A stretch of DNA of 64,000 nt, taken from contig CM120643.1 in NCBI GenBank assembly GCA_051362555.1, forward strand, positions 24,494,848 to 24,558,847, written 5' to 3'. A model generated the notes under the pieces. That model did no database searches, had not been told where the DNA came from, and was given only the letters and a program-made list of their open reading frames with translations. This document shows, piece by piece, positions 1-64,000 of the stretch (position 1 is the stretch's first letter; every line of letters starts with the position of its first letter). The stretch is from Lingula anatina. Taxonomy: Eukaryota; Animalia; Brachiopoda. The position numbers were made by a program, and so were the translations under genes.

Positions 1-278
1 ACAGAAATTCACAATGAATACAAATGGCAGTATAGACAATTCACAGAATAACTTGAGATAAAATCACCAGTATATCCACTATATCATCACGGCCATAGGA
101 GTCATACATTCAACAGTACTATGTATAAAACTTGAAGAAAAAAAATCGCAATCATATCACATTAACTACAACAAACAATGCTTAAAAAAGTTCTTTAAAA
201 ATTGCTTGAAAAAACCCAAAAATAAAAACATGTCTAGTGTGTATTAGTTTGTGTGCCAAAGGGAAGAAATTGCAACTG

Positions 279-279
279 C

Positions 280-335
<56 letters not shown>
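279..335. repeat. (GT)n microsatellite
   Basis: Direct reading; source of spurious THTH/VCVC ORFs. Confidence 0.95.
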
Positions 336-336
<1 letters not shown>

Positions 337-1191
337 CAGCACGCATTTTACAGAGGAAGGAGTACAGCATGTATGCTCATGAGACAAAAATTAGCTACTG
401 ATAACTTGTCTGAGTCATCTTCAAACATTTTGAATAAAGATGAAATTTCTAGAGTTCAGGCTTTCATATCAACATTTGTAGCACACTACTATAAAATTCA
501 AGCACATCTGACTTGATTCATAATAAATGACCTATATAAACTAAATTGTAATACATTTCCTCTCTAAGTTATCTATTATACAAAAGGTTATGGCTACACA
601 GTGGCAACATTTAAGAATTTCTATCTAAAATAAAGGGTTCAAAAATAATATTTTGGACTCCCAAAAAGTTGGAAATCTGCTGACAGTCTGAAAAATCTTG
701 GCCAAAATGAACAGTTATAATCCCTTCAAGTAAGAAAAAGAATCAGCTTTTGAAAGACTATGTTAATATGATATTTATAATTGAGGGCTAAGCCAACCAG
801 TTGCCCAGCAGTCATTATGACAGGATATTTGAGCAGTGGACAGCATAACTTATGGTTAGACGGCTTGTTAAAATTTGTATGACTGAACACTTGTTGAAAT
901 TCACCCTCAACCCACATCCCTCTTTAAAAATCATTGAAAAAAGTGAACCTAACAAAATCTACTTATCTGACATAAAATGCTCTTAAAGAGCTTTTGAAAA
1001 AAAATTATGAGCTGGCCAGAGAAAGAAGTTGTCACAGTCCATTTTCTGTGCATATTTCACCTAAGAGCCATCACCAAGGACTGTCGCCAACAGAAAGCTG
1101 CTTCCCACATGATACTGCACGACAGCAAGAAAGGTCTTCATTAAATTTGCAAAACTAAAGCAACAGATTCTGACGCCAATTCAATACGTAC

Positions 1192-4159
1192 CCGGTGCCA
1201 CCATAATCTCGTGTTTCTTAGATCTAATCCTTACAAAAGACAGATCATTTGCTGGATCTAGGTCTCTGACAGTATGCCTTGCCTTTCCACATAACGAGGT
1301 AACCAATGTGGCATACTGGACAGTGGTGGAGTTATCAAGTGTGCTCCTGATTGGGATACCTAGAGAATATGAAATAAATAAATAAAAAAGCAAAAAAGCA
1401 AAAATTCTTCAAAAATATTTCTTCAGCCAATGGCCATATAAGCTGACAGGACTGAGCATAGTTCATCTGTATTCTGAGTGGACCAGCTGAAGTCTCAGAG
1501 AAGGAGACGCAGCAGTCAACTAGACTAATATGAAAGTCCAGTAGTAGATTTGAATAGTTTATTCCATTATTGCTCATTACCATTTGTAGTCCAAATGAAT
1601 GTGACAGTTGTTCCTGTCATTATGAGAAATGTGATAGTTGTTCAACTTTATCTTCACTTATTATGCCAATTGTGATAGTTGTCCCTGTTCACTTATTATG
1701 CCAATTGTGATAACATGTAGCGGTCCCTTACTACTCTGTTTATTAATGAGAGAAATTACACCAGAGCTCTATAATATATAGTTATATAATAAAACGTAGA
1801 AAAATGTGAGGTCCACGTGCTAAGAAGGGCACTTGAAGTGTAATATAATGATAAAGAAATTTAAGGTTTTCTTTCAATTCTACTGGTAATCAGCCTCATT
1901 CACTCTTACATGTATTTCAGTGCTTTAACTCAATGTTTTGATTTTTGAACTGTTATGTCCTGACTCTTTTTTTTTGTTTTGAGAATTGAGATACTAGTAA
2001 CCGTATTGTTTTAAAAGAGGGGGATGATAAAAAATATTGTGTTGCCTTAACACTCAGTGTGTCTTCACGACACAGAGGTATGCACCTGATGAAATCATAA
2101 CTTTCTCAATGAGATGAGCGTTTATTAAGATGAACTGGGTATTTTAGTGAATAGTTGAGAAAGTTTTTGGGGGAAGCAGTAGTAGAAGAGAGATTCAACT
2201 GTTCTGAAAGAAAGTAATTGTTAACTTTGGATGTTTTCCACAGCAGAGAAAAAAGAAATGAGAAGAATGCAATAGTTGTAATTGAGAAGTGACAGCAATA
2301 GCCAGCCAACAAAAGTTATAATGCAGATGAGGAAGTGGGACTCCTGTGTTGCCCCTTGGTGTTACACTGATGGGAAAATAGCAGCTGGTGAATATTAACT
2401 TAAATCACCTGGACGTCCCATCTTAAAAAACTGGTAGTAATAACAGATAATATCAGTTTTAAAGACTTGAGAATTTATTGCAATCATTTTTCTAAGTATT
2501 ACCTTCACTGCTGACCACAATAACTCCAATAACTCCCTTGTGTGCCTGGAGCCTCTTTATAGTTTCTTCAATTTCTGCCTGAAATAAGAAAGGGAAAATA
2601 AAGCATGAGTCATCTTACCAATTTAGTAACTTTAAGTTTGATAATCCAAATACTTGGCATTCAACTGGTAGCCAGCAAAATCACTAACTGGACAATGAAA
2701 TTACATGATCAGGATCAGCGCACAACAACAAAATCAGTAACAGTAGTTTATTTTCCATTCTGTGCCAAAAGTTCAATCAGTAAGTTGAAATCAGAGGAAC
2801 CTATGTCAGCAAAGAGCATAAATTAAAATAGACGTGGCGCTTTCGTTATTAACAACCTAAAATGGTCTGACCATGTTGAATTAATTTAGATGAAAAGCAT
2901 GCCAAGGGTTGTATTATTTATGCCAACTTAAACATGCCAAACTGCCATCATCAGATCTTGTACAGGTGTAGTAAAATTCAGATTTGCCTTATTGTTAAAT
3001 ATGCTTGTCATGGGTGACATCTTGGACTCACCAGAGAGTAGTCTAATATATTAGAATGCACAAAGTCAAGGAAACTTGGAATTATTTTTCCTGATTTAAA
3101 AGATGATGATGCCTGGTATATGCAAGGTATCTGCTCAAATACAAACATGATATTTTAAGGGGTGTATCTACAAGTTAAATTTAAAAACACTTGATTTTCT
3201 TCACTACTCCACTAAGGTGCATTTCAGAAATGCACTCTACTGATAACTGCCAAATAAAATGAAACTTTGTTCAAATTTATTTTCAGAAGGGACAGCAAAT
3301 AATCATTTGAAGTTCAATACAAATTTGAGAGATATAATGACTGAAGTAAAGTGGGTTTATTTTTTAAGACTATTTTTTCAGTCTGGAACCAGCTATTTGT
3401 AAAACTGCTACTTTGAAGTTCAATACAAATTTGAGAGATATAATGACTGAAGTAAAGTGGGTTTATTTTTTAAGACTATTTTTTCAGTCTGGAACCAGCT
3501 ATTTGTAAAACTGCTACTTTAAAAATGAAAAACATTACTAATGATTTAGGAACTTTTGCAGTATGTATCCTCCTAATATATCTGTTTGATTTTCAATATC
3601 CATTCCATATTATTAATTTATGTGGTGACTTTGAGCAGTGTCTACACATCCAAATAATAAGTTTGACAATTCATTTACTAATTTAAATAATTCAATATGA
3701 AGTGTCACACCATCCAAACATTATGAGAGCTGAGGCCATTGCTGGGGTGAAAATTGCTGTGATCACATTGTTATTGGTCAAAGAGCTGAAAGGCTTAAAA
3801 GATAAAGCAACATTGCTTAGAAAATCTCCAAATTAATTCATTTAAATAGCAGATGCAATGATCAAAGTCACTACATAACTTACGTTAAAATTAGAGTGTT
3901 AAAGGGTGGAGAAAACACTGCAAAAGTATCATTCAAACAAGTCTTGTCGCAGTTTGTTTGAAACCATCGTCATTTGTTGTGAATTCGTGCATTCTGGAGC
4001 TCATCGCATAATTAGTCAGAACGACACATAAAGAAAATTTCAGAGGAAGCTAACATAATCTTATTCCCGATGGGTGCACTATATACCAAGGATATTCATC
4101 TACACCACATAAAATTGAATTTTAACCTTCAAAACTCCGAATTTGCAAGCACTTACCAT
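1192..4159 (-). CDS. DYNLRB2: Dynein light chain roadblock-type (DYNLRB1/2 orthologue), 3'-partial; final exon not found in window
   Basis: Exons 4157-4159 (ATG|gtaagt), 2503-2578 ([25 protein letters not shown]), 1192-1359 ([56 protein letters not shown]). GT-AG sites are phase-compatible; the protein is recognisably roadblock/LC7. DYNLRB1 vs DYNLRB2 cannot be separated for an invertebrate gene. Confidence 0.93.
1596..1712. repeat. Degenerate ~35-bp minisatellite
   Basis: 3-4 copies of aattgtgatagttgtycctgttcacttattatgcc-like unit. Confidence 0.6.
2830..3130 (+). mobile_element. Highly decayed non-LTR retrotransposon (CR1/L2-group) C-terminal fragment
   Basis: Frameshifted translation gives NNLKWSDHV...[24 protein letters not shown]...PIVKYAC..GLTRE.SNILE, typical of the post-RT region of CR1/L2-group LINEs. 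Confidence 0.55.
3306..3520. repeat. Near-perfect tandem duplication, ~106-bp unit x2
   Basis: tttgaagttcaatacaaatttgagag...aaaactgctac starts at 3306 and again at 3412; copies differ only in a T-run. Confidence 0.9.
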
Positions 4160-4492
4160 TTTGTCAGCGCTGGTAAGATGGCTGTGGTTGCTACGTTCAA
4201 CTGCGCCTGCGCAAATTGAAAAAAGAATGCGTCATTCAAGATAGACCAAAACAACCCCTATTTGATTATAATTTAGATTATTAGGAAAATATATATGTAG
4301 CAATAAAATATCCATTTTACTTTTTTCTAATGTTTATAAATTTACACCTTTTAATGCCCCTATGCTAATGCTTTTTAATATATATGATATATTCGGCATT
4401 TTAACAAAACCCTACTTCTGACTTTCTTCGATACGAATTTATGCAGTATCTACCGCTAGCATGTTATCCATTTTAAGCAGGAAAATGCCACT
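4160..4492. promoter_or_regulatory. Bidirectional promoter region shared by DYNLRB and ITFG1
   Basis: Divergent ATGs are 333 bp apart. NRF1-type TGCGCCTGCGCA at 4202-4213, YY1-type AAGATGGC at 4175-4182, imperfect RFX X-box-like GTTGCTACGTTCAAC at 4187-4201; CpG is locally elevated. Confidence 0.7.
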
Positions 4493-7400
4493 ATGAGTGT
4501 AAAGAATATTTTCGCTGCTTTTTATTTACTGAATAGCCTTTTGTGTGGATGTAGCTGTAACGCCCAATTTACTGACATCACAGACGAAGTATTTGGCAAA
4601 AGCAAGGATGGGATTCTTGCGGCATTCGGAGATTTTAATGCAGATAAACAGACAGATATATTTCTGATCTCGCCCACAGGTTTGTTTTGTTCCATCCTTG
4701 CCTGTTTTGGCTTTACATGCTAATTAATTGCAGTAAGTAACTGGCGTGTAAATTGTAACTCTAGAAACTGTAGAAAGTACCCACTATTTAAGGCCAAAAA
4801 CTGAGGCGAGTTTCGTCCTATGTTTTTCACTATTTACCGTATACCGGTACATAATGACGTATACAACTGTAATCATGATAATAATAATACCTACAAGACA
4901 CCAAGGAAGTAAAAAAAAATGTGATATGCAACTAGAATGGAACTGTGTATTCTTCGAAGGTGCAGCTTTCATTAACAAATTAAATGGAATAAACTACAAA
5001 CTTAAGAATGAAATAAAATGAATAATAGGACAGCTATCCTCTTGCTGTCCTAGATGCAAATACCTGAAAATCTTCAAAATGTACTGGCATTAATTTATCA
5101 AATCATGCACATGTTACAAAGCTTGTTCTACTTTTGTGAATGATAGTATGTCTTTTTTCTGGATTTTTGGATGAATTGTTATCATTTGGTTACTCAGATA
5201 TATTCCTAAAAGCTGTTGCAAGTATATATCTATATATATATATATATATATCATATATATATATACTCATATTTTATGATGTTGAACCTTTCAACTCTAG
5301 GAAAGAATGTAGACATCCTGTTGGCGGTGGCAAATAAACAGTATGTCCGGGTAGCTGGTGTTGTCACCATTGCTGACACAGCAGGCAATATTAGCAGTGT
5401 GGTACCAGGAGACTATGATGGTGACTTATATATGGACATCTTAGTGACCATAATGGACAACACTGGCCTTTACACTGTTGAAGTCCACTATGGCTATTAC
5501 ATGGATTTAGACAGGAATTCTCTACAGATTGGTATGTATGTATGTATTATTATTATAGGTCAGGGTTTTTCCCAGGATTACAATGTGTAATTTCCTACAA
5601 AATTTCAGGGAGTCAAAGCCTTCATTTTTAAAAAAAATTAATAAGCTGTGTAGACATCTTTGAAAATATAGGCCACCCAGTGATACCGACAGCCATCCAA
5701 ATGACGGCTGAAAAGTTGGCTTGGAAAAGTTTTGTGTAGGTGCATATACCCATATTGAACAGTAATGATATGCTAAACCTGTGTATGGTACACATGTATG
5801 ATGTAGATTTTACCCAGGAATTTAGAAAGCAGTTCTGTAATCTTTGTCTTAGTCTTGACTAGGTATATGGTATGGATGTTATGTGATGGATATTCAGTGC
5901 GTTTATGGATACTGTAATTTTTTTTTTTTTTTAGGAATTGATGGGTGTAGCATGTCATACTACAAAATTTGCATTATGTATTGAGTCCGGAGAGTTGGGG
6001 GGGGGGGGGGGGGCTCTCTGGAATGACACCATTGTAACAGATGTTGAAAATATTGCAAAACACAAAGGTGCAACATGCAAGGCACAATGTTACAAAATTG
6101 GTGGCAACTTGTTGTTCTTGTTGGGTTTGAATTTTATTAGTAGTTAATTGCCAGCACACTAAAGACAGTAAAAGGTAAAAGTTCAATATTACTTTTTTTC
6201 AGTTGCTGTTTCAAATCTTACAGAAAAGTTGCAAGATGAGCCGCTTGTGTTAGAGTAAGTGCCCTCTTAAAATGTCTATTGAATCTCTCTCTCTCTCTTT
6301 TTTTTTACTGTACAGAATTGCTTGATGATTCTGAAATCTGGTAAATCATAAGGACATGTATGCAGCAAAAGTAATGAGACATATTAATAGAAAAATTGAT
6401 ATTGTTATCTCAACCTCAGATAATTTTCTTTAAAGTTTAGACAATAAATAATCTTTATCTGTTTGAAAATAAAGTTCATTAAGTTTGATATTGGGTTAAC
6501 TCGACATACTGTATACTGTGAGTAAAAGCACTGATTTCATTTCTAATCCTTTGCTTGCTGATGTGCCCAATTAATGATATTGACCAATTTAAACTTAAGT
6601 TCTTAAATAAGTAAACTTAATGCCATATTGAGGTCAACTATACCGATTTTATATGTGTAGGATCCTATCATATATTATGAATTATATATAGTTATAATGA
6701 TTATAGTCCTTCATATCTTCTTCCAGTATGAATGGAGACTTCATACCTGATTTGTTTGGGGTAAATCAGAGAGGCCAAAGACAGTACTGGGTGGCTGCCA
6801 GGTGTGTTCATTTAAAAATGCCAAGACATCATTATATGTGATGGTATTTGGGAAAAAGAGCTATTTGTCTTCTGACAGTACTAGCTGTCACCATTTTAAA
6901 AATGGTCCTGGAAACAAGGCCTAGATTTCATTTGTTTCCTTTTCTCAACAGGTCTTTATATGATTCAGTAAAAAGAAATAATAGCTATTATTATTATAAA
7001 TTCAAATGATTATCCATAAAGATAAAAATAGCAAAAAAAAAAAAATTATAATGTTAATAGAGTGCCTGTTATTTAAAGTATACTGAAGTCATGCAAGCCC
7101 ATGAAGAATGGAATTTATTTTCTTTTAGGAGCTACTTACATTATAAAATTATGAACTTTGTATTTCCAGTAACAAACGGAATTTCACTTCTGTAAATATA
7201 ACAACTCCAGCAGGGCTAAGTGCAATCAGAAACCCACATTCCAATGCTTTTATAGACCTGAATTATGATCTCAGTGCAGGTAATATTACTCATATACTGG
7301 GTGACTGAAAAAATATTGCTAATTTTAAAACGCAATTACTTCAACAGTATTGAAGATATTGTGATGGAATTTGGAATATCTTAGGAAAATGATGTCTTTG

Positions 7401-10400
7401 ATGAGTGTTGAAAATGTCATGATTGTACCTTTTTATGTACAGACACAGATGTGTCTGTACATATAGCCATCATCTGCGTCTGTCGTCGCCGTCGTCGCCA
7501 TCGGCGCCATCGTCGCCGTCGTGCACTTTTACCGATAACACGATAAGTGGAACACCGTTTTTGCTTTTGGCTTGAAACTTACAGAACTGGTGTATATTCC
7601 TAATACACAGGTCAAGTTCGAAAATCAGCATGATCGGGCCATTTTTAGGGAAGTTATGCTGTTTTTTCACTTTTTTCAACATATATGCAGCACCGATAAC
7701 ACGATAAGTGGAAAACCATTTTACTTTTTGGCTTGAAACTTACAAAACTGATGAATATTCATAATCCGCAGGTCAAGTTCGAAAATCAGCATGATCGGGT
7801 CATTTTTAGGGAAGTTACGCTGTTTTTTCACTTTTCTCAGCATATATGCAACACCGATAACACGATAAGTGAAATAACATTTTACCTTTTGGCTTGACAC
7901 TAACTGAACTGATGGATATTCATAATATGCAGGTCAAGTTCGAAAATCAGCATGATCGGGCCTTTATTTTAGAAGTTATGCTGTTTTTTCACATTTCCTC
8001 AGATTCAATTATTAGGCATGTTAACAGTCTCATTATTTAACTAATAAGATACGTAAAAGTGTTTGTTTGATATTTCCTGCATCTTTACAACATTGTTAAT
8101 TGATTGTGTAAAAATGATGGTAAACTTGTTATTGTGTATTGTGAAATAAAGTGTCAAAAACGGTAATAAACTCATCATTGCAGTTTGTCAGATTCAATCA
8201 TCCACTATGTTCAGAATCTCAGAATGGAGGAAATTGGACATTAAACACTGTTCTATTGATATTTTTCCCATCTCATCAATTTTCTTAGTTGGTCATATAA
8301 AAATGGCAACAAACTGTTTATTTTGTTTTATGTTAAAAAAATGTTAAAAATGGAAATAAACCCATTTCAGAACAGTGCTGTCTTGTTTACATTTTGGCAT
8401 TTTTAAGATGTGACTTTGAAGTTTCATGAGTCTGCAGACCTTTGCTAATCACATTTTCTGAATATCCATGATACTAATATTTTATGATTAAAAATTGATG
8501 GTCATTATGCTGTTAAACATTATGTAATATTGCATCAAAATTTGAAGAAACCCCTATTTTGGGCACTGCTCCCATGATGACCATTTAAGAAAAACCATGT
8601 CACTTACTGTTTTCAAACTTACAGGAAAGAAACATGGGTCTAAAATACAGCTTCAGTAGGCAATGCAGTCTGTTTGGTAATTTTTTCTGGCAGTTAAACA
8701 GTTTTTTGTGAAAATTTAATTTTTCACATATTGGCATTTTCAAGGTGTGACTTTGAAGTTCCATGAGCCTGCAGACCTTTGCTAGTCACGTTTTCTGAAT
8801 GTTCATGTGACTAATATTCCATTATTAAAAATTAATGGTCATTATGCTGTTAAACATTATATAATATTGCATCAAAATTTGAAGAAACCCCTATTTTGGG
8901 CACTGCTCTCATAATGACCATTTAACAAAAATCATGTCAATTACCGTTCTCAAACTTACAGGAAAGAAACATGGGTCTAAAATACAGCTTCAGTTGGCAA
9001 TGCAGTCTGTTTGGTAATTTTTTCTGGCAGTTAAACAGTTTTTTGTGAAAATTTAATTTTTCACTTATTGGCATTTTCAAGGTGTGACTTTGATGTTCCA
9101 TGATCCTGAAGACCTTTGCTTGTCACGTTTTCTGAATGTCCATGTTACTAATATTCTATTATTAAAAATTGATGGTCATTATGCTGTTAAGCATTATGTA
9201 ATATTGCATCAAAATAGAAGAAAACACAATTTTTGGTGCTGCTGCTATGATGAGCATTATGGGAAAACCGTGTTATGACTGTCAAACCTTTAAAAAAGAA
9301 ACACAGGACCAAAATGCAGAATGAGTTGGAAAAGCAGTCTAATTGGCTTCTTTTTCTGGAAGTTATACATTTGAGTGAAATATTCATTATCTTTTTGGCA
9401 TATTCATTGTGGGACTCGGAGCTCCCATGGACATGAAGCCGAATGGTAATCAAATTTTCTACATGTCCATTCTATTTATTGTCAATGATCAAAGATTGGT
9501 GATAATTATTCTATAATTTATTATGTAATGTTACATCAAAATTGACAACAATATTTTTGCATTGCTACTGCAAACATTATGAAAAGAAAACTGTGTTACT
9601 TATTATTATTTTTAACTTACAAGTATGATTTTTAGGATTGGCATGCAGTTCAAATTAGAAAGCCAGGTCAATTGGGTTATCATTTATTATTGAATTTATG
9701 CAATTTTGTGTGAAATTTTCATTTTTCTCATTCTTGCACTTTCTAAGTATAAACTTGAACTCTGATGGGCCTGAAGCCTTATGCTTTTACTTTCGTCGTT
9801 GTTACCTGTTGTGCATAATTAAAATTTGATGTTGACTGTGCAGTAAAACATAATGTATTATTGCATCAGAATTGGTAGTCTCCTATTTTGTGCATTATTG
9901 TTTTGTGCTTTTCTTAAGATGTGACTTATGGGCCTGAAAGACCTTTGAGAGGGTCAGTCTGTTAATATCCCTTGGGTATCACTTAGCTAATTTCTGAGTT
10001 ATAAAGTCATTTGCCTAATTGATAGGCCATTAAAGGAGATTACATAAAGCACACTTGTTGATATTTCCTTGTAAACTCCCAAAAGTTAAGCTCTCTGCTA
10101 GATTAATATTAAGGAAGCAGTGATAATTATGCAGGTTATTATATATATAATCAAAGATTAAAAGTTTGAATAGCAGCTTCATTGAAATTATATTATTACC
10201 TCAGGCTCTGCCTAGGAGGTTATATTTTCACCCCTGTTTGTCTGTCATCAACATAACTCAAAAAGTTATGGCCCGATTTTGCTGAAATTTTCAGGAACTG
10301 TCAGAATTGGGCCAAAGAGGACAATGATTAGTTTTTAGTGGTGGTCTGGCTCAATAATCAATCAATAATCAACAATAATCAACAATTGCTGCCTTGGCAG

Positions 10401-13400
10401 AGGTCTGCACTCTCGGTGGTTTTCTAGTTTTGTTATGTTTTCCTTTACAATTTTTTCTCAAACACTTGCATTTGTGACTTTTAACTCTCGTCCACTCGAG
10501 GCTCTGCACATTTTCTGTATTTCCACATAAGCAATTGTATTGTTTTTTATGTCTTTAAACATTATATAAAATTATTTTATGCGCTGTCATCATTTTTCAA
10601 ATATTGAGACTTTCATCATGTGACTATAGTCTTTCATGGTCCTGAAACTGTAATCTTATTGAAGGGGTGGATTGAGACCATCTTCTGGGTCTTCTTGAAG
10701 ACAGGTTATTAAGTTTATATTGACTGGTATCTAGTTTTTTCTGTTGGAAGACCATCAAAATGGAGGATGGATCAACATAGATACTTTGGAATACTGTCAG
10801 AAAATATCTCAGGGTCCGCTCCTGTTATTGACCATGTTACCTGTTGTGCATGATTAAAATTCAGTGTTGACTGACAGTGCTATTATGAGCATTATTTATT
10901 ATTGCATCAAAATTGACAAAATGACCTTTTTTTGCATCTTTATTTTCTGTTTTTTGTCTGTACATTTGACAGCTTTGCTGCCTTGTTTAAATTTTGGCAC
11001 ACCAAAAATAAAATCTTAAGTAAAAAAAAAAGGTCTACCAGACCATGTGACTTCTGACACGTGCCTGTATCTGGCAGTCTAGAGACCTGTCGTGGTTTTG
11101 CTACGATGTCAGTATCAAAACTGTTTCACTTTAACACTGGAAATTTGACCAACAATAATATATCAGAAATATGTACAATATTTCAGTTCAAAAGGTTGTG
11201 AACTGTTGAAGTTGAAGTTATTGAACTTTATTGAACTTTGGTATATCACTCTGGATGAGAGAATGAACCCTACTTAGTTACTAGCTCAAAAATTTAAACA
11301 TTGAGGATGAAATTCCTTATGTTGATTGAGGATAAAAAGTTGATTGAGGATGATATTTCATATGAAATGTGATCATCTTTTGTTTTTGATATTATTTTAT
11401 GTTGCCACAGTGAATATAAGAAAATGTACTTTAATATCAAAAACGTAGCATTATACTGTACTGTTATTGAATACTGGTTTAGAATGACCTGAAATGAACA
11501 GACAGTGCATGATGCTTTTAATTTGATCCAATCACTATTACCCCAGTATATCACTGGTTTGTTTATATTTTCAGATCTATTTGTAACTACATCCAATGGA
11601 AGTTTTGAATACTGGCTGAATAAAGATGGAGAGTTAACTTACACCAGGACAGTGAGAGCAGGTGCTTTCTCTGGCAGCCAGATGCTTATTGGACAGAGTG
11701 TTTTTGGAGATTTTGGTAAGGAAAGATCTGTATATGTCAGACATTGTTCTGTTCAAGACAGTGTTTTAGAATTTGCCAAATTGTGCAACTCAGCAGAGAG
11801 GGGCAATTACTTTTAATTACCTTTAATGTTGAACATAATCTTGTATTTAATTTAGTAAGAAAATTTTATTATGTTTGAGACAAATATTGGAATTTATGAT
11901 TATAATGATTTAATGACTGAATTGGTTTGTAGACCTAAAACTTGCTAGAACCTTTTACGAGAATGATCTATTTCCATTTGTTTCTAATTAAATATAGATC
12001 TACAAGAATATTTTGAAAGGAAATATTTAATTCTAAATCACACTGCATTCAGCCTATTTGATAGTGGTTGACAAATTAAGCGTTCCTGTTATATTCCAAA
12101 TTGGATCAAAATTCCCTTCCTCTTTATATTACAGATGTGTCTATGCTAAGATAGTGTTAATAAATAAGCATTTGGTGTAATGATTATTTTAATTTCTTTC
12201 AGGTGGCAGAGGAGAGATGGAACATCTGGTGCCTGTATGTTCAGACTCAAATTGTGGAAATAGCCAGATTTTTGTATTTACTGATGAAAAGGTAGAATGA
12301 CAAATTTTTTTCAGAATTTTAATTCTTGATTTTTAAAAGCCTTTTTTAAAAGCAAAAAACACTGAGTATGTATGAAAGTAAGCTTAAGGTTTACAGTTTG
12401 CAATAATTATGCTCCTTTTTTCCTGAAAAGAAAAAGTGAACCACATTTCAACTTCAGTCATCATTTTTTTATCCTTCAGTGGATCAAGTTGCCTGTAAGT
12501 TTCAAAGATAATAATGGAGTGATCTGGGGTTTTAAGCCACCAACCAAGAATTCTTACAATAACATCAAGTTACCTGTGTCACTGAGAGTAGGTGACTATG
12601 ACCATGATGGTTTTCCAGATCTTCTGGCAATTCTTTACTCATCTGGGAGGGAATCTGAGTGAGTTTTTTTTTTAACTCAGAGTCTGATGATTTAGGTTAA
12701 AACTAGAATCAAGCAGGTGCCTTGTGAGCTCTTTTATAAAGCCATTCCCTGCAACTGTGGGTACTTGATTGTCATTGCTATGTACTTTTAACACTGTCTC
12801 ATATCTGCATTTGATTTAAAGCTCTTAAGTACAGATCATATCTGAATAGGGGCTTTATTGGATATTTATCTTGATTTCTATTGCTTGAGCAGGCTTCGGT
12901 TGTCATTTAGGGATTTGGTGCTAAAAACTGTGCAATAAAATTAATGAAAATTTTATAATTTTTAATTTTAGTTTTTAAATTGAGTATAGCATAACCATTT
13001 TAAATGGCTGGATTCAGTGAATAATTTGCTTTTATTTTACTTCTTAATTTATATAAATGTACTAGAAGTTTGTTAAATGTAGCAGTTCCTAATATTAATC
13101 AAAAGGTATATTATTTTATGTTTTTATTGTGGCTTGTTTGTCAGACAGTTGAATGCCTTTCCAGGGTATTGCAATCGAGAGTGTTTCTTCTCAATAACAT
13201 ACCGTGTACATCAGAAGAGTGCCAGGCACTGGGGAGAACATTTCAAGTACAGTGGACACTTGGGCTAGGAGATGTCAACAGCCCTTTAGTAGCTGCATTC
13301 TTTGATATATATCAGGAGGTTTGTGAAATACACATGCATGCAGAGAGAGAGAGAGTATAAAATTGTTTTATAATGGTGGACTGTGAAAGTGGAAAGTAAA

Positions 13401-16400
13401 ATAATGGTCTAAGATTTATGGTTTAATAGGACTTTTATAAGTTATAAAATGAGAACTCGGTATAAACACTTAATATATCAGTGAAAAAGAAATGAAAACT
13501 AAGATCATTAGGAATCTGAAAAAACAATGCATTCATCCTCTTCTGGTATAAGATTTCATTCAGCTAAATGGTTGAACATTTTGTTCACATATGTTATGCC
13601 ATTGTTTTATTTCACAGGGACATTTGGATATAATTGTTTCTAGTCAGACAACCTCTGGTGTAAGGCTTTATGCATTGAAGAATGGCCTTGATTTAGATGC
13701 TTGCTTTATAAAAGTTATGGGTAAGATATTAATTGTTATTATTATTATTTAACTATTAAAGATGGCCACTTTATTATATATTATAATTATAAAATTGTAG
13801 CCAGATTTGGTGTATTGTCTTACACTGATTTACTATGGTACACCATAATTATATTGCATTGCTTGTCACATTTTTTTGATTTTTACCAGATTCACTTGGT
13901 GCAGTTGTTGTGAAATGAACATTATGTGTATATACATTATAATAATAAAGTAGCTTTCACTGTCAAGATTTGATAAATTATAGTGTGTTGTATCATATAC
14001 CTGTTTTTATCATATTAATGTTAAGAGAGGCCCAATTTATACATATATAACAGCATAAACACAGTTGGGTGACTCTGTTGAGAAGTAAACTGTGTCAATA
14101 ACACTGCTCATAAACAAATATTCTTATACTTTTTTACTTTAATTTTCAATTTTGTGGGTAATTTCTATAAATAAGAAGTCAAATTCATAATATGTATTTT
14201 GGCTCATTTGATATTGTTATCTACATTAAACAAAAAATTAAATATTTGATGATGAAAATTTAAATATTATATTGAAAAACTAAGGAAACCTATCATGTCT
14301 TTCCGTGATATCTGCCTTATCTGGTCTTTTAAATTCCACTAACTGAAATATTTTTTACCATTGTAATTACAGTGCTAACAGGACAGTGTTATGGCAACTG
14401 TACAAATGGAGGGAAAGCTGTAAGTATATCTCAGGTTTTCTTATAACCGTGTATATATTTATATCCAGGCATCATCCAGTAAGTTAAACATTATAAATAA
14501 AAATGTTATTTGGTTGCCTGTTATTTGTTGTGTACCAAAATTCCAGTAAAATTAATCAAAGTGAACCCTTTGATATTATGTAGATGTTTTGTGTGATATA
14601 TTTTCAGTCATATGGTGTGAACCAGCCAGGCCCCACCATAGAATACTACAGTACCAGGCCAGATGGCACACCAGAGAGAGGGCTAGGTGAGGGTGTGTGA
14701 GTGTGTGTGTGTGTGTTTGACAGGACAATCTTGCTAGTATTCTTATAAGTATTGTCTTTCAGTTATTATATTCTTAACTGTATTATTGTGTTAACTCTCT
14801 CTTTTGATTTATAAATTGGGCTAGATATTTGTCTTAACTTAAAAATAAGTGGTTATAACCTGGAGTGGTTCTGGTTATTTCAGCTGGCCAGCTGTCACAG
14901 TCTGCCCATTTCTCTCTACAGTTACCTTACACACTGTTTGGCCTGGCAGAGATGCCAAACTTTGTGGACACGTTAGCTGTGGGGATACCACAACCCAAGG
15001 GTCAGGTAAGACTGCTCTGTTTGTAGTTCAAATAAATGATCGAATGAGTAATAATAAAAAAAGATGCTCACCTCAGTGTTTGCCTTTTAGGTAACTTTTT
15101 GTGATGGATATACCCCAACCCAAAAGATGGCTTTGACTTTTTATTGCTAATTAAAAACTGTCTTCAGAAAATTAAAATACCTTTTTTTTCATGGTTTACT
15201 CCTAAAATTTAATGTCATTTTCATATTTTTCATCCACTCATTATGTTAGATTAATTCTGATTTTCAGTCAGCAAGAAACAAAACTCTTGGCCATCTTAGG
15301 CTTTCGAAAGCTTCTTTTATTTTTTAATTTAAATTTGTTTACTTTACTTTTTATGGATTTTAAGATTTGAATGTTTCACCATGACATATATAAGCTGGAC
15401 AATTTCAATTAATCACTGCTCAAAAGTTGGCTCACACAGATGCTAATTTTCTTAATTTTCTCACAAACTGTAAAAATCCTAACCGTAAATGCTGGTGTTC
15501 AATGTGATGATTTTCATTTTGTTGTTGCATTTCACAATTCAGTCCTTTTTAGCCCTTAGGCTTTTCATCTTTAGATATTAAATATAAAAAAATCACTTAA
15601 ATCACAGATAAAATATTGTATCAAATACCTAATAAACAAAACCTATAAACTTCTTGTCCTAAGTTGTACTTTCTGAGACAATGAAAGGCCGTTGTGAGAT
15701 AAACACAGCGTGATTCTTTCTATGAATAATCACCTCCATTTTAACTATGTTAACATATATGTGTAATTACATGCATGTGTATGTGGTTTGTGTACTAAAT
15801 GTTATTAAACATGCAACTGCATTTTTTATAAGAATCATTCAAAAAGTCATTGGAATTTATTTGTATGTATTTGCAGCCTTTACTGAACAGCACCTGGACC
15901 TCTGTGATACCCAACTCCCAGCTGGTGGTGATACCATTCCCCCAGGGTGAACCCAACAGGTAAGATGTCTAAGTGTGTCACAGGTGATTCCTAACTCCCA
16001 GCTGGTGGTGATACCATTCCCCCAGGGTGAACCCAACAGGTAAGATGTCTAAGTGTGTCACAGGTGATTCCTAACTCCCAGCTAGTGGTGATACCATTCC
16101 CCCGGGGTGAACCCAACAGGTAAGATGTCTAAGTGTGTCACAGGTGATTCCCAACTCCCAGCTAGTGGTGATACCATTCCCCCTGGGGTGAACCCAGCAG
16201 GTAAGATGTCTAGGTATGACACAGGTGTCAAATGGGAGGCTGTTAAAAGTGAATACAACCCTCTCACACTTATCTGTTTCTGTTGGGGAAATATATATAC
16301 TCAGATCATTGGCTTTTACAGTTAATGTCACAATAGGTCTGACTCACAAACAGGTTTGTCTGATCAGGATTCGTTTGAATTATGCTTCCATAGTTCAGGC

Positions 16401-19400
16401 AAAATTTATAATTAATATTATTATATGTGGCTCATACAACATGTTTCTTAGAAATGCCACTGCAGTAACCTTGATTTCAACATAAAAGCAATTCCTAAAG
16501 TCATTATTGAAAAAACAACACAGTCAAACAGTTCTTTTGTATGGTTACTGTTCAATACAGACAACACAGGTCAGTCTTGGTATTGTCACTATTTAGTACA
16601 GACAACACAAGCCAGTTCTCTTCCATCCACATATGGTGGACAGGTGAGAGTACCACATTTAACCTCAGCAGTGTAAAACAGGGCACCATTTGTGCTTTTA
16701 TGACCACCAGCTACCACTTCTGGAGCTTCATCAAGGCAGACAAACTCTGTTCTGTGGTTACCGTGACTATTATGTTCTGATACCAGGTATCCATTGTACT
16801 CTGTTGTCCACCCAGCTGGACATGTCTTCTTGGCTGGTATCATCACATGACTGGGGCGTGTTTGGGTGTAGTATACAGCACAGGGGGCATCATGCTCAGC
16901 AAAATTTTGACCTCCTGTATTGGTTGTTGAAAATATGTTAGGTTTTACATTATGATATTCCACCCCATGTATGTAAGAACCTGAATCTTGCCCTCCATCT
17001 TGGTATTTCCCCCACTCTGGTGTCTGTGGTAAACACAGGTAATTACTGCCTCCTCCAGTCTGGAGATACTCAGTTCCAGAAGCTATCCCTAAAGATAAAG
17101 TTATATTATTCAGATGTTTTTTATTTTAAATTGGAAATGAAATAATTAAAACTGTAACCTTACATAATTAGTTGCTTACTTTTTTTATGCAGAGGAAGAT
17201 CAAGTATAAAATCTGAAAAAAATATAGTACAAGTACAATATACTGAATTATCCATAGTAAAACCATGTATTACCGTAACATGTATTTTACCTTTGTACAA
17301 AAGTTTTGAATGTGTTGAACAAGATGTTCTGCCCCAACGTGTAAACACTGCACCTCCATGATTGTTGATGGCCGGCAGACCTGAAAACATACATTAAACC
17401 CAGACCACCATATTGTGAACATTACCCTACTATGACTGGTATTGCTCTTAGAACAGATAACATGAAAATGTACACTTTCAAAATTGACATCAAACTTATT
17501 TTTACACACCAACCCTTGTCCCATTTATTTGTCTCTTAACTAAAACGTAACCTTTAATAAAATGGAAAAAATGAACCTGTAAATGAAGTCAGTGGACAGG
17601 AATACAGAACATATTTCCCAGATTGAAAAAAAATTAACAAAACTAAAAGGAAGATATTCATGTAGTTAAAGCACCAGACAAACCTGTAGGTGGCACCCCT
17701 ATCTGAGTTCCAATTTGTCCCAGCATTTGTTTGAGGGTATCCAATGTTAGAGATCCTGGGTCCCCTTTAGGTCCAGGTGGTCCCTTGGAAAATTGAACAA
17801 AAATATTGGGAATACTATAATTACACAAAGGAATGTATGTTAACAGGATTATAAACTGGTGATATCAATTACAGATCTGTTATCTATGAGTTGATTATTT
17901 GGAATTACATGTCAAGAACATTTTCAGAAGTATATCTCATGGAACACTTAATTTTTTTTTTATTAAATGACTGTGCATTTTCATGATATTAAAAAAATAG
18001 AAAACAGTTTAATGTTTATTTTTTGATATTTCAAGAATTGGATATCATAGTTCATAGATTGCATTATTGTCTAATTTTAAATCAAAACTAATATAAATAT
18101 TCAATCATAATTTTAAATTACAAAGCTATTGAATATATATCAGTCATGATTAGTTTTACCTGTATTCCATCTTTACCATCTCTCCCAGGTAATCCCTGTG
18201 GTCCCTGAACACTGCTCCTTGAGGAGTTGCCAACTGAAAAGTGTATATTAGTAATTTTTTTAATTTCTTTGGATAATAACTTTGTCTTTGTGGAATCAAT
18301 AAATGTATTTCATAATTACATATCAATTCTGACAGTTACCTTACCATTCACAAGACATCAGTCAACTTTGGGAAAAACCTAGCCAAGAGGTGACCTCACC
18401 CAAAATCAATAATTGTATAATACTTAGTAGTACAGGTAAATTGAAATATGAATTAACATCTCATTTTGCCTGTGAAATTTTACTGTTACTACTAATTGAT
18501 CATTCTTCATAATGTTTGTTAGATAAAATGAGAATTTTATTGATTAGAAAGTAAAGGCATCATTTGATAAGACCTTAAGTATGGGGTAACAAATGTTTTC
18601 TGCTTTAAGCTATAATAAAGAGAGCAGACCTACCATTACCTTGTAGTGGTGATTGATATCCAAGCAGTCCAATGATTTGCTTGAGGCTGTCTACTGTTAA
18701 ACCTGGGTTCTGTCGATGAATTTAAGATATTTGTGATAAAAAACAATGAAGTGTTCACATTCTGTCATTTCCCACAATGAGAACAAAAAAGGATAATGTT
18801 ACAATTAAGTCATATCTACATAAAAAAATCATGTATGGTATTCATTTGGTATTTTTCACTATCAGTTCCTACTTATTTATGTTGCATGTCCATGGCTTCA
18901 TACTCTATAAGCAACTGTTAAGTATTATATAATTATTATAATCATATACTCTGACATACGTTTTTATTCAAGAGAGAAAATTTATTCTAAAAGTCATGCA
19001 AATCGTCATAAGTGAAGATCAGTAAAGTTACCTGGATTCCATCTCTTCCATCCCTGCCATCTCTTCCTGGGGGTCCCTGGGGTCCTTGTAGACAGCCTGA
19101 ACTTACCACTAAAATATATGACACAGTGGCTTGAATTGCCTGTTTTTTAACATGATTCTTGATGCAAGTGGATACTCAACCATATGGTGTCTGTTGTCAA
19201 ATATAATATTATCCGAAATTGTATAAAATGTTAGTTCAAGACATCCAACAAATAATATAGCTTACAGTTTCCTTGCTGCACTTGTCGCTTGGTAATAAAA
19301 TGGTTTCCATGGCGAAGGTTTGTTGCATTTCGTTCAGGACCAATGATAGTTTGTGCATCAAGCTTTAACTTGATTTTCTGAATATCTGACTAATTTAAAA

Positions 19401-22400
19401 GATTAGATTAGTCTTTATACTATACAGTAGATCTATCACTTTCAGTATATGGAAATTGTTCAACATAGGTTGGTAAGATGTAAAATCTTAAGCCTCTCTT
19501 ACAACCCGTCGTGCGTGCTTAGAGATCGTGCGTCCTCGGAGTTCTCGTCAGACGTAGCGTTGTCGCAGGATGAAAATTAAATCGCAGCGGACGAAGTAGT
19601 AAGTACTTTATGAGTAGGTGTGTCGTGCTCTAAACGTGGGGCCCGCAAGTGGTCTGTACGCCTTTTTTTGGAAGTAGGAAGAAGTAAGGAGCACGTACGA
19701 TCTGTACTCGTGTCGCACACAGTGAGTGAGATAATCATACGTGTATTGCAAGTGAAGCGTACGTTTTCAGAAACCGTACTTACGAAGTAAGAGAAACGTA
19801 ATAAGCACGGAAGTGGAACGCACGGATAATCAAAATAATATAAAAGGGAGCACCGAGTCTCTTCATCATTCACTGTTTTGGCTTCCAAAAAGGCACTTCC
19901 AAGAAGGATGCGCCATCGACTTCTACAGCTGCTAATGCTAGAGGAGGCCGAAGATCGTGACGCAATGCTGGCAGTGGTTGCTCGGGATCGCCTGCACTTT
20001 TATCGTGCTGGGCACGTGCGTCGTCTTAGTGTGACGCACTTCACAGGTATGGTAGTAGTACTCGCCACGCACTTTGGAAGTAAGATAAACGCACGGAGGA
20101 AGTGCGCTCACCCCCCTTTTTGTTAACACGTACATTGAAAGCAAGTTAAACTTACGAGTCTCTTGCGTGGTAAGTACGTCTTCGTGGTAAAATACCCCGT
20201 AATTTCTGCATGCTTTTCCTGTGTTACACGCACGCCTAGCGCACTTACTCAGTACTTTTGTCTTGCGTGCTACGAGCGTGCTCCAGGTGTTCTAATTGTC
20301 GCAGACAGGTCGTAGCGAAAAACTGGCCGGCCAGTTTTCGGGCTGCGTGCTTTGCGTCGTGTTTGCGTCCACCAAAAATAGTACGCTCCACGTGCGTGTA
20401 TCTTACTACTTGGCCAATTTTTTGCACGCAAACCGCTCGTAGAAGCACGCACGACCGGTTGTAAGAGTAGCTTTAGTGATAGTTAGTTAGGAAATTGACA
20501 ATGTTGGGGTTGGGCAGAATTTCCAGTACAAAATACCTTAAGTTGTTTGTTTTCCTGCCTCAGTTTGTTCATCTCTTGTTCCTGCTTGTTTAGTCTTTCA
20601 ACCAGTTTTATCAACACGGCATTACTGGCACTGTCATGATGATGTTGTAAACTTGATGCAGTGACAGTAGTAACAATAAGGGCAGTGAATACATGAAAAT
20701 ACATGATGTACACCAGTCTGTAGCAGCCAAGATGCTGACCTGGGCGAGGCAACGAAAACTCTTATATTGCTAAAGCCATGATTTATCAAGTGGACATGTC
20801 AGATGTTTACAATGTGGGTCTTAGAAAGTTGGTTTTCTACAAATATTTGACTAGTGATAGTTTTAAGGAAGCAGCTTATATTTTTCCTATAAATCATGTG
20901 TAACTCTTGATAACCAGTGACACATTCAATCACAAACCTCTTACTCCTCAGTTTTCCTCATTAATTAATACTCTTAAGGTTAATGTGCACCTCCAGGCAC
21001 TCTTTTTCTTGGCATTTAGCAGTTCAATTTTTTAGGAACAATAAAAACATTGTGATGTGTCTTAAGAAATTAACACTACATCTCTCTAATGAAATCAATA
21101 ATGTATGTGTATAACTGTATATGTAAACTATGTTAGGATAAAGTATTTTTTCCATGCTTACATGAGTTGCTTTTTAGTTTCCAATGTACATCATGCAATT
21201 TAACAAACTATTTATTTCAGTTCCAAAACTTTTTTGAAATATTAATATAAATTCTGTAGCCTACCATTTTTTCATAATGAGTAGTTCGTTTAATAACATT
21301 TTTTCTAGATTAAAAGGGTAATATTATATTTCAACAAAAATATTAATAGTTGGAACACCTTATAGCGGGAAAAATTATATTCTTTCTTCAATTGACTTCA
21401 CTGTATGATGCTTTTTTTTCTACTAAGTCCAGGAACTTTATCTTTGAGGTCTCATTTAGCTGAACATCATACATGGCCAAACACAGGCCCCGATCAGAAT
21501 AGGGGACTAATTAGTCTGAGGGTCAAATACAGCGAACCACAACAAAGCTTGCCGTCAAATCTGCTAATAGACACTGAATAGATATCCCGTGGGGAAGTAT
21601 TCAAGCGGGTCAGCCATATTTTACCCTCGGGTTAGTAGGTCCCCTTTTCTGAATGGGACCATAGGCCACCCTAACTAAGCCACTTGTACAGAATATTTTA
21701 TCTTTCCACATGTAAAAGAAATGTCTATTTTGTGTCATTGCAGATGGAAATACAAGTTATTTGTCACCCCTAGTCGCCTGGTGATGCTGACAGGAGCAGC
21801 ACTGGCAGGCACATGTGGCTTTATAGCTGGAATAGTGGGTTTACTGCAGTGGAGAGAGAAGGTAATGGGTCAGAGTTCTTATTTTATTTTATTTTATTTC
21901 ATTTTAATTTATATATTTTCACTATCAATATTTTGATTATTTCTGTTTATTTATTTACATATTTATTTGTTATAATTAATATGACTTCCATTTTTCTTTG
22001 TCTCATGAATTAAGGATTATCATTTGCCTAAATTGCTTTCAAGAGTTTGTTTGTTGCTAATAACATTGGCAACTAAAGAAGGCAATCACAGTTTACAGGT
22101 TGATTGAAATTTGGGATAGTTAATGCTACTTTGATTAATGACAAACCCAAATGAGATTATTTTTGAATTCAAGTCTTGAGTTGTGTTTTTATTTGTAATG
22201 ATTAAACATATTTCTTTTTGGTTAAAAGGTAGTTTTTTCTAAAGACCATAAGCATTTTTTATGTATGAAACATGTTGTCTCCTTATAAATTACATATTTT
22301 TACATAATTTTTACAGATCTTGTTCACCACAATATTTTCATTGTAAATATTTCTTTTCAGAGAGAAGATCAGAAAGAAAAAAGACAAGAATCTCACAAAT

Positions 22401-22420
22401 TTCATTTTGATGCCATGTAG
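4493..22420 (+). CDS. ITFG1: T-cell immunomodulatory protein / LINKIN (integrin alpha FG-GAP repeat containing 1), complete, 16 coding exons
   Basis: Exons 4493-4679, 5301-5531, 6203-6254, 6727-6801, 7170-7279, 11575-11715, 12203-12291, 12480-12658, 13165-13318, 13618-13720, 14373-14419, 14608-14686, 14884-15005, 15877-15959, 21744-21861, 22361-22420, all GT-AG and phase-compatible. Signal peptide, LAAFGDFNADKQTD, PGDYDGD and GDYDHDGFPD FG-GAP motifs, YGVNQPGP, SQSAHFSLQLPY, IPNSQL, TM helix and the diagnostic C-terminus HKFHFDAM*. Confidence 0.96.
7430..10988 (+). mobile_element. ~3.6-kb non-autonomous Helentron/HINE (DINE-1/pearl-like) element, copy 1, in ITFG1 intron 5
   Basis: T-run, sub-terminal IR TGTACAGACA with a nearby inverted copy, (GTCGCC)n microsatellite, 161-bp repeats (7531, 7692, 7853), 337-bp repeats (8394, 8731, 9068), 3' sub-TIR tgtctgtaca plus small hairpin cagctttgctg. 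A second copy with the same ends lies at 44256-47975. Confidence 0.8.
10193..10430 (+). mobile_element. Short DINE/HINE-like element nested in the 3.6-kb element (also ~47178-47415)
   Basis: ttattacctc..gcc(t/a)aggaggttatattttc...gtttgtctgtc...ccttggcagaggtctgcactct...ttctagtt layout. Confidence 0.6.
15904..16225 (+). repeat. 80-bp tandem repeat x4 made of the 3' part of ITFG1 exon 14 plus its splice donor
   Basis: CAG|gtaagatgtcta recurs with GT at 15960, 16040, 16120 and 16201. Confidence 0.92.
16589..20704 (-). CDS. Short-chain collagen C4-like secreted protein, copy A; 8 exons, nested antisense in ITFG1 intron 14
   Basis: Exons 20537-20704, 19266-19389, 19032-19108, 18640-18709, 18160-18233, 17684-17783, 17291-17380, 16589-17088 join in frame. 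Motifs GGAVFTRWGR..C, GGGSNYLCLP, IPAKKTCPAGWTTEYNGYL, EFVCLD, CPPY...ELACVVCTK. One conserved Cys is Tyr (CAVYY). Confidence 0.88.
19491..20472 (+). mobile_element. Non-autonomous PIF/Harbinger-like DNA transposon (~980 bp) in copy A intron 1
   Basis: TIRs AGC..CTCTTACAACC.GTCGTGCGTGCTT, TTA on both flanks, CpG-rich interior; short ORF 19878-20126 may be a transposase N-terminal remnant. Confidence 0.8.
21486..21660. mobile_element. Fold-back MITE
   Basis: ggccccgatcagaataggggac ... gtccccttttctgaatgggacc imperfect inverted arms. Confidence 0.6.
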
Positions 22421-24130
22421 CATACAGAACACCCTTGCCTTTGGCTCCTGGTGCTGAGGAACACTGGATATCCAGTTTCACTTTCATTTTTATGTTATGA
22501 CTGTAATGAACAGGATATGTAGTTTCACTGTGATTCTAAGTGACTATGAAAACAGTTTCTCTTTCATTTTTATGATGTGCCTGCAGTGTAAGGAAAAATT
22601 ATTTTTACTCTAGCTCTCTGTGCCACTAGGCATCTACTGTTAGTTACTAAAAATAGTATTTAATAATAATAATATATTTATTTTGAGTCTAAACTCCATA
22701 TTTATATGTTCGTTAGACTTTACAAATATGTACATACAAATAACAAGTAGACAACTGGTCAAAGCACACTGTGTACACGATCTTGTCTCCCTTAATAATT
22801 TAAAAGTTGCATACGATTTGATGTGTCTGGTTTCCATTCATCCTGATTAGTAAAATTAATGTTTATAAAAGTGAAGTTTTCTCTGAAAACTTGTGGTGGA
22901 AAGTTACAGAGCTGTTGATTTATTTATTTGCTTTTGTAATCTCACATCTGTGCTTAATAATAAACAAAAGTTGGTTGTGGTGTTCACTCTAGAAATACAG
23001 AGGTTCCCTCAAAAAAAAAGGCAAAAACAACAAATAGCTCATTTTCTTTCTTGGATTATATTGGAAAAAATACATGTACAATACCACAAGGAATGTGTTT
23101 GTGTGTGCGCGTGCCTGCCCATATGTGTATGTGTGTTTGTGCATGCCTTTAATCATGGCAGAATTGAAAATAGTTTGTCTGCTCTAGAAAATTCTTTTGA
23201 CAACCTTATTCCTTCTGATAATTTTATTTATTATTGATGATATTATGATATAATACTGAAAATTTTCATTAATGTTTTTTAGATTTCCATGATATCAATT
23301 TGAAAAAAAAACAAAAAACGAGTGAATATTTGACAAATTGGATCAAAGTGGGGAAAAGACTATACAGTTAAGTTTTTTTCAACAATTGAGTCCTAGATTT
23401 AAAAGTTCAATCAATTTATTTATACAGAGTAATAATATTTGATTTAGAAATTTGAACCGAATGCTTTTTTTTTCCAGCTCAATATTGTTTTTCCTAGTCT
23501 GCATTATTTAAATGAATGTTACCAATAGAAACATTTGATAGCTGCTTAGCTGTTTTACATAGTACCATTTCAGTTGAAAGCTTGGCTGTACAGACTTCTT
23601 GATATTTATTTTATTAATCTTTTCAATTGGATGTTGGTAAAAAAACTTGTGACATGTTTTCATATTTGAATGATTTTCTTTTTATTCTTTAAGTAAATGT
23701 ATTAAGTGCTTTTTAAGTTTTATATTAATGCTACAAGTCTCTCTAATATAATTCATAATTGTTAAGTACACAAGTGTTAAACATCCAAAATTCATTTTCC
23801 CAAAATACTTCCAGCACCTCCGTTTTGACAGCTTTACCTCCCGAAAGTGTTGGTTGATCTTTGTCTCAACCATTGAGATGTGCTAACCATTCATTTTTAG
23901 GTCTTGTTTCTTAGGACACATTCACTGTGTTCAAAGTATTTCAGAGTATTAAAGTATTAAATTCTAATTACTGTGTCTGTCCATTTGCCCACTCAATAAC
24001 TTTAAAAATTGATTCATACTTTTTTTTAAATTGCTGTAAAAACCACTGGAAGGAGAATTGTTTTTGGTAAAAAGATATTATAAAAGTACTAAATGGAAAG
24101 CCAAATCTCAGTCTGACATGTATATTTTAA

Positions 24131-24764
24131 AGTCATAATAACTCTTTGTTTTGGCCAAAAATTGGATTTTCCTGGAGGAAATGGCAATTTTCCTGTGCTT
24201 ACCAATGGTCAGCGACCCCATTCCTGCATTCAAAGTTAATCCAGGTTTTTTTTCCTAAACGTTTAGTTTTTTGTTAAAATCTCTTAAGAGATTTTAACTG
24301 ACGGAGCCCTTTCTGACACTGCATAGTCACGCGATATCGAGCGATAGTTTCTGGTGATCTACTGTACTTAATTCCGCGGGAAAAGCAGACAACAACACCA
24401 CTATATAACAATAATATAAGATTCATAAGATATATTCGTCTTATTGCTCAAAATTCATTTATATCTACAATGTGTGTTATTCTGGGCTTTTCGTTATCCG
24501 ACGCACTATACAAAAACTTACGTCTGCGTATATTACATCAGCCTTTCGCGCCAGAAGTTATTTTGGGCTCGAATGAACGCGAGAATCCGCGTGACATCCT
24601 AACATCATTGGCAACGGATGCCTTAACGACCAGGAAGAAAGGCGTCGAAAGCTCTATTGCCAAGCATAGATTTTAGTTTTACAATAATAGAATATATTTC
24701 CATGCGTTGTTTACAATGTATTTCTTGCAGAATTTTGAATCTCAAAGGAAGAGTTATTATTGCT
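24131..24764. mobile_element. TTAA-targeting non-autonomous DNA transposon (Kolobok-like), long variant
   Basis: ttaa|AGTCATAATAACTCTT ... AAGAGTTATTATTGCT|ttaa; left ~170 bp homologous to the 29035 element. Confidence 0.75.
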
Positions 24765-24903
24765 TTAACTATAATACTTTTTTGAAGGAGGCAAAAATTA
24801 CATATGATATATAACTGCATGGGATAGGTCATATTTAGCAAAAATTCTAATTCAACATAATTGAGTCCTAAGAAAAACTGCCAAACCATTCTTTTCATTG
24901 ACT

Positions 24904-27900
24904 CTATTTAGTACAGACAACACATGCCAGCTCTCTTCCATCCACATATGGTGGACAGGGGAGGGAACCACATTTAGCCTCAGCAATGTGGAACAAGGCA
25001 CCATTTTTGTTCTCATGGCCTCCAGCTACCACTTCTGGAGCTTCATCAAGGCAGACAAACTCTGTTCTCTGGTATTTATCATATTCTGATACCAGGTATC
25101 CATTGTACTCTGTTGTCCACCCAGCTGGACATGTCTTCTTGGCTGGTATCATCACATGACTGGGACGTGTTTGGGTGTAGCATACAGCACAGGGGGCATC
25201 ATGGTCAACAAATTTCTGATCTGTATTCGATGTTGAAAATATATTTTGATAAATAAAGTTATATTTCACACCATGTATGTAAGAACCAGTACTTTGTCCT
25301 CCATCTTGGTATCTCCCCCACTCTGGTGTCTGTGGCAAACACAGGTAATTACTGCCTCCTCCAGTTTTGGTGTAAAAGGTTCCAGCTGATATCCCTATAG
25401 GTATGAAAATTAGTTATAATATCAGTCACTTTGTCAATTATGAAAAAATATATACGTATGTACATATATACAAACACCCCTTTTATTATTATTATTATTA
25501 TATTATTATTTTAAAGCTGAATAGAACTTCACTTACCTTTGTACAAAAGCTTTGAATGTGGTGAACAAGTTGTTCTACCCCAGCGTGTGTAAACTGCCCC
25601 ACCGTGGCTGGTATTGGCTGCTAGACCTGAAAACATACATTAAATCTTGAGAACCATATATATATTGTTTAAACTGCCCCACCATGGTTGGTATTTGGTG
25701 GTAGACCTAGAAACATGAAAACATACACTAAAAATAGTCATCAAGCATTATATTGCACAGTAATCCTTTTCCCTATTGCCAGAATAATGGTGTCTAATAA
25801 AGGCACAAAAAAGGATAATTTTGGCACCAACATTCATATTTAGCGAATTATTATTGGATAAACAGCATGTTCCTTGTGTTTACCAGCCTTTAATCTTCCT
25901 TTCCTGATACACACATCTCTGTAAAAATTTTGGAAAAAGCCAAAGATCATAAGCGGACTTCGAGGTTTTTCATGTACACCATTCCTTTCATTGACTGAAC
26001 TGAACTACAATTGCAACATAAATGCAGTGCCCTTTTCAAACCGTGTCAAGACAATTAAGACCATTTAGCTGTCATTTTATGTTTTAAGGGTATGAATTTT
26101 CCTATCAGATATGTTCAACAAAAAGCAATCCATGCGCTTAGAATGTGATTTAAATCCTTTTTTGTGTGGCTTTAAGCGATAAGTAAAACTTTCATGAAAT
26201 CTAAAAATAAAGTCAGTGTCAGAGGAAAGAAGACTACATTCCCCATATAAAAAAAATAATCATCATTATTAAAAAAGAAGTGCCTGATTTAGTTATAGCA
26301 CTATACAAACCTGTAGGTGGCACTCCTATCTGAGTTCCAATTTGTCCCAGCATTTGTTTGAGGGTATCCAATGTTAGAGATCCTGGGTCCCCTTTAGGTC
26401 CAGGTGGTCCCTTAGAAAATTTGAATAAAAATATTGAAACTGCTATTTCACAAAGGAATATATATGAACAGAAGTATAAACTGGTAATATAAACTACAAA
26501 TTTGTTATCAATGAGTTGAGTATTTGAAATTACATGTCAAGATATTTTAGAGGTTTATCTCATGGAACAATTAATATTTCTTTTTAAACATGCATTTTCA
26601 TGATATTTCAAGAAGAACAAAACAGTTTAAAATAGATGCACATTTTCATGACATTTTAAGACTGAAGTGGATATCATAGTTCACAGATTGCATTATTGTC
26701 TAATTTTCAATAAAAACCCAATATGATCCAATCATGATTTTGAATTAAAAAATGAGTAACTGTATACGTATCATGCAAGTTTTACCTGTATTCCATCTCT
26801 GCCATCTTTACCATCTCTCCCAGGTATTCCCTGGGGTCCCTGAACACTGCTCCTTGAGGAGTTGACAACTGAAAAGGATATCTTAGTAAATATAAATGAA
26901 AATAATTATCATTTGCATCTGATATTTTTCTGTTTTAACACTTAGTGTTAAAACACTTAGTGATTGGCTTTGATGAGTTATATTTAAAAAATATTGTTTA
27001 AAAAGGACTGGCATCATTTTTCATCATTTTCCACCTAAAATCTATAAATATTTTAAAATGTCGACTAAACTATCATAACTTAATATATCATCTATAATAT
27101 AGAGAGCAGACCTACGATTACCTTGTAGTGGTGACTGATATCCAAGCAGTCCAATGATTTGTTTGAGACTGTCTACTGTTAAACCTAGGTTCTGTGGATT
27201 AATTTATTTGTAATAATAAAAGGTGAACATTCCTTGGGGAGTCATTTCTTACTTTGAGCATGAGGTTTATTAACATTCGAATCAAATTGCATCCACATGT
27301 ACATCAAGTCAGTATTCTATATACATATCGATCGTGTTCACTATCAACTTATTTGGGCCAAAAAACTACAGTTCAGTACATTCTCATTACTTTTATATCA
27401 AAAAGGGATTCATGTATTTTTTCACAAACAAAAATGAGTAAAGTTACCTGAATTCCATCTTTCCCATCTTTTCCATCCTTGCCGTCCCTGCCATCTTTCC
27501 CTTGGGGTCCTTGGGGTCCTTGTAGACACCCTGAAGTTACCACTAGAACATATTATACAGATATATATTAGATTTGAAGTACTTTTTTTACGTGAAGTTG
27601 CTGTTAACTGTAAGTCAACCATTGCATGTAAATATCTGTTTTCAAATATTTACCATACCCGGTACAGTTAAAGGGATAATAACTCTTTGTATGAGATCTA
27701 TATTTCACAATAAAAAACATTGTGAACAACTCATAGAAATATAATATATTCTGTTTTACCACAAAAACGGCATAAAACGGCAGTTATAGCTATTATTCTG
27801 ATATCTGAGCTTGTCTTTAGACCACGTGACCTCCATTGATGGCTATACCCTGTTATTATCTCTTAAGAGATCATAACAAAAAAAAAACTTTTTAGAAAAA

Positions 27901-29617
27901 AACCAGGGACAAACTGAATGTAAAAATGGAAAAATTGTTGTTTACTCTATGAAAATTCATTTTTTGGCCAAAACAAAGAGTTATTATCCCTTTAAGTGAT
28001 TTGTTGGCTTACAACATTGGGAATGATGATGTAAACTGTTTAACATACAGTAGAATTATCTTATAATAAAAGTAACAGTTTTTACATGTGAAATTAATGT
28101 ATCTGAAAATGTAAGGCTTTGGTGAACTCAGAAATATAAAACAATCAGAGGATAAAACTTACAGGTAAAAACTCCTAATGATATCTTTAGGAACGTATTT
28201 AATAAATGTTTGAATGTAGGATATAGAGTTTAATATATTTCTAAATTTATTATTACTAAACATGGAGCATATCTTTTTTTTTTAAATCATGTTAAGCAAT
28301 AAAATTTTGTTAAAATGGTATAAATAAGTTAATGTAGACCTGTAACAAATAATGTTACAGCTTACAGTTTCCTTGCTGCACTTGTCTCTTGGTTATAGAA
28401 TGGTTTCCATAGTGAAACTTTGTTCCATTTTGCTCAGCAACTGTGATCGTACCCATGGTCTGTCCATTGAGCTTCAACTTGATATCTGACTAATTTGAAA
28501 ACAAAGCAGAAGAATATATATTTAATCATGGACATAATGAGAGAAGGACGAGAAACCTGGAGCAAGATCAAAGGATAATCGGCTTAACGTGAGCTCTTCA
28601 TGAAACTATGTGCGTTCGGATCACGCGACCTCCCGTACAGGTAGCGAGCATATCGCAGTTGTCGATGAATTTTTGTGTCATTTGGGCAGGTAGTTCGCGA
28701 TAACATGAGTCAATCTTTCGGGTGGATGAGACAATAAAATTATAGAGATGAAGTATAAGTGCAATTTGTTCTGTCAATTTGGAAACTATGTGAGAATTTG
28801 ATATGTTTATTCCTGGAGGAATTCAAAATGCCCTATGTGGTAAAGGCAATCTTGTTTTTCTCATTATGTCCATGATTTAATTAAATGTGTTAATAGATAC
28901 GTGATTCTAAATACATGGAAATTGTAGAACATACATTTTCATTTTTCATTGACATTCAAGATAAGGTGGACAGAACTATTGGTAAAAACCACAATCATGC
29001 TGAGAGACGTAATTCAAAGCCCAAAATACCTTAAAGGGATAATAACTCTTCGTTTCGGCCAAAAAATGAATTTTCCTGGAGTAAACGACAATTTTCCCAT
29101 ACTTACCAATGGTTAATGAATCCATTTTTACATTCAAAGTTAGTCCCTGGTTTTTTTCTAAAAAGTTTGGTTTTTTGTTAAAATCTCTTAAGAGATTTTA
29201 ACAGAGTATAGCCATCAATGGAGGTCACGTGGTCTAAAGACAAGCTCAGATATCAGAATAATAGCTGTAACTGCCGTTTTTTGTGGTAAAACAGAATATA
29301 TTATATTTCTATGAGTTATTCACAATGTTTTTATTGTGAAATATAGATCTCATACGAAGAGTTATTATCCCTTTAAGTTGTTTGTTCTCCAGCCGGACTA
29401 CTGCAACCTCAGCCTCAAGTTTTTTCATCTTTTGCTCTTGTCTGTTAAGTTTTCCAACTAGTTTCTTCATCTCTAGTTGTTGTTGGTCCACTCTTTCAAC
29501 CAGTTTCATCAAAGCACCATTATTGACATCAGCATGATGTTGTAAAGTTGATGTTACTACTGTTATAACAACAGCAGATACAATTAAAGATACTAACTTG
29601 GTCATGGTGTACACCAT
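24904..29617 (-). CDS. Short-chain collagen C4-like copy B; exon 1 donor displaced by a MITE (possibly disabled)
   Basis: Exons 29373-29617 (original donor now at 29028-29029), 28366-28489, 27448-27542, 27122-27191, 26786-26868, 26311-26410, 25537-25626, 24904-25394. Downstream exons are open and phase-compatible. Confidence 0.8.
25800..26172. mobile_element. Probable old MITE
   Basis: aaaggcacaaaaaaggat ... atccttttttgtgtggcttt inverted termini; not seen in the paralogous introns. Confidence 0.45.
27672..27991. mobile_element. TTAA-targeting MITE (Kolobok-like), 320 bp
   Basis: ttaa|AGGGATAATAACTCTTTGT...ACAAAGAGTTATTATCCCT|ttaa; inverted relative to the copy at 29035. Confidence 0.85.
28524..28878. 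mobile_element. MITE in copy B intron 1
   Basis: TIR aatcatggacataatgaga / tctcattatgtccatgatt; absent from the matching intron of copy C. Confidence 0.75.
29035..29372. mobile_element. TTAA-targeting MITE (Kolobok-like), 338 bp, inserted at the end of copy B exon 1
   Basis: TIR AGGGATAATAACTCTTCGT, TTAA at 29031-29034 and 29373-29376; the empty site aaataccttaagttg is present in copies A, E and G. Confidence 0.9.
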
Positions 29618-29876
29618 TTATTTTAGGTATTATATATACAGTTGGTCTTTAACCTGGGTCTTTGACTCAGACTAGAAGTTGATATGATAATATATGTATG
29701 TTGTTTATATAAAGAGATATTACTAGACCGAGCTGCAACTCATGTCATGTTCATAAGTTTGTTTGACACAGTTTGACATGCAGTCAAGATAATAAATAAA
29801 ACTAGTCAAATAAACATGTGTTGTTCCTATATAATATGGTATTAACAGACATTTTTATCTCTTAGTTAAATTCAAT

Positions 29877-30210
29877 AAAGGGGTCAAACGGCTGGCAAAT
29901 GGACACTGAGGGGAGCTTCGTACCGATGTCACTCAACAAAACTCAGTCATGTCCACCGTCTCAATCAAGCTCTGCCAGGCTAGTCATATATATGTCTCGA
30001 TCGCCTCCACATGCTGACCCAGGAAATGCTGAGGCAGCAGTGAAAGGCTCCTGAAAACCCAAATCAGCAACCCCACCCCGGAAAACCGTTACAGTAACGG
30101 AAACAGATATTCAACACTACTTGATGTGCCGAGCCCCCTGAGTCATGTCAACTTGTATGGACCATTGTTGACGCCCTAGATGCCCGACGGCATAATAGGA
30201 GATAGATAGC
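29877..30210 (+). mobile_element. Short non-autonomous retroposon (RTE-like derivative or SINE) with TSD and (GATA)n tail
   Basis: TSD taaattcaat at 29867-29876 and 30211-30220; 3' gagatagatag; the homologous empty site is at ~34515-34550 upstream of copy C. Confidence 0.7.
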
Positions 30211-30568
30211 TAAATTCAATTAAAATAACCAAAAATTGCTGTACTTTACAGTAAACTTATTTTATAAACTGTACTATACCAACGCAAATCTGTCCAACCC
30301 ATTTGCCTAATTAACAAACTTGCTGTTGAAATCATTTTTTGTATATAAATATCTATTAGCGTGAAGTACTAGATATAAAGCCAAATATAAAACAGAAATG
30401 TATATTTTAATTATTACTTCTGTCACCATATTTCTTGGAAACACCACTTTAAATTCAATGTAAGCAGTTCATAAGGTCACTTCATAAAATGATTTTCACA
30501 GACAATCAATTCTATATATAGTCACTACTATTTTGAAGAATCAACAAGGGTCAATACAGTCATGGTCA

Positions 30569-33500
30569 CTATTTAGTACAGACAACACATGCTAGTTCTC
30601 TTCCATCCACATATGGTGGTCAGGTGAGGGGACCACATTTAACCTCAGCGGTGTATATCAAGGCACCATCTTTGTTCTCATGACCCCCTGATACCACTTC
30701 TGGAGCTTCATCAAGGCAGACAAATTCAGTTCTCTGGTGTGAGTCAAGAGCTGATACCAGGTATCCATTGTACTCTGTTGTCCAACCAGCTGGACATGTC
30801 TTCTTGGCTGGTATCATCACATGACTGGGACGTGTTTGGGTGTAACATACAGCACAGGGGGCATCATGATCGAGCAAATCCTGACCTCCTGCATTAGATG
30901 TTGAAAATATTTTAGTCCTAATAAGTTCATATTCCACACCATGTATGTAAGAACCAGTACCTTGCCCTCCATCTTGGTATTTCCCCCACTCTGGTGTCTG
31001 TGGCAAACACAGGTAATTGCTGCCTCCTCCAGTTTTGCTGTAGTAGGTTCCAGCAATTATCCCTGATACAAAAAGTTTTAAAGCCATTTTTAGTGAGGAA
31101 TTTAACCTGTAACTATCAGTGTCAAATTTAAAATAAAATATTAATGTACCGGTATTCAAGTATTGTATTTATTATCATGATATTATTGTTATCATCATTG
31201 TTATTATTATTTTGACTAAATGGTTTAATAGAACCATACTTAAGAAAGATGTACTTAAACACTTTACCTTTGTACAAAAGTTTTGAATGTGTCAAACAGG
31301 TTGTTCTGCCCCAGCGTGTGTAAACTGCCCCACCATGGCTGGCATTGGCTGGTAGACCTGAAAACATACATTAAAACTAGAGAACCATTGTTTAGTACAC
31401 CGTTTTACCATAGCTGGTATTGGATGAGGTATCAGGACAGTCCCCCTTCTCCTAGCTTATTCAGACAATCTCGGATCCCCTTTTCTATTTGATAAAATAA
31501 AAAAGTTACAGTTACCCGATTGCTTCTTAAGGGTATATAGTGCCAGAAAATTATGCTTATTACACTGAATGCACTTTTAAAAGGAGAATCAACACAGAGA
31601 TAGATGATCATAGATTGATCATGCTGGTGCAATAATAGTGAACATTTATTCAGAACATTCCATAACGTTAGATAACTCTTAGAGAACCTTTGCACCTATT
31701 CTGAGAAGACATTATTTTATTAATGAGTAAAATCTAAAATAAAGAGGAAACAATGAATGAATTCACTGTATATAACTGTAGAATATATATTTTCTAATTT
31801 GAAGACAAGATTGACAAAAACGTAAAGAACAATTAAAGAGCATAGCTAGGACATAAGAGTTATTAGACAAACCTGTTGTAGTTGGCATGCCAATCTGAAC
31901 TCCAATTTGCCGTAGCATTTGTTTCAGGTTGTCTAATGTTAGAGAAACTGATTCTCCTTTGGGTCCAGGTGGTCCCTTAAAAAATCCAATGTGTGAAACA
32001 TACTTAGCCTATTAGCTTCTATCTACCGGTATATTAGCAGACATCCCCTGCATATGCCATACAAACAAACTGGCAGCTTGATCAATTAACTTGGTCATTT
32101 AACTTGCCCATTATGCTGTTAACAATGCAAAGACACCATAAAGAATGGGTCCAGCCAGGGTGTAATAAACATGGGGTATGGGCTTTTTATGCATAGGACT
32201 AGATTTGATCTGTGCCTATGACATATATATTTCATGATATTTGAAGCTTTGAACAAGATACAAAGGGTAAAAAGTTATCAGTACATAAGTTACATGACTA
32301 ACTGAGTTTGAATTATTTTGGTCCCAATTTTTAACCTATATCAAATCTTAGACATGTCTCTGAATTATAAAGCTAGGGAATAACCTTGCTTTTATTACAT
32401 TAAGGAAAAGTTTTTTAATATTCTGTTCACACAGATATCAGTTAACTCATAGTATTACATGTGTAGAGGATTATGCTAATGACTTTATATCTGTTTATAA
32501 TCAACTAGTTTATGCCATAAGTATGAATCTTGTTGCTCTATCACCAAGAAGCTTTTTGTAAAATTATTTTTTTAGGATTATCATATATATATATTTGCAA
32601 AATTAACTTAGAGCGCATTCTCAACGAATTAAGCCAGGCTTTACAAAGCCGGTGACCTAAAAATGGCGGACGTACATGAAAGAAAAACCGCCTAATCTTT
32701 TAATAGTCTCTCCGCCTCCCCACACGTCGTCCCTGCGGGGTACAGTAATTAAATCTCGGCTCCGTTCGCCATGCGGAAGCTACCTGAGAAATATTAAGTG
32801 CGCATGCTCATCAGTTAAACTCGTGGTGAAGAAAGCATGGCGGCTGAAGGCGATCGAAGGAAAAAAGCTCTTCTGTTCTATTATGTTTGAAAACAGAGAC
32901 GAAAAAGGAATAATTTGGCCCGTAGAGCAGCAATGAATTGACTATCTACGGAGATAATATCACCAGAGATATTCACGGATATATTAATGTTCGGAGCCGA
33001 GATTTAATTACTGTACCCCGCAGGGACGACGTGTGGGGAGGCGTGTGAGAGGCGGAGAGACTATTTAAAGATTAGGCGGTTTTTCTTTCATGTACGTCCG
33101 CCATTTTTAGGTCACCGGCTTTGTAAAGCCTGGCTTAATTCGTTGAGAATGCGCTCTTATATATATTTGCAAAATTAACTTATATAATTGTACATATTTT
33201 TAAATAGAAAAATCAGTTTATTCTTAAATAATATGTTGTACGTAATTATTTGTAAAGTAAGTCTGGAAAATTAAGTTTTAACCTGGAATCCATCCCTGCC
33301 ATCTCTTCCTGGAGGTCCTTGGGGTCCTTGTACACAGACTGAACTCGCCACTAAAATATAGGACACATATATATGAGTTGATTTGTCCCTTAACTATTAA
33401 GCATACAATAGTAAGACCCTATACTACTCTAAAGCTAAAAGACAGCCAAAGTTACTGCTAAAATACTTCTATGGGAATAAAAAAGATTAATAAACATTTG

Positions 33501-34250
33501 AATAAACATTTGAATATATACTGTAGAAATTGGAGTTTAATTTAATGCATCTTCACATTTTTTAATGTGGAACATATTCTTTTAGTTCCTTTTTGGTCAT
33601 GTTTAGCAATAATTCCTCAGGTTATATTGTGTAAAAATGGTGTAAACAAGTCAACATAAGACCTATTACAAGTGATTTAGCTTACAGTTTCCTGGCAGCA
33701 CTTGTCTCTTGGTAATGGAATGCTTTCCATAGTGAAACTTTGCTCTGTATTTTTCAGCAGCCATGGTGGTTTGCCCATCAAGCTTCACCTTGTCTTTCTG
33801 AATATCTGACTAATTTGAAAGTGAAAGAAAGATTAATTATAGTTTTAATTGGTCTACAGATATGTGATTTTTAAGTCATGGAAATTGTAGAACTTAGATT
33901 GTTAATTATTGTGTTTGTTTTAACTATTTATTGACATTTCTGTTAATTATTGGTAAAAACCATAATCTTGTCGAGAGACAATTAAAATTCAAAGCCCAAA
34001 ATAGCTTAAGTTGTTTGTTCTCCAGTCTGACTGCAGCAACCTCAGCCTCAAGTTTTTTCATTTTTTGTTCTTGTCTGTTTAGTTTTCTAACTAGATTTTT
34101 TATCTCTAGTTCTTGCCTGTCCACTCTTTCAACCAGTTTCATCAAAGCATCATTATTGACATCAGCATGATGTTGTAAAGTTGATGTTACTACTGTTATA
34201 ACAGCAGCAGATACAATTAGAAATATTAACTTGGTCATGGTGTACACCAT
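30569..34250 (-). pseudogene. Short-chain collagen C4-like copy C, probable pseudogene with one collagen module
   Basis: Exons 34005-34250 (donor GT changed to CT), 33686-33809, 33283-33350, 31873-31975, 31268-31357, 30569-31062 with Cys TGT to TGA at 30620-30622. No exon 4/5 equivalents found. Confidence 0.8.
32611..33156. mobile_element. Young Harbinger-type MITE with ~160-bp TIRs
   Basis: tta|GAGCGCATTCTCAACGAATTAAGCCAGG ... CCTGGCTTAATTCGTTGAGAATGCGCTC|tta; arms nearly identical. Confidence 0.88.
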
Positions 34251-34907
34251 AAATTGTAGGTAATATATACATGTATACAGTTGGTCTTTAACCTGGGTCT
34301 TTGTCTCAGACTAGCAGTTGATAATATTTGTGTGTTGTTTACATAAATAGATACATATGTATCACAAGACCAAGTTGAAACTCATGCCACCGGCCTTCAT
34401 ATGTTTGTTTGACACAGTTTGATATGAAACCAAGGTTATAAACTAGTTTTTTCGCATATCTCTTAAGTCTACATGTACATGTGTTGTGCACATTCAGTAT
34501 GGCCTGAAAATTATTTTTATCTCCAAGTTTAATCCAATTAAAATAACCAAAAATTATTGTACTTTATGGCTATTTTATATATTACTCAGACACAAGTGTG
34601 TATCAAAAGTATATTATGTTTTCTTTTATTCACTTTTCACAAAAAAACTTACAACCAAAACCAAGTCATTTGCCTTATTTATTAATTTGCTGTTAAAATC
34701 AATAAAGTTGATAAAATGCTATTGGTGTGAAGCACTGGATGTAAAGCAAAACATGAAATGAAAAAGCATATTTTAATAATTACCCGGTACCTATCACCAT
34801 ATTTCTTGGAAGTGCCACTTGAAATTCAACATGGACAATTTTTATGCATGTGTCAGTTTGTATGCAATTTGAAAAATCACAACAGGTCAGTCATTATGTT
34901 ATGGTCA

Positions 34908-36699
34908 CTATTTACTACAGACAACACAGGCCAGTTCTCTTCCATCCACATATGGTGGACAGGGGAGGGTACCACATTTAACTTCATCAGTATGGAACAA
35001 AGCACCATTTTTGTTCTCCTGGCCCCCAGCTACTAGTTCTGGAGCTTCATCAAGGCAGACAAACTCTGTTCTCTGGTATTTATCATATTCTGATACTAGG
35101 TATCCATTGTACTCTGTTGTCCACCCAGCTGGACATGTCTTCTTGGCTGGTATCATCACATGACTGGGACGTGTTTGGGTGTAGCATACAGCACAGGGGG
35201 CATCATGCTGACCAGGATTCTGGCCTCCTGTATTGGTTGTTGAAAATATGTTTGAGTAAATCCTCTCATATTCCACACCATGTATGTAAGAACCAGTACC
35301 TTGCCCTCCATCTTGGTATCTCCCCCACTCTGGTGTCTGTGGCAAACACAGGTAATTACTGCCTCCTCCAGTTTGGGTCCAGTAAGATCCGGCTGATATC
35401 CCTGAAAAAGTCCATAAATTTTTCATTGTCATAGGGGCCAAAATTGAAAAGAAAACTTAAGTACAAGTGATTTACTTATCTTTGGACACATGTTTATAAA
35501 AGGCATGTGTTTCAAGTATTTACCTGCATACAAAAGCTGTGAATGTGCTGCACAGGTTGTTCTGCCCCAACGTGTGTAAACTGCTCCACCTTGACTGGTA
35601 GTGACTGGTAGACCTGAAAACACACATTAAACCTATGAGTCAAATTGTAAACACTGCTCCAACTCCAACCTTGTGGACCCTGAGGACCTTGTGGGCAGCA
35701 AAGACTGCCAACCAAAAGTGGAGTTATCAGTTGGTTCTGTTTAGGATGTGCTTACTTCAATTTGAACTTCAAATATCTACCACAGCAAAAGCTGTAAAAT
35801 GCAGAGCTGCTTTCATTTTGTCATATGTACATGAAATCAGTTCAGTTATTCTCTTTTTTAGATACTGAGCTTGTTAGTTACATAACCAATGCTAGTAATC
35901 TCCTACTATATACTGTTGACCCATGCAGCATCTTACATATGACCCAAGATTAAATATTATACTCACGGCTGCCAAGTACTTGTCTTTTGGTTAAGTAATG
36001 GGTTTTGTTATCATCATCATTTGAGTACTGGAAGGTAGGGTTTTCAGTGTTTGATGTCAGTTCTTGCAGTTTAAGGCTAATTTCCTGTATCTTGACCTGA
36101 AATTAGGTATCTTTATTTCTGTAGATTATAAATTTAAAGATATTCATGAGCATCTCTTTTCAGACTCTACTATTTCTTATTTTATAATAAAATCTTAAAT
36201 TTTTTGCTATTTTCAAAATTCTGCAACGATGAAATCATCTTGATTAAGATTTTTTATTGCAATTCAGTAAGCAGTCTCTGTTCTCATATGTTTCTGACAG
36301 TTGAAATTCATGCTAGGATTAAGATATCCTTTATACACATATACACACACACACAGCTAGAGCAATATTATATAATTATACAATAAGAACGTATATAGCT
36401 CTAGCTCTGTTGCCTATGTTTTCTACCTTCAAGTTCTCATTTTCCCTTTTGATTGTGTGAACATCTGCTTCCAATTTCTTCAACTTGGAAATTTCTACTT
36501 TAAACCTGCTATTTTCCTCCCTCAGCATTTGGCTTCCATGTTTTAGTTGGATTATCTCTTGTTCTTGTCTGTCTAGTCTTTCAACCAGTTTCATCAATGC
36601 ATCATCACTGACTTCAACATGTTGTGCATTTGGTGTCATTGCTGTCATAACAACAGCAGTTATAATGAGAAACATACTCTTCACCATGGTGTATGCCAT
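34908..36699 (-). CDS. Short-chain collagen C4-like copy D, divergent N-terminal type, predicted collagen-less
   Basis: Exons 36427-36699, 35967-36096, 35524-35613, 34908-35401 join in frame (phases 0, 1, 1). A collagen-exon remnant at ~35668-35711 has lost its AG. Confidence 0.78.
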
Positions 36700-37417
36700 T
36701 ACAGTGATATGTCTATGTAATGTATCACCCTATTCTGGGTCCCTGATGTTAAGCTTAAATATGATAAGTTGATGTTTATATAAAGAGATCTTCAGTAGTT
36801 TGTTTGACACATTTTGATAAAGCTTTAAACTGTGAACTTCCAAGGTGATCTTTTTAATGTATATCCCTAATCCAAACGTGTTGTACATAATAACATGTTG
36901 AATAATTACATAATTGTATTAAAATAAAGAAAGAAAGAGAAAATATAACAAAAATTCTGCTCTTCAAAAGTTACTTTATTTACTATGCAGACACAAATCA
37001 ACTAATCAAAAGCATTTTATTGTAATTGGTATCTTTAATTCAATATTCATGAATTAACCAAAAACCTACATAATAGATGTATTTTATATCATTTAAAATT
37101 TTTTGCTTACTTAACTAATTTGCTGCTGAAAATTGAATAGGCATTGCCTATGGTACAAAGCCAAATAAAAATGGAACACATGTATCTTTTGATTAGTAAA
37201 TTAGTAATATTGTAGGAAATAACACATTTAAGTTCATCAAAGGCTATTCCTAAGGTCATTTTATCAAAAATTAGCAAAAACAGGCCATCTTTCTCGGATC
37301 CTACTCACAGATTATTATTATATTCATTCAACATATATATTAACTGTTTAGTACTGACAGCACACCTTATGGTCATTTTTAAGTGTCAATATTATGAACC
37401 ACATTTAATCTTCTGCA

Positions 37418-37973
37418 CTATTTAGTACAGACAACACAGGCCAGTTCTCTTCCATCCACATATGGTGGACAGGGGAGAGAACCACACTTAGCTTCAGCAG
37501 TGTAGAACAAGGCACCGTTTTTGTCCTCATGGCCTCCAGCTACCACTTCTGGAGCTTCATCAAGGCAGACAAACTCTGTTTTATGGTTACCATCATGATC
37601 TGATACCAGGTATCCAATGTACTCTGTTGTCCACCCAGCTGGACATGTCTTCTTGGCTGGTACCATCACATGACTGGGACGTGTTTGGGTGAAGCATACA
37701 GCACAGGGGGCATCATGCTGAATAAATTCCTGACCTCCTGTATTGGTTGTTGAAAATATATTAGTCCTGACATTCTGATATTCCACACCATGTATGTAAG
37801 AACCTAAATCTTGCCCTCCATCTTGGTATTTCCCCCACTCTGGTGTCTGTGGCAAACACAGGTAATTACTGCCTCCTCCAACTTTGTTGTAGTAGGTTCC
37901 AGCAGATATCCCTGATATAAAATTATAAAAGCCATTTTTAAAGATTTTACTCATAACCATAGATGTCAAATTC

Positions 37974-38047
<74 letters not shown>

Positions 38048-41000
38048 CAAAAATTTGTATTATTATTATCGTTAAGATATAGTTATTATTATTTTGAATA
38101 GCACTTTACCTAGTTTATTTAACTGTATTTGAGGCCTACAGGCCAAGTGTACATCAACTGAGTTCTATTTATAATAATACTGAGCTGACTAAACAGGAAT
38201 ATATATCATAAATGACACAAATCACACTAGTGGGCTTGATTTGGTCTTAAAGTGCAATTTAAGTTCACAAATAGTCTTACATGATCTTAAACCATGAGTA
38301 AGACCATTTCTAGTCTAACAGACAATTAAGTTGTCTCCCCTTACACGTTCTCCTATTGTGAGCAGAGGTGTTCTCTATTGTGAGGGGAGGTATCCCCCAT
38401 TGTGAGGGGAGGAAACTGCTTGACCACATAAGTACTTGTAGGTGTTAGATCATTTTTAATCTTAAAAGCAGATTCAGTGCATTTTAAGACTACTGCTGTA
38501 CTGATTAAGATCGTGTAAGATCACTTGTGAACTTAAATTGCACTTAAAGACCAAATCCAGCCCACTAGTGTCACTTATCTAAAAAAACATCTCTTAATTC
38601 CTCAGCATGATATATGAAGGCCGCAAGTCTTTTTATAAAGTCAACATTATGTGATGACAGAGCAGTCGCTAGTGACAATGTTGTAATCTCGGGAATATAG
38701 CGTTCCCTCAGATGGCTATATAAACTACATGACATTAACACGTTCCTCATTCTCAATAATTGTTATGCCATCAGAAAGGCATGCAGCACATACTCTATTT
38801 TCCCCATCTACACTGGCATACCGACCCTTCTCAATCTGTAAATTGTGGTTTGATATTCTGAACTTGCAGTAGGCCCTTCTATGCTCTGCTATGGACACAA
38901 AAGATAAGTATTCCTCAAATACCAAATCTAGTTTTTATGAGCTGAAGGTCCTTAGCTTGCCTGATTCGCGTACTGAGAAATACAAATTCTGCTTGCTTAT
39001 ATCCATTAATCATTGTCTAAACTGTTCTGTAAAAATATTAAGTCCCACATTTCCACATCCTTGGTTTTCCCATACTACTCCAAATCCATATGAATACGTA
39101 TAAAAGATGCTTGATGTCACTCGCCCATGTTTGCCTCCCACTACTATCTAAGTCAAATAGTAACTTGTAGCATGATTTCGGTAGCCTACCATCATCCATA
39201 CACAAAAGCTTGAACCAATACTTAATACATTTGACATGATAATCTATGTATAGAGGGTAACGACCACATTCCCCAAGAACTGCTTGTGTGCTTGCATTAT
39301 CCGATACCATCAATAATCTTTTACAAAACTTAACTTGAACATTCTCTATTGATTCGGATATTTCATTACCCCATATTTCTGCTCCATATGTAAGTATGGG
39401 TTTTATCATTGAATCAAATATCTTAAAACATAAGACGTGGGGCAAAGATCCCACATTTTTAAATAACCTGAAACATCTTCCATAGATTGCTTTGCTTGAG
39501 TTGATAAAGTTTGTTTTGCTTTGGACCAAGACAGCATTGGAGTAAACGTAATACCCAAGTACTTATAATGTGATACAGTCTCTAACTCCACACTGTCAAA
39601 AAACCATTTCTCGTAATGTCTAAGGTAACCACCATTTCTGAAAACTATTACTTCGGTTACATTCATTTTCCAGCGTTTACAGAACAACGCTAAGTAATCT
39701 GAGAGTCTTTGCAGATTTCACACAGTTACAGCACAGTTTGCTAAGTCATCTGCATATAAAAGCGAGGTAATGTTCATGAACTCCAGATTTATATAAATAC
39801 CTTGGCAGGAGAATTCTTCATAAAGATAAATGAGATCAGTTATGAATAAGCAAAACAAAAACTGGCTGACCATGCATCCTTGCCTGGTACCAACACTACC
39901 GGTACATGTACATGAGAACGTTGATGTGTAACTTGATGTGTTTGGTAGCCTTATACAAGCTTGCAATTGTGCATACATAGACTTGAGAACACTGAGCATT
40001 TTGCCATGGATACCGTTTGCACATATTTTAAACCAGAGGTACTGGTGATCCACGCAATCATCAAACATACAGTAAAATCTACCTCCCTTTTTCGACAAGT
40101 ATTTTTGTATCATTGCTTGTAATGAAAATATTTGGTCCTGTGTGCAATACCCTTTCCTAAAACCAGCCTGGCATTCACTGATAATATCCTCCCGAGTTGC
40201 CCAGGTATTTAATCTATTACTTAATAATTTAGTAAACACCTTGCCAACAACACTTAGTAATGATATGCCTCTGACGTTGTTTGGATCATTCGTGCTACTT
40301 TTTTATGCAAAGGAAAAATGATGGCAACCGACCACGATTCAGGGAACTGTCCAGTGGCAAGAACACAATTAAATATATCACTCAAACACTGAATGCACAC
40401 ATCATTTGCATTTTTTAAGAATTCACATGGAATGGCGTCCAGACCTGCCGCTTTACCATTCTTCATTTGTCTGATTACACTGCGAACTTCCTCAACTGTA
40501 ATCACTTTATTCAATTTATATGGTTTATTTTCGTCACAACAATCACAGTGTCCATTGTGCACTCTCAGACCTTCCATAACATCTTCATGAAAAACATCAT
40601 CTATAACTGTGTTACCACTATTCAATAACTCCTTAAAGTATTCATACCACTTCGTGGCAGAGATTTGTGTCTTTTGCGAGGTGTCCTAGATAACTGTGCC
40701 ACATTTGCCCAGAATGCCCTTGTATCATCTCAACTTTTAACAATTCTGCTTCTTGCCAGTTGCTGTTTGATATCCTTTTTTTTCACGACACGTCTGTCTG
40801 AACACTTTTTTTACTTTCTATGTAGTCTTTAACAGTTGGCGCCGTTGGGTTTTTACGCATTTGATTTAACTTTCGATTCTTTACAGTCTGCATCCCACCA
40901 ATCGGGTTGAGTTCTGTCCGCCTGTCGTCCGGTTTTGCCCTTAACCTTCATAGCTTCCGCAGCTCTGTAAAAGACTTGGTTAAGTAGCAATACAGACTCG

Positions 41001-44000
41001 TTTATGTTATTTTGCATTAAATCAGAACACTGTTGAAGCATGTCTTTAGATATATTGTCGTCAAGAATATCTCTAAACTGGCTGGCTTTTGCAGCGTCCC
41101 ATATAAACTGAAGCCCTTTTGTAACATTACTAGTCACGTTCTCATCCTCGTCCCCATCTGTGTGTGCCTCACATTGTATCACAAAAGACAAGGGGAAATG
41201 GTCCGAAAAGTCCATATCCAAAACATCAAAGTCAAGAATGCTATCAAATATCTCTGAGTCTGCTATCACATAGTCAACTAAACTTGCACCATTAATTGGT
41301 TGTAACATCGTTGTCAGTAATATAGTACAATAATATAGCACTTTACCTTTGTACAAAAGCTTTGAATGTGTTGAACAAGTTGTTCTGCCCCAACGTGTGT
41401 AAACTGCCCCACCATGGCTGGTATTGGCTGGTAGGCCTGAAAACACACGTGCATTAAACCTAGAGAAACATATTGGACTGGTAAACACTGCCTCACAATG
41501 GCTGATATTGCTCATACACCAGATACCATATGAAAACTTACACTTTCAGAACAGACACATTAATGATCAACTTACTAGTAATGTTGCACAATCTTTATCC
41601 AGTTAATAGCTGTCTTTTAACTAAAAAAAGTAAAACATTAAAAGAAATGGATAAAAACTGAAGACACTAATGAAGTCGTATCAATGCAGTAAAATTGTAG
41701 AATGTATTCCCAAACTAAAAGGAAGAGATTCATGTAGTTAAAGCACCAGACAAACCTGTAGGTGGCACCCCTATCTGAGCTCCAATTTGTCCCAGCATTT
41801 GTTTGAGGGTATCCAATGTTAGAGATCCTGGGTCCCCTTTAGGTCCAGGTGGTCCCTTAGAAAATTTAACAAAATATTAAAACTGATATTCAACAAAGGA
41901 ATAGGGATTATTACATATTAAGCATAAACTGATGCATTGTTGTATTATTTTATGAAATTGCTTTATACTCTAATTTTCAATTAAAAGTAAAAAATATAAA
42001 TAGTCAATCATAATTTTGAATTACAAAACCATTGAATATATACCAATCATGCAAGGTTTTACCTGCATTCCATCTCTACCATCTCTCCCAGGTAATCCAG
42101 GTGGTCCCTGAACGCTGCTCCTTGAGGAGTTGCCAACTGAAAAGTATATCTTTTGAATTCAGATAGATACCTTAGATAAAAACATTGTCTGTGTAGAATT
42201 AATGCATTTCATAACTGCATGCTTTGTACTGAGTACAGTCACCTTACCATTCATAAGGCATCTTCAGTCATCACTACTTTGGGCCAAACATAACCAAAAT
42301 CAATAATTGTATAATATTAAGTAGTACAGCTAAATTGAAATATGAATTAGCATTTCATTTTGCATCTGATAGTTTACTGTTACTACTAAGCAATTGTTCT
42401 TCATGCTATTTGTTATTTAAAATGAAAAGTATATTGTTAAGAAGGAAAAGGCAGGCATTTCATAAGACCTTATGTGGTAGCAAAATGTTTTCTGCTGTAA
42501 GCTACAATAAAGAGCTGAGCATCTCTACCATTACCTTGTAGTGGTGACTGATATCCAAGCAGTCCAATGATTTGCTTGAGACTGTCTACTGTTAAACCTG
42601 GGTTCTGTGGATTAATTTAAGATATTTGCGATAAAATGTGGTTAAGATTTCATATTTCATCATTTTACACAAGTTGAATGTTACAATTCAATAACATATA
42701 TATGTCAAAAAGTGTTTGTATATGATGTACGTGTACTTGTCGTCATTTCACTATCAATTCCAATTGAAATAAAGGTTTCTATGTCAAATTTCCACATCTT
42801 CATACTCTAGAAGCAATATTTTTTAAAAATTAAAAAATTAAAAAAATGTTTTATAATTAATTTATTAAAATAATATATATTATGGCATACGATTTTATTG
42901 TAGAAAGAAAAGTTATTCTAAAAGTCATCATGTTATAAATGAAGATATATAGAGTAAAATCACCTGAATTCCATCTTTCCCATCTTTCCCATCCTTGCCA
43001 TCCTTTCCATCTTTCCCCGGGGGTCCCTGGGGTCCTTGTAAACACGATGAACTCACCACTAAAACATAGGACACAGATGCTCAGTATAATACACTCTACT
43101 GTTATCTGTTACTTTAAATATTTTCTGGATTGTCCCATTGTGAATGCTGCACATTTTTGATAAACAATTTTCAGACATTGTGGGTGATTGGTTACCTCAA
43201 TAACAGTCTTGGTCAGATGAAAGGCTTCAATACACCTACTAGTTATTATATGTTGTGGTAGCATCTGTTAAATAAATTGGGGTTTTATGATTCCCCGTTA
43301 TCAGATTTGGGGTATATTCCTTTAATCCTGCAGTATTTTTATCAAGATTTATGATATTTGGTTTGTAACAATTTTGGCCAAAAAGTCCATTTAAGTATTA
43401 ACAAATAATGTTAGAGCTTACAGTTTCCTTGCTGCACTTGTCTCTTGGTAATGGAATGGTGAAAGTTTGTTGCATTTTGCTCAGGAACAGTGATAGTTTG
43501 GGCATCAAGCTTCAACTTGATTTTCTGAATATCTGACTAATTAAAAAGGTTTGATAAGACTTTTTAGTATCTATGCCATTTAAATATATGGAAATAATAG
43601 AATGTAGGCTGTTTAAGTTGTCAAAATTTTTTATTATTGACAAGAGTGAAGAGAGACAAGGGATAGCAGGAGCGGATTCAGGCCGTCTTTTGGGTCTTCC
43701 GGAAGACAGTCAGATTTTCAAGTTTACATTGACGGGTATCAATTTTTTTGTCAGAAGACGGTCAAAAATGGATGATGGATCAACAAAGTTAATTTGGAAG
43801 ACTGTCAGAAAAACATCTCTGGATCCGACCCTGGATATAACTTGGAAAATTCACAATCATACAATTAGGCAAGTTGTGAAGCACAAAATACCTTAAGTTG
43901 TTTGTTTTCCTGTTTTACTGCAGCAACCTCTGCCTCCAATCTTTTCAGGAATGTTATCTCTTGTTCTTGCTTGTCCAGTCTTTCAACCAGTTTCATCAAC

Positions 44001-44098
44001 ACATCATTATTGACATCAGCATGATGTTGTAAAGTTGATGCAGAGACAGTAGCAGCAAAAAGAGCAGTGAATACATGAAAATACATGATGTGCAGCAT
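37418..44098 (-). CDS. Short-chain collagen C4-like copy E, intact 8 exons
   Basis: Exons 43892-44098, 43422-43536, 42964-43058, 42535-42604, 42063-42136, 41756-41855, 41347-41436, 37418-37911; all GT-AG and in frame. Confidence 0.9.
37979..38044. repeat. (TA)n microsatellite in copy E intron 7
   Basis: Direct reading; the paralogous tract in copy G is at ~51440-51485. Confidence 0.95.
38112..41334 (-). mobile_element. 5'-truncated, frameshifted non-LTR retrotransposon (CR1/L2 group, Crack/Daphne-like)
   Basis: Endonuclease end GASLVDYVIAD...SDHFPL; RT motifs GKAAGLD, QAGFRKG, GTRQGC.VS, LLYADD, YKYLG; C-terminal FRISNHNLQIEKGR..C..C. 3' ggcctgtaggcc..aataaa; 14-bp TSD atagcactttacct at 38098-38111 and 41335-41348. 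Confidence 0.9.
38225..38570. mobile_element. CACTA/EnSpm-type MITE nested at the LINE stop codon
   Basis: Termini CACTAGTGGGCT...AGCCCACTAGTG, ~65-bp imperfect TIRs, 3-bp TSD tca. Confidence 0.8.
43666..43835. mobile_element. Small MITE (CAGG(A/G)GCGGAT termini); homologues are embedded in both HINE copies
   Basis: caggagcggattcag...ctggatccgaccctg; interior matches ~10662-10823 and ~47647-47812. Confidence 0.65.
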
Positions 44099-44255
44099 TT
44101 TGGGACAGTCAAGATTATGACTTGGGCGAAGCTTAGAAAAGCTCTTTTATCAATTGATTGGCCCTTAATTTATCAATTGGACTTGTCAAACACAGACAGT
44201 GTGGGGCTTAGTACCAATATTTGATTAATGATATTTATAGGTAGGCTGTTGTCTA

Positions 44256-47077
44256 TTTTTATGTACAGACACAGATGTGTCTGTACATATAGCCGTCATC
44301 TGCGTCTGTCATTGCCGTCGCCGTCGTCGCCGTCGTCGCCGTCGTTGCCACCGTCGCCGTGCACTTTTACCGATAACACGATAAGTGGAAAACTGTTTTT
44401 TCTTTTTGTTTGAAACTTACAGAACTGATGAATATTCATAATACGCAGGTCGAGTTCGAAAATCAGCATGATCGGGTCACTTATATGGAATTTATGCTGT
44501 TTTTTCACTTTTTTCAGCATATATGCAGCACTGATAACACGATAAGTGGAAAATCATTTTACCTTTTGGCTTGAAACTTACAGAACTGATGAATATACAT
44601 AATGCGGAGGTCAAGTTCGAAAATCAGCGTGATTGGGTCATTTTTAGGGAATTTAGGCTATTTTTTCTCTTTTTTCAGCATATGTGCAGCACTGATAACA
44701 CGATAAGTGGAAAACCATTTTACCTTTTGGCTTGAAACTTACAGAACTGATAAATATTCATAATACGCAGGTCAAGTTCGAAAATCAGCACGATCGGGTC
44801 ACTTATAGGGAATTTATGCTGTTTTTTCACTTTTTTCAGTATATATGCAACACTGATAACACAATATAAGAAAAATAGATTGGCCAATTGTCATTATACT
44901 CACAGGAGGGGCCAATCTTACTAAAACGCAGGTTGAGTTTGAAAATCAGCATAATCAGTTCATTATTTTAGAAGTTATGCTGTTTTTTCACATTTCCTCA
45001 CATTCAATTCTTAGGCATGTTAACAGTCTCATTATTGAACTAATAAGATACGTAAAAGTGTTTGTTTGACATTTCCTGCATCTTTACAATTGTTAGTTGA
45101 TTTTTTAAAAATGATGGTAAACTTGTTATCGTGTATTGTGTAATAAAGTGTCAAAAATGGAAATAAACTCATATCATTGCAGTTTGTCAGATGCATTCAT
45201 CCACTATGTTCAGAATCTCAGAATGGAGGAAGTTGGACATTTAACACTGTTCTATTGATACTTTTTCCATCTCATCAATTTTCTTCATTGGTCATATAAA
45301 AATGGCAGTAAACTGTTTATTTTGTTTTATGTTAAAAAAGTGTTAAAAATGGAAATAAACCCATTTCAGAACAGTGCTGTCTTGTTTACATTTTGGCATT
45401 TTCAATATGCGACTTTGAAGTTCCATTGGCCTGAAGACTTTTGCTTGTCACATTTTCTGAATAACCATGATACTAATATTTTATAATTAAAAATTGATGG
45501 TCATTATGCTGTAAAACATTATGTAATATTCCATCAAAATTTGAAGAAACCCCTATTTTGGGCACTGCTCCCATGATGACCATTTAAGGAAAATCATGTC
45601 ACTTACTGTTCTCAAACTTACAGGAAAGAAACATGGGACTAAAATACAGCTTCAGTAGGCAATGCAGTCTGTTTGGTAAATTTTTCTGGCAATTAAACAG
45701 TTTTTTGTGAAAATTTAATTTTTCACATATTGGTATTTCCAAGGTGTGACTTAGGCTTCGTTCACATGCAATGTCTATTTTCTAAATTCTATTTTCTATT
45801 TGCGGCATGTCTTATGATCACGGCCTGTGCCCTGGATATCCCGCCGCGTAATTACTGGCAGCGCGAGCCAGTTACTATAAGTTACTATAAGTAACTGGCT
45901 CGCGCTGCCAGTAATTACGCGGCGGGATATCCAGGGCACAGACCGTGATCATAAGATAGCGCAAATAGAAAATAGAATTTAGAAAATAGACATTGCATGT
46001 GAACGAAGCCTTAGAACCTCCACGGGCTTGAAGACCCATGCTAGTCACATTTTGTGAAAATCCATGACACTTATATTTTATTATTAAAAATCGATGGTCA
46101 TTATGCTGTTAAGCATTATGTAATGTTGCATCAAAATAGAAGAAAACACAATTTTTGGTGCTGCTGCCTTGATGACCATTATGGGAAAACCGTGTTACTT
46201 ATGACTGTCAAACTTTCAAAAAAGAAACACAGGACTAAAATGCAGCCTGAGTTAGAAAAGCAGTCTAATTGGCTTCTTTTTCTGGAAGTTATACATTTTA
46301 GTGTAATATTCATTATCTTTTTGGCATATTCATTGTGGGACTCGGAGCTCCCATGGACATGAAGCCAAATGGTAATCATATTTTCTACATGTCCATCCTA
46401 TTTATATTCAATAAACAAAAATTGGTGATAATTATTCTCTAATTTATTATGTAATGTTACATCAAAATTGACAACAATCTTTTTGCACTGCTACTGCAAA
46501 CATTATGAAAAGAAAACTGTGCCACTTATTATAATTTTAAACTTACAAATACGATTTTTAGGATTGGCCTTCAGCTCATGAGAAAACCAGCTCTATTGGA
46601 TTATCATGTTTATTGTATTTATGCATTTTTTGTGAAATTTTCATTTTTCTCATTCTGGCACTTTCTAAGTATAAACTTGAAATCTGATGGGCCTGGAGCC
46701 TTATGCTTTTACTTTCGTCTGTGTTACCTGTTGTGCATAAGTTGATGTTGACTGTGCAGTTAAACATAATGTATTATTGCATCAGGATTGGTAGTCTCCT
46801 ATTTTGGGCATTATGGTTTTGTGCTTTTCTTAAGGTGTGACTTATGGGCCTGAAGACCTTTGAGTGGGTCAGTCTGTAAATTACCCTTGGGTATCACTAG
46901 ATTAATTTCAGAGTTATAAAGTCATTTGCTTTAATAGGCCATTAAATGAGATTACGTAAAGCACACTTGTTGATATTTCCCTGTAAACTCCCAAAGGTAA
47001 AGCTCTCTGCTAGATTAATAATAAGGAAGCAGTGATAATTATGCAGGTAAATTTTGTTTAATATTGCAAATAAGTTT

Positions 47078-47132
<55 letters not shown>

Positions 47133-47975
47133 AACTGGAAGATTAAAAGTTTGAATAGCATCTTCATTGGAATTATATTTACCTCAAGCTCTGCCAAGGA
47201 GGTTATATTTTCATCCCTGTTTGTCTGTCATCCACATAACACAAAAAAGTTATGGACCGATTTTGCAGAAATTTTCAGGAACTGTCGGAAGTGGGCCAAA
47301 GAGGACAATGATTAATTTTTGGTGGTGGTCCGGATCAATAATCAATCAATTATCAATAATAATCAACAATTGCTGCCTTGGCAGAGGTCTGCACTCTCAA
47401 AGTGCTTTTCTAGTTTTGTTGTTTTCCTTTATAATTTTTTCTCAAACACTTGCATTTGTGACTTTTAACTCTCATCTGCCTGGGGCTCTGCACATTTTCT
47501 GTATTTCTACATAAGCAGTTGTATTGTTTTTTATGTCTTTAAACATTATGTAATATTATTTTATGCACTGTCATCATTTTTCAAATATTGAGACTTTCAT
47601 TATGTGAATTTGAACTCTCATGGTCCTGAAACTGTAATCTTATTGAAGGGGTGGATTGAGACCATCTTCTGGGTCTTCCGGAAGACAGTCAGGTTATTAA
47701 GTTTATATTGACTGGTATCTATTTTTTTCTGTTGGAAGACCATCAAAATGGAGGATAGATCAACATAGATACTTTGTAATACTGTCAGAAAATATCTCTG
47801 GGTCTGCTCCTGTTATTGACCATGTTACCTGTTGTGCAAGATTAAAATTCAGTGTTGACTGACAGTGCTATTATAAGCATTATTTATTATTGCATCAAAA
47901 TTGACAAAATGACCTTTTTTGCATCTTTATTTTCTGTTTTTTGTCTGTACGTTTGACAGCTTTGCTGCCTTGTTT
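44256..47975 (+). mobile_element. ~3.7-kb Helentron/HINE-type element, copy 2, ~160 bp upstream of the copy E start codon
   Basis: Same termini and interior as 7430-10988; four 161-bp units (44369, 44530, 44691, 44852). Flanks rejoin to match the copy A upstream region (gacacattcaatcac at ~20920 and ~48008). Confidence 0.85.
45754..46010. mobile_element. Almost fully palindromic Harbinger-type MITE nested in HINE copy 2
   Basis: tta|GGCTTCGTTCACATGCAATG...CATTGCATGTGAACGAAGCC|tta; ~120-bp arms; absent from HINE copy 1. Confidence 0.9.
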
Positions 47976-48549
47976 CTATTAATCTCTCTTGACAATCAGT
48001 AGACAGTGACACATTCAATCACGAACCCCTTACTCCTCAGTTCTCCTGAATTAAACTCTTTAAAGTAGATTACGTGGGCACCACCAGGTACTTTTTACTC
48101 AAGATTTGACAGTTCATTTATCTTTTCAATTTAATATAGCTTACCGATATCGTTCCGGTGCATAGAAGCACTTCATTTTGGTCCTTTAATATCAGATAAG
48201 ATTTGCATTTTGTCCCTTTTACATTTTGCCCAAGTTCCAACTCTTTTCCAGTGTATGTCATGCAACTGAACTCTCAGAAACAGTTTTTTCAGTTCCTACA
48301 CTATTTGCACTATTCATTTCTTAGTTTATTCCTGTATTAACTTACTGTTTTCTTCAAAATTTTTATTACAAATGTTTTTCTAGATGCAAAAGATAATGTT
48401 GTTTCAGCAAGCTTTGTAATTTAGCAATTGGAAACTTAGATAGAGTATGTTATTTTTCAAATATTCAAAAATTATTCTAAAAAATATTAAAATAATAGCA
48501 AGCAACATATATAGATGTCAGTGAAAAATCACATGGCTAGAAATTTAAC

Positions 48550-50101
48550 CCTGGGAGACCATCTCTGCCATCTTGTCCATTTTTTCATCTTTTCCTGGTG
48601 GACCTTGACGGCAACAATTACTGCCAACTGAAAGTGGAATTCCCAGTTGGTTCTGTTAAGGAAGTTCTTCAAATAATCTACCACAGCATCTAGAATGCAC
48701 GGCTGATTTCATTACGCCAAAGACACCTAACAGTTGTTCGTTTATGCCCCTTTTTTAAGAAAGTATTTAGCTTGTAAGTCACACAAGCCAAGCAACTAAA
48801 CTCCTACTTCACAAAAACTGTTGGGTTAGTGGCCAGTCACAAATCAGTTGCGATGCGTCGGGGATGGGTAAAACCCGGGAAATTTGAACAAAATCTTGAG
48901 ACAGATCTCACGATTTTGCACCCGTCGGAGGCGCTCTCCGGACGCCTGCGGGTTGTCGCAGATTTTTTCTACCACACCCGTCGCGGTCCCCAACTTTGAA
49001 CTTGAATTTTAAGATTGCTCGCAAGATTTTTCACCCATTTTGGGCATCCCAGACACAATCTCCGATGACCTACGATGCCCTCTGATTAATCGGAGGCGTC
49101 CTCCGAATAATCTGAGACTAGTACAGTACAGTGTACAGAGAGAAATACAGATGACCGAGGTCAGAAAACCCTCCTTTTCCCCCACATATACCCAGGGGGA
49201 AAAAATTACAAGAAAAGACGCTCGCAGATATCGTCTCCGATCGCCTCCGATGCAATCGTAGGCGATCGGAGGCTAATCCCACGATTTTTCGACAAAACCG
49301 GGTCAAAATCCTTGAAAAAATCTCAGACAATGTGACTGCTCCACTTTTATTAGGATTATTGCTAGGATTGTTCAAGGATTCTTTATTTTCTACGACGACC
49401 CCCGGCCAAAACTAATCCCCGACAGATCGCCGACATTGTGACTGGGCCATTAGGATGCAACATCTTACGTGACCCAAAAATAAATAGTATATTCACAGTT
49501 GTGAGGTACCTGTACGTCTTTTGGTTAAGTAATGGGTTCTGTTATCACCATCATTAAAGTATTGGGAGGTAGGGTTTTCAGCGTTTGACATCAGTTCTTG
49601 CATTTTACGGTTTATATTTCCTGTATATGGGCATAAATTCAGGTATTTTTATTAATGCTGTAGGTTATGAAATATTTAAAGATATTCATAAGCATCTGTT
49701 TTCAGACTCTACTATTTCTTATTTTATAATAAAATCTTAAATCTTTTGCTATTTTCAAATTTCTTTTATTCTGCAACTAAGATATCGTCTTGATTCAGAT
49801 TTTTTATTGCAATTCAATAATAAGAATATATATTATAAGAACATTTATAGTTCTAGTTCTGTTGCCTGCTTTTTCTAGTTCTCATTTTCTGTTTTGATTG
49901 TGAAAACATCTTCCAATTTCTTCAAGTTGGAAATTTCTGCTTTAGTTGGATTATCACTAGTTGTTGCCTGTCAAGTCTCTAAACCAGTTTCATCAGTGCA
50001 TCATCACTGACTTCAACATGGTGTTGTGCATTTGGTGTCAGTGCTGTCATAACGGCAGCAGTTACAATGAGAAACATGGTCTTCACCATGGTGTATGCCA
50101 T
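48550..50101 (-). pseudogene. Short-chain collagen C4-like copy F (D-type), truncated pseudogene
   Basis: Exon 1 MAYTMVKTMFLIV... with TAG at 49979-49981 and its donor deleted; exon 2 ~49497-49630; collagen exon ~48550-48627 (GSNCCRQGPPGKD..NGQDGRDGLP). No C4-domain exons remain. Confidence 0.85.
48829..49450. mobile_element. Non-autonomous DNA transposon (Harbinger-like) in copy F intron 2
   Basis: TIR tggcc(c)agtcacaa...gtcgggga, ttag on both flanks, GC-rich; absent from the homologous copy D intron. Confidence 0.75.
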
Positions 50102-50854
50102 TACAACGATTTGTATAAGTAATGTATCATCCTATTCTGGGTCCTTGACTTAAAGTTTAAATATGATATGTTTTTGTTTATATAAAGTGATATATACTGT
50201 ATGTATCAATTAGTTTGTTTGACACAATTTGATATAAGAGAGCTTTAACTATTTAAGGTGATCTTTTTTGTGTATATCTCTAATGAAGATATTATGTGTT
50301 GTGCACATTTAGTATAATGGTAAAAAATGACATGGAAAGGAACAGGAACGCTGTGCAGAAAAGAAAAAAATAAGCTCTTCACAGTTACTTTATTACTCTA
50401 TAGACACAAACAAACAGATCAAAAACATATAGTTATATTTGGAATCTTTATTTCAATTATCATGAATTAATATATCAAAAACCTAAACTAAATGTAGGTC
50501 ATTTAAACATTTTTAATTTACTAAATTGCTGTTGAAAATTAAATGGAAATTGCCTGTGACACAAAGCTGCCATTGAAGCAGTACTAGCCTAATAAAAATG
50601 TATCTTTTCATCAGCAATTTTACTGGTAGCTATATATTCTAGGAATTATCACATTTAAATTCAACATATCAGTGAGCTTTTACTTAGGTTATTATATTGA
50701 AAATTAGCACAGGCCAATTCTTGTCTTAGTCACAGCTGTGCCATTCATTCAGCGTATATATTTATTGTCACTGTTGAGTACAGACAACACAGTTCTGTCT
50801 AGTTTAAGGTCATCGTAAAGTCCCAATATTATGAACCATATTAAATCTTCTTCA

Positions 50855-51425
50855 CTATTTACTACAGACAACACAGGTCAGTTCTCTTCCATCCACATAT
50901 GGTGGGCAGGGAAGGGAACCACATTTAGCCTCAACAGGATATATCAAAGCACCGTCTTTGTTCTCATGGCCACCAGCCACCACTTCTGGAGCTTCATCAA
51001 GGCAGACAAACTCTGTTCTTGCATAGTCATCACGATTTGATACCAGGTATCCATTGTACTCTGTTGTCCACCCAGCTGGACATGTCTTCTTGGCTGGTAT
51101 CATCACATGACTAGGACGTGTTTGGGTGTAGCATACTGCACAGGGGGCATCATGGTTACGAAAATTCTGACCTCCTGTATTGGATGTTGAAAATATGTTC
51201 GGGTCAATTGTCTCATATTCCATACCATGTATAAAAGGACCTAACGCTTGCCCTCCAATTTGGTATTTCCCCCACTCTGGTGTTTGTGGCAAACACAAGT
51301 AATTACTGCCTCCTCCAGTTTTGTCATAGAAGGTTCCAGCAGATATCCCTGATATAAAAAAGCATAAAAATCCATTTATTTAAAATTTTTAACTTTAACA
51401 AGCATAGATGTCAAATTTAACATTT

Positions 51426-51488
<63 letters not shown>

Positions 51489-54400
51489 CATATACGTCTT
51501 GGCCTAAAGCGCCACCTGTGAGTAGTTACAGAAGAATGAGAAAAAAAAGACACGTGTGAATTAGCGTGTTCGTCTTTATTTGACATGGTGTCAGAAGCGG
51601 GATAAGAAGTGCCGTGAAAAATCGGACTGAACTATCTCTAGGGGTACTAGAGAGAGAGAGGAAACTCAAATCCATTGACGTAATGGCTAAATTCCATCCT
51701 CCGGAGAACTTTAGGTTTCACGCGCCAAACGAATGGCCGGAATGGCGCCAACGCTTCATCAGATATAGACAGGCCACTAAACTGGACACGGAGGCCGGGG
51801 GAATACAAGTATCAGCTCTGATTTATGCTATGGGAAAGGATGCAGAACAGATATTTTCTACCTTTAAGCTATCCACAGCAGATGCTACGGCAGAAAATTC
51901 AGGTGAGCCCGAGGCAGAGAATTTTGACGTTGTTATTGCTAAGTTTGACGAGTATTTTATTCCAAGGAGGAATATTATTCATGAAAGGGCAAGATTCCGT
52001 CAACGTCGACAGATACCTGGAGAATCAGTTGAGACTTTTTATAGAAACTTAGTGGAACTTTCAGAAAATTGTGAATTCACCAACAAGGAAGAAGAGATAA
52101 GAGATGCTATTGTAATTGGAATCGCCGACAGAGATTGCTCATTAAAACTCCAATTAAAAGTCGACTTGACCCTGAAAACAGCATTAGAGATTGTTCGCAG
52201 TACGGAACTGATCAAATTACAAAACAGTACTAATCCAAGTGTTGCAAACGTGAGTGAAGTGGAGAAAGGAAATAGACAAGCCAGAGGTAAACCCAGAGGT
52301 CAAAACAGTCAACAAAGAGGTCAGCCCAGACGATGTGGACAATGTAACCATATACTAGACCACAGACATGTAACATGCCCAGCACAAAACAAAAAGTGTA
52401 ATAAATGCCATAGAATTGGACACTTTGGTGTTGTGTGTCGGAGCACTCGTACTTTTAAAAGCAGTGCTAGTAAACAAATGGGCAGTGTTCATGAAGTTAT
52501 TGCAGATGACACTGATGATGTAGAATGTTTCCTTGGATCATTGTTTACAGAGAATAGTAGTAATGATTCAGAATGGAATGTTAAATTAGACATGAATGGT
52601 CAGTCTGTAGATTTCAAAATAGATACAGGGGCAGATACCAGTGTAATTAGTAAGGCAATGTATGAAAGTCTAAAGCCAAGTCCCACACTCTCTCCCACCA
52701 CAGTAGTGTTGAATAGTCCAGGTGGAAAATTAACCAACATTGGCAAGTTTGTTGCAAAAACAAAATTTAAAGAAAAAAATGTATACATTTACTGTACATG
52801 TTGTCAGAGAGAATGTGAGTAACTTGCTTGGAAGAAGTGCTTGTGTTGACATGGGTTTAGTAACTAGAGTGTTACAGGCAGATTCAGTTGGTACACTTAA
52901 GAGTGACCCAGTACATATTAAGTTGAAAGATAGTGCAAAACCATATAGTGTTAGTGCAACCAGACGAGTCCCAATTCCATTGTTACCAAAAGTCAATGCA
53001 GAACTAGAACGTATGGAAAAGGCAGGTGTTATTGAGAAAGTAACTGAGCCGGTTGAGTGGTGTGCACCCATGGTGCCAGTTGTGAAACCTAATGGTGATG
53101 TGCGCATATGTGTAGATTTGAGGCGTTTGAATGAGTCAGTTGTGCGAGAGAAATACTTGATCCCTACTAAAGAGGAAGTACTTAGTCAGCTTGCAGGTGC
53201 ATCATGTTTTAGTAGTCTAGATGCTGCAAGTGGTTTCTATCAGTGTGAGTTGGATAGTGATAGTAGTAAACTTACTACATTTCTCTCACCGAAGGGACGG
53301 TTTTGTTTCAAAAGACTACCATTTGGGGTGACTTCAGCTCCAGAAATATTTCATCGGAAAATGTGTGAAATACTTGAGGGTCTAGATGGTGTTGTAGTGT
53401 ATCTAGATGACATTTTAGTCTTTGGCAAGAGTGTAGAGGAACATGACAAAAGACTTACTAAAGTCTTAAACAGACTGGACGAGAAGGGTCTGAAACTCAA
53501 CATGCAGAAATGTAAGTTGCGAAAATCAGAGTTGAATTTCCTTGGCCAAAATATCAGTGCGTCTGGTATTGGTATTGATAAGTCCCGAGTACAGTCAATA
53601 CAAGACTTGGAAGTACCAAGTAATGTGTCAGAGCTCAAGCGTGTCCTAGGAATGGTTAATTACCTGGGGAGTCACCTGAGTGAGCTTTCTGAGAAGCTTC
53701 ATCCCTTGAATGAACTTCTACGTTCAGATGTTCAGTGGCACTGGGGTTCCGATCAGGATAGTGCTTTTAAGGAGGTAAAACGGTTAGTTTCCTCAGCCCC
53801 AGTCCTTGCATTTTATGATCCATCCTTACCTACAGTGGTTTCAGCAGATGCCAGTAGTTATGGATTAGGTGGTGCACTCATGCAGTATCATGGTAGTGTA
53901 CTTAAGCCAGTAGCATACTGTTCGCGAACACTTTCTGAAGCCGAACGTGGTTATGCCCAAATTGAAAAAGAATGTTTAGCTGTAGTTTGGGTATCAGAGA
54001 AATTTGATCGCTATTTGCGAGGCATGGAGTATGAACTGTTCACCGATCACAAACCATTAGTTCCCTTGATCAATGTTCGTGATCTTGACAAAGTTCCCTT
54101 ACGTTGTCAGAGACTGCTAATGCGATTGATGAGGTATTCACCCAAAGCAGTGTATGTCCCTGGGAAACAGTTGTTAATAGCTGATACTTTGTCACGTGCT
54201 CCAAGATCCAGTGACACATCAGACAAAACAATGTTGACACCACAAGATATTGATGCTTATATCAATAATGTAGAGTCATGCTGGCCAGCTTCTGATGAGA
54301 AATTATCAGAGATTAGAAATGTTTCATCTGTTGATGATGAAATATCTACTGTTTATCAGTACACATTGAAAGGATGGCCCAAGTATGTAGATTCAGTAAA

Positions 54401-56986
54401 TCCAGTCGCACAGAAATTTTACAGTGCCAGAGCACATTTGTCAGTGCATGATGGATTGTTAGTTTATGATGACCGTATTGTCATACCAAGAAAAATGAGG
54501 TCAGATATGTTGGAAAGGCTTCATAGTGGTCACCAAGGTCTTACAAAGTGTAGGCAGAGAGCACAAAGTAGTATATGGTGGCCTGGTATTAGTCGAGATA
54601 TTGACAGTTTAGTCAGTAAGTGTGAACATTGTCAGATTCACAAGCCGTCAGCTCGAAAAGAACCAATGAAATCAACTCCCCTCCCCGATAGGCCATGGCA
54701 AATGTTAGGGGCAGATTTGTTGGATCACAAAGGAAAGAGTTTCTTAGTTGTGAGTGATTATTATTCGAGATACATTGAACTAGTGCATTTGTCAAGCACC
54801 ACTAATTTTGCAGTGATTGCAAAGTTGAAGAATATCTTTGCCAGGTTTGGTATACCTGAGGTGTTCATTACTGATAATGGACCACAATTTGTTTCTGAGA
54901 AATTCAGTGAGTTTTCTCAAGAGTATGGATTCACTCATACAACTTCAAGCCCGCATTACCCACAGGCTAATGGGCATGTAGAAAGGGCGGTACAAGTTTG
55001 TAAAAAGATTCTTAGTCAGTCAGATCCAATGTTAGGTTTATTAGCATATAGGTCAACTCCACATTCAGCAATTGGGTATTCACCAGCTCAATTGTTGATG
55101 GGAAGAAATCTGAGAAATACTGTTCCCTGTCTTCCAAAGATACTAGAACCGAAATGGCCTAATAGTGAACAAGTCAGGTTCAAAGACGAGTTGGCAAAGA
55201 GTTATCATCAGATACATTATAATGAAAGGCATGGGGTAGTTAGAGCTCCTGAGTTAAAGTCAGGAGATTTTGTTAGAATTAAAACTGACAAAGAAAAGCT
55301 GTGGAGTGAGGTTCCTGCTCAGGTTGTGGGAAAAGCAGATCCTCCAAGGTCATATGTGGTGAAAACGAGTGAGGGTGTAGAACTCCGTAGAAATCGGAGA
55401 CATTTAAGTGTTATGCCAGAACTAGCTGAAAAGCATGTTACCACTCCTGTACATGCTAGTAAGTCTGTTGAATGTAGTGGCAGTACAAGCAGTGAAAGTG
55501 GTATGCACGGTGTTAGCAACAACATTCACACAACTGAAAGTGCAAGTAATGTATTGCAAACAAGATCAGGTAGAATTGTAAAACCTGTTGGACGTTTAGA
55601 CTTGTAGATTTTCTGTATACTGTTTGTTACATATAAGCATGCTTAATGCAAGTGAACTTTATGAACTTTATTGAAAAAAAAAAAATGTTGATTGTATGTT
55701 AAATGTAATAGATTGATGTTTAAAGGTTTAGAGACATTTAATTCCACACTTTATTAGTTGTTATCTTTGGGGGAAGATCTCATATACGTCTTGGCCTAAA
55801 GCGCCACCTGTGAGTAGTTACAGAAGAATGAGAAAAAAAAGACACGTGTGAATTAGCGTGTTCGTCTTTATTTGACATATATATATTCAGATACATAAGA
55901 TGTCCATAAATATATAGTAATGAAACTAAAAAAGTTTTAATTTGTTATATTTATCTTATACAATTATTTGCCTAATATGTTGTGATAAGAAGGAATATGT
56001 CCAAACAAAAAAAAGCTGTTTTTGGATTGTGATATACTGAAACGTAAGTGGGATAAAGGTTTTTTTTTTTACCTTTGTACAACAGTTTGGAATGTGTTGA
56101 ACAAGTTGTTCTGCCCCAACGTGTGTAAACTGTCCCACCATGGCTGGTATTGGCTGGTAGGCCTGAAAAACATATGTAAAACCTAGAGAACCATATTGTA
56201 TACACTGTCCCACCATGGCTGGTATAAGCTGGTAGGCCTGAAAAACATATGTAAAACCCAGAGAACCATATTGTATACACTGTCCCACCATGGCTGGTAT
56301 TGGCTGGTAGGCCTGAAAAACATATGTAAAACCTAGAGAACCATATTGTATACACTGTCCCACCATGGCTGGTATAAGCTGGTAGGCCTGAAAAACATAT
56401 GTAAAACCCAGAGAACCATATTGTATACACTGTCCCACCATGGCTGGTATTAGCTGGTAGGCCTGAAAACATACATTAAGTGTAGAGAACCATATTGTAA
56501 GCACCACACTGCCACACTGTTACAGGTTTTCATCTGTTGACTTGAACCATTTTGTGAAAAAAGAATGACTGGTAATGGTTGGTAGCTTTCAATACATATC
56601 AAACTAAATGGTTCACAGTGTGATTAATTTTGTCCTTTTTATAGCTTGCTCTTAAAGAGCAAAAAAACTTCAATAAAAGGGAAAATGAAAAAGTTCTGTT
56701 CGACACAGTAGAAGCACAAGAAATGCTACACAATATACGTTTGGAATGGTTCCAAATTGTATATTCATTCACAATTTTCTCCATTGAAAAGATCTAGTCA
56801 TTACTGTTAGTTATAGGGCATTAGAATGTAAAACTCAACAAAATCTGCATGACTTTAAATATTAGAATCCAACCAAACTGAACTGCATTTCATCCCTATG
56901 AATCAATCCTACGTATGTATGAAATACAATTTTCCTTTCTTGGTGTATACTGATGGAAGTGCACAAAATAGTTTTATTATAATAAT

Positions 56987-57022
<36 letters not shown>

Positions 57023-59873
57023 CAATTTTGCTGCAGTACTATATAAATATTGTTGTGACCAAGACTGTCATAGTGAACAGACAAAACAGTCAACAGGTAA
57101 ATCAAACTATCATAAATAAAAACTTGAATATGAAAACTGAGGTCCAAATGAATGAAACCATTTTCACATATATAAATATTGACTTTAAATGGGGTCATCG
57201 CAGGGATATATTGAACCCAGAGGTGGGGTAATCGAGCGAGGCTGAAGCTTTGACTTGAGATCTCAAACACAGGCCTACCCAACTACGACTCTCTGCATCG
57301 AATGATCCTGATTTCACCAGCAGATTGGACCACACTACCCGTTTTCAAGGTGTGAATCAGTATGTGCTTCGAAAAATTAGACACAACACTGCTCTTGCCT
57401 AGTATGCGATGTGATAGTGATGATTCTCAATGGGGTTGGAAAGTAGTGCATCTTATCTGAAAATTGTGGCATGATACTGTGAAATGCGTACTGACACACA
57501 CCTTGAAAACTGGTACTGTGGTCTGATCTACCAGTGAATTTGGGATCATTTGGTGCTGAGTCTGGTGGTTGGGTAGGCCTGAAACAGTAATTATCCTTTA
57601 TGAGTCCAGAATAATAAGTCACACAGTAATATATTTATTGTGTAGGCAGTGAAAATAGTGCACATCAATCTGTACATAAAAAGGTAGATTAATTAAGTTT
57701 AAAAACCTGTAAGCTGTACCTTTCTGATCTCCAATTTGTCCCAGCATTTGTTTGAGGGTATCCAATGTTAGAGATCCTGGGTCCCCTTTAGGTCCAGGTG
57801 GTCCCTTAGAAAATTGAACAAACATATGAACTATGAGTATGAATTATTTTTATGAATTAATTATTAATTATTTATAATTTATTTTGTGATGTATTACAAT
57901 ATATTTGAAGAAGTGGAAACAAGGGGTCAATGGTCATCACTTCAAAGAATGCCTAACTGGTTGATTTTCAAACATTTTGATTTCCAATTACGTACTATCA
58001 GCACTTTAATTGTATATCTAGCAGCTAGCCATTTTACCTGTATTCCATCTCTGCCATCTTTACCATCTCTCCCAGGTAACCCCTGTGGTCCCTGAACACT
58101 GCTCCTTGAGGAGTTGCCAACTAAAAAGTATAAGTGTGATAAAAATTCAGATAGAGACCATTCCCAGACCCTATCATACTGACTGTGGATCGATCTGTCT
58201 CCAAGTGAATTCTTGCTAAATTGCAATCAGAATAAGAATGGGAACCCAGTCATACATTTCATTGGGTACTGACTAATTAGTCTTCACCATTCACATGCTG
58301 GTACTAGTCAAACAAAGGCCACAAGTGACTTCACCCATATCAATAATTTTTTATGAGTACAGGTTAATTCATATAAAAATTAACATATCATTTGCATCTA
58401 ATATTTTACTGTTACAATGTAACACTTAGTGACTGGTGATAGTTATTTAAAAAGAAAATTGTATTAAATAGGAATGGCATCATTTATCATCATTTCCACC
58501 TTACATGGCAACAAAATGTGTTTACTGCTTACATCTATAAGTATTTTAAAATATCGACTAAACTGTTATAACTTAATATATCATCTTTAATATACAGAGC
58601 AGACCTGCTACCATTACCTTGTAGTGGTGACTGATATCCAAGCAGTCCAATGATTTGCTTGAGGCTGTCTACTGTTAAACCTGGGTTCTGTGGATAAATT
58701 TAAGACATCAAATTGATTTTGTAGCGCAGAGTTGAGAAGATTTAACACTTTGTCATTTCAAACTATGAGTTTATAGGGGGTTTAACATCCAATATAAATT
58801 GCATCTACATCAAGTCAGTATTTTATGCATATTGTTCACTATCAACTTATTTATACCCCCCCCCTTAAAAAAAAAAAAACAAAAAAACTAAAGCTCAATT
58901 ATCATACTTATTTCTTATACATACCAATATGGCTATTGTTTAATTTTATATTAAGATAATATAATGCGCTGTACATCATAGGAAGAAGATTGTTTGTTTT
59001 ATTCATGTAATTTGTCATGATGAAAATTGGTAAAGTTACCTGAATTCCATCTCTCCCATCTCTGCCATCTCTTCCTGGGGGTCCCTGGGGTCCTTGCAGA
59101 CACCCTGAACTTACCACTGAAATATAGGACACAGTGGTTTGAATTGCTGGTTTTTAACATGATACAGATGCTGCAAGTTGATACTCAACCATAAAATGTC
59201 TGTTGTCAAATATAATGTTATGTAGCATCAATATACCCTGTATCCTCTTAATATATTTTATCTGAAATTGTATAAATGTCTGTTCATTATCTCTAACAAA
59301 TATTAATATAGCTTACAGTTTCCTTGCTGCACTTGTCTCTTGGTAATGGAATGGTTTCCATGCTGAAACTTTAATCTATTATTCTCTTCAGCCATGAAAG
59401 TTTGTGCATCAAGCTTCACCTTGATTTTCTGAATAACTGACTAATAAGGCAAAAGTTTAGGAAGGACATCAGTTTTTATAATATAGACAAGATATTTCAT
59501 TTTCTGTATATGAAAACTGTAAAACATAAATCCTTTTTAAAACAATAAGTTAATTACCCAGTAAATTGTTTAAGTTATTAATTAAGTTAAAAGAGACAAT
59601 TGAGAGACAGACCTAGTGAAACGTACATCCATATAATTAACTGATAATACTGGAAAAGGACAAAATTCAAAATACCTTAAGTTGTTTGTTTTCTTGCCTC
59701 ACTGCAGCAACTTCAGCATTCAGTTTTTTCATCTCTTGTTCTTGTCTGTCCAGTCTTTCAACCAGTGTCACCAAAAAGTCATTACTGACATCAGGATGAT
59801 GTTGTAAACTTGATGCAGTGACAGCAGTCACGATAAGTACATCAAATACAGAAAAATGCATGATGTGCACCAT
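50855..59873 (-). CDS. Short-chain collagen C4-like copy G
   Basis: Exons 59676-59873, 59317-59440, 59040-59116, 58618-58687, 58038-58120, 57707/57720-57804, 56073-56162 (further acceptors up to 56462), 50855-51348. The exon 6 donor is ambiguous. Confidence 0.82.
51614..52822 (+). CDS. gag: Gypsy Gag plus N-terminal part of the aspartic protease (likely ATG at 51683)
   Basis: WPEWRQRF, ERARFRQRRQ..GE, tandem knuckles C-x2-C...H...CPA...C-x2-C-x4-H-x4-C, FKIDTGAD. Confidence 0.9.
   Translation: MKNRTELSLGVLERERKLKSIDVMAKFHPPENFRFHAPNEWPEWRQRFIRYRQATKLDTEAGGIQVSALIYAMGKDAEQIFSTFKLSTADATAENSGEPEAENFDVVIAKFDEYFIPRRNIIHERARFRQRRQIPGESVETFYRNLVELSENCEFTNKEEEIRDAIVIGIADRDCSLKLQLKVDLTLKTALEIVRSTELIKLQNSTNPSVANVSEVEKGNRQARGKPRGQNSQQRGQPRRCGQCNHILDHRHVTCPAQNKKCNKCHRIGHFGVVCRSTRTFKSSASKQMGSVHEVIADDTDDVECFLGSLFTENSSNDSEWNVKLDMNGQSVDFKIDTGADTSVISKAMYESLKPSPTLSPTTVVLNSPGGKLTNIGKFVAKTKFKEKNVYIYCTCCQRECE
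52740..55607 (+). CDS. pol: Gypsy Pol (protease C-terminus, RT, RNase H, integrase)
   Basis: LLGR, RICVDLRRLN, LPFG, YLDDILV, ADASSYGLG, TDHKPL, H-x3-H...C-x2-C zinc finger, TDNGPQF, NGHVER. Confidence 0.95.
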   Translation: MASLLQKQNLKKKMYTFTVHVVRENVSNLLGRSACVDMGLVTRVLQADSVGTLKSDPVHIKLKDSAKPYSVSATRRVPIPLLPKVNAELERMEKAGVIEKVTEPVEWCAPMVPVVKPNGDVRICVDLRRLNESVVREKYLIPTKEEVLSQLAGASCFSSLDAASGFYQCELDSDSSKLTTFLSPKGRFCFKRLPFGVTSAPEIFHRKMCEILEGLDGVVVYLDDILVFGKSVEEHDKRLTKVLNRLDEKGLKLNMQKCKLRKSELNFLGQNISASGIGIDKSRVQSIQDLEVPSNVSELKRVLGMVNYLGSHLSELSEKLHPLNELLRSDVQWHWGSDQDSAFKEVKRLVSSAPVLAFYDPSLPTVVSADASSYGLGGALMQYHGSVLKPVAYCSRTLSEAERGYAQIEKECLAVVWVSEKFDRYLRGMEYELFTDHKPLVPLINVRDLDKVPLRCQRLLMRLMRYSPKAVYVPGKQLLIADTLSRAPRSSDTSDKTMLTPQDIDAYINNVESCWPASDEKLSEIRNVSSVDDEISTVYQYTLKGWPKYVDSVNPVAQKFYSARAHLSVHDGLLVYDDRIVIPRKMRSDMLERLHSGHQGLTKCRQRAQSSIWWPGISRDIDSLVSKCEHCQIHKPSARKEPMKSTPLPDRPWQMLGADLLDHKGKSFLVVSDYYSRYIELVHLSSTTNFAVIAKLKNIFARFGIPEVFITDNGPQFVSEKFSEFSQEYGFTHTTSSPHYPQANGHVERAVQVCKKILSQSDPMLGLLAYRSTPHSAIGYSPAQLLMGRNLRNTVPCLPKILEPKWPNSEQVRFKDELAKSYHQIHYNERHGVVRAPELKSGDFVRIKTDKEKLWSEVPAQVVGKADPPRSYVVKTSEGVELRRNRRHLSVMPELAEKHVTTPVHASKSVECSGSTSSESGMHGVSNNIHTTESASNVLQTRSGRIVKPVGRLDL
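56115..56500 (-). repeat. 75-bp tandem repeat x5 containing the copy G exon 7 acceptor (150-bp higher-order pattern)
   Basis: Plus-strand gcctgaaaa at 56161, 56236, 56311, 56386, 56461; tattggct/tataagct and cctaga/cccaga variants alternate. Confidence 0.93.
57270..57581. mobile_element. Old MITE-like inverted repeat with ~95-bp diverged arms in copy G intron 6
   Basis: caggcctacccaac...ttttcaaggtgtg at 57270-57365 mirrored at ~57485-57581. Confidence 0.65.
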
Positions 59874-60101
59874 TTTGTGGCAGTCAAGGCTATGACCTGG
59901 GTGAGGCTAATAAAGGTTCTTATATTAATTGATTGAGCCATAATTTATCAACTGAACTTGTCAAACATGAATATTATACAGTATGGGGCTTAGTAACTCA
60001 GGTTTTTACAAATATTTGAATAATGATTATTACTAGTATGCAGGGGTGGATCCAGGATTATTTGAAGGGTGTGGACTATGTGTATGCAAAGCCAACCCTC
60101 C

Positions 60102-60143
<42 letters not shown>

Positions 60144-60699
60144 ACCCTTGGCATGGGGTTTGGAATCTGCTGAAGGGCTCCGGAAATGTTGATATTGTAG
60201 AGATCTGTAGAAGATCTGAGATAAGACCTGGTTAACCTGAACTGAGCCAAATTACACGTAATCTGAACTAGGTTCTTAGATACTTAGACTGCGGGTATAA
60301 TCTAGATGCTAGGGGCTCTAATCCACCGCTGGAAGCGATTCTAGGTACAGTACGCGATTACCAACTTGGGTTATGCCAGGAGAGAAGAGTAACGCAACAC
60401 CACTGTTTAGTTACAAAAATCAAAACTCATTTATTGTCATGTCACAGCCTGATTTATACCTAACATGGCGTGACAGACTTATCTTTATTGAGGCTTCACT
60501 ATAATTTAAGAAGATGAGATAAGAAAAGATATTAACTTTAGATAAGAGGTATAAACTTCCATTGACACTTATTACGAGTTGCGCGCCCAAGCCCGCGACT
60601 CCGATCGAATAAATTTCCATTTTTATTAATGTAAAATTTTACTAGTCTGAACACGCCTTCCCTTTTCACCAAAAAAAAATTATGAAATACAAGTTTTTA

Positions 60700-60870
60700 T
60701 TTTGTTAATACGTTTCCACCATATGGCTGGTATTGGCTGCTAGACAGTTAAAAACTTCTTTTAAACCTAGTGAGCCAAATTGGGTACACTGCTCCAACAT
60801 GGCTGTTATTGTCTGATAGACATTAAAACATACAATAAACTGAGAGAAACACTGTCCCACTAGCTTGAAT
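60700..60870 (-). pseudogene. Remnant of a further family copy (degenerate exon 7 5'-boundary repeats)
   Basis: atggctggtattggctgctagac and acactgctccaacatggctgttattgtctgatagac match the LPANTSHGG exon start. Confidence 0.55.
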
Positions 60871-60885
60871 ATACTGTGCCAATAT

Positions 60886-63800
60886 TGTAATACATTGAGG
60901 TGATACATCAATTGGTAACTTGGTATGATAAATTATTACATTTAATTGGGCTTGGCTGTAGAAGATCTAAGATTGGATCTGGACATACTGTAGAGGTCTC
61001 CGCTTTTCTGCCACCAGTGTACGGTTCTCTTACTTCGCTGCCACCAACAAAACAAGGTCTCTGTTTTGTAAACTTTATTTCTACGAATAACTCTCAACAC
61101 AAATGTACATGTTTCTGTATCTTTTACTAAACACTGTCTCTATTCTTGCTGTACTGCTGTACTTCTAATTTAAACAACTGCAACTCAGCTACAATAAACT
61201 AACTGGAACTATATTGTGAAACTGACTCAAACTAAGTTGTGAAACTAAGTCTGACACTATACTCTCACTGAGTACTGCCACTATACTCTACAGTAACTCT
61301 AACTGAACTCTAACTGGCCAACACTGCGAAGAGCAGCTGTATTTATACATTTCAAAAGTGGACGGCCTTGAATGGTTCACCGCTACTTTGACTGGCAGCC
61401 AGAGTAAAAGTGGACGGCCTTGAATGGTTGACCGCCAACCCCTCTACTGGACACCACAATCCCCTCTTTCGTAAACTGATACCACTTACAAGCCATTCCA
61501 ACTTAAGGTTCAAAGTTCAACAACACACTAGCCGAATGTAAACAAAAGGCTACAGCTTACTGTAGTAATTTTTCATGAATTAAAGCTATGTAAAATCGTT
61601 ACACTCTTCCCCCTAGGTCTGATCCCACCGGGGATCTGTCCCAGCAAAGTACAAAAATCAGTTAAAACTAAAAATATTCTGAAACATTTAAACAGTTAAA
61701 ATTCAGTCAGTTCATAAAGTTCATTCAATAGTTCAGTGTCACTTTGATTAAATAAAATTACTCTTAAGTTCAACATTGGGTTAATAATGATAATCATTTA
61801 AAGTTCATAGTCTGATTCATAATAATGTTCATTTTAAAAGTTCATTGTCACAGTCAATCAGCAAATCTCTTGGGAGGTCTTCTTTTCCTTTGTGGTCTTC
61901 CTTCATTTCTCAAATTACTGTCGGGTTGGTTCTTGGGTACTTGCACTTGTTTAGATTGGCCACTCTGCTTCATCCTGTGTTTGATGGCACTTCCCTCATG
62001 TTTCAGTGGACTGCCTTCTACATAATTACCTTTATGTAAACATTTCTGCAAACTGGACACCCAATCTGGAACTTGGTCACTTAAAAATGGTTTAAGACGG
62101 TCATGGTGCACGATCTTCATTTTACACTTAGGTTTGCCTTTCACTGCAAACAACAAATCACTGTGCTTTTTGACAACAACAAAAGGTCCTTGCCATATGT
62201 CACGTTTCAGCTTTGGGCTCAGTCCCACTGTTCTAGTGCTATCTAGTAAGTACACCAAGTCACCAACTTTATAGTTATTTTTCGAAATACGGGTGTCATG
62301 GTCTCTTTTCTGCCTTTGAAAGTCCTTTTTCAAATGCAATCTCACTATTTCATGAATTCTAGTCATTTTCTCTTGCAACATTTTGACATACTCTGAAGGA
62401 GACGTCACAGATCGGTCTTCTGGTGGTTTTCCAAAGATCAGTTCTGTAGCTGTGTGAACTTCTCTGCCTAACATAAGCAAATTAGGGGAATAACCAGTGC
62501 TTTCATGTTTACAGCACCTGTATGCTGCAGTCAATAAAGGCAAATGAATGTCCCAATCCCGTTGATCTTCTGACACATAAGCTGATATCATGTCACATAA
62601 CACAATATTGAATCTCTCCACCATTCCATTTCCTGAGGGATGATAGCTGGATGTTCGGGTTTTATTTATTTCTAATAGTTGACATACTTGTTTGAATAAC
62701 TGTGACTCATAGTTGCTACCTTGGTCTGAATGGAGATCAAGGGGTAGGCCAAATCTAGAGAAAAACTCTGTCACTAGCTTGTGTGCTACAGTTTTAGCTG
62801 ATATGTCAGGGATGGCATAGCACTCCACCCATTTGGAAAACTGGTCCATTGCTAAAAGAATATATTTATTGCCTCTTTCACTGACTGGAAAAGGTCCTAA
62901 GATGTCTGTTGCCACTCTGTCCATGGGAGCGCCTACAGCATATCTTATCAAAGGAGCCTTAGGTCTCGACCGTGGTCTTTTTCTCCCACCACAAATAGCA
63001 CATCTTCTTATGTAATCTCTTACACTTTCTTTCATCTTGTACCAGTAGAAGTGTCTTTTCAACTTGCTCACTGTTTTCTTGACGCCAAGGTGACCTGACG
63101 TGACTTTGTCATGCACGCCATTCATCACCTCGTTCCTCATCTCTCTCGGAACCAATATCTGTAAAAAGGAACCTGTCTTATCTAAAGTTTCCCATCTTTT
63201 ATATAAAATGCCCTCCTGCAGCTCAAGTTGGTCCCAAAGCAACCATAACTGTCGTACTGCAGGACTTTCTGCGGCCACTTTATCTCTTTCTGGTCTCTGT
63301 GATGACTGTTCCTTCCAGTACAGCACAGTCTTCAACTCAGGGTCTTTACACTGCAAATTAAACAATTCATTCACAGTGTAACTGCCCAGCCACTCGGCTG
63401 GAAGTCTATCTCTGTCACTCTCAGATTCACTGAGATCTGTATCTTCATCACCATGAGAAAAATCTTGATCCTTGAATGTCAAGTTTTCTCTAGGCAGCAC
63501 TTCCCTTTTCTTGGAAACTCTCATCCTTCGAAGAGAAAGTGCTCTAACTTCCTTAAAGATACACTTGAATTTCATGGTCACCCAGCTCAGGATTACAAAG
63601 AACAATGTCAGTAGGGTGTAAAGGCCTGTCAATAAAACTGAACAAGCTGCTGTATACACACGTTTTACTGGACATTTTCCTCGGTTTCCCGTTGCTTGAC
63701 CACTGCCACAGACTCCGTTGTCTGATTTTAGTTCTTTCTTTCGGTTTTCTGTCACTCGTCTGGTTACTAAAGGGACGACTTCTTCTTCCAGATATCTGGA

Positions 63801-64000
63801 CCATTGTTCATGTTTCTTCTTACACTGTACGCAACCCTCGCATGGCAATTTGCTTAAAATGGACTCCCCATCATAGCATGTACACTCATCTGGGTCGCAT
63901 GGAAATCTCGATATTGCATCTGCGTTACCGTGTCTGGCCCCTGCTCGGTGTTCTATTTTAAAATCAAACTGTGATAGCACTTCCAGCCATCTGGCCATCT
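60886..64000 (-). mobile_element. Ty3/Gypsy LTR retrotransposon, 3' part (continues beyond window)
   Basis: Integrase ORF; minus-strand PPT AGGGGGAAGAG at 61604-61614 followed by TGTAAC LTR start at 61603. The LTR end at ~60886 is inferred. Confidence 0.88.
61854..63998 (-). CDS. pol: Gypsy Pol C-terminal part (RNase H end, Cys-rich insert, integrase), 5'-partial
   Basis: ARWLEVLSQFDFKIEHRAG..HGNADAISR, HDKVTSGHLG...C-x2-C, DILGPFP, HSDQGSNYES, GNGMVERFN, WQGPF..V, VHHDRLK. Confidence 0.93.
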   Translation of the reverse strand: MARWLEVLSQFDFKIEHRAGARHGNADAISRFPCDPDECTCYDGESILSKLPCEGCVQCKKKHEQWSRYLEEEVVPLVTRRVTENRKKELKSDNGVCGSGQATGNRGKCPVKRVYTAACSVLLTGLYTLLTLFFVILSWVTMKFKCIFKEVRALSLRRMRVSKKREVLPRENLTFKDQDFSHGDEDTDLSESESDRDRLPAEWLGSYTVNELFNLQCKDPELKTVLYWKEQSSQRPERDKVAAESPAVRQLWLLWDQLELQEGILYKRWETLDKTGSFLQILVPREMRNEVMNGVHDKVTSGHLGVKKTVSKLKRHFYWYKMKESVRDYIRRCAICGGRKRPRSRPKAPLIRYAVGAPMDRVATDILGPFPVSERGNKYILLAMDQFSKWVECYAIPDISAKTVAHKLVTEFFSRFGLPLDLHSDQGSNYESQLFKQVCQLLEINKTRTSSYHPSGNGMVERFNIVLCDMISAYVSEDQRDWDIHLPLLTAAYRCCKHESTGYSPNLLMLGREVHTATELIFGKPPEDRSVTSPSEYVKMLQEKMTRIHEIVRLHLKKDFQRQKRDHDTRISKNNYKVGDLVYLLDSTRTVGLSPKLKRDIWQGPFVVVKKHSDLLFAVKGKPKCKMKIVHHDRLKPFLSDQVPDWVSSLQKCLHKGNYVEGSPLKHEGSAIKHRMKQSGQSKQVQVPKNQPDSNLRNEGRPQRKRRPPKRFAD

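Follow-up and report, generated by a model that had tools for sequence, protein, structure and literature searches.

The window analysed here, a stretch of 64,000 nucleotides of Lingula anatina (GCA_051362555.1, CM120643.1, 24,494,848-24,558,847), encodes six head-bearing paralogues (A, B, C, D, E, and G), all on the minus strand, which were identified by motif search in six frames and by self-comparison, the copy count referring to this window. Their last exons lie where the original prediction had placed them, and gene models with canonical splice sites (A to E and G) give products of 324-428 aa. The copies, a relic (F) and an element inserted in B are as follows:

Copy A, 16589..20704, minus strand, 8 exons, 400 aa
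Copy B, 24904..29605, minus strand, 8 exons, exon 1 cut from its donor by an insertion
TTAA element in B, 29035..29372, no strand assigned, high-copy, 338 bp, with terminal inverted repeats and a TTAA duplication
Copy C, 30569..34238, minus strand, pseudogene
Copy D, 34908..36687, minus strand, with a divergent N-terminus
Copy E, 37418..44086, minus strand, 8 exons, 410 aa, intact
Relic F, 48540..50080, minus strand, D-type exons 1-3 carrying a stop and frameshifts
Copy G, 50855..59861, minus strand, 8 exons, 402 aa, intact

Copy A keeps an open frame despite the change of one conserved head Cys to Tyr, and the fifth of its variable patches (see below) carries a 2-residue insertion. Since the insertion parts exon 1 of copy B from its donor, this copy is probably disrupted; the 338-bp element sits at the end of exon 1 and shows an RNA read depth in the hundreds. 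Copy C has lost the exon-1 donor, is devoid of exons 4-5 and contains a stop 15 codons before the end. The collagen exon of copy D (about 35711-35670) is without an acceptor, and an open 324-aa frame without collagen would result if exon 2 joins exon 7. No head exon was found in relic F (about 50080-48540). With a pseudogene (C), an interrupted copy (B), a putatively collagen-free one (D) and a headless relic (F), the array shows birth and death of copies, as had been originally proposed, and includes intact, dying and dead members.

Various other elements were detected in the window. Copy G contains five tandem 75-bp copies of the exon-7 acceptor and exon-7 start (56122-56499), each with a splice acceptor, and a single decayed extra copy of the exon-7 start lies near 25700 in copy B. 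Intron 7 of G harbors a Ty3/gypsy-type LTR retrotransposon (about 51520-55880, plus strand) with matching terminal repeats and frames of 412 aa (gag-protease) and 957 aa (RT/RNase H/integrase), and intron 7 of E a decayed LINE with reverse-transcriptase remnants (about 38600-41300, minus strand). High-copy inverted-repeat elements located in introns (27668-28010, 29035-29372, and 32594-33173) are abundant among RNA reads. A 3.5-kb repeat with inner tandem units of 161 and 337 bp is present at 7430-10988 and 44256-47975 (about 90% identity); the second of these, between relic F and copy E, may have truncated F. On the plus strand, an FG-GAP-repeat exon (5210-5590) and an exon pair whose product has a membrane segment and a short tail of charged residues (21748-22430, joint 21859/22359 in plus-strand RNA) bear what we take to be a resemblance to ITFG1/TIP. 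If these exons form one gene, copy A, which is situated upstream of its last spliced exons, probably lies antisense within its intron.

The products are organized as a hydrophobic N-terminus (putative signal peptide), a stretch that appears heptad-like by eye, the sequence TKRQ (6/6 copies), a Cys (single and ahead of the collagen in 5/6 copies), two short Gly-X-Y runs with linkers, and a head of 195 residues encoded by exons 7 and 8. TKRQ is presumably a convertase site. No membrane segment follows the hydrophobic N-terminus, and the secreted, collagen-tailed plan of the original prediction agrees with this organization as deduced from the gene models. Gly-X-Y repeats number 15-18 in two runs in A, B, E, and G and 8 in C, with none in D. 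The heads of B, D, E, and G have 10 cysteines and those of A and C have 9 through single lesions; eight of the 11 columns that are invariant across 148 homologues are Cys.

Homologue searches, in which 89/394 and 620/632 candidates passed, retrieved as closest relatives Lingula anatina records denominated "short-chain collagen C4-like" (77-88% identity, best record E 4e-96), followed at 36-56% identity by proteins of amphioxus, annelid, coral, echinoderm, mollusc and sponge, including a Halichondria record (E 1e-41, 39% identity). The atlas feature score for head homology to a named family was 0.95. According to the available sections of PMC5395295, spongin short-chain collagens are extracellular matrix proteins with a short collagen region, ten head Cys (seven common to collagen IV and three of their own) and no HSQ motif; definitions were also taken from PMC6527180, PMC4878091, PMC12749355, PMC12373286, and 10.1101/2021.10.08.463732. 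The HSQ motif is absent from the Lingula heads, the position aligned to the second collagen IV HSQ being HVM, and the HSQ string of copy D occurs at a non-equivalent place. In its sequence features the array is thus one of genes related to spongin short-chain collagens, in agreement with the family originally assigned. Pfam returned no family on the heads, C4 included. ApeC obtained an atlas feature score of 0.79, which is a lead only, and did not appear in the 25 families listed, out of 89 in Pfam, for the 148 homologues. The mussel homologues P0004-P0006 and P0054 are long and their scores are far above their identity, suggesting tandem heads; one is fused to a carboxylesterase model.

A scaffold and six short patches can be distinguished in the heads, with a mean identity between copies of 0.91 and 0.32, respectively. 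Among the 195 aligned head codons 122 are protein-invariant, 89 of these being codon-identical, and the exon-8 scaffold shows a pairwise difference of 0.10 at four-fold sites. The near-invariance of the scaffold and each of the patch strings listed in the original prediction were reproduced from the window copies. In copy E the patches are located at:

Patch 1, 37880..37897, minus strand, in the loop that follows the second strand in head repeat I
Patch 2, 37805..37810, minus strand
Patch 3, 37760..37777, minus strand, two codons with a posterior of 1.0 for omega >1
Patch 4, 37718..37729, minus strand, two codons with a posterior of 0.98-0.99, outside the predicted subunit interface
Patch 5, 37583..37600, minus strand, at the hairpin tip of head repeat II, the internal-repeat equivalent of patch 1
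Patch 6, 37496..37507, minus strand, the weakest, represented by 5 variants among 15 heads and without variability in the other animals

Clustering is evident for the 22 columns of exon 8 that show at least three residues (20 close pairs vs. 8.4 permuted, p 2e-4), and Thr, Tyr, Asn, and Asp abound among the patch residues. As the patches had been defined on the six window copies, an out-of-sample test was performed on nine RefSeq Lingula heads, obtained from 13 close records after exclusion of a headless record, a partial one and two duplicate heads; none is identical to any window head. At least three residues were found in 16/28 patch columns vs. 4/135 scaffold columns of these heads.

Divergence between copies amounts to 0.28-0.38 in introns 2-5 and 0.35-0.51 in the flanks of exons 7-8, to 0.10-0.17 at scaffold silent sites, and to just 0.02-0.06 in exons 4-6; the scaffold is younger than the introns. 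Copies B and D share a tract of about 130 bases (codons 101-145, 0.8% difference, p 5e-4) that crosses patch 5, which is identical in both, and C and D have codons 60-75 in common (p 0.0015), both p values being uncorrected for 15 pairs. The nearest-neighbor copy switches along the exon, and the PHI recombination test on the six window copies was not significant (p 0.15-0.66). In the 15 heads formed by the 6 window and 9 RefSeq Lingula sequences, patches 1, 3, 4, and 5 are represented by 12, 10, 12, and 11 variants that are seldom common together and occur in new combinations in the other heads, with the reservation that the RefSeq mosaics may in part be assembly or gene-model chimeras; heads with the same patch 1 had the same patch 5 in 1/4 pairs and the same patch 3 in 0/4. 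The simplest reading of these sequences would be a homogenized frame carrying older patch variants. The near-invariant third codon positions pointed out in the original prediction were indeed seen, but they reflect this homogenized scaffold, and gene conversion, absent from that prediction, becomes central to the evolution of the array.

The participation of positive selection was evaluated with our own codon models on six DNA sequences only, at least one of which (C) is dead. M2a was preferred over M1a (LRT 33.0, p 7e-8) with 6.4% of codons at omega 6.5; the 12 columns with a posterior >0.5 were all within patches, 11 of them listed patch columns, as expected by construction of the patches. 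M8 vs. M8a gave p 5e-9 and, in the recombination-aware form that had been suggested for this array, with seven segment-specific trees, p 3e-6, and the site-model signal persisted when pseudogene C was left out (p 2e-5) and when multi-base changes were included (p 0.002). By counting, dN was 0.59 and dS 0.84 in patches (ratio 0.70) and 0.04 and 0.17 in the scaffold. A partition model estimated a 3.6-4.4x silent and a 3.3-3.9x replacement rate in patches, both relative to the silent rate of the scaffold, which did not differ from each other (p 0.7) and correspond to a local omega of about 0.9. Diversifying selection, as originally proposed, is therefore upheld for a small codon class at omega about 6, but not for the patches as a whole, where dN/dS is not >1.

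A different explanation, somewhat unlikely in our view, is that the array represents a neutral mosaic of a structural matrix protein, whose tolerant loops drift like introns and carry mismatches that hinder the conversion that homogenizes the scaffold. The local omega and the raised silent divergence would both be expected in that case: same-residue codon pairs of 2-3-fold codons differ silently in 32/92 cases (35%) in patches vs. 45/759 (5.9%) in the scaffold, although the pairs are not independent, and the patches have diverged about as far as the most diverged introns, an outcome expected under neutrality. When silent rates vary per codon, a model lacking selection outperforms M2a (lnL -1859.9 vs. 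-1867.3) and is the best per parameter, and adding selection to it yielded p 0.12. The decay of several copies and the description of the family as extracellular matrix (in the sections available of PMC5395295) are also consistent with neutrality. The raised silent variation did not extend into the patch flanks (p 0.23). Targeted base-biased mutagenesis was discarded, as all six change types occur in patches and the transition share (0.44 vs. 0.65) is that which saturation would give.

Simulations (40 per model, evaluated on the 28 most variable columns) argue against this explanation in its plain form, given that the replacement rate of these columns (3.28) exceeds the 95th percentile of the neutral model (2.05) and plain neutrality is rejected. 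Their silent rate (1.67) is above the 95th percentile for pure selection (1.64) and below the 5th percentile for pure silent-rate variation (1.91), which places the data between these two models; positive selection on the patches is only partly shown. Moreover, the tract common to B and D crosses patch 5, so mismatches are no absolute barrier to conversion.

The tolerance of the loops was also examined at the family level. Patches are more variable family-wide (entropy 2.68 vs. 1.75, with a 1.8-fold rate over 84 distant heads), as drift of tolerant loops would predict. In a crude simulation with family rates, however, 26% of the differences fell in patch columns (99th percentile 34%) vs. 55% in six RefSeq heads. 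In the 15 Lingula heads the 24 family-fast columns outside patches stay uniform (0.12 difference), while the 9 inside patches differ (0.70), supporting that the patches would not be just the tolerant sites of the family. Five other groups, including Paramuricea, Acropora, and Branchiostoma, provided six-member sets of matching divergence, in which alleles, paralogues and species may be mixed. The top 28 columns overlapped the Lingula patches in 5/5 groups (9.5-16.9/28 vs. about 4.8 by chance), chiefly in patches 1, 5, 3, and 4 and not in 6. This overlap indicates that, on present alignments, loop variability is family-wide, and Lingula is not exceptional in the concentration of differences, since 28 columns take up a share of 0.66 of them, compared with 0.59-0.68 in the other groups.

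The AlphaFold model of one RefSeq head is all-beta (pLDDT 92) and matches only collagen IV NC1, weakly (Foldseek E 2.6e-4; against NC1 chains Z 6.4-7.0, rmsd 5.6-6.1, about 160 aligned, TM-score 0.27); profile and single-sequence searches of solved structures with the head gave chance matches only. A trimer of three head copies was predicted with a score of 0.95 (best control 0.01, pLDDT 90, contacts agreeing at least 95% between runs), which is in line with the oligomer of the original prediction. The mark used for trimers was reached by 21/30 solved pairs and 0/23 single chains of microbes and by 7/16 in animals, and this model may have reached it owing to its likeness to collagen IV NC1. 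The heads resemble collagen IV NC1 in the two internal repeats and in the predicted trimer, NC1 being also the sole fold family matched, at the weak scores given above. Collagen IV, on the other hand, has >100 Gly-X-Y repeats and an HSQ-bearing NC1 (in the available text of 10.1101/2021.10.08.463732), unlike the Lingula products with 15-18 repeats, no HSQ and no Pfam C4 match. In the predicted trimer, residues adjacent to patch 1 in one chain are in contact with those that flank patch 5 in the neighboring chain; the two patches occupy corresponding hairpin tips in the internal repeats. The variable loops, originally proposed as ligand-contact sites, could be mapped on this model and are neither enriched nor depleted at its interface (17/28 vs. 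83/135, p 1.0); contact with a ligand is something that we infer.

This geometry is relevant to the possibility, which we regard as unlikely, that the patches are an assembly or self-recognition code, setting the choice of chains within a trimer or the head-to-head pairing of trimers in a secreted matrix or glue, in a way comparable to collagen IV. Patches 1, 3, 5, and 6 are predicted to touch neighboring chains; collagen IV assembles its chains through a hairpin and variable region 3, and its residues E40, R76, and D78 are at or near the trimer-trimer face (PMC4878091, in the sections available). Patch 5 aligns to collagen IV alpha1 residues 35-40, although weakly (segment score -1.6 bits), the mapping between patches and collagen IV residues depending on one weak alignment. 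Family members are, in addition, raised in the pedal disc of an anemone (available text of PMC6626399), as a role in glue would suggest. Such a code should hold partner patches together, whereas heads sharing patch 1 seldom share patch 5 and never patch 3 in the four pairs compared. Patch 4 lies outside the predicted interface, where patch enrichment is nil, and no sign of a conserved network code of the collagen IV type was observed in the Lingula heads.

Eight RNA-seq runs, with reads lacking tissue labels, were mapped at the family level. In stranded libraries the reads derive from the minus strand and their joints agree with the gene models, including 19108/19266 and 17782/19031 in copy A and the exon 7/8 joint 35402/35526 in copy D, and one joint skips exons 4-5. 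At 80% likeness to exon 8 of copy E, 95, 8, 144, and 429 records were counted among 12.4, 8.4, 10.7, and 11.5 million, most of them <95% alike. In 24 of the 40 listed rows of read differences (of 156) the difference fell in patches, which make up 17% of the exon, and the patch-5 insertion of A type was present in RNA reads. The family is transcribed and spliced, at modest and variable levels. RNA reads at 17058 and 31055 also carry variants of patch 1 that none of the six window copies has.

Reports on other animals, in the parts of the sources that were available, describe members of the family in diverse contexts. In mussel, one belongs to the top gill-specific transcripts, together with C1q-domain proteins, apextrin and fucolectin (PMC4581086), and 3/4 spongin-like genes of a sea anemone are mostly expressed in neuroglandular cells and do not follow the fibrillar collagens (PMC12549020). 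Others were associated with adhesive or shell tissue (PMC6626399; PMC12040131) or with a matrix or adhesion context (10.1101/2025.07.05.662347), and in PMC13093298 the family appears in a table only. In the text and text supplements of two Lingula genome papers (PMC4595640; PMC13425148) neither the family nor five of its accessions are named, and further tables of these papers could bear on membership of the shell matrix. The literature search found no account of hypervariable patches or of selection in this family; the founding 2006 paper and a Lingula immune survey may discuss variability or immunity.

Gamete and self/non-self recognition systems also keep old variants. The high variation between window and RefSeq heads and the further variants in RNA reads would agree with recognition between individuals as the driver of patch diversity. 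This is nonetheless highly improbable here, as there are many tandem copies rather than one polymorphic locus, and variation at these loops extends to groups of unlike reproduction, corals and amphioxus among them.

The explanation that we tentatively favor, as a little short of an even prospect, is a variety of binding surfaces maintained by selection and aimed at foreign targets as candidate ligands. In this model, tandem short-chain collagen genes would encode predicted secreted trimers, produced with a signal peptide and processed ahead of the collagen at the conserved basic site. The head scaffold likely stays uniform through gene conversion, and in a few short patches of the head older variants are likely retained and recombined under selection; two of these patches (1 and 5) would meet across neighboring chains of a predicted three-chain head. 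The outcome would be diverse surfaces for binding, whose most likely targets are foreign ones, such as microbes or glycans, met at the surfaces of the body. The elements of this model that we infer are selection for diversity, a defense role, mixed trimers and external ligands. A more ambitious version, which appears rather unlikely, considers spongin-type short-chain collagens as overlooked ancient variable defense collagens, in which every trimer would display a composite surface made of short patches, and the exchange of patch cassettes between tandem copies, conversion and mixed trimers would generate a combinatorial repertoire against microbes or glycans from corals to amphioxus.

Defense collagens such as collectins, ficolins and C1q, considered here with the C1q-domain and fibrinogen-related proteins of invertebrates, have a signal peptide, a Cys, a short collagen stalk, a linker and a trimeric head, and have undergone tandem expansion. 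The Lingula products are similar in being of secreted type, with a Cys and collagen stalk, a predicted trimeric head and tandem copies, and RefSeq names some Lingula copies collectin-12 and scavenger receptor; nevertheless, their head belongs to none of the C-type lectin, fibrinogen and C1q domain types, given the absence of Pfam matches and a fold that matches NC1. Homogenized frames with islands of old, exchanged variation are known from MHC, plant RPP8 and fish B30.2 genes, from which the Lingula array differs in encoding a predicted secreted, collagen-tailed trimer and in being known here from sequence. With the spongin short-chain collagens it shares the short Gly-X-Y region, the NC1-derived head with ten Cys, the lack of HSQ and 39% identity to a sponge record. 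The conversion-homogenized scaffold, the old reshuffled patches, the codon class at omega about 6 and the collagen-free copy were not found described for that family.

Members of the family are found widely among invertebrates, the moulting animals excepted; it is classed as matrix, and its function has almost never been tested. The array is that of an ordinary family with a real, unusual and testable pattern, and offers proteins that are nearly identical outside six short patches and are open to direct comparison or patch swapping. If the heads constitute a selected and reshuffled binding repertoire, they would represent a new recognition module for invertebrate immunity or surface biology, in which the collagen IV head fold has been put to target binding. 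The pattern suggests that this supposedly structural family likely serves as varied secreted binding proteins, possibly for defense.
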